DNA from: Propionibacterium freudenreichii subsp. freudenreichii | GTDB taxonomy: Bacteria; Actinomycetota; Actinomycetes; Propionibacteriales; Propionibacteriaceae | DNA length: 32,000 nucleotides | Assembly (NCBI RefSeq): GCF_000940845.1 | Contig: NZ_CP010341.1 | Coordinates: forward strand, 2,400,001 to 2,432,000 | Direction of reading: 5' to 3' | Shown: positions 1 to 32,000 of the stretch, one piece after another | Layout of the letters: the number at the start of each line of letters is the position of its first letter | Position numbering within the stretch: position 1 is the stretch's first letter | Position numbers and translations under genes: made by a program | Notes under the pieces: model-generated | Databases searched by the model: none | Seen by the model: the letters and a program-made list of their open reading frames with translations, nothing else | Told to the model about the DNA's origin: nothing

Positions 1-87
1 CACCATCTCGGCGATGGCGAGCTGGCGTTCCTTCTGGCCTTCCAGATGGCGCTTCTCGACACCGTTGTGAGAACTGCTGACGCTCAT
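1..87 (-). CDS. 5' end (29 codons) of an unidentified gene running off the left edge
   Basis: Reverse strand reads ATG at 87-85 then MSVSSSHNGVEKRHLEGQKERQLAIAEMV and stays open to position 1. Too short to name a product. Confidence 0.3.
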   Translation of the reverse strand, partial: MSVSSSHNGVEKRHLEGQKERQLAIAEMV

Positions 88-248
88 TGCCGTGTTGCCC
101 CTCAGTGTTCGTCCCTCGAATCGCCCGCCGACGCCGGGCGGGTGAGTGCTGCTGCCAGCGTCCGCCCCGGCTGCCGGTTGTGGGCTCAGGCTATCCAAGG
201 CACGCAACCGGATTTCGGTCGGGCCGGGGTCACTGGCCCGACATCACA

Positions 249-1001
249 TCATCCCTGGTGGGCGCGGGCCACCTCGCCGGCGATGCCGAGCATCTGCACA
301 TAGCCGGGGCCGGTCCAGGCGGCGCGCCCGATGAACAGGCCCTCCACGCCGGGGATCCCCAACAGCTCGCGGGCATTGCCCGGATTCGCGGAGCCGCCGT
401 AGATCACTGCGGTCACCGCGTCGCCGTAGCGCGACTGCAGTGCGTCGAAGGCACGCAGGAGGTCGTCGCGCTGCGGTTCGCGTCCGTGCTCGCCGATCGC
501 CCAGATGGGCTCGTAGGCCAGGACCACCGACGAGGGGTCGACGCCCTCCAGCGCGGAATCGGCCTGATCGGTGATGAACTTCACCGAGTCGCCGGCGTCG
601 AAGACCTCCTGGGATTCGCCCACGCACAGCACGGGACGCAGGCCGTGACCGATGATCGCGCGCACCTTCTTGTTGACCACCTCGTCGGTGTCACCGAAGT
701 TGGCGCGACGCTCGGAGTGGCCCACCTCGACCAGTTGTGCCCCGGCGTCGGCGACCTGCGGCACGGAGACCTCGCCGGTCCATGCGCCGGCGTCGGCCCA
801 GTGCGCGTTCTGCGCGCCCAGCAGCACATCGGAGTCGGGGCCGAGCAGCTTGCTGACCTCGGCCAGCACGGTGGCCGGCGGGATGATGAAGGCCTGCACC
901 CCGCCCCATGCGCTGTGGTCGGCCTGCTTGAGCGCCTCCACATAGGTGCGTGACGACGCGCGCGTGCCATTCATCTTCCAGCTGGTTCCAACCCAGAGCA
1001 T
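249..1001 (-). CDS. Triose-phosphate isomerase family protein (paralogue linked to the DHA kinase gene)
   Basis: 250-aa ORF with TIM signatures GTSWKMNG, GHSERR, AYEPIWAIG and YGGS. GAGGAG-type RBS before the ATG at 1001. Lies directly downstream of the DHA kinase gene on the same strand. Confidence 0.9.
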   Translation of the reverse strand: MLWVGTSWKMNGTRASSRTYVEALKQADHSAWGGVQAFIIPPATVLAEVSKLLGPDSDVLLGAQNAHWADAGAWTGEVSVPQVADAGAQLVEVGHSERRANFGDTDEVVNKKVRAIIGHGLRPVLCVGESQEVFDAGDSVKFITDQADSALEGVDPSSVVLAYEPIWAIGEHGREPQRDDLLRAFDALQSRYGDAVTAVIYGGSANPGNARELLGIPGVEGLFIGRAAWTGPGYVQMLGIAGEVARAHQG

Positions 1002-1075
1002 GCATTCTCCTCATCGACGATGCGGGGGGTGTCGCGCCCGACCGGGGCCGGGCGCGACAACCCTTCGCGTGATTA

Positions 1076-2794
1076 TCAGCTGTTCGCGAGCCGGTCGGCC
1101 AATCCCGACATGAGCAGCGCGAACGAGACCGCGCCGGGGTCCTGATGGCCCAGCGAGGCCGTGCCGTGCGTGCGGGCGCGCCCCTTGCGGGCCACCATGT
1201 CGGCGGTGGATTCCGCGCCCTTGGTGGCGGCCTTCGCGGCGGCGGCCCAGGCCGTGGCGAGGTCATCGCCGGCGTCCAGCCGCGCGGTGAGCTCGTCGGC
1301 GAACGGAGCTGTGGCGTCCACCATCGTCTTGTCGCCGGGACGCGCCTCGCCGAGTTGGGCGAAGCGGCGGGCGGCGGCGATGGCGGCGCGGCCGAGACGG
1401 TCGTCCGTGGCGGCCTGGTCGTCGGAGAGCATCGTGCCGAGTTCGCGCAGTGCGGCGCCCCACAGGGCCCCCGAGGTGCCGCCGGCGCCCTCGGACCAGG
1501 CGGCGCCGGCCACGTCGAACAGGGTGGACGTGCCGGCATGGGCGGCAACTGCCTGCTTTGCGGCCTTCAGTGCCGCGGTGCTGCCCAGCACCATGCCCTG
1601 GCCGTGGTCGCCGTCGCCGGCGATGGAGTCGAGCTTGCCCAGCGACGCCTCGTTGGCGCTCGACATGTCCGCGAGGGCCTGCAGCAGCGGCAGCAGCTCC
1701 TCGGCCTGCGCGGCGGATTCGGGGCTGCCGGCCCGGATGGCCACCTTCTCGTCATGGGCGACGACCTCGCGGCGCTGACCGGCGGTGACGCTGCCGGTCT
1801 TGTAGGCGGGCGAGTCGCCGGGGGCGAGCCACAGTTCCTCGAGGTCGGGGTCGAGGTACATCAGGGACAGGGAGACCCCGGCCATGTCGAGCGATGTCAC
1901 CTGCTCGCCGACGATGGGGTGCACGATCGTGAGTCCGTGCTCGGTGAGCAGCTTCTTCACGGTGCCGTAGAGCACGAACAGCTCTTCGTACTTGGTGGCG
2001 CCCAGGCCGTTGACCAGCACGGCAACGTGGCCGTCGTAGCCGCCGGCGGTGCGGGTGGGTTCCTCGGCGAGGACGCGTTCGACCAACAGCGTCGCGATGC
2101 CCTCGGCGGTGTCCATCTTGTGGCTGGAGATGCCGGGCTCGCCGTGGATGCCCAGGCCCAGGGCGTATTCGCCCTCCGGCACGGTGAACAGGGGCTCGTC
2201 AGCGCCGGGCAGGGTGCAGCCGGTGAAGGCGACGCCCATTGACCGGGTGGCCTCGTTGGCCTTGTTGGCGGCGGCCTCGACGGCGTCCAGGTCGCGTCCG
2301 GCGGCGGCTGCGGCGCAGGCGGCCTTCACCACGAACAGGTCGCCGGCGATGCCGCGGCGGTCCTTCCAGTTCTGGGGGGTGTCGGAGGCGATGTCGTCGG
2401 AGATGGTGACGATGCGGGTGTCGATGCCGTCGGCACCCAGGGGGGATTGTGCCGCGCCGAACTGCAGGCGGTCACCGGCATAGTTGCCGAACAGCAGCAC
2501 CGCGCCGCCGCCGTGGTCGGAGGCGCGCACCACCGACTCCACCTGCGAGGCGGAGGGTGAGGCGAAGATATTGCCGCAGACGGCGCCATGGGCCATGCCG
2601 GGGCCGACCCAGCCGGCGAAGGCCGGGTAATGGCCCGACCCGCCGCCCACGATCACGGCGACCTCGCCCTGCGGGCTGTCGGTGGCGCGGGTCACCCCGC
2701 CATGTACCTCTGTGAGGTAGTCCTCGTTGGCCGCCACCATGCCGGTCAGGCTGTCGGCGGCGAACTGCTTGGGATCATTGACCAGATACGTCAT
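1076..2794 (-). CDS. Dihydroxyacetone kinase, single-chain DhaK-DhaL fusion type
   Basis: 572-aa ORF. The N-terminal half has DhaK-like GGGSGHYPAF and GIHGEPG. The C-terminal half has the DhaL-like GDGDHG motif. GGAG RBS before the ATG at 2794. Confidence 0.9.
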   Translation of the reverse strand: MTYLVNDPKQFAADSLTGMVAANEDYLTEVHGGVTRATDSPQGEVAVIVGGGSGHYPAFAGWVGPGMAHGAVCGNIFASPSASQVESVVRASDHGGGAVLLFGNYAGDRLQFGAAQSPLGADGIDTRIVTISDDIASDTPQNWKDRRGIAGDLFVVKAACAAAAAGRDLDAVEAAANKANEATRSMGVAFTGCTLPGADEPLFTVPEGEYALGLGIHGEPGISSHKMDTAEGIATLLVERVLAEEPTRTAGGYDGHVAVLVNGLGATKYEELFVLYGTVKKLLTEHGLTIVHPIVGEQVTSLDMAGVSLSLMYLDPDLEELWLAPGDSPAYKTGSVTAGQRREVVAHDEKVAIRAGSPESAAQAEELLPLLQALADMSSANEASLGKLDSIAGDGDHGQGMVLGSTAALKAAKQAVAAHAGTSTLFDVAGAAWSEGAGGTSGALWGAALRELGTMLSDDQAATDDRLGRAAIAAARRFAQLGEARPGDKTMVDATAPFADELTARLDAGDDLATAWAAAAKAATKGAESTADMVARKGRARTHGTASLGHQDPGAVSFALLMSGLADRLANS

Positions 2795-2941
2795 CGTTCT
2801 GCTCCGAAATGTCTGCGGGGCTCACACCCCGGGTTCGATTCGCTACATCATATAGGATGCAGCGCTGGGTGGGAACACCGCTGCGCCGCTGCTTGGGGTT
2901 TCTAGGTTAGTTGCCCGCCGCTCCGGCCGAATCGGGGGCAC

Positions 2942-3772
2942 ATGCGCGCATGTGGCGTCGACCAGCCCCGAGCAGGCACCATCTCCCTGCCCATCCGCAT
3001 GCCACGAGAGGTCACGATCATCCAGAGGAGCCAAACCGCTAGCCTTGCGACTGTGGATTCGCAGTCAGCTCGCATCGATCAATTGACGCCTCTGCGCTCG
3101 CGCGCACTGGTCGACGATGTCTACGACCTGCTGCTCGACAAGCTCACATCCGGCGAGCTCGCACCTGATACGGCCCTGGGCATCGACCCGTTGGCACGCC
3201 AGTTGCGCATTTCACCCACCCCCATCCGCGAGGCGCTGGCCCGCCTGGAGCACACGGGTCTGGTCCATCGGGCGGCGAACCGGGGATATCGAGTGGCGCC
3301 CCCGCTGTCCCTTGAGCAGATGCTTGAGCTGTTGGATACCCGCCTGGTGCTTGAGGATGGTGCCATTGAGCGCGCCATGAGGCACGCGGAGGACCTGCTC
3401 CCCGACCTGGACGCGGCGTACGAAGAGCACGCCCGCGCCGCAAGGGCCCTCGAGGGATCAGGGGCCCTGCACGACCAGCATCGGATCCACGAGTACTACG
3501 CCGCCGATTGGGCCTTCCACCAGACGATCCTGGACCACTCGCACAACCGCTATATCAGCCGCGCGGTCAACTCCCTGTCCTTCAGCTTTCACCGAATGCG
3601 GCAGACCAATGCCATGGGCACCACGGACGCGCCCGTCGCACTCGCGGAACACGCGGCAATCCTCAATGCGGTGCGCACACTCGATGCCGCCGCCGCCCGT
3701 GAGGCCCTGGACGTCCACCTTGCAAGCCTCACCAAGCGGGCGACCGACGCCGCCGGCAACCCCACCGACTGA
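2942..3772 (+). CDS. GntR-family transcriptional regulator (FadR/FCD-like C-terminal half)
   Basis: Winged-HTH block LARQLRISPTPIREALARLEHTGLVHRAANRGYRVAPP followed by a helical effector-type half. Divergent from the DHA kinase gene. Start uncertain (ATG 2942 or ATG 2999). Confidence 0.8.
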   Translation: MRACGVDQPRAGTISLPIRMPREVTIIQRSQTASLATVDSQSARIDQLTPLRSRALVDDVYDLLLDKLTSGELAPDTALGIDPLARQLRISPTPIREALARLEHTGLVHRAANRGYRVAPPLSLEQMLELLDTRLVLEDGAIERAMRHAEDLLPDLDAAYEEHARAARALEGSGALHDQHRIHEYYAADWAFHQTILDHSHNRYISRAVNSLSFSFHRMRQTNAMGTTDAPVALAEHAAILNAVRTLDAAAAREALDVHLASLTKRATDAAGNPTD

Positions 3773-3810
3773 CACCAGCGGGCAGGGCCGTCGGACGACG
3801 TCGACCATGC

Positions 3811-5103
3811 CTAGGAATCCGCACTGACGCGACGGCGAACCGCCCCGCGCAGGGCCAGCGCCATGATTCCGGCGAGGATCACCGAACAGCCGAAGAACAC
3901 CGATGCCAGGGCCAGCGATCCCGTGGTGTCCTGGATCCAGCCACCCACATAGGGCCCCAACAGGCCTCCGAGGTTTCCGATGCCGTTGATGATCCCGAAA
4001 CCGGCACCCACGGCTTCGGGCCGGACCAGCGTGGAGTTCATCGTCCAATAGGGACCGAAGAAGCTCAGCTGGCAGGCGGTCGCGGCGGCAAGGGCCAACA
4101 CGACGAGCCATGGCTGGTTGGCGGTGATGAGGGTTGAGGTCGCCAGGATGACGCCGCCAACGATCAGCGGCACCGCGACCCGCACGTTGTACCGACCATC
4201 CCTGTCGGCACCCCGCCCATTGATCCAGATCGCTGCGGCCGCACAGATCGGGGGAATCGCGGCGACGAGCCCGACGGTGAGTTCACCCTTGAATACTGTC
4301 TTGAGGAGCGTCGGCAGCCACAGCTGGAGGCCGTAGAACCCCAACCACACCAACATCCCCATCAGGGCGAGCAACCACACATACGGTGACTTCACGGCAG
4401 CACGCCAGTTGGACGCGGCCGAGTCGTCACCATCGGCTGCCTTGAGGGTCGCGATCTCCTGCGCTTCCTGCGCCGAGAGCCAGCGCGCTTCGGCGGGGTC
4501 ATCCGCCGCCACCCAGAGCCACAGCCCGACGCCGATGAGCAGGGGCAGCAGCCCCTGGATGACGAAGAGCTCGCGCCACGAGCCGTGCATCAGGATCAGA
4601 CCGGCCAGGGGTGCAGTAATGACCGTGGCGATCGGGTTGTGCATGATGAACAGTGAAAACGCCCTTCCCTTCTCACTCTTGGGGAACCAACGATTGATCA
4701 GCACCATGAGTGCCGGCTGCACGCCTCCCTCGAAGACCCCGAGCATGAACCGGGCGGTGAGCAGCTGTCCATAGTTCGCCACGAATCCAGCAAGGATTGC
4801 GCACAGTCCCCACCCCAGCATGAGGCAGAAGACGACCTTTCTGGCACTCCATTTCTGGGCGAGGTAGCCGCCGGGCACCTGGAGCACCAGGTAGCCGATG
4901 AAGAAGATGCCCGCCGCGAACCCGCCCTGGGCCGCATCCATGTGCAGGCTCTCGCGGATCTGGCCCATACCGAACCCAATGTTCACCCGGTCGATGTAGG
5001 CGATGATGTATATGACCAGGATGACTGGGATCAGCCGGGTCCATCGACGATTGGTACTTCCCGCACGGGCCCGATCAGTCAACTCCATTTTGTCATTGCT
5101 CAT
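3811..5103 (-). CDS. MFS transporter
   Basis: Multi-TM hydrophobic profile over about 430 aa with the MFS loop motif GGYLAQKWSARKV. The track ORF starts at 5208, but ATG 5103 (MSNDKMELTDR) removes a non-hydrophobic leader. That start overlaps the upstream gene end by 11 nt. Confidence 0.85.
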   Translation of the reverse strand: MSNDKMELTDRARAGSTNRRWTRLIPVILVIYIIAYIDRVNIGFGMGQIRESLHMDAAQGGFAAGIFFIGYLVLQVPGGYLAQKWSARKVVFCLMLGWGLCAILAGFVANYGQLLTARFMLGVFEGGVQPALMVLINRWFPKSEKGRAFSLFIMHNPIATVITAPLAGLILMHGSWRELFVIQGLLPLLIGVGLWLWVAADDPAEARWLSAQEAQEIATLKAADGDDSAASNWRAAVKSPYVWLLALMGMLVWLGFYGLQLWLPTLLKTVFKGELTVGLVAAIPPICAAAAIWINGRGADRDGRYNVRVAVPLIVGGVILATSTLITANQPWLVVLALAAATACQLSFFGPYWTMNSTLVRPEAVGAGFGIINGIGNLGGLLGPYVGGWIQDTTGSLALASVFFGCSVILAGIMALALRGAVRRRVSADS

Positions 5104-5818
5104 GACGATCCCCTGCACTTTCGATCGCCACCACGCGAGCTGGCCCGCCGTCGGAATGCTTGATCTTGAGGGGGAGGGCAAACAGGTCAAAGTTCTCGGC
5201 GTGCACATTGCGAAGGTTGCAGAGGTATTCGATCTGAACCACCCCCTGGGTCAGGAGGACGGAGTGACAGGCCCAGTCCTCGACCGGGTCAGTGCTCGGC
5301 ACGAAATCAGGGTCGTAGTCCTCGCGAATTCCCCGGTCCTGGGGGAAGTCGAATCCCACTGCCTTGATTCCGCAGTCCAGGAGGAAGCGAGCTCCCCCGG
5401 CAGTGATCCACGGCGAATCAACCCAGTACTGGGGGGTGGTCGTCGGGTGTCGCAGCTCGTGGTCAGACCTGATCAGGGCGATTTCTCCCGGCTGAAGCGC
5501 TGCGGCTCCGCCCTCCCTCAGCTCCTTCTCCCCCAGCGCGGCCCGATCCCCGTGTCCCGAGACATCGACCATCCGCGCCGGACCAAAGAACCTGTCCAGG
5601 CCCATCTCGTCGATGGTCTCCATGTCGGGTGATACATGGAACGGCGCGTCGCAATGCGAAAAGGCGTGGGCAGCCATGCGCAGGAGGGTTGAGTGGAAGG
5701 TGAAGTGGGGTTTTTCCAGCTCCTTCTCCCCGAACTCGGGGCCGAAGCGCCAATGTGGCTCGATCAACATTGATAGGTCAACTGCGCGCGGCAGCTCCTG
5801 TGCGTTCGATGTATTCAT
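5093..5818 (-). CDS. Putative cyclase / arylformamidase-family protein
   Basis: 241-aa ORF containing HAFSHCDAPFH, which fits the HxxxHxDxPxH metal motif of the cyclase family. GAGGTG RBS 4 nt before the ATG at 5818. Confidence 0.75.
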   Translation of the reverse strand: MNTSNAQELPRAVDLSMLIEPHWRFGPEFGEKELEKPHFTFHSTLLRMAAHAFSHCDAPFHVSPDMETIDEMGLDRFFGPARMVDVSGHGDRAALGEKELREGGAAALQPGEIALIRSDHELRHPTTTPQYWVDSPWITAGGARFLLDCGIKAVGFDFPQDRGIREDYDPDFVPSTDPVEDWACHSVLLTQGVVQIEYLCNLRNVHAENFDLFALPLKIKHSDGGPARVVAIESAGDRHEQ

Positions 5819-5957
5819 GTTTCACCTCAAAGCGTCATTGCTGGATGAGAGGGAGCCGAACCGCCAATGGTCCGACCTGTTGGTCTTGTGGGAATTGATG
5901 CGTTCCCGACGCGTGGGCCACAATCCGTGGCCCCATCGGGATCATGTGTTCAATGGC

Positions 5958-6592
5958 TCACGGCCTCGAAGTTTCGGTGCCATACGCCCGGGCGGGGGCT
6001 GCCACCCGCGACAGCAACGATTCTTCGAGCCCATACGTCCTCACCGCGGTCCCGATGAATGCATCGCTCTGTTCATCGGGAGACCAGTCCCGGGAGATCT
6101 CCAGGAATCCTCCGAAGATGTCGTCATAGGATCCGCACAGGGAGTCCACCGGGAAGTTCGAAGCGAACATGATTCGTTGGGATCCGAAAGCCTCGAACAG
6201 CGTCTCCACGATCAGTCGGTTGTTCTCCGCCCGCCACGGCACGCTCGGCAACCCGATGCCCGAGATCTTCATCACGGTGTTCTGACACGCCGCAAGCTCG
6301 TGGACGGCCCTGCTTCAGCCCTGCATCATCTCCGGGGACCTGTCCGACGGAAGCGCCGCGTGGTTGACGATGATGGTTTGCTGCGGGTAGCTGCGCGCGA
6401 GGTCCACGGCCTCCCGCATGTGCCACCAGGCAACCTGCAGATCGAACAAGAGGCCGTTTTCGGCAACGAGCCGGTACCCCTGCCTCCACTGGGGATCCAT
6501 CATCTTTGAGGGATGGGACGCAGCCTCCGCCGGCGAAGCGGCCTGACCCGGCTTGTGCCTGACAGAGCGCACGATGGGCATCTGTGAATACC
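5958..6592 (-). pseudogene. Amidohydrolase-2 family gene, 5'-truncated by ISL3 copy 1 and carrying an in-frame TGA
   Basis: ORFs 6315-6602 and 5958-6275 are in the same phase and are separated only by TGA at 6315-6317 (...SPEMMQG*SRAVHELAACQNTVMKISGIG...). A Trp is typical at that position in this family. The N-terminal part is missing, and the IS end begins at 6593. Confidence 0.8.
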
Positions 6593-8028
6593 GGCTCATC
6601 ATAATCCACGGTGTAGCTGAGGTCTGAACCCGCCGGTTTCGAGGAGGGATCTGGCGACATAGTGGGTGAGGTTGCGGAAGCCGAGGGCTGATCCGCGGAG
6701 GTGCTCGAGGCGGCCATTGATCGCCTCTGTGGGACCGTTGCTGGTGCCGGGCCGGTCGAAGTAGGCCAGCACGTCGACCGCCCGCTGCTTCAGCGTGCGG
6801 CCCAGTGTGCGGAGTTCGACCAGCGCTGCTGGGACGCCGCTGGCGAGGCTGGCGATGAGCTTGTTCATGAGGTCTCGGCCGCGAGCAGGGTCGGGGTCGC
6901 GGTAGGCGGTGACCATGCGTTGGTAGGCCGCCCAGGTGACCTCAAGTTCGGTGTGCGCCTCGTCAGCGAACAGGGCGTCAAGCCGGGTCTTCTGTTTGTC
7001 GGTGAGCAGCGATGCTCCGGTGTGCAGGGTTCGCCGGGCCGAGTAGAGCGGGTCGCCGGCACGGCCGCGGTGGCCGTGCAGATCCTGTTGGATTCGACGG
7101 CGGCACCGGTCGAGGGCGTCGCCGGCGAGCCTCACGACATGGAAGGGGTCCATCACCGCGACCGCATCAGGCAACTCCTCGGTGGTGGCGGTCTTGAATC
7201 CGGTGAAGCCGTCCATCGCGACGACCTCCACCCGGTCGCGCCACGCCTGGTCACGCTCAGACAACCACTGCTTGAACACGCTCTTGGAGCGGCCCTCGAC
7301 CATGTCCAGCAACCTGACCGGTCCACTGTTCGTCCTTGCCGGCGTCAGGTCGATGATCACGGTCACGTACTTCTCGCCGCGACGGGTGTGCCGCCACACG
7401 TGCTCATCCACGCCGATCGTGGTCACCTTGTCGAACCGGTGCGGGTTGTTGATCAGCACCCGCTTACCCTCGGCGAGCACCGCGTCGTTCGCTGTGTTCC
7501 AGCTGATGTCCAAGCCTTCGGCGATCCGGGCCACGGTGAGGTGGCGCACCACGATCCCTTCCAACGCCCACCGCAGCCCGCGGCGCGACAGTCGGGTCTT
7601 GGCCTCCGCGGCCCGGCTCGTGTCCTGGCGCCACACATGAGCGCAGTCGGCGCACCGGTACCGGCGGACGAGCACCTCCAGCAGGGTCGGCCGCCACCCG
7701 AGCGGTTCGTGAGCGAGCCGACGCACCACCGTGTCCCGCAACACACCATGCTGGCCGCAGCGGTGGCACCAGTCGTCCGGCTCGACAACCTGACAAGCGA
7801 TCACCGCCCGTCCAGGCTCGAGTCGTTGACCAACCGCAACCAGGCCCAGCTCGTCGAGCCGGCAGAAGGTGGTCAGGTCAGGGGTCGCGAAGGTAGCGTC
7901 AGGCACGTCGAGGTCTTCCCGATGGGTTGGTGTGAGAACCCCCATCCTCGGAAGACCTCGACCCCTACCCGGTGACCGACACACCAGCCACCATCACACC
8001 CCCACTACACCGTGGATTGTGATGAGCC
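6593..8028 (-). mobile_element. ISL3-family insertion sequence, copy 1 (1436 bp)
   Basis: Ends GGCTCATCATAATCCACGGTGTAG (6593, IRR) and CTACACCGTGGATTGTGATGAGCC (8028, IRL) form a 24-bp IR with 1 mismatch. Identical to copies 2 and 3 as far as I can compare. Plus-strand flanks TGAATACC and CGTTTCGC do not match each other. Confidence 0.95.
6599..7984 (-). CDS. ISL3-family transposase
   Basis: 461-aa ORF with an N-terminal zinc-finger-like CHRCG...CADC and DDE-type body, identical in all three copies. The real start is probably the GVL/VPDATF-proximal GTG, about 26 codons into the track ORF. Confidence 0.95.
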   Translation of the reverse strand: MCRSPGRGRGLPRMGVLTPTHREDLDVPDATFATPDLTTFCRLDELGLVAVGQRLEPGRAVIACQVVEPDDWCHRCGQHGVLRDTVVRRLAHEPLGWRPTLLEVLVRRYRCADCAHVWRQDTSRAAEAKTRLSRRGLRWALEGIVVRHLTVARIAEGLDISWNTANDAVLAEGKRVLINNPHRFDKVTTIGVDEHVWRHTRRGEKYVTVIIDLTPARTNSGPVRLLDMVEGRSKSVFKQWLSERDQAWRDRVEVVAMDGFTGFKTATTEELPDAVAVMDPFHVVRLAGDALDRCRRRIQQDLHGHRGRAGDPLYSARRTLHTGASLLTDKQKTRLDALFADEAHTELEVTWAAYQRMVTAYRDPDPARGRDLMNKLIASLASGVPAALVELRTLGRTLKQRAVDVLAYFDRPGTSNGPTEAINGRLEHLRGSALGFRNLTHYVARSLLETGGFRPQLHRGL

Positions 8029-8372
8029 CGTTTCGCGGGGATCGCGAGGACCTGGCTGATCGTGGCGATCGCGTCAGGTGCCCGGTAGCTGGCGTAGGTG
8101 AAGAACGACCGCAGCGCCGCCCGGCGGGCGTTGCGGGTCGCGACGGAGTTCCCGCGCTCGGTTTCCAGGTGCTGGAGGAACCCGCCGATCAGGTCTGCGT
8201 CGAGATCGGCCAGCGTCAACGCCGATGGCGCGATCCCGGTGGCCCGCTCAGCGTAGGTCAGTAGGAGCCGGAACGTGTCGGCGTAGGCGGCTTTCGTGTG
8301 CGGGCTGGCATCCAGATGCCGGTCGAGCTTGTCGGTGAAGAACCGTTGCAGCAACGGCGCGAGGTCACTCAT
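8029..8372 (-). pseudogene. RIT third tyrosine recombinase (ritC-type), N-terminal SAM-like domain fragment cut by ISL3 copy 1
   Basis: MSDLAPLLQRFFTDKLDRHLDASPHTKAAYADTFRLLLTYAE...NARRAALRSFFTYASYR is a phage-integrase N-terminal domain. The native sequence stops at ...AIPAKR where the IS IRL begins. The ATG at 8372 overlaps the ritB stop. Confidence 0.85.
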
Positions 8373-9296
8373 CACCGCCCCCTCTCGCTTGGATGCGCTC
8401 CGCGAGAGCAGCCGCCAGTTCGGGAGTGTTCGACAGATACCAGTAGGTCGCCTCCGGGCCGACGTGTCCGAGGAACGCCGACAGCACCGGCATCATCGCG
8501 TCGACATCGCCGCCGGTTCGGATGTGCCCGATCAGGGTGTTCGTCGCGAACGAGTGCCGGAAGTCGTGCAGCCGGGCGGCCGGCTCGGTCGGCCCGCCGG
8601 CCAAGCCAGCGGCCTCGCGGATCTCTCGGAACGTGTTCCCCGCGGTTGAGCGGGCGATCCGGGTGCCTCGGCGGGCGACAAACACCGCGGTCGTCTTCGG
8701 GACCGGGAACGTCCGATCCCGTAGCCGCCGATACCTGCGGATCGCGGTCATCGTCGTCGGGCGGAGTGGGACGAGGCGGGACTTGCCGAACTTCGTGTCC
8801 GTGACCCGCACCCAACCGCTGCCATCACCGGCATCGTCGTCGATGGTGATGTCGTCGTCGTTGAGGTTCCTCGCTTCGCTGATCCGCATCCCCGTCACCG
8901 TCAGCAGTCCGAGTAGCGTTTGCCAGGAAGCCGCCCGGACTCGTGGGGTCAGCCTGCCGCGACCAGCAGCGTGTCGATCTGCTGGTCGGTGAAGATCCGC
9001 GGGCGAGGACGATGAGCGCCGTAGGGTCGTCCGTCCAGGACGGGGACCTCGGTCGCGGGGTCGAACCAGGCGACATGCTCGGCGAACTGGCGGACATAGT
9101 TCAGTCGCTCCAGCACCGTGCCGCGGGAGAACTGTGCTGCCCACGCGGTCGCCAGATCCCGGCGGATCGTGGGCTCACCGGCGTCTTCCATCCAGCCGAC
9201 GAACGCATCCAGAGTCTTGCCTGGCGCGACGAGCTTGAACCCGAGTGCCCGCCGGGTCGCCAGGTAACCGTCCATCAGATCGCGCAACCCGCTCAT
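8365..9296 (-). pseudogene. RIT second tyrosine recombinase (ritB-type) with a 1-nt frameshift near 8950
   Basis: The N-terminal part (9296 to 8949, ...IFTDQQIDTLLVAAG*) and the catalytic part (...LTPRVRAASWQTLLGLLTVTGMRISEA...HDFRHSFAT...LGHVGPEATYWYL) are in different phases. The ATG at 9296 overlaps the ritA stop as ATGA. Confidence 0.8.
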
Positions 9297-10234
9297 CGTG
9301 GACACCTGCCCAATGACGCGGCCGCCGGCCATTCGGGTGCGAGAGCGGTGAGCCGGTTCTTGTCGACCTTGGCGTAGAGCGCGGTCGTGCGTAGATGCGC
9401 GTGGCGTAGCAGCCCCTGGACCTCCTGCAACGTCGCCCCAGTGGCGAGCATCCCGGTCGCGAACGTGTGCCGCAGCCGGTGTGGGCCGAACTTCTCCACC
9501 CCGGCCTTGATGCAGATTTGCCGGATCGTCCCGCAGACACCGTTGGCGCTCAGTGGCTGGACCGGATCGATGACCGTCCAGAACACCTCCTCGCCCTGGA
9601 CCCTGCCGCCGCGGCCGTGGAGCACGTAATCCTCCAAGGCGTGGCCGACCTCGTCGGGCAGTGGGAGCTCATCGACACGGTCGCCCTTGCCCCGGATGCG
9701 TAGGCTTCCGGTGCGCCAGCCGATGTCGTCGAGCCGAAGGCCGGCGATCTCACAAGCGCGCAGCCCGAGCCCGGTAAGAAGCAGCAGGATCGCCCGGTCA
9801 CGCAGCCCTTTCGGTGAACGCAGATCGAGAGTGTCGAACAGTGCCTCGATCGTGCCCGCCGGCACCGGGTCCGGAATCGATGAGAGTCGCCACGCCGCCG
9901 CGTGCGGCACCACCCCGGACAGGTCCTGTCCCATCCGACCGGAGCGGTGAGCGTACTGCAGAAACGAGCGCAGCATCACCAGCTGCTTGCCCAACGTCGA
10001 TGCCTTCAGCCCACGCGCTGCTTCCAGGTCCACCCACTCGATCAGCATCGCCGCGGTCAGCTTCCGCAGCGACTCCTCGACCGGCGCGGGCAGCCACTCC
10101 ACGAATGCTGCGACGCGAGCCGTGTACGCGGCAGCCGTGCACTCCTGCGCTGATCGCTCTTGGAGCAGCCACCTCTCGAACTCATCCAGCACATCCCGCA
10201 CGTCGGCGCGGCGCTGATCACGATGAACCACCAT
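9293..10234 (-). CDS. RIT first tyrosine recombinase (ritA-type), apparently intact
   Basis: 313-aa ORF with an N-terminal SAM-like domain and catalytic residues in GLRACEI, HRLRHTFAT and LLRHAHLRTTALYAKV. Confidence 0.9.
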   Translation of the reverse strand: MVVHRDQRRADVRDVLDEFERWLLQERSAQECTAAAYTARVAAFVEWLPAPVEESLRKLTAAMLIEWVDLEAARGLKASTLGKQLVMLRSFLQYAHRSGRMGQDLSGVVPHAAAWRLSSIPDPVPAGTIEALFDTLDLRSPKGLRDRAILLLLTGLGLRACEIAGLRLDDIGWRTGSLRIRGKGDRVDELPLPDEVGHALEDYVLHGRGGRVQGEEVFWTVIDPVQPLSANGVCGTIRQICIKAGVEKFGPHRLRHTFATGMLATGATLQEVQGLLRHAHLRTTALYAKVDKNRLTALAPEWPAAASLGRCPR

Positions 10235-10313
10235 CTCGGTCCTCCTCGACCTGAAGCCGAGCGATCCCAGCGACCGCCCCGGTCAGATCAAGCGAACCCC
10301 GACTCCAGAGCCA

Positions 10314-10412
10314 ATGGTTATGTTGACCGGCTCAACCATTCACCCCTGCCCCGCCTGGGCGCTCACCGAGCCGGTCAACATAACCCCGAGGTCGACATAC
10401 CATCGCCAGATC
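10314..10412. repeat. RIT terminal module (ritA side): perfect 18-bp inverted pair with a 34-nt spacer, plus 27 bp
   Basis: GGTTATGTTGACCGGCTC (10316-10333) and GAGCCGGTCAACATAACC (10368-10385) are exact reverse complements. The whole 99 bp equals the reverse complement of 30594-30692 with 1 mismatch. Confidence 0.9.
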
Positions 10413-10467
10413 ACTGCTCGAGACCGGAGGCTTCAGACCCCGACTACACCCTCAATTATGAAGAGCC
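10396..10467 (+). mobile_element. ISL3-type 3' tail relic (last ~19 codons plus terminal IR)
   Basis: Reads HTIARSLLETGGFRPRLHPQL* and then ends ...CTACACCCTCAATTATGAAGAGCC. It is colinear with the 3' end of the intact copies (HYVARSLLETGGFRPQLHRGL*...GATGAGCC). Confidence 0.8.
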
Positions 10468-10817
10468 GGTCAAGGCCGAGGGACGCTGCCCGCCCCTGCC
10501 GCACCACCCGTTCCGCACAGCGAGGAAGACCTTACCGATGTCGATCCGACTGGCGTCGGAGGGGACCTCCAGGTGACCAGCGTCCCGTCGGCAGTGCGTG
10601 GGTCTACAACCACCGACTTAAACCGCTATGGCCGCCGGTGATTGACTTCGTGCGCCGATCAGCTGCTGGGCGTCCGGAAGTCCTTGCTATCTATTGCGGC
10701 GGTCTCGGATGTCGTCGCGCTATGCGTTGATACCGCACTTGATTCCACTCGATGGGACAATCGGTTTGGGATGCATAGAGGGGTTGTAGAAAGGGCATTC
10801 AGAAGGGGCGGTAGGGG

Positions 10818-11120
10818 ATGGCCAGAGACTATGACGCGCCGCGCGAGACGGATGAGGACCTGACCGAGACGCCGGTGGCGGAGATGCCGGGGCGTGAGCC
10901 GAGCGTGGCCACGATCGATGATGACGAGGACCTGCTCCTCGCGGAGACATTTGAGCTTCCTGGGGCCGATCTGTCCGGTGAGGAACTCACCGTCCAAGTC
11001 GTCCCGAAACAGAAGGACGAGTTCACCTGCACCCGGTGCTTCCTGGTTCACCACCACAGCCAGCTGGTCAGCACCGTGGGCAGCGAGCCGGCGGTGTGCG
11101 CCGAGTGCGCGACGGAGTGA
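10818..11120 (+). CDS. DUF4193-family protein
   Basis: 100-aa acidic protein MARDYDAPRETDEDL...FELPGADLSGEELTVQVVPKQKDEFTCTRCFLVHHHSQL...CAEC. The pattern matches my recollection of the conserved actinobacterial DUF4193 family. Confidence 0.85.
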   Translation: MARDYDAPRETDEDLTETPVAEMPGREPSVATIDDDEDLLLAETFELPGADLSGEELTVQVVPKQKDEFTCTRCFLVHHHSQLVSTVGSEPAVCAECATE

Positions 11121-11123
11121 GCG

Positions 11124-11387
11124 GTGCCGGACCTGGGCGGGCTGGTCGTGGTGCTCATCTTGGCCGTCTGCCTCGTCAGCATGCTGCTCCTGGCCCCGCT
11201 CGTTGAGGCGTGGCTCTGGCGGGCGATCGGCCACGAGAACCACACCGGTGACAACTGGCCTGCCGCCGAGGATGAGTCGCCAAGCCTTGCAGGTCAGGCG
11301 CGGCCTTCGCCTTCGGTGAGCCCGGCGTCCGTGGAAGCGGCGTCGCTTTCTCACCGCCGCAGCACGGGCGGGGCGCCGGTGTCGTGA
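11124..11387 (+). CDS. Small hypothetical membrane protein
   Basis: GTG start 4 nt after the DUF4193 stop. One clear TM segment (LVVVLILAVCLVSMLLLAPLV). High third-position GC. The stop overlaps the next start as GTGA. Confidence 0.5.
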   Translation: MPDLGGLVVVLILAVCLVSMLLLAPLVEAWLWRAIGHENHTGDNWPAAEDESPSLAGQARPSPSVSPASVEAASLSHRRSTGGAPVS

Positions 11388-11858
11388 CGGGGCGACGGCT
11401 GAACGGCAGAGAGCTCGGCCTGCCCGGTCTGGCGGTAGCGCTCAGTGAGGCCACTGACTGGCGCGGCGAGGCACTCGAGCAGCTCGGCTTGGTGCGGTGG
11501 GAACCAGGGATGGGCGCGGTGCCGGTGCTGGAGGGCATCACCGCGGACCTGACGGCTCGCCGGTGGGTCCTCATCGAACGGTCCGGGCCCCGCGAGGAGC
11601 CCACGCTGCTCGTCTCTGGCTTGTTCACCGGCCCGCACCCGATCGTATGGGAGCGTCTGGTCCACCACGGCGGCGGACTCCTCCTCGCCGTCCACGACTC
11701 CGCACCGGAGGGTCAGATGCCCTCATTGTGGGTCGGTGTGGTGCGCGCCCACGTGGGTCGCGCAACCGACATGACGCCACCGGGCCCGCCGGTATATAGT
11801 GGTGCCCCGGGCTTCGGCGGCACCCCGTCTGCCACCAGGGCAGGAAGAATGACAGGAG

Positions 11859-13997
<2,139 letters not shown>

Positions 13998-14066
13998 CCC
14001 GCTGCGCGGTACTGCACCTGCGGTCATTCCGGCGCCGGGTCGGTCCGCAAGGTGGTGTGAGGTCAC

Positions 14067-14495
14067 GTGAGCGAACACGGCGGTTTGGAGGAAGACAGCT
14101 GGGCAACCTCGTTCCGGTCCCGTCTCAACTTCCTCGTGGCTATGGTGCCCCCGCCGTCTGGTGAAAAGTGGACCAACGAACTCATCGCAGAGGAGTGTTT
14201 GGCCAGGGGAGTGGAAGCCACTTACTCCAATATCGCCCATCTCAGAACGGGCCGCCGGACGAACCCGTCAGCCCGTCTCGTGGGCGCTCTAGCACAGGTT
14301 TTCGGGGTCGACGTTGACTACTTCTTCAACGATCTCCGCGCCCATCAGATTCAGAAGCAGTTCCTGGCGCTGCAACAGCTCCGCGAGTCCGGAGTGAAGA
14401 TCGAGGGCATCGCAGCCCGCGGTGAGGGTCTGAACCCCGACCTGGTGATGGAAGCCATCAGGGCTCTGCGCCGTGACTCAGACGACCGACGATGA
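14067..14495 (+). CDS. XRE-type HTH DNA-binding protein with EspR-like architecture
   Basis: FRSRLNFLVAMVPPPSGEKWTNELIAEECLARGVEATYSNIAHLRTGRRTNPSARLVGALAQVFGVDVDYFFND, followed by a helical C-terminal half. This parallels the mycobacterial EspR layout as I recall it. Confidence 0.75.
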   Translation: MSEHGGLEEDSWATSFRSRLNFLVAMVPPPSGEKWTNELIAEECLARGVEATYSNIAHLRTGRRTNPSARLVGALAQVFGVDVDYFFNDLRAHQIQKQFLALQQLRESGVKIEGIAARGEGLNPDLVMEAIRALRRDSDDRR

Positions 14496-14504
14496 CGTCG
14501 TAGA

Positions 14505-14978
14505 GTGACTCACCAGCTTGTGATCATCGACAAGCGGGGGGAGAGTCCGATGAACGTTCGACACGTGTTTTCGACGGTTCTTCGTGATGTCAGGTCAGTG
14601 GACGAGGCCATCAAAGCGACGAGCGCTGCCACAGGGCGACCCATCTGTCTCCAAGAGGTCTCATACCTAGGACAGCAGGGCCCTTCCGGTCTTCTGGTGC
14701 AGTCCGGATCATGTGATGTCATCCAGCTACCATCCGGCGTATCTGGTCGCCGTCGGGTCGGGATCATTGGTCATGAGCTTGGCCACCTCCTTCTGGGGCA
14801 TCAGCCCGAGGATCTCTCTGGCTTGTTTTCCATCGACCCGGACATCGTCAAACGGATCTTGGCTCGTCACCACTTCGACGACAGGAAGGAGCGAGACGCT
14901 GAGCTGATTGGCACGATGCTGGCTCAGACCATCGGAAGGAATCTTCAGTTCGAAGGTCTGTGGAGCTGCCTGTCATGA
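14505..14978 (+). CDS. ImmA/IrrE-like HEXXH metallopeptidase-domain protein
   Basis: IIGHELGHLLLGH motif in a 140-157 aa protein directly downstream of the HTH gene. Start uncertain (14505 or ATG 14550, MNVRHVF). Confidence 0.65.
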   Translation: MTHQLVIIDKRGESPMNVRHVFSTVLRDVRSVDEAIKATSAATGRPICLQEVSYLGQQGPSGLLVQSGSCDVIQLPSGVSGRRRVGIIGHELGHLLLGHQPEDLSGLFSIDPDIVKRILARHHFDDRKERDAELIGTMLAQTIGRNLQFEGLWSCLS

Positions 14979-15058
14979 CGATTGACCTGGTGCTTGTTGG
15001 CTTGTGGCTGGTGGGGATCGTCGACCTGACACGCACTCTGCGAGGACGATCTGATCCT
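14975..15058 (+). pseudogene. First 28 codons of a membrane protein, truncated by ISL3 copy 2
   Basis: The ATG at 14975 overlaps the peptidase stop as ATGA. Reads MTIDLVLVGLWLVGIVDLTRTLRGRSDP and then runs into the IS IRL at 15059. Confidence 0.5.
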
Positions 15059-15102
15059 GGCTCATCACAATCCACGGTGTAGTGGGGGTGTGATGGTGGC
15101 TG

Positions 15103-16488
15103 GTGTGTCGGTCACCGGGTAGGGGTCGAGGTCTTCCGAGGATGGGGGTTCTCACACCAACCCATCGGGAAGACCTCGACGTGCCTGACGCTACCTTCGC
15201 GACCCCTGACCTGACCACCTTCTGCCGGCTCGACGAGCTGGGCCTGGTTGCGGTTGGTCAACGACTCGAGCCTGGACGGGCGGTGATCGCTTGTCAGGTT
15301 GTCGAGCCGGACGACTGGTGCCACCGCTGCGGCCAGCATGGTGTGTTGCGGGACACGGTGGTGCGTCGGCTCGCTCACGAACCGCTCGGGTGGCGGCCGA
15401 CCCTGCTGGAGGTGCTCGTCCGCCGGTACCGGTGCGCCGACTGCGCTCATGTGTGGCGCCAGGACACGAGCCGGGCCGCGGAGGCCAAGACCCGACTGTC
15501 GCGCCGCGGGCTGCGGTGGGCGTTGGAAGGGATCGTGGTGCGCCACCTCACCGTGGCCCGGATCGCCGAAGGCTTGGACATCAGCTGGAACACAGCGAAC
15601 GACGCGGTGCTCGCCGAGGGTAAGCGGGTGCTGATCAACAACCCGCACCGGTTCGACAAGGTGACCACGATCGGCGTGGATGAGCACGTGTGGCGGCACA
15701 CCCGTCGCGGCGAGAAGTACGTGACCGTGATCATCGACCTGACGCCGGCAAGGACGAACAGTGGACCGGTCAGGTTGCTGGACATGGTCGAGGGCCGCTC
15801 CAAGAGCGTGTTCAAGCAGTGGTTGTCTGAGCGTGACCAGGCGTGGCGCGACCGGGTGGAGGTCGTCGCGATGGACGGCTTCACCGGATTCAAGACCGCC
15901 ACCACCGAGGAGTTGCCTGATGCGGTCGCGGTGATGGACCCCTTCCATGTCGTGAGGCTCGCCGGCGACGCCCTCGACCGGTGCCGCCGTCGAATCCAAC
16001 AGGATCTGCACGGCCACCGCGGCCGTGCCGGCGACCCGCTCTACTCGGCCCGGCGAACCCTGCACACCGGAGCATCGCTGCTCACCGACAAACAGAAGAC
16101 CCGGCTTGACGCCCTGTTCGCTGACGAGGCGCACACCGAACTTGAGGTCACCTGGGCGGCCTACCAACGCATGGTCACCGCCTACCGCGACCCCGACCCT
16201 GCTCGCGGCCGAGACCTCATGAACAAGCTCATCGCCAGCCTCGCCAGCGGCGTCCCAGCAGCGCTGGTCGAACTCCGCACACTGGGCCGCACGCTGAAGC
16301 AGCGGGCGGTCGACGTGCTGGCCTACTTCGACCGGCCCGGCACCAGCAACGGTCCCACAGAGGCGATCAATGGCCGCCTCGAGCACCTCCGCGGATCAGC
16401 CCTCGGCTTCCGCAACCTCACCCACTATGTCGCCAGATCCCTCCTCGAAACCGGCGGGTTCAGACCTCAGCTACACCGTGGATTATGA
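15103..16488 (+). CDS. ISL3-family transposase
   Basis: Identical 461-aa ORF. The probable functional start is GTG 15181 (VPDATF...), immediately after the leader hairpin. Confidence 0.95.
   Translation: MCRSPGRGRGLPRMGVLTPTHREDLDVPDATFATPDLTTFCRLDELGLVAVGQRLEPGRAVIACQVVEPDDWCHRCGQHGVLRDTVVRRLAHEPLGWRPTLLEVLVRRYRCADCAHVWRQDTSRAAEAKTRLSRRGLRWALEGIVVRHLTVARIAEGLDISWNTANDAVLAEGKRVLINNPHRFDKVTTIGVDEHVWRHTRRGEKYVTVIIDLTPARTNSGPVRLLDMVEGRSKSVFKQWLSERDQAWRDRVEVVAMDGFTGFKTATTEELPDAVAVMDPFHVVRLAGDALDRCRRRIQQDLHGHRGRAGDPLYSARRTLHTGASLLTDKQKTRLDALFADEAHTELEVTWAAYQRMVTAYRDPDPARGRDLMNKLIASLASGVPAALVELRTLGRTLKQRAVDVLAYFDRPGTSNGPTEAINGRLEHLRGSALGFRNLTHYVARSLLETGGFRPQLHRGL
15125..15180 (+). promoter_or_regulatory. 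Leader stem-loop ending at the transposase start codon
   Basis: GTCGAGGTCTTCC-GAG-GATGGG, a 14-nt loop, then CCCATC-G-GGAAGACCTCGAC gives 13-bp plus 6-bp stems. The 3' arm contains the purine-rich GGGAAG just before GTG 15181. Present in every copy and, with changed sequence, in the diverged relatives. Confidence 0.6.
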
Positions 16489-16494
16489 TGAGCC

Positions 16495-16906
16495 CCTATG
16501 GGTACTGGCCATGGCCTACGGGCCGGTGCGCCTGGTCCTGCTGGCGGTGATGGCGATCGGGGCGGTGAGTGCCACCCTGATCCTGGGAGCCGACTTGTGG
16601 GAGCGCCCACGGCGGCGAGCCCAACGTGAGCAGGTCATCCTGTTCAATTTGGCCACCACCGCGACCGTGGCCATCGGGGTTGTGGTGTTCTACCTCGTCT
16701 TATTCATCCTGTCCTGGGTCGGCGCGCTGCTGCTCATCGACGAGCAGGTACTGGCCGGTATCGCCGGGAACCCAGTGAACGCTTTGGACTACGCGAAGAT
16801 CAGCTGGCTCACCGCCAGCCTGGCCACCGTGGGCGGAGCACTAGGAGCTGGACTGGAGGACGACGATGTGGTGCGCGCCGCTGCCTACACCCGGCCCAGC
16901 ACCTGA
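16495..16906 (+). pseudogene. C-terminal (multi-TM) part of a conserved membrane protein; the N-terminal part is at 25661-26384
   Basis: Reads LWVLAMAYGPVRLVLLAVMAIGAVSATLILG...DDDVVRAAAYTRPST* in phase from the 8-bp duplication CCTATGGG. Confidence 0.85.
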
Positions 16907-16919
16907 CACAGCCCCAGCA

Positions 16920-17445
16920 CGCCACGCCCAGTCCTTCGGCAACTCGGGCCATCGACAGGTGGCCGACGACGATCCCGACCAGACCCCACCGCAGGCCGGC
17001 GCGGGAGATCTTGGCCCGCGGCGGCGCCGCAGCGGTGGTGTCCTGACGCCACACGTGCGAGCACTCCTTGCAGCGGTAGCGGCGCACGGTGAGCACCAGC
17101 GTGGTAGGGCGCCACCCGAACGGCTCGTGCGCCAACTCCCTGCTCACCGTGTCACGGGGCACGCCCTGGCAGCCGCACCGCCTGCACCAGTCGTCCGGCT
17201 CCACGACCCGGCACGCCAGCACGGACCGGTCAGGCTCGAGCAGCTGGCCGGTGACCTCCAGACCGAGGCCGTCGAGGCGGGTGAAGGTAGTCAGGTCAGG
17301 GCGCGTGAAGGTAGCGTCAGGCACGTCGAGGTCTTCCGGACGGGTTGTGTGAGAACTCCCATCATCGGAAGACCTCGACCCTCACCCCGACACCGACGCG
17401 CCGCCCCAGGTCGCACCACAGCTACACCCTCATCTGTGAAGAGCC
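16920..17445 (-). mobile_element. Relic of a second ISL3-type element (IRL plus about 130 N-terminal transposase codons)
   Basis: IRL GGCTCTTCACAGATGAGGGTGTAG (reverse complement ending at 17445), the leader hairpin, then VPDATFTRPDLTTFTRLDGLGLEVTGQLLEPDRSVLACRVVEPDDWCRRCG...ARVAEGLGV. Homology stops about 16920-16935. The inner boundary is approximate. Confidence 0.8.
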
Positions 17446-17529
17446 CCTCAAGGGCGCTGCGCGTCGCTGCGCGATGCCGCCTGCGGCGGCACCCTTGACT
17501 GCCACCCTCCACGCACCTGCTGGCAACTA

Positions 17530-18111
17530 TCAGGACGAAGGGGTGCTCTGGGCTCGGGCAAGGGCTCGGCGTACCGATGACGTGCTCACGCCGAGCACGG
17601 TGGCGATGTGCGCGTTGCTCTGGCCCTGCGCCTTCATGCGCAAGGCGGCGTCGATTCGCTCCGACCCCATGACGGTGGGGCGGCCGCCGACCCTCCCCTG
17701 GGCCCGCGCATAGGCCAGGCCGCGCCGGGTGTTCTCCCGGATCGTGTCCACGCGCAACTGAGCGAACACGGCCATAATCCCCACAATGGCCTGGCCCATC
17801 GGGCTCGACGTGTCGATGCTCAGCGCCGGCTCCGTCAAGCTCTTGATGCTCACGCCCTGCCCGATCAGGTCATGGACGATCTCGATGGCCATGACCTCGC
17901 TTCCGGCCAGCCGGTCCAGCGCCCGGAACACCAGCGTGTCGCCCGGACGCAGATAGTCGCGGCACGCCAACCACTGCGGCCGGTCGGCCGCACGGCTGGA
18001 CTCGCCGTGGTCCACGAACACGCGCTCGGCCCCGGCCGCGCGCAGCTCCGCCTCCTGGGCGGCCGGAGTCTGTTCGCGCGTGGACACGCGTGCGTACCCG
18101 ACGATCGTCAT
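17530..18111 (-). CDS. Serine recombinase (resolvase/invertase type)
   Basis: MTIVGYARVSTREQ catalytic N-terminus, a resolvase core, and a C-terminal HTH (SNAHIATVLGVSTSSVRRAL). The ATG at 18111 overlaps the upstream stop as ATGA. Confidence 0.9.
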   Translation of the reverse strand: MTIVGYARVSTREQTPAAQEAELRAAGAERVFVDHGESSRAADRPQWLACRDYLRPGDTLVFRALDRLAGSEVMAIEIVHDLIGQGVSIKSLTEPALSIDTSSPMGQAIVGIMAVFAQLRVDTIRENTRRGLAYARAQGRVGGRPTVMGSERIDAALRMKAQGQSNAHIATVLGVSTSSVRRALARAQSTPSS

Positions 18112-18887
18112 CGGCTCCCCCGTCCTCTCGGCTCTCCTCGGTGCGGGTCGTCATCGTCATCGCGCTTCGCGCGACGCCGTTCCATCTCGCTCTCGATACG
18201 TTCGTGCAGGCCAGCCCGGGTGTTCTCACGCCGGACGCGGGCGTGAATGCTCGATGCCCACGCCTTGGTGCGCATCTTCACATCGTCGAGCTGACCAGCC
18301 GTCAGACCGTAGACGCGCACCTCTTCGGGCTGGATACGCTCCACGTTGTCAAGGTTCTGGGCGAACCATCCCAGGTCGAAGCCAGCATCGACTCCCCGGA
18401 CCAAGTCCAGCAGTTCCTCGTCGCTGTACCGGCCGGAACGCCGGATCGCGTCCACATCGAGGTAGTCGCGGGTCTCGGCCCGCGAGAACAGGGCCCCGAC
18501 CTTGTTGCCCACCGCGTCCTCAATGGACAAGACGGGCCCGACCTCCAGCCGCACGGGCGGGTGAGCCCGCCAGTCCACGCCCAGGTCCATGTCAGTGCTG
18601 CGCCCTTGCGCGCTGACGATGGTGAGCTGGGCGAACGTGTCCTGCCGCCGGCGGCTCTCCACGGTGTAGCCGGCCGCACGCAGCGCCGCAATGATCCGGT
18701 CGAGCGACGTGCCGAACCGTGCCTGGGCCTGCTGGACGGTGAACAGGTCCACGTCCTCGGTGGGCCGGTCGATCAGCCCGTGCTCACGGATCGCGCCCGA
18801 GCCGGCCAGGGCGAAGCCGGCATCGTCGCCGACGGCCTCCAAGGCCAGGCGCGTGATGCGCCGCTGCTCCTCCTGATCTCTGCTCAC
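18108..18887 (-). CDS. DUF1814 nucleotidyltransferase toxin (AbiEii / MenT type)
   Basis: NTase motif FALAGSGAIREHGLIDRPTEDVDLFT near the N-terminus of a ~259-aa protein. I take the GTG at 18887, which overlaps the upstream stop as GTGA. The track ORF extends to 19094 inside the upstream gene. Confidence 0.8.
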   Translation of the reverse strand: MSRDQEEQRRITRLALEAVGDDAGFALAGSGAIREHGLIDRPTEDVDLFTVQQAQARFGTSLDRIIAALRAAGYTVESRRRQDTFAQLTIVSAQGRSTDMDLGVDWRAHPPVRLEVGPVLSIEDAVGNKVGALFSRAETRDYLDVDAIRRSGRYSDEELLDLVRGVDAGFDLGWFAQNLDNVERIQPEEVRVYGLTAGQLDDVKMRTKAWASSIHARVRRENTRAGLHERIESEMERRRAKRDDDDDPHRGEPRGRGSR

Positions 18888-19216
18888 ACGACGACCCGAA
18901 GCCGGGGGAACCTCTTCTCCCACAGGCCGCGCACGCGCGGATCCATGTTCAGAATCGGCCACGCCTCGATGAGCCGATCTCGGTTCATCAAGCGGCGCTG
19001 CTGATCGGCAGTCCCCTCGGCGAGCAACGCCTGGTAAGCCATGCGACGCCAACCCAGGTTCGACACGTCCACGTCGAACCGATCGGCCTGCCAACGCACA
19101 GAGTGTGGCAGGTCGATGGGCCCGTCATAGGGTCCGCGCAGCTCGTCGAGCGAAGCGGGCGCGTCATAGGGCTTGACATCGCGGAACCGCACACGAGCCG
19201 CTGTCACCTCAGCCAT
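18884..19216 (-). CDS. 110-aa protein, candidate cognate antitoxin or partner of the NTase
   Basis: Position and 4-nt coupling to the NTase gene. I could not recognise a wHTH/AbiEi domain in MAEVTAARVRFRDVKPYDAPASLDELRGPYDGPIDLPHSVRWQ... Confidence 0.55.
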   Translation of the reverse strand: MAEVTAARVRFRDVKPYDAPASLDELRGPYDGPIDLPHSVRWQADRFDVDVSNLGWRRMAYQALLAEGTADQQRRLMNRDRLIEAWPILNMDPRVRGLWEKRFPRLRVVV

Positions 19217-19572
19217 GGCCCGCCTCCTTCCATCTCATCCCAGTTTACCCGGCCAGGTCGAAAACGGTCTATCACCCGTTTCGGTTTCGGTGGGGGTTTT
19301 GACCACCCTTCGACCGCCAACTTACGCGGGTCATGTCAGTTTCCGAAGTCGGCTGCACGGAAGTTCGAAGTCGTCTGCACTCTGTGCTCAGGTATGCCGC
19401 GCGAGCGCTCGGGTGCAGGTCGATGGGACGCCTCCAGGGATGTCCCTGGAGGTCCTGGAGGCCGCCATGGCCACCGACGCGGGCTGGAATCTGTTGCGGT
19501 CGCGTCGTGTGGGCTGTGGTGGTATCATGGGAAAGACGAGGCCCGGAGGGCCGGGCCACCGGTCACTGAGAG

Positions 19573-20058
19573 GTGATGGTGAAGATGACTGCTCTGGATC
19601 CGTTCCGTGAGATTGAGCGTTTGCTGGGCACGGCCATGCGTCAGGCCCCGTCTGCAGCGGCGATTCCGATGGATCTGTACCGCTCGGGTGATGATGCCTT
19701 TGTCGCCAAGATCGACCTGCCGGGCGTGGACCCGGACTCGATCGATATCGATGTCGATGACCGCACGTTGACGGTGCGCGCCGAGCGGCGCCCGGAGGAA
19801 GCGGAGGCGCAGTGGCTGGTGCGGGAGCGGCCTGCGGGGATTTTCGCCCGTCAACTCACCTTGGGTCGGGGGTTGGCGACGGACCGCATCGAGGCCGGCT
19901 ATGCCGACGGGGTGCTGACGTTGACGATTCCGGTGGCTGAGGAGTCCAAGCCGCGCAAGATCCAGGTCACGGCCTCCGACCGCACGGCAGCGATCGAACA
20001 GGGGTCCTCCTCCGGCGAGCAGCAAGCCACCGGCGAGGGATCGGGGCAGAGGCAGTAG
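19573..20058 (+). CDS. Hsp20 / alpha-crystallin small heat-shock protein (copy 1)
   Basis: Alpha-crystallin core PMDLYRSGDDAFVAKIDLPGVDPDSIDIDVDDRTLTVRAER...GYADGVLTLTIPV. Start ambiguous (GTG 19573, ATG 19576 or ATG 19585). Confidence 0.9.
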   Translation: MMVKMTALDPFREIERLLGTAMRQAPSAAAIPMDLYRSGDDAFVAKIDLPGVDPDSIDIDVDDRTLTVRAERRPEEAEAQWLVRERPAGIFARQLTLGRGLATDRIEAGYADGVLTLTIPVAEESKPRKIQVTASDRTAAIEQGSSSGEQQATGEGSGQRQ

Positions 20059-20202
20059 AGGGATCGCGGACGCCGGCGCGAGCGGGACGCCGGCGTCCGC
20101 GGCGGGACACCTCCCGTCTCCTGGTCGGCTGCCACTGGGACGCCCGGCTCCCTGCGCGACTCAACGGCTCACCTCGCTGCAGGCGCTCCCGCCTGGGGTA
20201 GC

Positions 20203-21295
20203 TGTACTTCCCCGGGAGGTTGTGAACGGGTGAGGTAGCGAAGACCTCCGGGCAGGATGTGGGTTACCACACTCACTCTCCTGACCACGGAGGTCTTCGT
20301 GACTCACGCTAACGCACCCTTGACACCGGAAGGGCGTCGTCGTCTTGCTGTTCTCGTCGTGGAACAGGGCTGGTCGTTGCGGCGGGCGGCGGAACGGTTC
20401 CAGTGCTCGCCCGCGACGGTGAAGCGGTGGGCCGACAGGTACCGGGCAGGGCTGCCGTTGATCGACCGTAGTTCGAGGCCCACCTCGTCACCGAACCGGC
20501 TTTCGCGTAAGACGGAGCATCGGATCGTCGCGTTGCGGTTCACTCGCCGGTGGGGTCCGCACCGGATCGCGTATCACCTGCGGTTGCACCGTTCCACGGT
20601 CGGTCGGGTGCTCGCCCGATACAAGATGCCGAAGCTGATCAACATCGACCAGGCCACCGGGCTGCCGGTTCGCCGCCCGAAGCCGACACGGTACGAGGTC
20701 GCCGCGCCGGGCGAGCTCGTGCACGTAGATATCAAGAAACAAGGCCGGATCCCCGACGGCGGCGGGTGGCGTGCCCACGGTCGCGGATCCATGCAGGACC
20801 GTCACGCGGGAGTGGCCCGCGACAAGGCAGCCCGTGCCGGGGCAGCCGGCTCTCGCGGCTACCGGTATCTGCACCACGCCGTGGACGACCACTCCCGGAT
20901 CGCGTACTCAGAGATCCTTGACGACGAGCGCAAAGAGACCGCAGCGGGGTTCTGGACCCGCGCGAACGCGTTCTTCGCAGGCCTGGGCGTCACAGTCACC
21001 GCGGTGATGACCGACAACGGTTCCTGCTACCGGTCAGGCGCCTTCGCTGACGCGCTCGGCGACGAGGTGAAGCACAAGTGGACCCGGCCATACCGGCCGC
21101 AGACCAACGGCAAGGTCGAGCGGTTCAACCGAACCCTCGCCGTCGAGTGGGCCTACGCGAAGCCCTACGCCAGCGAAGCCGAGCGCGCCGCAGCCTACGA
21201 GACCTGGCTCCATCACTACAATCACCACAGACCCCACACCGGGATCGGCGGCCAGACTCCCTCAGCCCGCGTTCACAACGTCACGGGGAAGTACA
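20203..21295 (+). mobile_element. IS481-family insertion sequence (1093 bp) with intact target duplication
   Basis: 12-bp IRs TGTACTTCCCCG (20203-20214) and CGGGGAAGTACA (21284-21295). Direct 6-bp repeats GGTAGC at 20197-20202 and 21296-21301. Confidence 0.9.
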
Positions 21296-21300
21296 GGTAG
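20299..21300 (+). CDS. IS481-family (IS3-superfamily DDE) transposase
   Basis: HTH N-terminus, then the rve core HVDIKK...YLHHAVDDHSR...TDNGSCY...RPYRPQTNGKVERFNRTL. GTG 20299 lies 5 nt after GGAGG. The stop TAG 21298-21300 lies in the target duplication outside the IS. Confidence 0.9.
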   Translation: MTHANAPLTPEGRRRLAVLVVEQGWSLRRAAERFQCSPATVKRWADRYRAGLPLIDRSSRPTSSPNRLSRKTEHRIVALRFTRRWGPHRIAYHLRLHRSTVGRVLARYKMPKLINIDQATGLPVRRPKPTRYEVAAPGELVHVDIKKQGRIPDGGGWRAHGRGSMQDRHAGVARDKAARAGAAGSRGYRYLHHAVDDHSRIAYSEILDDERKETAAGFWTRANAFFAGLGVTVTAVMTDNGSCYRSGAFADALGDEVKHKWTRPYRPQTNGKVERFNRTLAVEWAYAKPYASEAERAAAYETWLHHYNHHRPHTGIGGQTPSARVHNVTGKYR

Positions 21301-21348
21301 CCCCCATCAGAAAAGAAGCCACAGAGGGTCCAGGTGCGGGAATAAAAC

Positions 21349-21367
21349 CTGAGCGTGGTTCGCTCAA
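21349..21367 (+). promoter_or_regulatory. HAIR-like inverted repeat (candidate HspR operator) upstream of hsp20 copy 2
   Basis: CTGAGC-N7-GCTCAA has the spacing of the actinobacterial HspR operator consensus CTTGAGT-N7-ACTCAAG, with imperfect arms. It lies 40 nt upstream of the hsp20 start. Confidence 0.4.
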
Positions 21368-21369
21368 CT

Positions 21370-21394
21370 ATGTGATCTTGATATGTGATCTTGA
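21370..21394 (+). repeat. Tandem 12-bp direct repeat ATGTGATCTTGA x2 (13-bp period)
   Basis: Exact copies at 21370-21381 and 21383-21394, in a locally AT-rich patch just upstream of the RBS GAGGAAGG. Confidence 0.8.
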
Positions 21395-21406
21395 GACGAG
21401 AGGAAG

Positions 21407-21874
21407 GTGATGGTGATGGCACTGCCTGTTCGTGGCGGCAACACGGAGATCACCCATCGGGATCCTTTCAGCGAACTGCACGACCTCACCACCCGGATGA
21501 ACCAGCTCGTCCAGTCCGCGCTGGGCGACTTCCCCAACCGGGTCGCCTCGCTCTGGGCCCCGCCGGTAGAGCTGGAGGAGACAGAGGGCTCCTACGTTCT
21601 GGAGGCTGACCTGCCCGGTGTGAAGGAGGACGACGTTGACCTCGAGCTGCGCGGCAACGAGCTGAGCATCCACGGCGAGGTCAAAGAACGGGAGCGGACC
21701 GGCATCCTACGCCGGAGCACACGCCAAGTCGGGCAGTTCGAGTACCGCGTGACGCTGCCGGCCGACGTCGACCCAGACCAGGTCAACGCCACGCTACGCG
21801 ACGGTGTCCTGCGGGTGGAGGTGGCCAAGACCGAGGCCACCCAGCCACGCCGCATCCAAATCACGAAGGGCTGA
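21407..21874 (+). CDS. Hsp20 / alpha-crystallin small heat-shock protein (copy 2)
   Basis: PPVELEETEGSYVLEADLPGVKEDDVDLELRGNELSIHGE...LRDGVLRVEVAK. The start context AGGTGATGGTGA is the same as for copy 1. Confidence 0.9.
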   Translation: MMVMALPVRGGNTEITHRDPFSELHDLTTRMNQLVQSALGDFPNRVASLWAPPVELEETEGSYVLEADLPGVKEDDVDLELRGNELSIHGEVKERERTGILRRSTRQVGQFEYRVTLPADVDPDQVNATLRDGVLRVEVAKTEATQPRRIQITKG

Positions 21875-22030
21875 ACGCAGCTCCACGCCGCGTCCCCACG
21901 CGAGAAATCAGAGGGAGGTCCTCCCCATTCAGAAGACCCGCACTGCCACCAACCTCATGGCCGGGTACATCTAGGCATCTGAGGAACCCGGGCGACCTCA
22001 CAGACCGGGTCACCACAAACTATCTCGTCC

Positions 22031-23998
22031 TCAGACTGTGATCACATCGCCGAGAACGACCGATCGGGTTCGCGGAATCCGGAAGGCCGTGGTGCGGTCG
22101 GCCTGGTTCCTCGACAGCGTGAGGTAGACGAGCCGCCGCCAGGTGGCCATCGGGCATCTGGATGCCAATGGGTCGGTGTCGTCGGCGCGACGTATGTTGG
22201 CCACTGACAGGAAGTAGACAGCTTCCTGCATGTGCATCCGGGGGTCGGGGAGCTGGTCCATGACCAGCGCCAGGGCGGACGGAATGTTCTGGGAGTCGGC
22301 GAAACCGACATGGCACTCGACGTATGCGATGCCGTCGTCGGGGTCCCCGAGGTCGGTGACCCTGATCCGATCCCGATGAGGGATGTGGGAGATGTTCTCA
22401 TCAACCATCGAGATGATGACGTTGTGCTCATGGAGCACATGGTTGAACTGGATATTGTTGCGCAGCGCGAGTGGTGTGGTGACCCGGCCCGGATGCGGGT
22501 AGATCGCCAAACCGGGAACCCGAGTCGGTCGATCGTCCTTGATACGAGCCAGGAAGTCATCCAGCGGCCCCTCGGCGGAGGCACGACTGGAGACGACGAA
22601 CGCGGTGCCCTTGCGCCACGCCGTCATGATGACGATGATCGCACCGGCGATCACCAACGGAATCCAGCCCCCCGAGGTGATCTTGAGCAGATTGGCCGCG
22701 AGGAGAGACAGCTCCAGGCCACCGATGACCACTGCTATCGGCAGAACTCGCCACCACGACCAGTCCCAGACGAGGCGGACCAGGATCAGGAAGAGGGCCG
22801 TGGTGAGCAGCAGGGTTCCGGTCACGGCGAGTCCGTAGGCGGTGGATAACCGTGCCGACGTGCGGAAAGCGCCGATGAGCAGCAGAACACCGAGGTAGAG
22901 CATCCAGTTGACCTCGGGAATGTAGATCTGGCCGCCCTCCTCCCGAGAAGTGTGGCGAATCGAGAAGCGAGGCAGCAGGCCAAGCCTGGAGGCTTGATGG
23001 GAGACCGAGAACGTGCCGGATATCACAGCCTGGGAGGCAATGATGGTGGCCAGAGTGGCGATCACCACCAGCGGGACCTGTGCCCACTGCGGCGCAGTTC
23101 GGAAGAAGGGGTTGTCGATCCAGGCGGGATGAAGAATGATCATGGCGCCCTGCCCGAGGTAGTTCAGCATGAGAGCAGGCAGCACCACCGAGAACCAGGC
23201 GATGCGGACCCGGCGGCTGCCGAAGTGGCCCATGTCGGCGTAGAGCGCCTCCGCTCCCGTGACGGTCAGCACGACCGCCCCCATGGCGACGAAAGCCGTC
23301 CACGGGCGCTCAAGGACGAACAGCAGGGCCCACTGGGGTGACAGCGCCATCAGGATCTGAGGACAGCGAAGAATCCACGGTGCCCCCAGCGCGGCGATGC
23401 TGATGAACCAGACCAGCATGATGGGTCCGAACGCCCGTCCAATCACCGCGGTACCCCTCTGCTGGATGACGAACAGGGCGGTGAGGATAACCACCGCGGC
23501 GGGCAGCACCATCCGAGTCAGACCGGGATCGATGACGGCGGCACCCTCGAGGGCGCTCATCACCGAAATCGCGGGCGTGATCATTGAGTCCCCGTAGAAC
23601 AGCGCCGCCCCCACCATTCCGATTCCCATCGTCACAGCGGCGAGTCGGCAGCGTGAGGGGATGTGGCGTTGCAGCAGAGCCATGAGGGCCAAGATGCCGC
23701 CCTCGCCCCCGTTGTCGGCACGCATCACGAGGGTGACGTACTTGATGCAGACGATGAGCAGGATGGACCAGATGACCAGCGAGATGATGCCGATGACGTT
23801 GTCGCGGCTGGGTACGGCGGTGTGGTGATCGATCGCGAAGACGGTCTGCATGGAGTAGAGGGGTGAGGTGCCGATGTCGCCGAACACGACACCCAGCGCA
23901 GCGAGCACGAGCCCTCGAGCGGGGGAATACGGTGCCTTGGATGGTCTCTGTCGCCATAAAGGCAGACTCCGGTGATCGCTGTGTGTGGACACGAGCAT
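22031..23998 (-). CDS. kup: KUP-family potassium uptake transporter
   Basis: Hallmark LAALGVVFGDIGTSPLY, a multi-TM body and a cytoplasmic C-terminal domain. I prefer ATG 23998 (AAGGGAG RBS 4 nt upstream) over the track start at 24094. Confidence 0.93.
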   Translation of the reverse strand: MLVSTHSDHRSLPLWRQRPSKAPYSPARGLVLAALGVVFGDIGTSPLYSMQTVFAIDHHTAVPSRDNVIGIISLVIWSILLIVCIKYVTLVMRADNGGEGGILALMALLQRHIPSRCRLAAVTMGIGMVGAALFYGDSMITPAISVMSALEGAAVIDPGLTRMVLPAAVVILTALFVIQQRGTAVIGRAFGPIMLVWFISIAALGAPWILRCPQILMALSPQWALLFVLERPWTAFVAMGAVVLTVTGAEALYADMGHFGSRRVRIAWFSVVLPALMLNYLGQGAMIILHPAWIDNPFFRTAPQWAQVPLVVIATLATIIASQAVISGTFSVSHQASRLGLLPRFSIRHTSREEGGQIYIPEVNWMLYLGVLLLIGAFRTSARLSTAYGLAVTGTLLLTTALFLILVRLVWDWSWWRVLPIAVVIGGLELSLLAANLLKITSGGWIPLVIAGAIIVIMTAWRKGTAFVVSSRASAEGPLDDFLARIKDDRPTRVPGLAIYPHPGRVTTPLALRNNIQFNHVLHEHNVIISMVDENISHIPHRDRIRVTDLGDPDDGIAYVECHVGFADSQNIPSALALVMDQLPDPRMHMQEAVYFLSVANIRRADDTDPLASRCPMATWRRLVYLTLSRNQADRTTAFRIPRTRSVVLGDVITV

Positions 23999-24224
23999 CT
24001 GACTCCCTTGTTGACAGCGGCAGCGCCACTCACCCTGGATGCGCTCCGCCCGACCGACCTGATGGCGCACTGCACTCTGGGCAGGCGCAATCATCGATCA
24101 AATCGCGGCACGCGCAGGAGTGGCGCGATCCTCACGAAATCCATACGGTGGAAGGGGCAATGCTTGCAGAATCCTCACGGCCGCAAGGGTCCCCTCCGCG
24201 CTTCCAGGAATGATCGCCGAGCTG

Positions 24225-25660
24225 GGCTCATCATAATCCACGGTGTAGCTGAGGTCTGAACCCGCCGGTTTCGAGGAGGGATCTGGCGACATAGTGGGTG
24301 AGGTTGCGGAAGCCGAGGGCTGATCCGCGGAGGTGCTCGAGGCGGCCATTGATCGCCTCTGTGGGACCGTTGCTGGTGCCGGGCCGGTCGAAGTAGGCCA
24401 GCACGTCGACCGCCCGCTGCTTCAGCGTGCGGCCCAGTGTGCGGAGTTCGACCAGCGCTGCTGGGACGCCGCTGGCGAGGCTGGCGATGAGCTTGTTCAT
24501 GAGGTCTCGGCCGCGAGCAGGGTCGGGGTCGCGGTAGGCGGTGACCATGCGTTGGTAGGCCGCCCAGGTGACCTCAAGTTCGGTGTGCGCCTCGTCAGCG
24601 AACAGGGCGTCAAGCCGGGTCTTCTGTTTGTCGGTGAGCAGCGATGCTCCGGTGTGCAGGGTTCGCCGGGCCGAGTAGAGCGGGTCGCCGGCACGGCCGC
24701 GGTGGCCGTGCAGATCCTGTTGGATTCGACGGCGGCACCGGTCGAGGGCGTCGCCGGCGAGCCTCACGACATGGAAGGGGTCCATCACCGCGACCGCATC
24801 AGGCAACTCCTCGGTGGTGGCGGTCTTGAATCCGGTGAAGCCGTCCATCGCGACGACCTCCACCCGGTCGCGCCACGCCTGGTCACGCTCAGACAACCAC
24901 TGCTTGAACACGCTCTTGGAGCGGCCCTCGACCATGTCCAGCAACCTGACCGGTCCACTGTTCGTCCTTGCCGGCGTCAGGTCGATGATCACGGTCACGT
25001 ACTTCTCGCCGCGACGGGTGTGCCGCCACACGTGCTCATCCACGCCGATCGTGGTCACCTTGTCGAACCGGTGCGGGTTGTTGATCAGCACCCGCTTACC
25101 CTCGGCGAGCACCGCGTCGTTCGCTGTGTTCCAGCTGATGTCCAAGCCTTCGGCGATCCGGGCCACGGTGAGGTGGCGCACCACGATCCCTTCCAACGCC
25201 CACCGCAGCCCGCGGCGCGACAGTCGGGTCTTGGCCTCCGCGGCCCGGCTCGTGTCCTGGCGCCACACATGAGCGCAGTCGGCGCACCGGTACCGGCGGA
25301 CGAGCACCTCCAGCAGGGTCGGCCGCCACCCGAGCGGTTCGTGAGCGAGCCGACGCACCACCGTGTCCCGCAACACACCATGCTGGCCGCAGCGGTGGCA
25401 CCAGTCGTCCGGCTCGACAACCTGACAAGCGATCACCGCCCGTCCAGGCTCGAGTCGTTGACCAACCGCAACCAGGCCCAGCTCGTCGAGCCGGCAGAAG
25501 GTGGTCAGGTCAGGGGTCGCGAAGGTAGCGTCAGGCACGTCGAGGTCTTCCCGATGGGTTGGTGTGAGAACCCCCATCCTCGGAAGACCTCGACCCCTAC
25601 CCGGTGACCGACACACCAGCCACCATCACACCCCCACTACACCGTGGATTGTGATGAGCC
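24225..25660 (-). mobile_element. ISL3-family insertion sequence, copy 3 (1436 bp)
   Basis: Same ends as copy 1. Plus-strand flanks are CCGAGCTG (left, IRR side) and CCCATAGG (right, IRL side). Confidence 0.95.
24231..25616 (-). CDS. ISL3-family transposase
   Basis: Identical 461-aa ORF. Confidence 0.95.
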   Translation of the reverse strand: MCRSPGRGRGLPRMGVLTPTHREDLDVPDATFATPDLTTFCRLDELGLVAVGQRLEPGRAVIACQVVEPDDWCHRCGQHGVLRDTVVRRLAHEPLGWRPTLLEVLVRRYRCADCAHVWRQDTSRAAEAKTRLSRRGLRWALEGIVVRHLTVARIAEGLDISWNTANDAVLAEGKRVLINNPHRFDKVTTIGVDEHVWRHTRRGEKYVTVIIDLTPARTNSGPVRLLDMVEGRSKSVFKQWLSERDQAWRDRVEVVAMDGFTGFKTATTEELPDAVAVMDPFHVVRLAGDALDRCRRRIQQDLHGHRGRAGDPLYSARRTLHTGASLLTDKQKTRLDALFADEAHTELEVTWAAYQRMVTAYRDPDPARGRDLMNKLIASLASGVPAALVELRTLGRTLKQRAVDVLAYFDRPGTSNGPTEAINGRLEHLRGSALGFRNLTHYVARSLLETGGFRPQLHRGL

Positions 25661-26384
25661 CCCATAGGTCCGCGGCCACCAATGTCAGTATGTCGGTGGC
25701 CGCTGCCACGACCAGCGCCCGGGAGAGCCGGGCCACGAAGGCCCAAGGCTGGTTGGCGCGGATCATGCCCAGCAGCAACCGCACGTTGCCGCTCAGCACT
25801 CGGGCCGTGAACTGCACGACGTTGTCGTCCGGGCGTTCGTCGAGGTCGGTGGACAGCTGGTGGGCTCTTCGAGCAAGATCCCGCTGGGCGTTGGGGTCTT
25901 CGGCGTCGTAGCCCAGGAGCTGCCCGACCACGTGCACGGTGGTCTCTTGCACCTTCTGCCGCACGTGCACGGGTCCCAGGGTTGGGACGGAGACCAGTCC
26001 TACCCCGTGCACGGGGCTGAGCTGGGTGAGCACCGGACGTCGGCCGGTCTTCAGGGGGATCTCGGTGAGCACCACGGCCAAATCCCAGTTCTCCTCCAGC
26101 ACGCGGTTTCGGGCCGCCTCCCGCAGGTCCAAGGTCTCGGTGGGTGGATCGACCAGCCGGTCTTCGGCCATCTTCAGTTGCCAGCGCACTCCCGGATACC
26201 GCTGCACCAAAATCTTGCGCACCGAGGTGGTGACCTCGGGGCCGAGCACCGCATTCAGGGATGGTGAGACCACCAGGCCGATGAGCAGCTCGGCATCGGA
26301 AAGGGGTTCGGCAGGATCGGCGGTGGATCGGCAACGCTCAGCAGTCACCGCTCCATGGTGAGGCAACCACGGTCGGATTGCCAC
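25661..26384 (-). pseudogene. N-terminal (cytoplasmic domain plus first TM) part of the membrane protein completed at 16495-16906
   Basis: ...LVDPPTETLDLREAARNRVLEENWDLAVVLTEIPLKTGRRPVLTQLSPVHGVGLVSVPTLG...AATDILTLVAADLW, then an IS-derived tail. A conserved-hypothetical type; I cannot name a family. Confidence 0.8.
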
Positions 26385-26822
26385 TGGCTCGATGGAGCCC
26401 CCAAGGTTTCGTGCAGCACCGCGGGCCGGATTCGGTGGTCGCCTCGATCCCGGAAAGAGCGGTGCTGCTCACTGAAATCCTCTCCCCGCCGACGCCGCCA
26501 GCGCGAAGACATCACAGCCAGCGGGCCCGGGACCTGCCGGTGTCGAGGACGACTTCTCGATGATGCTGCAGTGACGGATCGGTTGAAGTGCTTCGGCGGT
26601 GTGGGAGCAGTGATCAGCGTGGGGCCGGTCGATTCCGTTCGGACAGGTGATGCATCGACTGCCCAGCGGCAGGTGCGGTACTGATGCGGGGGTACCCGGT
26701 GCAGGGGTGTCAAGGCCCAGCTCCGAAGACGGCAAGCCGGGCACGTGAAAGGCGAATTATAGCCCGCCGCAACCCGAGCGGGAAGGCATGTGTGGCACGA
26801 GGCGCCGAAGACGGGCCGGGCG

Positions 26823-26851
26823 TTTACTGCAGAGATAAATATGCTTATCCT
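26823..26851 (+). promoter_or_regulatory. Sigma-70-like promoter candidate in an AT-rich island
   Basis: TTTACT, a 17-nt spacer, then TATCCT, within the only AT-rich patch (about 26825-26870) of an otherwise ORF-poor 890-bp region. Confidence 0.3.
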
Positions 26852-27274
26852 GGTAAGGTCCGCGACATTTTGTAAGGCCCTGAGAGCGGGCCCGTCGCTG
26901 GTCCACCACGGACCGACGGGCTCGGGGATGGGGCTGAGGACCCGGAGAGGAGCCACGGCCGTGGCCGAGCTGATGCGCAAGGACCTTGATGCGTTCGGGT
27001 CTTTCTACCGCCACCTGCACCGACGGGGTGCTGGTGATTTCGGGCTCCGATGCCGAGTCGGAGCCAGTGGCAGAAGTCCACGAAGATCGCAGGCACCGCG
27101 GCTGAACGGCCGATACCGAGGGGGAGGAAGGGAGGCCAGGGCTGCTGATGTGCCCGGACTGTTCCGCAATTTCTCTTCCTAACTTTCCGTCCACTCCCGA
27201 CCCAGGTGCCCGGCAACCCCGGGTGCAGGCCACCGTCCGGGTCGGATCGTCACCACGAACAGGAAACGATAAGC

Positions 27275-27754
27275 ATGTCCCATCCCTCCCCTCTTCCACC
27301 CACTGCTTCGGCTCATTACCAGGTCCTGCGCACAGTGCCCTCCTATGACGAGGCTCAGCGCCTTGTCGACCGACTCTCCGACGCCGGGTTCCCGGTTGAG
27401 CACGTGCGCTTGGTCGGCACCGATCTGCGCCTGGTTGAGCAGGTCACCGGGCGGATGACCTACGGCAAGGCCGCCCTGTACGGGGCCGCCTCCGGAGCCT
27501 GGCTGGGATTGCTCATTGGCTTGCTGTTGGGTCTTTTCACGGTCGTGGGGTGGCTGTCGGTAATCCTGTGGGCGGTACTCCTGGGCGCGGTGTGGGGGCT
27601 GATCTTCGGGTTGCTGGGCCACGCGGCCACCGGCGGGCGCCGGGACTTCAGTAGCGTCCAGGGCCTGGAGGCGTCCTCCTACGAGATTCTTGTGGAGGCC
27701 GAGTACTTCGAGGCGGCCACGGCCAAGCTCGACGCCAGCCGTCCCACGACTTGA
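27275..27754 (+). CDS. YflT/general-stress-type membrane protein
   Basis: N-terminal soluble domain VLRTVPSYDEAQRLVDRLSDAGFPVEHVRLVGTDLRLVEQVTGR followed by two Gly-rich TM helices. ATG 27275 is preferred to the track start at 27206. Confidence 0.7.
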   Translation: MSHPSPLPPTASAHYQVLRTVPSYDEAQRLVDRLSDAGFPVEHVRLVGTDLRLVEQVTGRMTYGKAALYGAASGAWLGLLIGLLLGLFTVVGWLSVILWAVLLGAVWGLIFGLLGHAATGGRRDFSSVQGLEASSYEILVEAEYFEAATAKLDASRPTT

Positions 27755-28080
27755 CCGCCAAAGGCCCGGGCCCGGACCGGGTGCTGGCCCACGCCCGAGT
27801 AAGTGCTGAGGGCCGTGGCCCTCTGCGCTCCCCCGACACTCACCGCTGGAACGGATTCAGGAGCGGATCTCGCCGGGAAGCAGGGACGTCGGCGTGCCTG
27901 TCACCACCAACCGGGAGCCTGCTCGGCTCTGCCGAGCGTGATCCCCGCAGTTGCCTGCAGTGGACCCCGACAGCTTCGTCCCCAAGACCCTCTGTCAGGG
28001 GCATCCCAGGTAATCACCCGCGGGACCGTCCGAGGCATTCTCCGGCCACAGCGATGGCCTCGACCGGATCGGAGCAGCCC

Positions 28081-29314
28081 GGCGGATTCAAGCGGTCAGT
28101 GCAACGAGTCCTGTGAGATGAGGCAGTCACTGATCACAGGAGGATCCGGATGCAGGGCAGGCACGGTCATCTCAGCCGGGAGCAGAAGCAGCTCGCGCTC
28201 AGGCTGCACGGGAAGGGCTGGCGGCTGGTCGACATCGCGAAGGAGATCGGCTGCAGCGCGCCGATGGTCGGCATCATGGCCCGCACCGGCAGGCACCTTG
28301 ACGCCAGGCCGTTCGGGTGGGAGCCACGTCAGGGCTGTCTGACGATCGACGAGCGCGAGCAGATCCTGCTGGGCATCAATCGCGGCGATACCTTCACCGC
28401 GATCGCCGAGCAGCTGGGGCGTGCGGTGTCGACCGTCAGCCGTGAGGTGAAGCGCGGTGGGGGTCGCTGCGGCTACTCGGCGTGGCGTGGTCATGAACGT
28501 GCCCGCGAGCAGGCGCGCCGACCGAAGCCGTTCAAGCTTGCGTCGGGCCGGCTGCTCGAGGAGGTTGCCAGCCGGCTGGAGCAACTGTGGTCACCTGAGG
28601 AGATCGCGGCGCGCCTACGGTTGGATCACGCCGACGACCCGGAGATGCGCGTGAGCCACGAGACGATCTACCAGTCGCTGTTCGTGCAGGGCCGAGGCGA
28701 ACTGCGCCGTGAGCTGGCGCGGTGCCTGCGGTCCGGAAGATCGGCCCGCAAGCCCCGCCGAACCACGGACGGTCGCGGCCGCATCCCCGGCATGATCATG
28801 CTCAGCGAGCGCCCCGCAGAAGCCGACGACCGCGCCGTGCCAGGCCACTGGGAAGGTGATCTCATCCTCGGCGAGGGCAGCCGCAGCGCCATCGGCACGC
28901 TCGTTGAGCGCTCGACGCGAATGACACTGCTGCTGCACCTGCCCGACGGCAAGAGCGCCGAGCAGGTCGAGGCCGCGATGCGCGCCGCAATCAGCAAGCT
29001 GCCGTCCTCGTTGATCCGAACGATCACCTGGGACCAAGGCGCGGAGATGTCCAAGCACGCCGCGTTCTCCATCGCCACAGGAATCCCGATCTACTTCTGC
29101 GATCCCCACTCGCCCTGGCAGCGGGGGAGCAACGAGAACACCAACGGCCTGCTGCGCCAGTACCTACCCAAAGGCACCGACCTGAGCGTCGTCAGCCGCG
29201 AGGAGTTGGACGCGATCCAGGACAGCCTCAACGGACGCCCCCGCAAGACGCTGGGCTATCTGACACCATCAGAGAAGCTCGCAGAGTTCCTTGCGCCCAT
29301 CGCTTGAATCCGCC
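28081..29314 (+). mobile_element. IS30-family insertion sequence (1234 bp)
   Basis: IRs GGCGGATTCAAGCG (28081-28094) and CGCTTGAATCCGCC (29301-29314), extending imperfectly to about 26 bp. No matching flanking duplication. Confidence 0.85.
28150..29307 (+). CDS. IS30-family transposase
   Basis: 385-aa ORF with N-terminal HTHs, GHWEGDLI, ITWDQGAEM and SPWQRGSNENTNGLLRQYLPKG, typical of IS30 DDE transposases. Confidence 0.93.
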   Translation: MQGRHGHLSREQKQLALRLHGKGWRLVDIAKEIGCSAPMVGIMARTGRHLDARPFGWEPRQGCLTIDEREQILLGINRGDTFTAIAEQLGRAVSTVSREVKRGGGRCGYSAWRGHERAREQARRPKPFKLASGRLLEEVASRLEQLWSPEEIAARLRLDHADDPEMRVSHETIYQSLFVQGRGELRRELARCLRSGRSARKPRRTTDGRGRIPGMIMLSERPAEADDRAVPGHWEGDLILGEGSRSAIGTLVERSTRMTLLLHLPDGKSAEQVEAAMRAAISKLPSSLIRTITWDQGAEMSKHAAFSIATGIPIYFCDPHSPWQRGSNENTNGLLRQYLPKGTDLSVVSREELDAIQDSLNGRPRKTLGYLTPSEKLAEFLAPIA

Positions 29315-29629
29315 ATCGAGTTCGCCCTGCGCAGCTCACGCACTTCCTTCTCCAGCTCGACCAGGCGCTGGGACTCGCTGGTCGTGGTCCCGGGACGGTG
29401 CCCCTCGTCAACCTCGGCCTGCACGACCCAGTTCCTCAGAGTCTCAGGATTGATCCCGAGCTGCTCGCCCACACGGCGAAACGTTCCCGACCTCGTCGAT
29501 GGATCGCGCCGTGACTGAACTGCCATCCTCGTGGCTCTCTCCCGAAGTTCGTCGGGGTACTTCCTCGGTGCTGCCATGCTCCTCATCCTCCCGTGGATTC
29601 AGAGCCTCCACCAGACCCGGGGCGATTCA
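29315..29629 (-). mobile_element. IS3-family fragment 2 (left end plus 5' part of orfA), cut by the IS30 element
   Basis: Strong RBS GGGAGGATGAGGAGC, then the ATG at 29577: MAAPRKYPDELRERATRMAV...LGINPETLRNWVVQAEVDEG...LEKEVRELRRAN. This ends at the IS30 IRR. The candidate terminal TGAATCGCCCC lies at 29629-29619; that outer boundary is approximate. Confidence 0.7.
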
Positions 29630-29925
29630 CCAGGCCGACACCGAGCTGCGGGGCGATGGCACGTATCGACTCTGCGCGCGGGCCTCCCTCGCGCGCCTGG
29701 CGCTCGTAGACCATCCGCACGGCGCGGTCACGCAGCTCGGGACTGAACTTCTTGGGCATACTCCGATTCTCCTTGCTGAGACTCGGAACAGAACCCAGGA
29801 CGCTTCACCCGCACCCCAAAACACGAATCGCGCCACCGTTAGTAAACGATGACGCGACTCATGACATACGGGGTGCCTGAGTAGTACGTTCGGCAACTCC
29901 GCCCCCAAGACAAAAACCCTGGTCA
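29630..29925 (-). mobile_element. IS3-family fragment 1 (left end plus first ~42 codons of orfA), interrupted by fragment 2
   Basis: AAGGAG RBS, then the ATG at 29758: MPKKFSPELRDRAVRMVYERQAREGGPRAESIRAIAPQLGVG. Homology then breaks. The candidate terminus TGACCAGGG is at 29925-29917 (tentative). Confidence 0.55.
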
Positions 29926-30047
29926 ACCGCCTAGACCGTGGGGTCTACGAGGTCTCTCGACGTCCCCAGGATACCGCTCCGAAGGATGATCGTGGCCCTG
30001 TTGCGAGCACTGTCGAGACGGCTCAAACTTTTCTGACCGACTCCGAG

Positions 30048-30332
30048 GTGGACGCCCTCGTCGGCGACTACCTGGCCGGGATGAGCGTCAAGGCGCTCGC
30101 TGAGAGGTACGGCATTCACCGCGCCACCGTGTTCTCCCATCTGCGTCGCCGCAAGGTGCCGAGCCGCCGACCAAGGCTGGGGATCGACGAGAAGGCGGAG
30201 GCCGTGCGGCTCACCCGAGCGGGCGTCTCGATGCGGGCCATCGGTCGCCGGATGGGCGTGGACCGTAAGGCCGTGCGGGCTGCACTGGTCGAGGCTGGAC
30301 TCATCGTGGACGAGGCGAGCGATGACTCGTAG
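30048..30332 (+). CDS. Small protein with two tandem HTH units (possibly the C-terminal remnant of a longer recombinase-associated protein)
   Basis: Two repeats of the type L..AGMSVKALAERYGIHRATVFSHLRR and RLTRAGVSMRAIGRRMGVDRKAVRAAL. The frame is open upstream to about 29937, right at the IS3 fragment boundary, so the 5' end may be missing. Confidence 0.5.
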   Translation: MDALVGDYLAGMSVKALAERYGIHRATVFSHLRRRKVPSRRPRLGIDEKAEAVRLTRAGVSMRAIGRRMGVDRKAVRAALVEAGLIVDEASDDS

Positions 30333-30363
30333 CTGCGGTTCCGATTTGCTGATCCGTCGGTAG

Positions 30364-30399
30364 CTCTCGGCGCACCTCGTCGGTAACGAGCGCCGAGAG
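30364..30399 (+). terminator. Perfect 10-bp stem hairpin after the HTH gene
   Basis: CTCTCGGCGC, a 16-nt loop, then GCGCCGAGAG. No U-tract. The 3' arm overlaps the GAGAGG RBS of the next ORF. Confidence 0.3.
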
Positions 30400-30405
30400 G
30401 AACCG

Positions 30406-30538
30406 ATGATGACCAGCTTGAGTGAGGTCGCGAATGACGAGCGCACCGCGAGGATGGTGCTGTCCATGCTCATCGAACCCAATGACCCGGTGACAGGACG
30501 CATCTTGTCCAGGCTCGGAGCAGTCGAGACGCTTTGGC
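30406..30538 (+). pseudogene. N-terminal 44 codons of a DprA/Smf-like gene, truncated by an ISL3-type end
   Basis: MMTSLSEVANDERTARMVLSMLIEPNDPVTGRILSRLGAVETLW resembles the N-terminal region of actinobacterial DprA as I recall it. The sequence then becomes the IS terminal IR at 30539. Confidence 0.5.
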
Positions 30539-30610
30539 GGCTCATCGCGAATGAGAGTGTAGGAGCGGTCTGAATCCGCCGGCTTCGAGGAGCGATCTGG
30601 CGATGGTATG
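30539..30610 (-). mobile_element. ISL3-type 3' tail relic (mirror of 10396-10467)
   Basis: The plus strand starts GGCTCATCGCGAATGAGAGTGTAG. The minus strand reads HTIARSLLEAGGFRPLLHSHSR*. Same length as the other tail, with about 73% identity to it outside the shared 17 nt. Confidence 0.8.
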
Positions 30611-30692
30611 TCGACCTCGGGGTTATGTTGACCGGCTCGGTGAGCGCGCAGGCGGGGCAGGGGTGAATGGTTGAGCCGGTCAACATAACCAT
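30594..30692. repeat. RIT terminal module (ritC side), inverted copy of 10314-10412
   Basis: 18-bp arms at 30621-30638 and 30673-30690. The module starts 9 nt after the ritC stop codon (30700-30702). Confidence 0.9.
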
Positions 30693-30699
30693 CGCGGTG

Positions 30700-31355
30700 T
30701 CACCGGTTCTTGAGGAACGCGATGAGAGCGTCGGATGCCTTGTATCGGGCTGGTGGCCGCTCGTCGAGCGCGGGAACGCGTTCGAGGGTTCGCTGCTTGA
30801 GTTCCAGGTCGGCATGCAAGTAGATCTGCGTGGTCTGGATGCTCGCGTGCCCGAGCCAGAGCGCGATGCTGGCGGTGTCGATGCCGGCGTGCAGGAGGCT
30901 CATCGCGCAGGTGTGCCGCAGCGTGTGCGGCGTGACGTTCTTCCCTGTCAATGAAGGACACCTCTCGGCCGCGGTCGCGGCGTGCCGGGTAACGAGCTTC
31001 CCAACGGCAGCCCTGGTCAGGGGTGTCCCGCTGTTGGTCGGGAACAGCGGCCCCTCTCGCGCTGGTGGGAGCTCGGCGAGCCAGGCCGTGAGGAGCCTGA
31101 CGGTGTTCTTCTGCAACGGGATCACGCGTTGCTTGCGGCCCTTCCCGACGCATTCGAGTTGGCTGTGTGGTCCGAGCTGAAGGTCACCGACGCGCAGGTT
31201 GATGAGTTCGCTGACGCGGAGTCCGGTTTGGATGCCCAGGTGCAGCAGGAGCCGGTCGCGGCGACCGAGCCAGGTCCGGGTGTCCGGGGCAGCGATGAGC
31301 GCCTCTGCTTCGGGGCGGTGAGGAACGACACGAGCGTGGTCTTGGTGCGTTTCGC
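30700..31355 (-). pseudogene. RIT third tyrosine recombinase (ritC-type), C-terminal catalytic fragment
   Basis: ...PEAEALIAAPDTRTWLGRRDRLLLHLGIQTGLRVSELINL...HTLRHTCAMSLL...LGHASIQTTQIYLHA. Cut at 31355 by another ISL3-type IRL. The phase differs by 1 nt from the N-terminal fragment, with an indel in the C-run at about 31312-31320. Confidence 0.85.
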
Positions 31356-32000
31356 GGCTCTTCACGAACGAGGGTGTAGCGGGTTGAGCGTGTCGGTGGC
31401 CGGGTAGGGGTCGAGGTCTCCCTGAGGATGGAAGTTCTCACACTCGCCATCTGCCGGAAGACCTCGACGTGTCACACCCTACTTTCACTACACCTTGCCT
31501 GACCACGTTCTGCGGTCTCGACGAGCTCGGCCTGGAGGCTGTCGGGCAGCGTCTGGACCCGGATCGGGCGGTGATCGAGTGCCGTGTCGTGGAGCCGGAC
31601 CGGTGGTGCCGCGAGTGTGGATGCGAGGGCGCCCCGCGCGACACGGTGATCCGTCGGCTCGCGCATGAGCCATTCGGGCATCGGCCCACGACCCTGCTGA
31701 TCCGGGTCCGGCGCTACAAATGCTGCGGGTGTGGGCGGGTCTGGCGGCAAGACACCACGGCCGCCGCGCCGGTACGGGCGAAGATCTCCCGCGGTGGGTT
31801 GGCGTGGGGGCTGGCGGGCTTGGTCCTCGATCATCTCTCGGTCACGCGTGTCGCGGCAGGGCTGGGGGTGTCCTGGTCCGCCGCGAACGACGCGATCCTC
31901 GCCGAGGGCCGCCGGCGGCTGATCGATGACCCGGCGCGGTTCGAGGGCGTGACCACGATCGGCGTCGACGAGCACGTGTGGCGACACACCCGCCACGGCG
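31356..32000 (+). mobile_element. Diverged ISL3-family element, left part (continues beyond the window)
   Basis: IRL GGCTCTTCACGAACGAGGGTGTAG at 31356, the leader hairpin, then the transposase. Clearly a different lineage from the three identical copies. Confidence 0.9.
31469..32000 (+). CDS. ISL3-family transposase (5' partial, open at the window end)
   Basis: GTG 31469, then VSHPTFTTPCLTTFCGLDELGLEAVGQRLDPDRAVIECRVVEPDRWCRECG...TTIGVDEHVWRHTRHG. Colinear with the 461-aa transposase. Confidence 0.9.
   Translation, partial: MSHPTFTTPCLTTFCGLDELGLEAVGQRLDPDRAVIECRVVEPDRWCRECGCEGAPRDTVIRRLAHEPFGHRPTTLLIRVRRYKCCGCGRVWRQDTTAAAPVRAKISRGGLAWGLAGLVLDHLSVTRVAAGLGVSWSAANDAILAEGRRRLIDDPARFEGVTTIGVDEHVWRHTRHG

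Follow-up and report, generated by a model that had tools for sequence, protein, structure and literature searches.

Two halves of one tyrosine recombinase gene in Propionibacterium freudenreichii abut IRL ends of two different ISL3-family insertion sequences

The window analyzed here, a stretch of 32,000 nucleotides from Propionibacterium freudenreichii, judging by protein accessions most likely the type strain DSM 20271 (CP010341), contains a trio of tyrosine recombinase genes, ritA, ritB, and ritC, of which ritC has been cut once, with its halves now lying 23 kb apart and each resting on an IRL of a different insertion sequence (Table 1). Matches to PF00589 and PF02899 were found on ritA, ritB, and both halves of ritC, giving three consecutive tyrosine recombinases, and an intact trio of 313, 323, and 330 aa is present in L003-L008. 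RIT (recombinase in trio) elements consist of three adjacent tyrosine recombinase genes within terminal inverted repeats (PMC10214605). The element in the window has the same gene trio and terminal inverted repeats, but here the trio is only the target of a later event, was already decayed through frameshifts in ritB and ritC, and lies inside ISL3-type ends. Its terminal arms are 155 nt long and 90% complementary. The inner 93 nt of each arm (10314-10406 and 30600-30692) are the RIT inverted repeat, near-perfect and conserved across genomes, and the outer portions (10407-10468 and 30538-30599) are ISL3-type ends. All P. freudenreichii copies that we examined carry the same 4-nt deletion in ritB and 1-nt deletion in ritC, so none has an intact gene set; within the IS-bounded stress island, ritC is a passenger gene in decay. 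The ritA protein is found in identical form in several other species.

A reading made from the sequence alone had assigned the DNA beyond two copies of an 8-mer to the N- and C-terminal parts of a single tyrosine recombinase, and the domain matches and the reading frame both agree with this. The flank at 8029-8492 encodes the SAM-like N-domain and the flank at 30700-31353 the catalytic domain, and when the halves are fused through one 8-mer the frame runs continuously over the joint (...AIPAKRTKTTLVSFLT). The 1-nt phase slip noted after the joint is a deletion located approximately 32 nt inside the C-terminal part. Because relatives with an uninterrupted ritC carry this deletion, along with that of ritB, the slip is older than the split. 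The ORF called on the N-terminal side yields a 135-aa chimera (AJQ91838), and the ORF called on the C-terminal side begins inside the adjoining insertion sequence and yields a 221-aa product (AJQ91865).

Table 1. Features of the split ritC locus, in window coordinates.
Feature	Position	Strand	Remarks
ISPfr6 copy c1 (1436 bp)	6593..8028	-	IRR tip 6593, IRL tip 8028; product AJQ91837
Target duplication copy 1, CGTTTCGC	8029..8036	+	abuts IRL of ISPfr6 c1; single copy in relatives
ritC N-terminal part (SAM-like domain)	8029..8372	-	called ORF reads into IS
ritB	8365..9296	-	frameshift from 4-nt deletion near 8959
ritA	9293..10234	-	intact, 313 aa
ritA-side terminal repeat	10314..10468		inner 93 nt + outer 62 nt
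Rest of block B	10469..15058		DUF4193, GlgX, two small ORFs; ends CTGATCCT at c2 IRL
ISPfr6 copy c2	15059..16494	+	IRR flank CCTATGGG (16495-16502); AJQ91847
Block C	16495..24224		old ISL3 remnant, resolvase, AbiE toxin, two HSP20 genes, IS481, Kup K+ transporter
ISPfr6 copy c3	24225..25660	-	IRL flank CCCATAGG (25661-25668); AJQ91857
Block D	25661..30537		hypothetical protein, YflT, IS30 (ISPfr16), small HTH genes
ritC-side terminal repeat	30538..30692		outer 62 nt + inner 93 nt
ritC C-terminal (catalytic) part	30700..31347	-	1-nt deletion near 31316, predating the split
Target duplication copy 2, CGTTTCGC	31348..31355	+	abuts IRL of ISPfr1
ISPfr1, first 645 nt	31356..32000	+	IRL 31356-31390; runs past window end

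At the left junction lies the IRL tip of an ISL3-family element of 1436 bp, whose transposase is on the minus strand; at the right junction it is that of a different, plus-oriented element with approximately 70-77% DNA identity to the first. Both adjacencies had been recognized from the sequence alone, where the elements were called ISL3 copy 1 and a diverged ISL3 relative; these are ISPfr6 and ISPfr1, respectively, following the family names used in the sources. PF01610 matches ISPfr6 (E=2e-57) and full-length ISPfr1 (1427 bp, with a 435-aa transposase; E=9e-56), identifying an ISL3-type DDE transposase in each. The two transposases are 68% identical, the IRLs match at 19/24 tip nucleotides, and the motif GGCTC.TC...GTGTAG stands at the start of both ends of both elements, whose terminal inverted repeats span roughly 24-35 bp. 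Seven of the ten ISPfr1 copies examined in P. freudenreichii have an 8-bp target duplication. For ISPfr6, 8-bp duplications are seen as GGTATTCA in L074 and L076 and as CCTATGGG divided between c2 and c3; since the IRL flank of c3 is the reverse complement of the IRR flank of c2, this is one duplication that has been split by recombination. The three ISPfr6 copies are 100% identical, and the IRR-side flank of c1, TGAATACC, continues into an interrupted amidohydrolase gene, of which the 3' part lies here. A simple insertion of a single IS into ritC, which would leave one IRL and one IRR at the two junctions, was rejected, since an IRL stands at each joint, that of ISPfr6 on the left and that of ISPfr1 on the right.

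Both breakpoints of ritC carry the same 8-mer, CGTTTCGC, on the plus strand. With three occurrences in the window against 1.4 expected, its count alone is not significant; the duplication is proven instead by the empty sites. An uninterrupted ritC with a single CGTTTCGC is found in more than 20 other P. freudenreichii assemblies, as the sequence-only reading had suggested looking for. When the window was aligned to one such relative (L001), positions 8029-16494 matched 12206-3733 and positions 25031-31357 matched 18522-12197. The two alignments meet at a single 8-mer, onto which both window copies therefore map; two extra matching bases, GG, reflect chance identity with the IS tip. The two copies of CGTTTCGC are a genuine 8-bp target duplication.

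The unremarkable 8-mer count is also the one point in favor of dismissing the structure as a chance match or a misassembly across repeats, a reading whose probability we regard as negligible. It is refuted by the alignment of both copies to one 8-mer, by the frame that stays open through the joint, by the 198x PacBio assembly from which the window is drawn, and by independent short-read assemblies and metagenomes, in which the joints appear at or near 100% identity. The left junction was found in L023, L024, L025, and L026 and the right junction in L040, L041, and L042. All are 100.000% identical to the window except L042, which has one mismatch in 5752 nt, and both junctions are seen again in assemblies made independently from the same clone.

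Relatives carry the island at the amidohydrolase site of a chromosomal amidohydrolase/MFS locus (hereafter Z), with ISPfr6 copies in direct orientation on its two sides, and the GGTATTCA duplication is split to the outside of the island, as in a cointegrate. The same site holds the IS alone in L074 and L076 and is empty in L064. Permuted circularly, the relatives' island corresponds exactly to positions 8029-31355. Relatives have one RIT at this locus, with flanks on both sides identical to those of the halves in the window, which leaves unsupported the notion that two RIT copies were hit independently. A trace of the neighboring insertion sequences is preserved in LT576034 (L070), where the MFS gene of Z is followed by ISPfr1 (1427->618), an IS3-family element, and ISPfr6 (902->1436). 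This arrangement is the remnant, in another strain, of ISPfr1 and ISPfr6 facing one another IRL to IRL about 1.4 kb apart. The 96-aa ORF at the LT576034 junction has no DSM 20271 accession in the accession list.

The sorted list of protein accessions gives the 448-aa ISPfr6 protein of DSM 20271 only as AJQ91837, AJQ91847, and AJQ91857, after which another genome's accessions follow. Prodigal was used throughout the deposited annotation and would have called a fourth copy had an identical one been present. By these accessions, rather than by genome sequence, DSM 20271 appears to have no ISPfr6 copy besides the three in the window. Relatives show the same context at five of the six flanks: the IRR contexts (amidohydrolase, ISL3 remnant, and Kup) and two IRL contexts (a 157-aa ORF and the hypothetical protein) are unchanged, and only the IRL flank at the amidohydrolase site in Z is new, being the N-terminal part of ritC. 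By this count, no copy has been gained, the outer IRR flanks have been kept, and one inner IRL flank has been replaced, which argues against models requiring an extra ISPfr6 copy. Neither the 121-aa N-terminal amidohydrolase fragment, the marker of the old joint, nor an MFS protein identical to the intact 429-aa one of Z is represented by a DSM 20271 entry in the protein-accession lists, whereas the neighboring genes are. The GntP and AP-endonuclease genes of Z (AJQ89850 and AJQ89851) lie approximately 300 coding sequences from AJQ91865 and are inverted relative to CIRM-BIA1 (CBL57793-57795).

With IRLs of two different elements at the two joints, a single two-ended transposition event using two inverted IS copies as its ends, as first proposed from the sequence alone, is the best-supported reading. 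The version that we favor, to which we give somewhat less than an even chance, is that ritC was hit once by facing IRLs of ISPfr6 and ISPfr1, producing an inversion that was followed by a homologous flip. At the start, the point where the island meets Z would have held ISPfr6 and ISPfr1 head to head, their IRLs pointing at each other, a geometry that survives as a remnant in LT576034. The transposase of one of the two would have paired the facing IRLs, cut them free from the short spacer between them, and joined them 8 bp apart into CGTTTCGC of ritC on the same chromosome, an insertion that would invert the intervening DNA and leave one 8-mer at each new joint. Later homologous recombination between the inverted, identical copies c1 and c2 may then have flipped the block from the N-terminal part of ritC through GlgX, so that the 8-mers came to lie as direct copies at a distance of 23.3 kb, and at least one further large inversion would have carried the rest of Z some 300 genes away. 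A symbolic replay of this path gives the order and orientations of the window exactly.

On this route, one transposase would have to recognize and join the IRLs of both elements, which share 19/24 tip nucleotides and 68% transposase identity; joint use of the ends of two such elements is not known from experiments in the ISL3 family. The favored route also needs at least three more steps, namely an earlier ISPfr1 insertion, the homologous flip, and the large inversion.

The circle obtained by closing the 23.3-kb span through the 8-mer is formally valid and matches the relatives' island, which some strains lack; a circular target is not required, however, since intramolecular inversion from an arrangement present in relatives plus one ISPfr6 flip yields the window, in which case the 8-mers came into direct order only secondarily. 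The statement that everything outside the span is the inserted segment holds as a formal equivalence and goes no further. As a historical account, it is unlikely, if worth serious consideration, that the island looped out as such a circle between its flanking direct ISPfr6 copies and was recaptured through ritC by facing chromosomal IRLs, with the same IRL-plus-IRL chemistry acting on an intermolecular target as in the original proposal. The exact circular permutation, the relatives' island between direct ISPfr6 copies with GGTATTCA split outside, and the strains with only the IS (L074, L076) or nothing (L064) at the site are all consistent with it, and it needs no later flip to explain the direct 8-mers and the presence of three ISPfr6 copies. 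Yet a rare hybrid-end event would have to coincide with the presence of a free circle for which no replication function is known, circle junctions were not observed, ISPfr1 must adjoin the IRL of the remaining ISPfr6 and no island-free strain shows such a pair, and the intramolecular route gives the same structure.

The ISPfr6 copy count bears most directly on a scheme of separate events, in which two ordinary hot-spot insertions, or a tail-to-tail ISPfr1-ISPfr6 unit, would first produce the order ritC C-part, 8-mer, ISPfr1, spacer or 8-mer, ISPfr6, 8-mer, ritC N-part, and recombination between ISPfr6 copies would then separate the halves. After ISPfr1, this needs a fourth ISPfr6, whereas the DSM 20271 accessions show three, all in the window; the IRL joint on the Z side should also remain, and its marker ORF has no DSM 20271 accession. 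ISPfr6 copies do recombine frequently, shared target preferences are visible (CCCAAACG, GACAAACC, and CGCAAACA versus GCGAAACG; GGTAATGG versus GGTATTCA), and closely abutted pairs of ISL3 relatives with 5-bp spacers occur in L020 and L077. The 5-bp geometry of these pairs, however, is unlike exact re-use of an 8-mer, a metagenome scan found no tail-to-tail junction, and there is no intermediate genotype among the ritC fragment clusters. We consider this scheme very doubtful.

The displacement of Z could be accommodated in a single step if the two ends had been far apart, for example an ISPfr6 IRL at Z and an ISPfr1 IRL on the other side of the replication origin, about 350 kb distant, and if end joining had then sealed the broken donor flanks. 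Such a hybrid-end event would produce both joints and a large inversion displacing Z at once, in keeping with the distance of GntP and AP-endonuclease from AJQ91865 and their inversion relative to CIRM-BIA1, and the missing accessions for the MFS gene and the 121-aa fragment could reflect resection at the repaired break. This is nevertheless quite improbable: nothing observed demands it, the chromosome would have to break twice across the origin region and be rejoined accurately, and recombination between ISPfr1 copies, of which some have swapped flanks (L055 versus L057), is a simpler source of the large inversion.

The closest known parallel to the favored event is inside-end intramolecular transposition of Tn10 and Tn5 (IS10 and IS50), the source of transposon-promoted deletions and inversions. 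There, the facing ends of an inverted IS pair attack a nearby target, with loss of the intervening segment and inversion or deletion of the DNA beside it; one copy of the target duplication remains at each new joint, and no IS copy is gained. The split ritC likewise has one duplication copy per joint, an empty site in relatives, and no gain of ISPfr6, but its ends come from two family members, the pre-event pair is inferred, and the elements belong to the ISL3 family, in which the chemistry of transposition is poorly understood. In IS30, IS21, and IS911, the reactive abutted ends of tandem copies lead to replicon fusion, deletion, and inversion. In common with these, close ends of two IS copies would act as an end pair whose arms are joined to a target with duplication; theirs, however, are the IRL and IRR of the same element, while here two IRLs of two elements are involved, and the 5-bp abutted pairs in L020 and L077 are suggestive only. 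The split ritC is a neat yet fairly ordinary instance of IS-driven genome shuffling.

Within the species, large inversions between closely related strains and copy-and-paste moves of the same transposases, annotated as Uma4 protein or ISAar20-like ISL3 family, have been described (Deptula et al. 2017, PMC5644110). That paper does not contain this locus or a duplication split between two different IS elements, and most of the rearrangements in it fit plain homologous recombination.

The 8-mer CGTTTCGC occurs at 8029-8036 and again at 31348-31355, the first copy contacting the left-end (IRL) tip of the ISPfr6 copy c1 and the second that of ISPfr1. The sequence-only reading had described this pattern, in which each 8-mer adjoins the IRL of a different ISL3 relative at a split ritC gene, and it is confirmed both in the window sequence and by empty sites. 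The uninterrupted gene that was proposed as a check exists: ritC is unbroken in more than 20 other assemblies, where both window 8-mers align to a single 8-mer. When the ritC halves are joined via one 8-mer, the frame continues unbroken over the joint. The 1-nt phase slip that had been noted on joining the halves is an older deletion lying 32 nt past the joint, and it is also found in strains with a whole ritC. A 4-nt deletion in ritB is likewise common to strains with a whole ritC, and the RIT (the ritA/ritB/ritC recombinase trio) was therefore already dead when it was hit.

The source assembly of CP010341 (strain DSM 20271, 198x PacBio) was annotated with Prodigal under the locus tag RM25, and the window DNA is high-GC and actinobacterial. 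The left joint recurs in L023-L026 and the right joint in L040-L042, all assembled independently from the same clone; each of them matches the window at 100.000% except L042, which has 1 difference in 5752 nt. Exact-protein look-ups for the DNA right of position 32000 matched only short contigs of this clone. Given the single-8-mer empty sites, the continuous frame, and the presence of both joints in independent assemblies, chance and misassembly across repeats are excluded. One of these contigs, L025 (Logan ERR9514505, 3569 bp), is k-mer-based and crosses the whole of c1 from unique DNA on one side to unique DNA on the other, a passage that is unexpected for ISPfr6 as a three-copy repeat.

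Features of the window in plus-strand map order, followed by the RIT loci in genomes of other species (coordinates of the respective locus)
Feature	Position	Strand	Content or products
Block A			TIM, Dak, GntR, MFS, cyclase, amidohydrolase gene 3' part
ISPfr6 copy c1	6593-8028	minus
Block B			ritC-N, ritB, ritA, RIT repeat, then DUF4193, GlgX, two small ORFs
RIT repeat arm in block B	10314-10468
ISPfr6 copy c2	15059-16494	plus
Block C			old ISL3 remnant, resolvase, AbiE toxin, HSP20, IS481, HSP20, Kup
IS481-family element	20195-21303
ISPfr6 copy c3	24225-25660	minus
Block D			hypothetical protein, YflT, IS30, small HTH genes, RIT repeat, ritC-C
ISPfr16 (IS30 family)	28081-29314
RIT repeat arm in block D	30538-30692
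ISPfr1	from 31356	plus
Chimeric junction ORFs			AJQ91838.1, AJQ91865.1; neighbouring products RM25_2131, RM25_2132
RIT locus, L003	9768-14343
RIT locus, L008	9768-18075
RIT locus, L004-L007	9829-12959

The three ISPfr6 copies are mutually 100% identical and encode a 448-aa ISPfr6-family transposase. ISPfr1, at 1427 bp with a 435-aa transposase, was identified from full copies on metagenome contigs; a query with the N-terminal 183 aa missed the family, and the full-length protein found it. Both transposases match PF01610 and are 68% identical to each other, and the IRL tips of the two elements match at 19 of 24 nt. Eight-bp duplications flank ISPfr1 in 7 of the 10 copies examined, the remaining 3 having flanks swapped by recombination, and ISPfr6 also makes an 8-bp duplication (GGTATTCA in L074 and L076). 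A genome-collection scan with the ISPfr1 IRL matched only the ends of Acidipropionibacterium and MAG contigs, and the plasmid collection gave no match to the whole span and none to ISPfr1. As ISPfr1 is multicopy across P. freudenreichii, a foreign origin of the copy in the window and a chimeric Acidipropionibacterium join were both rejected.

Several simple origins of the split fail on the identity of the ends. A simple insertion would place the IRL and IRR (right end) of one element at the joints, and both joints are IRLs of different elements. Replicative inversion by ISPfr1 or ISPfr6 alone can neither place two different-element IRLs at one duplication nor alter a single IRL context. Homologous recombination alone cannot create the pattern, since it leaves every end in contact with its original flank. 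Two complete RIT copies, which the sequence-only reading had named as the sign of independent hits, were not borne out, as relatives carry a single RIT here, and its two flanks correspond to those of the ritC halves. Three kinds of model are left: (a) one two-ended event whose ends are the IRLs of ISPfr6 and ISPfr1, (b) insertions that hit the same 8-mer twice in succession, and (c) joint movement of ISPfr1 and ISPfr6 as a tail-to-tail pair.

Tabulating every ISPfr6 flank over all loci yielded two duplication pairs. The first, GGTATTCA, connects locus Z of the chromosome (GntP, AP-endonuclease, MFS, amidohydrolase 5' part) to block A, and the second, CCTATGGG, connects block D to block C. In relatives, blocks C, D, and B form an island that contains an ISPfr6 of its own and lies between two direct ISPfr6 copies inside the amidohydrolase gene, a cointegrate-like arrangement. 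The 322-aa amidohydrolase gene is intact and free of IS in L064, and in L074 and L076 the IS alone occupies the site with its duplication. Island-bearing strains form two classes that differ by flips between inverted ISPfr6 copies.

Three IRR and two IRL contexts of ISPfr6 in the window are the same as in these relatives; the Z-side IRL context alone has been replaced, by ritC-N. The 121-aa ORF that marks the old Z joint has no DSM 20271 accession, and the nearby GntP and AP-endonuclease genes do have them: AJQ89850 and AJQ89851, at about RM25_0146-0147 when reckoned from the accession offset. The accession list of the ISPfr6 transposase gives only AJQ91837, AJQ91847, and AJQ91857 (c1, c2, and c3) before another genome's accessions, and the three-copy count for DSM 20271 is thus one taken from this list, not from sequence. 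Both two successive insertions and a pair moving as a unit would leave an additional ISPfr6 copy, predicted just right of ISPfr1, but the list accounts for three only; for the tail-to-tail pair, moreover, a metagenome scan for an ISL3 tip joined to an ISPfr6 IRR found none. One ISPfr6 end that has swapped its partner without a gain in copies is the signature of a two-ended event. A single event of this kind, with the IRLs of two inverted IS copies as its ends, is the best explanation of the ritC split, as had been proposed from the sequence. The 23.3-kb circle drawn along with that proposal is a correct description, 8029-31355 being an exact circular permutation of the island, but it is optional as an intermediate, since an intramolecular route also reaches the window.

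A possible antecedent is seen in another strain, where LT576034 (L070) contains the Z MFS gene, ISPfr1 from its IRR inward, an IS3-family element, and the IRR-proximal part of ISPfr6. The chimera at L070 6456-9078 (ISPfr1 from 1427 to 618, the IS3-family element, ISPfr6 from 902 to 1436) implies that an IS3 copy had landed in each ISL3 element and that the DNA between the two was then deleted. It is the remnant of an ISPfr1 and an ISPfr6 that stood at the island boundary with their IRLs facing each other across about 1.4 kb. The two-ended event would start from a Z remnant followed by ISPfr1 with its IRL to the right, a spacer, ISPfr6 with its IRL to the left, block C, ISPfr6, block D-ritC-block B, ISPfr6, and block A. 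The facing IRLs would pair and insert into CGTTTCGC, and the intervening DNA would be inverted, giving both observed joints; one c1/c2 flip would then produce the window, exactly so in a symbolic replay. A circle-capture version of the two-ended event is possible. The facing-IRL route parallels the inside-end inversions of Tn10. By accessions, the Z genes are now about 300 coding sequences away and inverted with respect to CIRM-BIA1, so at least one further large inversion has taken place. Recombination between ISPfr1 copies is a likely cause, given the ISPfr1 copies with swapped flanks.

We lean slightly towards the view that one transposase can pair the ends of ISPfr6 and ISPfr1. Inversions and block transpositions in P. 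freudenreichii would then be driven regularly by facing or closely abutted ends of different family members, and the clean duplication and empty site at ritC in DSM 20271 would make that split a natural record of one heterologous-end event. If so, related but distinct IS in one genome would not be independent, and their cooperating ends would multiply the end pairs able to rearrange the chromosome. To our knowledge, ISL3 transposition is poorly understood. Rearrangements by IS pairs are known, and the ritC event is a variant of them whose main point of note is that its ends belong to different family members; it is otherwise ordinary IS-driven plasticity in which the gene struck was already a pseudogene. 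In the type strain of an industrial species, the stress island (HSP20, YflT, Kup, AbiE) has a derived arrangement, which is relevant where synteny comparisons or strain typing take DSM 20271 as their reference.

Other ISL3 ends in the compared loci were also of note. Two independent ISL3-family pairs abut with their tips exactly 5 bp apart (L020 19767-19771 and L077 8644-8648), one being ISPfr6 IRR-GGTAT-element X IRR and the other X IRL-TTTGT-ISPfr1 IRR, with 1.7 kb in place of the spacer in L078. Such pairs suggest insertion or end attack right beside the tip of a resident relative. The duplications of ISPfr1 and ISPfr6 have cores in common, e.g., SSSAAACS and GGTA, which reflects either chance or a target motif that both elements share. 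T+TGAATACC adjoins the ISPfr1 IRL on a Propionibacterium MAG contig (L028 56-64), and the ISPfr6 duplication at the amidohydrolase site (window 6585-6592) consists of that 8-mer too. The contig was rejected as the partner joint of c1, because the DNA around the 8-mer there is not related to the amidohydrolase locus.

Between the two ends of the RIT lie 20 kb (10469-30537) of a mosaic stress island with two HSP20 genes, YflT, Kup, an AbiE toxin, and a resolvase. Positions 17445-19329 are 91% identical to Cutibacterium plasmids and 25661-26840 are 98% identical to Rhodococcus and Nocardia plasmids. On the metagenome contig L013, the same island carries on into DnaK-GrpE-DnaJ-ClpB. The split duplication CCTATGGG is shared by c2 and c3 (flanks 16495-17447 and 25661-26384); the original insertion hit an older, diverged ISL3-like gene, contiguous in L013 3526-5209 (210 + 363 aa). 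The IS481-family element between the two HSP20 genes is not at that place in the other strains seen, and the transposase allele of the ISPfr16 copy is found in few genomes.

The RIT proper is about 3130 bp long with 93-nt near-perfect inverted repeats, and its conservation reaches 97-99% across six genomes that belong to other species and encode an identical RitA. It always lies 61-62 nt inside an ISL3-type end, the outer 62 nt varying between loci. Direct repeats of 8 bp, CCATTTGT and GAGAATCA, border the complete unit in L003 and L008, which runs from one ISL3 end through the RIT and the ISL3 transposase to the other end. The RIT trio either selects ISL3 ends as its target or is carried along as ISL3 cargo; a literature search on how ISL3 elements transpose and on RIT elements located inside them returned nothing directly relevant. 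In strain JS (L044, LN997841, ~13560-15451), an ISPfr6 IRL with the flank TTCTTACC adjoins a truncated ritA of which 161 aa are left. The same RIT has thus been the site of another IRL-side rearrangement, in this case resembling an adjacent deletion.

Follow-up and report, generated by a model that had tools for sequence, protein, structure and literature searches.

A rearranged RIT element between two severed ISL3 ends in Propionibacterium freudenreichii and the probable ISL3 target site of its relatives

A split RIT element next to ISL3 copies

The window, i.e., the whole 32,000-nucleotide stretch of Propionibacterium freudenreichii subsp. freudenreichii analysed here (NZ_CP010341.1, positions 2,400,001 to 2,432,000), carries towards both of its ends the parts of one split RIT element (Table 1), with ritA, ritB and the N-terminal part of ritC reading from 10234 to 8029 and the C-terminal part of ritC from 31355 to 30700. 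Pfam Phage_integrase matches on all three reading frames identify them as tyrosine recombinases in the order ritA-ritB-ritC, and reciprocal blastp against the pHG1 trio paired RitA with gene 1 (37%), RitB with gene 2 (37%) and RitC with gene 3 (47%), cross-matches being far weaker. The genes overlap as ATGA at 9293-9296 (ritA/ritB) and by 8 bp at 8365-8372 (ritB/ritC), the latter overlap being found also in locus L005. Candidate catalytic motifs of the R...H-x-x-R...Y kind, read by eye from the translations, are HRLRHTFA...LLRH...LY for RitA, FRHSFA...LGH...YWY for RitB and LRHTCA...LGH...IY for RitC. The intact element measures 3,130 bp, with ritA-ritB-ritC on the minus strand (L017, positions 6829-9958) and 93-bp terminal modules. 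The element is a canonical RIT in having the three subfamilies in order, the overlaps, and terminal inverted repeats that bound a unit of about 3-3.5 kb. The exact RitA protein is present in 1,235 blocks of public assemblies.

The copy in the window is a dead and rearranged relic, retaining on either side the severed tail of a different ISL3. Its ritB differs in length by 4 nt and loses register near 8951, a place that the indel scan gives approximately. The 1-nt deletion in ritC is common to the window and strain DSM 20276 and is missing from four intact sister copies. Near-identical sister RIT copies are intact, and ritC is contiguous in L017, L087, L088 and L096; the splitting of ritC in the window strain was, we infer, a later event due to ISL3 activity. 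A captured circular plasmid as origin of the 23.3-kb segment 8029-31355 was rejected, since the same locus occurs with an unsplit ritC in P. freudenreichii chromosomes of 2.66-2.72 Mb, and a megablast of this segment against the PLSDB plasmids gave no RIT of the window's type. Strains of P. freudenreichii differ by IS-mediated inversions; at the 14067/21921 breakpoint between DSM 20276 and the window, a search for an inverted repeat gave nothing convincing.

Table 1. Features of the RIT locus and of the ISL3 elements in the window
Feature	Position	Strand	Remarks
ISL3 copy A	6593..8028	-	Identical to copies B and C; left end abuts the ritC N-terminal part
ritC, N-terminal part	8029..8372	-	Overlaps ritB by 8 bp; cut at 8029 by IRL of ISL3 copy A
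8-bp repeat, copy 1	8029..8036	.	GCGAAACG, read on the minus strand; lies at the break in ritC
ritB	8365..9296	-	Frameshifted; start overlapping the ritA stop (ATGA); an intact gene of 323 aa in sister copies and DSM 20276
ritA	9293..10234	-	313 aa, intact; Pfam Phage_integrase and SAM-like domain; 36-37% to the first gene of the pHG1 trio
RIT terminal module, ritA side	10314..10406	-	93 bp; defined by sequence, identity and homology with other RIT copies stopping at 10406
Inner 18-mer	10316-10333		Part of ritA-side module
Variable spacer	10334-10367		Part of ritA-side module
Outer 18-mer	10368-10385		Part of ritA-side module
Outermost arm	10390-10400		GGTCGACATAC; part of ritA-side module
6-bp core	10401-10406		CATCGC; part of ritA-side module
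Tail L	10407..10467	+	Last 61 nt of an ISL3 (final ~19 codons, stop, terminal inverted repeat; tip 10467); 49/61 to ISL3 copy B; target remnant outside the RIT
ISL3 copy B	15059-16494	+	Identical to copies A and C
ISL3 copy C	24225-25660	-	Identical to copies A and B
Tail R	30539..30599	-	Last 61 nt of a different ISL3 (tip 30539); 47/61 to copy B, 46/61 to tail L; target remnant
RIT terminal module, ritC side	30600..30692	+	98/99 to the ritA-side module
6-bp core	30600-30605		GCGATG; part of ritC-side module
Outermost arm	30606-30616		GTATGTCGACC; part of ritC-side module
Outer 18-mer	30621-30638		Part of ritC-side module
Inner 18-mer	30673-30690		Part of ritC-side module
ritC, C-terminal part	30700..31355	-	1-nt deletion in C-run ~31312-31315; abuts the diverged ISL3 at 31356
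8-bp repeat, copy 2	31348..31355	.	GCGAAACG, at the other ritC break
Diverged ISL3	31356..32000	+	Runs off the window; left end abuts the ritC C-terminal part; 70-77% identical to copies A, B and C

Terminal modules and their border with the ISL3 tails

A repeat search of the window found both ends of the element as a single inverted repeat of 155 nt (10314-10468 and 30538-30692; 90% complementary). Judged by sequence comparison, these arms are two joined things, with the inner 93 bp representing the RIT recombination modules and the outer 61 bp the severed 3' ends of ISL3 elements. On the ritA side, the module contains the 18-mer GGTTATGTTGACCGGCTC and, after a spacer of 34 nt, its perfect reverse complement, and the same pair recurs on the ritC side. 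Our recount reproduced these four 18-mers in perfect inverted pairs as given in the preliminary description, of which also the hand counts proved exact, namely 98/99 identical positions between the modules (10314-10412 against the reverse complement of 30594-30692, with the lone mismatch at 10358) and 40/55 between the outer parts (10413-10467 against the reverse complement of 30539-30593). The identity break had, however, been placed after CATACCATCGCCAGATC (10412), and the true edge of the RIT lies 6 nt further in, at 10406/10407 after CATACCATCGC, with the mirror edge at 30599/30600. Here, the match to a 99.6-99.7%-identical RIT of Actinomyces provencensis ends exactly, likewise that to every other copy. 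CAGATC belongs to ISL3 and is by coincidence the same in both tails, CATAC is RIT sequence, and CATCGC represents the sole 6 bp common to element and target.

Conservation across 37 distinct modules extends to the core, the outer arm and the 13-nt cores of both arms, and the arm-to-arm spacing remains at 55-58 nt with a variable spacer sequence. Arms that are kept as sequence around a free spacer fit protein-binding sites and not a structure, and the view of the paired 18-mers as candidate recombinase-binding arms, which had been put forward from the window alone, is plausible in the light of this conservation. A role as hairpin or cruciform was rejected, as L002 has one arm mutated and a partner without compensating change.

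The outer parts are indeed ISL3 3' tails, as first described, and align colinearly over 61 nt with the 3' end of the intact ISL3 copies A, B and C, with 49/61 identical positions on the left and 47/61 on the right. Their C-terminal codons read HTIARSLLETGGFRPRLHPQL and HTIARSLLEAGGFRPLLHSHSR compared to HYVARSLLETGGFRPQLHRGL in the intact ISL3, each followed by the stop, and the terminal inverted repeat is also present. The assignment to ISL3 is based on this repeat and the colinear transposase 3' codons; with 61 nt per side, neither tail represents a complete ISL3 with DDE transposase and 8-bp duplication. The flanks just outside the tail-RIT-tail unit, GGTCAAGG and GCTTTGGC, do not form an 8-bp duplication, in agreement with the original observation. 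Tails of the tail L type flank RITs in about 20 other loci. Exact matches to tail R lie beside sister RITs, comprising the junction-proximal 45 nt visible in L037 and the visible tail part of the flank in L089 and L094, the latter two having different outer flanks.

Junctions of related RIT copies and the origin of the ISL3 ends

About 40 related RIT copies of genomic and metagenomic origin were compared, and 65 metagenome loci were searched for particular junctions. Two types of junction were distinguished: module-CATCGC-tail, and a second type in which the ISL3 body is followed by the 20-bp palindrome TTATGCGGAATTCCGCATAA and then by the module (body-CATCGC-TTATGCGGAATTCCGCATAA-GCGATG-module), so that an ordinary insertion has a body junction on one side and a tail junction on the other. 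At least 27 body-palindrome-module and at least 20 module-tail junctions fall on the same nucleotide throughout, in many ISL3 variants and hosts, and five further loci with the exact RitA protein add to this count. The insertion point of the clade reads ...AACTA-CATCGC^C(AGATC / CGCAGC)... and lies within the last ~20 codons of ISL3 transposase genes, within the codons for Asn-Tyr-Ile-Ala-Arg, on the C-terminal border of the ISL3 DDE domain. Uninterrupted sites (L081 and the window's ISL3 copies A, B and C) do carry the expected stretch and read ...CTACATCGCCAGATC... or CTATGTCGCCAGATC, and rejoining body and tail of L006 yields a 436-aa protein with a complete DDE_Tnp_ISL3 domain. Orientation is free, as body junctions adjoin ritA 10 times and ritC 11 times, and the four identical RITs of Tessaracoccus massiliensis include ISL3 junctions in both orientations.

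By form, the about 18 complete elements comprise ~14 with body and tail, two with tails on both sides, one with bodies on both sides and one with mixed targets. RITs with 99.3-99.7% identity over 3,130 bp occur in at least six different flank contexts, and those with at least 99.3% identity adjoin different tails, ISL3 bodies or non-IS flanks. The RIT family thus moves as a unit, as near-identical copies stand in different contexts, which does not apply to the window's copy. Some RITs of the clade reside in a second, non-IS target, which makes ISL3 the main but not the only target: in L037 and L094, a non-IS body with palindrome on one side is combined with a visible tail on the other that equals the window's tail R exactly. 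In L062, the palindrome and two different ISL3 bodies, one on each side, enclose the element, and L073 is an orphan junction, in which an ISL3 body with palindrome is joined to unrelated DNA without a RIT. A distant RIT family has the same 20-bp palindrome with a different core and a different target.

Consequently, there is good reason to regard the window's arms as RIT modules joined to remnants of ISL3 targets, resulting from site-specific integration, with the tail-RIT-tail form as a secondary product. Site-specific integration into ISL3 3' ends in either orientation had been one of the two initial readings, and the junction counts bear it out with respect to target specificity; for this copy, simple insertion alone leaves the tails on both sides unexplained. 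As to whether other RITs with this module always adjoin ISL3 tails, a check proposed in the preliminary description, at least 20 junctions do, and other loci show an ISL3 body or a non-IS flank instead.

One alternative is a single ancient insertion that was spread by IS transposition as an ISL3::RIT composite, so that the junction would be inherited. Such a composite retains both IS ends and could move in trans, and L005 and L007 indeed have an identical tail at two genomic sites. However, RITs of at least 99.3% identity are joined to ISL3 bodies or tails differing at many positions (e.g., L001 compared to the window) and also to a non-IS gene, and both gene orientations are equally frequent, even occurring side by side in one genome. 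The identical palindrome with another core and target in the distant RIT family rather points to a specificity determined by the recombinases. The three testable composites also lack a perfect 8-bp duplication (L006 none, L025 none, L013 6/8), although this count is of little informative value. It may mean that even "canonical" insertions often combine body and tail of different IS copies, or else that recombination between IS copies is frequent. We consider inheritance by hitch-hiking improbable.

Still less probable is the second initial reading, according to which a RIT captured ISL3 ends; the 3.25-kb tail-RIT-tail unit would then be mobilised in trans by ISL3 transposases, as a MITE-like passenger without autonomy. 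An inverted repeat of the ISL3 right end does bound the unit on each side, the two facing in opposite directions, and identical, active ISL3 copies are abundant in the genome (PMC5644110). Nevertheless, an 8-bp duplication is missing both here, at the locus common to the window and L017, and at the only other tail-RIT-tail locus, L016 (flanks TCGTACCG and CCTTTGCC), where the preliminary description would have looked for it. Tails L and R agree at just 46/61 positions, the flanks of near-identical RITs vary between other tails, ISL3 bodies and non-IS sequence, with homology stopping at 10406 and 30600, and the tail-RIT-tail form makes up only 2 of the about 18 complete elements. In addition, at least five genomes carry the unit at one and the same fixed locus; they include P. 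freudenreichii JS9, JS18 and JS21 as well as an A. thoenii contig.

The view of the whole 155-bp arm as a degenerate ISL3 3' region, with an IS-derived module, can practically be dismissed: one module frame reads NGYVDRLNH, vaguely like the ISL3 motif NGPTEAINGRLEH and at a similar distance from the tail, and GGTTATGTTGACC loosely resembles the ISL3 tip GGATTATGATGAGCC, but modules of the same architecture lie beside ISL3 bodies (where they would duplicate coding region) and beside non-IS targets, upstream of the core the alignment to ISL3 copies is no better than expected for GC-rich DNA, and no significant similarity between the 93-bp module and the 3' coding part of ISL3 came to light. Derivation of the 18-mer from the ISL3 terminal repeat, or of the module from ISL3 coding sequence, was dropped as well, since the TTATG-containing arms are shared with the palindrome and a second RIT family.

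Candidate crossover core and relation to known elements

For site-specific integration as the preferred reading, the junctions suggest a crossover site. The half-palindrome, the 6-bp core and the outermost arm (ATTCCGCATAA-GCGATG-GTATGTCGACC) look like a dif/Xer-type core and could together form a crossover site with 11-6-11 architecture. This geometry fits a dif-type site, and CATCGC corresponds exactly to the 6 bp shared with the ISL3 target. In comparison with dif sequences taken from the literature (PMC3025954), the core arms match E. coli dif at 14/22 positions, a value reached by 0 of 167,946 background positions; with the dif predicted for the actinobacterium Frankia alni they share 12/22 positions, which is unexceptional against the background. 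The first two nucleotides of the core vary (AT, GT or GG). In L025, L039 and L079 the ISL3 body reads TACGGCGC, and the sister RITs L077, L010 and L053 carry GGCGC at an end, a pattern as one would expect of a core that serves as the overlap region in the exchange.

In the proposed mechanism, excision would yield a circle in which two 11-6-11 cores lie back-to-back around the palindrome, and the symmetry of this double-core circle could account for insertion in either orientation. The paired 18-mers may serve as accessory binding sites for the three Xer-like recombinases. A search of the 65 metagenome loci gave neither module-palindrome-module junctions, as expected of circular or tandem forms, nor body-palindrome-body junctions, and experimental movement has so far been achieved for no RIT (PMC10214605), so that we infer both the circle and the position of the crossover.

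A single insertion cannot yield tails on both sides. Secondary recombination between two ISL3 targets accounts best for the form in the window; the side with body and palindrome would have been exchanged for the tail of a second ISL3. Either the RIT recombinases may have acted on the inner core at the body-side junction and on the target site in a second ISL3, with deletion, inversion or replicon fusion as outcome, or two RIT copies that had inserted in opposite orientation may have undergone homologous recombination; both routes appear about equally likely. The element with two bodies (L062), the forms in L037 and L094 and the orphan junction in L073 are products predicted by exchange between two targets. 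The 20-bp palindrome is absent from the window even with three mismatches allowed, and its loss would have left the copy stranded and decaying. The other tail-RIT-tail locus, L016, is likewise without a long ritC ORF. The reciprocal product of the exchange does not lie in the window.

A more general and more tentative proposal, to which we give slightly less than even chances, is that RITs are self-encoded Xer-like integrating elements, each lineage of which homes, via a palindromic double-core site, to a short, conserved coding motif within another mobile element's catalytic gene. The window's clade would target the Asn-Tyr-Ile-Ala codons ending the ISL3 DDE domain, and a sister clade with the same palindrome and another 6-bp core the Leu-Arg-His box II codons of tyrosine recombinase genes. 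Such an attachment site might permit insertion in either orientation and the carrying of core nucleotides from site to site. It could also allow the RIT to recombine IS copies, giving rise to tail-RIT-tail, body-RIT-body and orphan-palindrome junctions and consequently to deletions, inversions and replicon fusions.

RIT elements have reportedly been described by Van Houdt et al. in 2009 and 2012, by Janssen et al. in 2010 and by Ricker et al. in 2013, the last of these (Plasmid 70:226) being the main survey. Our element shares with known RITs the order ritA-ritB-ritC, ATGA-type overlaps, a size of ~3.1-3.5 kb, terminal inverted repeats with palindromic ends and the presence of multiple copies in some genomes. 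Known RITs interrupt an IS66-family tnpA, the transposase of a Tn6049-like transposon and, in two species, radC (PMC2864759; PMC3414803), and a comparison of tyrosine-recombinase transposons from 2023 listed RIT target specificity and movement as not tested (PMC10214605). Beyond this, the target nucleotide, the shared 6-bp core, the one-sided 20-bp palindrome and the three-arm module are now defined for an actinobacterial clade. Unlike known RITs, the window's copy is a rearranged pseudo-element without palindrome. A full-text search, to which Ricker et al. (2013) was outside scope, yielded no published description of a RIT together with ISL3.

Rit proteins have been classed as Xer-like "simple" tyrosine recombinases (PMC8138268), and the putative crossover site with its 11-bp arm, 6-bp centre and 11-bp arm has the geometry of Xer/dif sites, at which IMEX integrate. 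However, the RIT encodes three recombinases of its own instead of borrowing XerCD, and its target is a transposase gene and not dif. Multi-recombinase, site-specific integration without target duplication is also a feature of Tn554-type transposons, strand-biased circularizing integrative elements (SE) and GInt islands. In SE and Tn554, about 6 bp of the old site travel with the element into the junction formed next (PMC10214605), and the variable first two core nucleotides of the RIT behave similarly. In contrast to the RIT, these elements feature other recombinase families and gene sets as well as non-IS targets, and have no such terminal inverted-repeat modules or central palindrome. With the ISL3 elements of P. 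freudenreichii (ISAar20-like copies), the outer 61 nt share the last transposase codons and the inverted repeat GGCTC(A/T)TC...GGTGTAG; they differ in being stumps from two elements, devoid of a transposase body and of an 8-bp duplication around the unit.

RITs are widespread and none has been mobilised in the laboratory. The parts described here, i.e., a nucleotide-exact target, the element ends, a candidate crossover core, the 20-bp palindrome found on one side and a conserved set of candidate binding sites, are what an assay of integration and excision and an assignment of sites to RitA, RitB and RitC need. Insertion removes the last ~20 codons and the right end of an ISL3, and one mobile element thus specialises in inactivating another, with the possible reshuffling of IS copies as a by-product. 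For annotation the practical message is modest, the locus in the window being a RIT pseudo-element flanked by two ISL3 fragments.

The window's RIT and its ends

The recombinase-in-trio (RIT) element of the window (ritA-ritB-ritC) lies on the minus strand in two pieces, so that its end modules face one another over a distance of 20 kb; on each side, an IS tail separates the module from the intervening DNA. In agreement with the preliminary description, both RIT ends carry a paired 18-mer, GGTTATGTTGACCGGCTC and its perfect complement with 34 nt between them, in 99-bp modules of 98/99 identity (sole mismatch at 10358), and identity drops to 40/55 over the following 55 nt; a repeat search of the window returned a single inverted repeat of 155 nt at 90% spanning both ends. 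The outer parts are, as also described, ISL3 3' ends (last codons and terminal inverted repeat), colinear with the window's three identical ISL3 copies. The break point, formerly placed after CAGATC, is shifted 6 nt inward, CAGATC belonging to ISL3: the match of an Actinomyces provencensis RIT (99.6-99.7% identical to the window's) ends at 10406, and in every copy the alignment is confined to positions 1-3130 of the intact element, which sets the element terminus at ...GGTCGACATAC-CATCGC.

Positions of the RIT parts and ISL3 copies in the window
Feature	Position	Strand	Remark
18-mer pair, one end	10316-10333 / 10368-10385		
18-mer pair, other end	30621-30638 / 30673-30690		
ritA	10234->9293	-	follows left module
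ritB	9296->8365	-	follows ritA
ritC N-terminal part	8372->8029	-	
ritC C-terminal part	31355->30700	-	precedes right module
ISL3 copy A	6593-8028		
ISL3 copy B	15059-16494		
ISL3 copy C	24225-25660		

Membership as a RIT is reflected by the window's exact RitA, which matches gene 1 of canonical trios of Cupriavidus necator pHG1. In an intact relative, the three Rit proteins correspond one-to-one to pHG1 genes 1, 2 and 3 (RitA 37%, RitB 37%, RitC 47%) with weak cross-matches, and the rit genes overlap by ATGA and by 8 bp, a pattern already known from RITs (PMC2864759, PMC3414803).

The strain of the window has a frameshift in ritB, and IS activity has split its ritC. Identical 8 bp (GCGAAACG) stand at both ritC breaks (8029-8036 and 31348-31355), whose ends adjoin the left ends of two ISL3s, copy A and a diverged element at 31356-32000 (70-77% identical to each other). 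ritC is unbroken in DSM 20276 as well as in three P. freudenreichii strains (JS9, JS18, JS21), and window 8029-15058 is inverted between copies A and B relative to JS18; the split resembles the outcome of a two-ended, intramolecular IS event. In one trio on pHG1 (L086 1434-3520), the third rit gene is shortened and directly followed by the ISL3-family ISAe1, so ISL3 insertion into ritC may be recurrent, there as well as in the window.

ISL3 target and candidate crossover core

For comparison, 20 loci in Actinomycetota came from a genome scan with RitA, 65 from metagenomes scanned for the 20-bp palindrome TTATGCGGAATTCCGCATAA and 12 further ones from an exact-protein look-up. Copies at least 99.3% identical to the window's RIT occur in at least six contexts, one of them a second, non-IS target, evidence of recent mobility of this element. 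Public assemblies contain the exact RitA protein in 1,235 blocks, mainly on contigs of 2-5 kb, which we read as a multi-copy repeat assembling alone.

Junctions with ISL3 are of two types. In type T (20 junctions), module-CATCGC is directly joined to an ISL3 tail, and in type B (27 junctions), the ISL3 body ...GGxTTCCGCAACCTxACCAACTA-CATCGC is followed by the palindrome and then by GCGATG-module; the palindrome is invariably on the ISL3-body side. Of the loci with a complete element, about 14 are B/T (L001, L006, L008, L012, L013, L025=L079, L045, L050, L066, L089, L090=L091=L093, L092, L095), two are T/T (the window locus and L016), one is B/B (L062), and in a further one (L037=L094) the targets are mixed. 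The earlier proposal that such RITs integrate site-specifically into ISL3 3' ends is supported by these single-position junctions, by a rejoined transposase and by empty targets. In fact, L006 minus its RIT encodes a transposase of 436 aa whose DDE_Tnp_ISL3 domain is complete, the RIT having inserted at the C-terminal edge of this domain, and empty targets read ...AACTACATCGCCAGATC... in L081 and ...CACTATGTCGCCAGATC... in copies A, B and C. Insertion in either orientation was likewise borne out: the palindrome adjoins ritA 10 times and ritC 11 times, and both orientations are found among the four identical RITs of Tessaracoccus massiliensis.

A second recurring target of the same RIT clade, with the core ...GAGTACATC(G/A)C (L003, L010/L011, L037/L094, L053, L077), is located close to the 5' end of a short ORF (164 aa once rejoined, no Pfam match). 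Two of these contigs share 12,055 nt, RIT included, at 100% identity (L010 2882-14936, L011 1-12055). They are attributed to Propionibacterium cyclohexanicum DSM 16859 and Bifidobacterium subtile LMG 11597, respectively, and the identity reflects either very recent transfer or assembly contamination.

Across 37 distinct modules, the core GCGAT, an outermost arm GGTATGTCG, an outer arm GGTTATGTTGACCG and an inner inverted arm CCGGTCAACATAAC are conserved; the arm-to-arm distance is held at 55-58 nt, with a distance of 16 nt between the outermost arm and its neighbour, while the ~40-nt spacer separating the 18-mers is free in sequence. Mutations in one arm occur without compensating change in its partner. 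The arms consequently behave like protein-binding sites and not like a hairpin, and the 18-mers could well be recombinase-binding arms, as first suggested.

Moreover, the palindrome halves are related to the module arms (the L013 palindrome is TTATGTTGAATTCAACATAA), and the B-side junction ATTCCGCATAA-GCGATG-GTATGTCGACC has the same 11-6-11 layout as dif, GGTGCGCATAA-TGTATA-TTATGTTAAAT (PMC3025954). It agrees with the dif arms at 14/22 positions, a value reached by 0/167,946 background positions; agreement with the predicted Frankia dif is unremarkable (12/22). The 6-bp CATCGC, which has the length of a Xer central region, is the only sequence that element and ISL3 target have in common. The first two core nucleotides differ among junctions (AT, GT, GG), some ISL3 bodies read TACGGCGC and sister RITs have GGCGC at one end, as expected if the core is an exchanged overlap moved from site to site; in Tn554 and SE elements, the overlap is likewise carried between sites (PMC10214605). 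These likenesses suggest a dif-like crossover, in which a circular intermediate would carry two mirror-image cores flanking the palindrome and could therefore insert both ways and still leave the palindrome on the body side every time. No circular junction (module-palindrome-module) was seen in the 65 metagenome loci, and no RIT has so far been moved experimentally (PMC10214605).

RITs interrupting IS66 tnpA, a Tn6049-like transposase and radC are on anecdotal record (PMC2864759, PMC3414803), palindromes at RIT ends were already mentioned (PMC5737581, PMC3414803), and a 2023 table gives RIT target specificity as not tested (PMC10214605). The ISL3 target, exact junction, one-sided palindrome and dif-like core were not found in the accessible RIT literature; priority is uncertain.

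Origin of the tail-RIT-tail form

The T/T form cannot come from one insertion. All forms predicted by exchange between two targets were found (L062, L037, L094, L089, L073). L062 (B/B) has two different ISL3 bodies; L037 and L094 combine a non-IS body and palindrome on one side with a visible tail opposite that equals tail R, the window's right-hand ISL3 tail, exactly; and L089 has the tail sequence of tail R on the ritA side. In L073 (637-1851; 643-666), an ISL3 transposase is cut at ...NLTNYIA by the 20-bp palindrome with no RIT, followed by AGCGC and unrelated DNA; this orphan junction is the reciprocal product type expected when recombination separates a RIT end from its palindrome. Homologous recombination between RITs inserted in opposite orientation could have produced the T/T form; a roughly equally likely route would be RIT-catalysed recombination in which the inner core at a B junction is exchanged with a second ISL3 target.

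The other early suggestion, a RIT with captured ISL3 termini mobilised by ISL3 transposases, was rejected, as the T/T unit lacks an 8-bp duplication in the window and in L016. The unit occupies the same locus in JS9, JS18, JS21 and the A. thoenii DSM 20276 contig, and the window holds no palindrome. The ritC of the unit has a 1-nt deletion absent from four intact sister copies, and L016 has no long ritC ORF. Fixed locus, lack of palindrome and duplication, and ritC/ritB damage consequently identify the T/T unit as a stranded relic, a secondary dead-end recombinant and not a new composite transposon. We hold this overall explanation of the tail-RIT-tail feature with good confidence; the feature itself is ordinary decay, and the rule exposed by it is useful.

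A second RIT family and further features of the window

A second RIT family with three integrase genes (L043 2610-5873, within the example 2450-5999) has the same 20-bp palindrome with a different module (GCGGCATTAGGTGGACGGCGGGGTTATGCGCCC...) and a different core, GCG(N)CA. It inserts into tyrosine recombinase genes at ...PYDLRH/ACVSTW..., the codons for Arg-His of box II (L026-L030, L035, L041, L043-L046, L049, L052, L056, L057, L064-L072, L075, L076, L078, L083).

In the window, 25661-26840 (1.2 kb from the exact end of copy C) shares 98% identity with "hypothetical protein" regions on Rhodococcus and Nocardia plasmids; its ORFs have no Pfam match, and it may be a further mobile element interrupted by copy C. 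A resolvase, AbiEii toxin and regulator block (about 17445-19329) is 91% identical to ~31-kb plasmids of Cutibacterium acnes and C. granulosum. The IS481-like element at 20203-21295, with 34-nt inverted repeats (20195-20228 / 21270-21303), is absent from DSM 20276, where 21921 is joined to 14067 (L017), so that 14068-21921 is inverted relative to the window; no repeat was found at these break points. The right-end flank of copy B, CCTATGGG (16495-16502), and the left-end flank of copy C, CCCATAGG (25661-25668), are reverse complements of each other, so one 8-bp duplication has been parted by inversion between these identical, inverted IS copies; transposon-mediated inversions of this kind are reported to distinguish P. 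freudenreichii strains (PMC5644110).

Follow-up and report, generated by a model that had tools for sequence, protein, structure and literature searches.

An ISL3-family insertion in a membrane-protein gene of Propionibacterium freudenreichii, most probably followed by inversion of a 7.7-kb segment between inverted copies

We analysed a window of 32,000 nt (the whole stretch of DNA under study) from Propionibacterium freudenreichii subsp. freudenreichii (NZ_CP010341.1:2400001-2432000), in which the two halves of one membrane-protein gene lie next to two different, inverted copies of the same insertion sequence (IS). Most probably, the IS inserted into the gene and homologous recombination between inverted copies afterwards flipped the segment between them. 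According to this reading, an active 1436-bp IS of the ISL3 family would have inserted into the membrane-protein gene, duplicating its 8-bp target CCTATGGG, while a second identical copy, oppositely oriented and at a distance of 7.7 kb, would have stood between kup and an ImmA-like gene. Homologous recombination by the host would then have turned round all that lay between the two copies: the relic of another ISL3 element, the genes for the recombinase and AbiEii, both hsp20 genes with an IS481-family element, and kup; a flip between inverted copies therefore leaves each gene half, together with its copy of the duplication, abutting a different IS copy. Seen directly in the window and its relatives are the split gene with its target duplication, the site without an insertion, the simple insertion, an IS-free relative in which the segment has the opposite orientation, and both isomers within the species. 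The features of the window are listed in Table 1.

Table 1. Features of the window at and around the ISL3 copies
Feature	Coordinates	Strand	Basis or remark
C-terminal part of amidohydrolase-2 gene cut by copy 1	5958-6592	-	N-terminal part outside window
ISL3 copy 1	6593-8028	-	oriented like copy 3; third identical copy
N-terminal part, third tyrosine recombinase	8029-8375	-	cut at CGTTTCGC (8029-8036) by copy 1 IRL
ImmA-like gene	14505-14978		
Non-matching flank CTGATCCT	15051-15058	+	at copy 2 IRL, intergenic DNA after ImmA-like gene
ISL3 copy 2	15059-16494	+	IRL at 15059, IRR at 16494; transposase ORF 15103-16488
Segment inverted relative to IS-free order	16495-24224	.	L041 order; 7.7 kb, unique
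Target duplication copy CCTATGGG	16495-16502	+	adjoins IRR of copy 2; read directly
3' part of disrupted membrane-protein gene, codons 242-375 + stop	16503-16906	+	translation, hydropathy scan
Relic of different ISL3 element	16918-17447	-	70-74% identical to IS; directly after the gene's 3' end
Serine recombinase (17530-18111), AbiEii toxin gene (18108-19094), small upstream ORF	17530-19216	-	Pfam matches
Two HSP20 genes (19573-20058, 21407-21874)	19573-21874	+	family matches
IS481-family element between HSP20 genes	20203-21295		6-bp duplication GGTAGC
kup potassium transporter gene	22031-24094	-	Pfam K_trans, E=8e-175
Non-matching flank CCGAGCTG	24217-24224	+	at copy 3 IRR, 130 bp upstream of kup
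ISL3 copy 3	24225-25660	-	IRR at 24225, IRL at 25660; transposase ORF 24231-25616, minus strand
5' part of disrupted membrane-protein gene, codons 1-241	25661-26384	-	translation, homologues
Target duplication copy, CCCATAGG on plus strand	25661-25668	-	adjoins IRL of copy 3; read directly
C-terminal part, third tyrosine recombinase	30700-31355	-	ends at CGTTTCGC (31348-31355)
Different ISL3 element, start (IRL end)	31356-32000	+	~77% identical to IS; runs off window

The original prediction held that the two gene fragments, once rejoined, form a single ORF of about 378 codons. Indeed, when 25661-26384 is reverse-complemented and followed directly by 16503-16906, the result is one ORF of 1128 nt that stays in frame across the junction at codon 242 (...AATDILTLVAADLW/VLAMAYGPVRLV...); the predicted length was close to the 375 codons plus stop that we computed, and in related records 363 aa are annotated, from a downstream start codon. 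Full-length homologues of the rejoined ORF, which the prediction had proposed to look for, exist in the hundreds: 596 were found at E<=1e-3, and the best 120 of these are mostly 330-420 aa long with a query coverage of 84-100%. The two parts are contiguous in three related loci (L041, L004 and L001). A chance match, or two genes that were always separate, are ruled out by these homologues together with the empty sites described below. A hydropathy scan places most of the four hydrophobic segments of the protein in the 3' part of the gene. Sequence searches of Pfam, NCBIfam and PDB gave no match that would point to its function; it is an uncharacterised actinobacterial membrane protein encoded by a gene of 363-375 codons.

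The 8-mers CCTATGGG and CCCATAGG, which had been proposed to represent a common target duplication, are exact reverse complements of each other, i.e. the two halves of one duplication reside on different IS copies. At this base composition, the probability of an 8-mer match by chance is 3.5e-5 per comparison, and 3e-4 when all 9 possible IRR x IRL pairings of the window's flanks are counted. The remaining flanks of copies 2 and 3, CTGATCCT and CCGAGCTG, read as reported before and do not match each other. Besides the window, 17 related loci have CTGATCCT at an IRL, and 18 have CCGAGCTG at an IRR.

All three copies of the IS in the window are identical (1436/1436 bp, 100%), with copy 2 inverted relative to copies 1 and 3; the flipped segment is thus bracketed by two identical copies in inverted orientation, just as had been claimed for copies 2 and 3. 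The compact element (1436 bp) contains a single 461-aa ORF coding for an ISL3 transposase (Pfam DDE_Tnp_ISL3, E=2.2e-57; NCBIfam equivalog NF033550, 362.9 bits with a cut-off of 180). Its terminal inverted repeats are 24 bp long, agree at 23/24 positions (GGCTCATCA[T/C]AATCCACGGTGTAG) and begin with GGCTC, and its target-site duplications are of the 8-bp size of the ISL3 family (CCCATAGG and TGAATACC, with a single 8-mer in the empty site). Private SNPs are common to the IS copies of one genome regardless of their flanks. Such homogeneity of the copies within a genome is as expected if they recombine or convert one another. We tried to locate the crossover by SNPs inside the IS and failed: the copies are nearly identical inside each genome and carry no distinguishing SNPs in the window, and the crossover point is invisible because the three window copies are identical. 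We infer that the exchange was a RecA-type recombination inside the IS. A paper on ISL3 in Enterococcus (PMC13216065) yielded nothing on mechanism.

The orientation of the segment before the event can be read from an IS-free contig (L041) that is 99.5% identical to the window, lies in the same genomic neighbourhood and carries the intact 363-aa gene with CCCATAGG present once. This contig runs from the glgX end through reverse(21921..16495) to 25661 onward; the window runs from the glgX side through IS, 16495..24224 and IS to 25661 onward. Therefore only the segment 16495-24224 has been flipped, with the flanks outside unchanged; on the glgX side, a second locus (L040) is in agreement with this. 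The gene is likewise intact, with the 8-mer present once, in the IS-free sequences L001 and Rhodococcus plasmid pYLL1 (98% identity); the 8-mer also occurs once in IS-free L004. Separate genes in IS-free relatives would have spoken against the original prediction; what we find there is one intact gene. The simple insertion is present in two complete P. freudenreichii genomes, LT618792.1 and CP124208.1, where one 1436-bp copy has CCCATAGG on both sides. The partner copy lacking a duplication of its own, which had been postulated, is seen at its predicted pre-inversion place between the ImmA-like gene and kup in three genomes (CP030279.1, CP053853.1 and LT618789.1), with CCGAGCTG as the kup flank and AGGATCAG as the ImmA flank. 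Its duplication may have been lost or may never have been present; a search of every IS end in 50 loci gave no duplication partner for either CCGAGCTG or AGGATCAG. Insertion followed by inversion of 16495-24224 is supported by the order in L041, by the simple-insertion genomes and by those with the partner copy.

Both orientations of the segment occur among the complete genomes of the species. In fact, flanks have been exchanged between IS copies many times: across 22 genomes, three IRR flanks occur in combination with nine or more IRL flanks. The inversion in the lineage of the window was presumably a single step; given this repeated flank exchange, the real path may therefore have comprised more than one. 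Neither the exact predicted precursor (kup and ImmA on one copy, both gene halves on the other) nor the exact junction pair of the window was found in any other sampled genome. In all other genomes position 31357 is joined to 8029, so that the lineage of the window must have undergone at least one further rearrangement.

The same end product could in principle be reached by one-step intramolecular replicative transposition in trans. A single copy between the ImmA-like gene and kup would then have attacked CCTATGGG on its own molecule and thereby generated its duplicate, the inversion and both reverse-complement 8-mers at once, as described for IS26 and Tn4401. Matched inverted 8-mers on two inverted copies, with a gene split between them, are the very pattern that has been assigned to this pathway, there too by tracing the history from duplications (PMC4471558). 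Furthermore, a single event from a one-copy ancestor would suffice, the donor would need no duplication of its own, and the IS copies are indeed identical. Nevertheless, we regard this route as quite unlikely. No simple-insertion intermediate is expected from it, but the simple insertion exists in LT618792.1 and CP124208.1 and would require a later re-inversion; this intermediate favours insertion followed by recombination over an IS26-like route, although it only weakens the latter, since a re-inversion could bring the simple insertion back. IS26, a member of the IS6 family, is known to form cointegrates, whereas the element here is an ISL3 member, and ISL3 members are reported to form circular intermediates rather than cointegrates, which also counts against replicative transposition. 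In addition, the IS has made another ordinary duplication, TGAATACC, now likewise split between copies, and the relocation of the ISL3 transposase genes in P. freudenreichii has been called a 'copy and paste' of nothing but the element (PMC5644110).

Insertion followed by recombination between copies also has to be weighed against an error of assembly, in which the true order would be un-inverted and the wrong flanks would have been joined through the identical 1.4-kb repeats. With three identical repeats, one and the same set of junctions is consistent with either isomer; in the sole other assembly with the window-specific junction (GCA_900000125.1; L007 and L011), the sequence breaks off at each IS copy, and the window-specific IS-fusion ORFs 25626-26384 and 7965-8375 were not found on record. 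However, the window runs through three IS copies in one piece, which suggests long reads, and independent repeat-spanning assemblies have the same junctions (a contig of GCA_030235435.1, a 2.65-Mb contig and PacBio genomes); the 119.8-kb contig of GCA_030235435.1 matches 8029-24979 of the window with 99.95% identity. The kup-IS-5' half junction recurs in 8 other genomes and the 3' half-IS-ImmA junction in 5, including PacBio assemblies. Such an artefact thus appears very unlikely, and even if the window were wrong, the gene would still be split and the inversion still polymorphic within the species.

All genes that had been listed as flipped, i.e. kup, both hsp20 genes, the IS481 element and the toxin-recombinase genes, are found in the segment, together with the ISL3 relic, whose ORF (16809-17324) matches Zn_ribbon_ISL3. 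An empty site for the IS481-family element is found in L015, and the recombinase-AbiEii block shares 91% identity with Cutibacterium plasmids. As the segment encodes a 193-aa protein of the resolvase/invertase type, with a weak match to a DNA-invertase model (28.5 bits, far under the cut-off of 272), this serine recombinase (17530-18111) might itself have inverted the DNA at sites within the IS copies. We consider this extremely improbable: no invertase-type sites were identified, and flanks have been exchanged not just by this pair but by numerous IS copies at other places in the chromosome. Moreover, the AbiE toxin-antitoxin block that accompanies the recombinase is closely related to plasmid DNA, in keeping with a plasmid resolvase. 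The inversion between IS copies has no obvious regulatory role; the membrane-protein gene is broken in either orientation, and the IS end upstream of kup is unchanged.

Two copies of one IS that bracket kup, hsp20 and toxin-antitoxin genes resemble a composite transposon, but, unlike in a composite transposon, the flanks on the outer sides (CTGATCCT at copy 2 and CCCATAGG at copy 3) differ. Therefore, the two copies with their cargo did not arrive here as one transposing unit, and this candidate was rejected. In LT618785.1 the whole 23-kb block lies between two direct copies and is flanked by TGAATACC. This 8-mer also flanks copy 1 at its IRR side (6585-6592), with CGTTTCGC at the IRL side; the amidohydrolase-2 part and the 'M' flank of L032 combine into one ORF with a single TGAATACC.

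A second 8-mer, CGTTTCGC, is common to two different ISL3 elements, and is located at the IRLs of both (8028/8029 and 31355/31356). It could represent an abutted-end junction by which an excised 23-kb circle was fused into the chromosome. That transposase-driven reactions shaped the locus beyond supplying homology, through a one-step inversion involving copies 2 and 3 or through CGTTTCGC as an IS-dimer-like junction, seems unlikely; to our knowledge, neither one-step replicative inversion nor IS-dimer-like fusion is documented for the ISL3 family. The gene cut at CGTTTCGC belongs to a recombinase-trio element with ISL3-like ends, which consists of three adjacent tyrosine recombinase genes on the same strand: an intact gene for 313 aa (9293-10234), a second with the catalytic domain (8365-9144), and a third made up of 8029-8375 joined to 30700-31355. 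The former of these two parts is contiguous with 31357 in L008-L010 and L013-L020, and the second and third genes have frameshifts in all strains seen. The trio is flanked by inverted repeats of 155 bp (90% identical); Tessaracoccus massiliensis has four copies of it, and those found elsewhere share its termini, as in a mobile unit.

For P. freudenreichii, inversions mediated by transposons have been reported, as has the movement of identical ISL3 transposase genes within strains (PMC5644110). The present case is alike in that identical, opposite IS copies bracket a flipped block, with transposase genes at the edges of rearranged blocks, and in both species and IS family. We did not find this particular 7.7-kb inversion or the split membrane-protein gene described there, and here the duplication, the IS-free contig and the two simple-insertion genomes allow the ancestry of the window to be followed base by base. 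The event is an ordinary, already known, textbook kind of genome rearrangement, and its novelty is low because such inversions have been reported for the species before; it reveals no new mechanism or regulatory switch. Its practical value is modest, as a clean and fully traceable case of IS insertion followed by inversion. For short-read assemblies of P. freudenreichii it means that the gene order around the ISL3 IS is not to be trusted. A 23-kb plasmid-like block with stress genes (hsp20, kup, YflT, glgX) exists as many structural isomers among dairy strains, and a conserved, uncharacterised membrane-protein gene is inactivated in 22 of the 22 genomes sampled.

The three 1436-bp copies of the insertion sequence (IS) in the window are identical base for base, end in 24-bp inverted repeats (GGCTCATCA[T/C]AATCCACGGTGTAG) and carry a single ORF, whose 461-aa product is an ISL3 transposase (Pfam DDE_Tnp_ISL3, E=2e-57; 362.9 bits against the NCBIfam ISL3 equivalog, cut-off 180). 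Every applicable family test places the element in the ISL3 family. Here, IRL is the element end near the transposase start, and flanking 8-mers are given in IS orientation. The original prediction held that an ISL3 insertion split a membrane-protein gene and that recombination between copies 2 and 3 then flipped 16495-24224. Its 8-mers and coordinates proved accurate on the plus strand, and one target duplication, CCCATAGG, is indeed divided between the IRR of copy 2 and the IRL of copy 3; a chance 8-mer match has a probability of 3.5e-5 at the base composition of the window, or 3e-4 across the nine possible flank pairs. As a composite transposon, copies 2 and 3 were rejected because their outer flanks differ.

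Mobile elements and associated features in the window, with flanking 8-mers in IS orientation
Feature	Position	Length	IRR flank	IRL flank	Remark
ISL3 copy 1	6593-8028	1436 bp	TGAATACC	CGTTTCGC	
ISL3 copy 2	15059-16494	1436 bp	CCCATAGG	AGGATCAG	inverted relative to copies 1 and 3
ISL3 copy 3	24225-25660	1436 bp	CCGAGCTG	CCCATAGG	
Different ISL3 element	31356-32000				about 77% identical; IRL at 31356
Amidohydrolase-2 remnant	5958-6592				in-frame TGA
Stretches missing from L040 and L041	14068-15058 and 21922-24224				
Recombinase trio element	30539-31355 and 8037-10467	3248 bp			155-bp inverted repeats
IS481-family element	20203-21295				6-bp duplication GGTAGC
AbiEii-recombinase block	17445-19329				
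Membrane-gene module	25661-26840 / 16495-16920				

When the reverse complement of 25661-26384 is placed directly ahead of 16503-16906, with one IS and one 8-mer removed, the expected single ORF is restored, an open frame of 375 codons with the junction at codon 242. The rebuilt protein has 596 homologues at E<=1e-3 (5.8 billion proteins searched), and the majority of the best 120 of these measure 330-420 aa and align with 84-100% of the query. Among their source genera are Pseudarthrobacter, Arthrobacter, Kocuria, Blastococcus and Gordonia, and the annotation is always 'hypothetical'. A hydropathy scan shows a soluble N-terminal part of ~220 residues and four hydrophobic segments within residues 220-328, the IS lying in the first of them. 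As no relative was found in Pfam, NCBIfam or the PDB, our description of the product stops at 'membrane protein'.

Relatives without the IS carry one intact gene rather than two separate ones. Metagenome contig L001 and pYLL1 (L004), a Rhodococcus plasmid, have the gene in a 1.6-kb module with 98% identity, and the two gene halves of the window overlap there by exactly 8 bp. A further metagenome contig (L041; 99.5% identity to the window) has the intact gene, annotated with 363 aa, in an unchanged neighbourhood. Its order is the end of glgX (window 13893-14067), reversed 21921-21296, reversed 20202-16495 and then 25661-29935, with CCCATAGG present once at the joint, whereas the window runs from the glgX side through an IS, 16495-24224 and a second IS to 25661 onward. 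Comparing both orders, the outside flanks keep their orientation and the middle segment alone is turned, which is the inversion that had been predicted. Further along this contig (10359-20285), dnaK, grpE, dnaJ, a MerR-family gene and clpB come after the block, in the place of the recombinase trio; this stretch resembles the 'heat shock island' of strains JS9 and JS20 (PMC5644110).

For a view across the species, loci 99-100% identical to the window were gathered from 22 genomes by exact-protein look-ups, including FN806773.1 and the LT6187xx PacBio P. freudenreichii genomes of PMC5644110; every end of the 1436-bp IS in these loci was located and its flanks were read. The plain insertion, a lone copy bordered by CCCATAGG at each end, exists in LT618792.1 (strain JS20) and CP124208.1, and the un-inverted partner, a single copy flanked by kup and the ImmA-like gene, in CP030279.1, CP053853.1 and LT618789.1. 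The junctions of the window recur as well: the kup flank with the 5' gene half in eight genomes, the 3' gene half with the ImmA flank in five. Both orientations of segment 16495-24224 are found among the long-read assemblies. Further IRL flanks in the sampled loci are TGAATACC, GGTTGACA, GGACAACC, AGATAAGG, TCAGCGCG and GGTAAGAA; this variety of pairings implies that IS copies swapped flanks many times. In LT618777.1 (L027, ~12428-12460), 5 bp separate the IRR of the IS from the end of a further ISL3 element (…GTGAAGAGCC-ATACC-GGCTCATCAT…), and the ends of resident copies may thus be favoured insertion sites for ISL3 elements here.

The locus is best accounted for by an ordinary ISL3 insertion into the membrane-protein gene with an 8-bp target duplication, after which two inverted copies would have undergone homologous recombination. 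The existence of the plain-insertion state supports this account. So does a second ordinary duplication, TGAATACC, whose halves likewise lie on different copies: copy 1 interrupts an amidohydrolase-2 gene, the other half of which (L032, 1927-2268), with the matching 8-mer, adjoins another copy of the IS in LT618785.1, LT618792.1 and CP124208.1, and the two flanks rebuild the ORF. Moreover, as seen in the window and in L008-L050, IS copies within one genome have private SNPs in common whatever their flanks or location, while genomes differ between themselves; 200C, 1285A and 1391G, for example, occur in both intact copies of LT618785.1 and none of them in the window copies. Such sharing is the signature of copies recombining with or converting each other and supports the main account; it reflects either concerted evolution through conversion or a single master copy that spread recently. 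The rival is one-step intramolecular replicative transposition 'in trans', which PMC4471558, whose tracing of history from duplications we follow, prefers for IS26. It would yield an identical picture of copies and 8-mers, and is compatible with the plain-insertion state if that was remade afterwards by recombination; we nevertheless consider this route improbable. That the serine recombinase inside the segment drives the inversion is very unlikely, since the exchange of flanks takes in copies elsewhere in the chromosome.

As predicted, the kup and ImmA flanks CCGAGCTG and AGGATCAG do not match each other, and neither finds a duplication match among all readable IS ends of the 22-genome loci. 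It is plausible that the partner copy lost its duplication. In two IS-free contigs, L041 and L040 (titled Acidipropionibacterium thoenii DSM 20276), the XRE gene, ImmA-like gene, IS and kup are missing and replaced by 26 bp of unrelated sequence (L040 7250-7277, L041 175-202). The partner therefore lies inside a block of uncertain origin, and may mark the boundary where DNA of two sources meets or be the remnant of a deletion between two copies.

Inversions mediated by IS elements are textbook events. In P. freudenreichii, large transposon-mediated inversions and within-strain movement of identical ISL3 transposase genes have been described (PMC5644110), and ISL3, IS3, IS30 and IS481 elements make up 3.5% of the genome (PMC2909200). 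The split gene and the inversion are a correct and well-supported finding of a kind already known.

The exact junction combination of the window, as assembled, is unique within the sample, and the sole other assembly with the window-specific junction is broken at every IS copy. Every other genome joins 31357 straight to 8029 and has CGTTTCGC once, inside the third tyrosine recombinase gene, which is intact there; the window has two occurrences of the 8-mer, at 8029-8036 beside the IRL of copy 1 and at 31348-31355 beside that of the different ISL3 element. One simple insertion does not explain this, and the arrangement elsewhere points to at least one further rearrangement in the lineage of the window, by a path that may be multi-step. 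Ordinary insertions with recombination would predict CGTTTCGC and then GGCTCATCATAATCC to the right of 32000, beyond the second ISL3 element, and a fusion of abutted ends would predict unrelated DNA. The 23.3-kb block in between (8029-31355), containing the recombinase trio, glgX, XRE/ImmA, an IS, the kup-hsp20-AbiE segment, another IS, YflT and IS30, shows, cyclically permuted, the order found in other strains (compared at L008, L013-L015, L032, L037 and L044). LT618785.1 has this block bracketed by two direct IS copies with TGAATACC as flank, the picture expected of a large composite transposon or an integrated circle. These orders suggest that a plasmid-like unit has reached the chromosome repeatedly or via more than one route.

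Together, the three tyrosine recombinase genes, arranged in tandem, constitute an element of their own. The outer 34 bp of its inverted repeats resemble ISL3 ends (GGCTC[AT]TC...GTGTAG...GGTCTG), and relatives 76-99% identical (L055-L058, L063, L065-L067), from Tessaracoccus, Actinomyces, Nostocoides and other actinobacterial genera, terminate at common GGCTC...GTGTAG ends; Tessaracoccus massiliensis has four copies. No 8-bp duplication was seen. Because the mode of movement of recombinase trios is unknown (PMC3414803, PMC5737581), a trio with ISL3-like ends may merit separate study.

The IS481-family element between the two hsp20 genes, whose transposase ORF has its stop codon within the flanking duplication, is absent from L015, L040 and L041 and occupies other sites in CP120878.1, and is thus a further element that moves within the species. 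Plasmids of 31 kb from Cutibacterium acnes and C. granulosum match the AbiEii-recombinase block at 91% identity, Rhodococcus and Nocardia plasmids match the membrane-gene module at 98-98.5%, and the contig titled A. thoenii (L040) shows 99.8% identity across 6 kb. Taken together, these identities point to recent exchange across genera.
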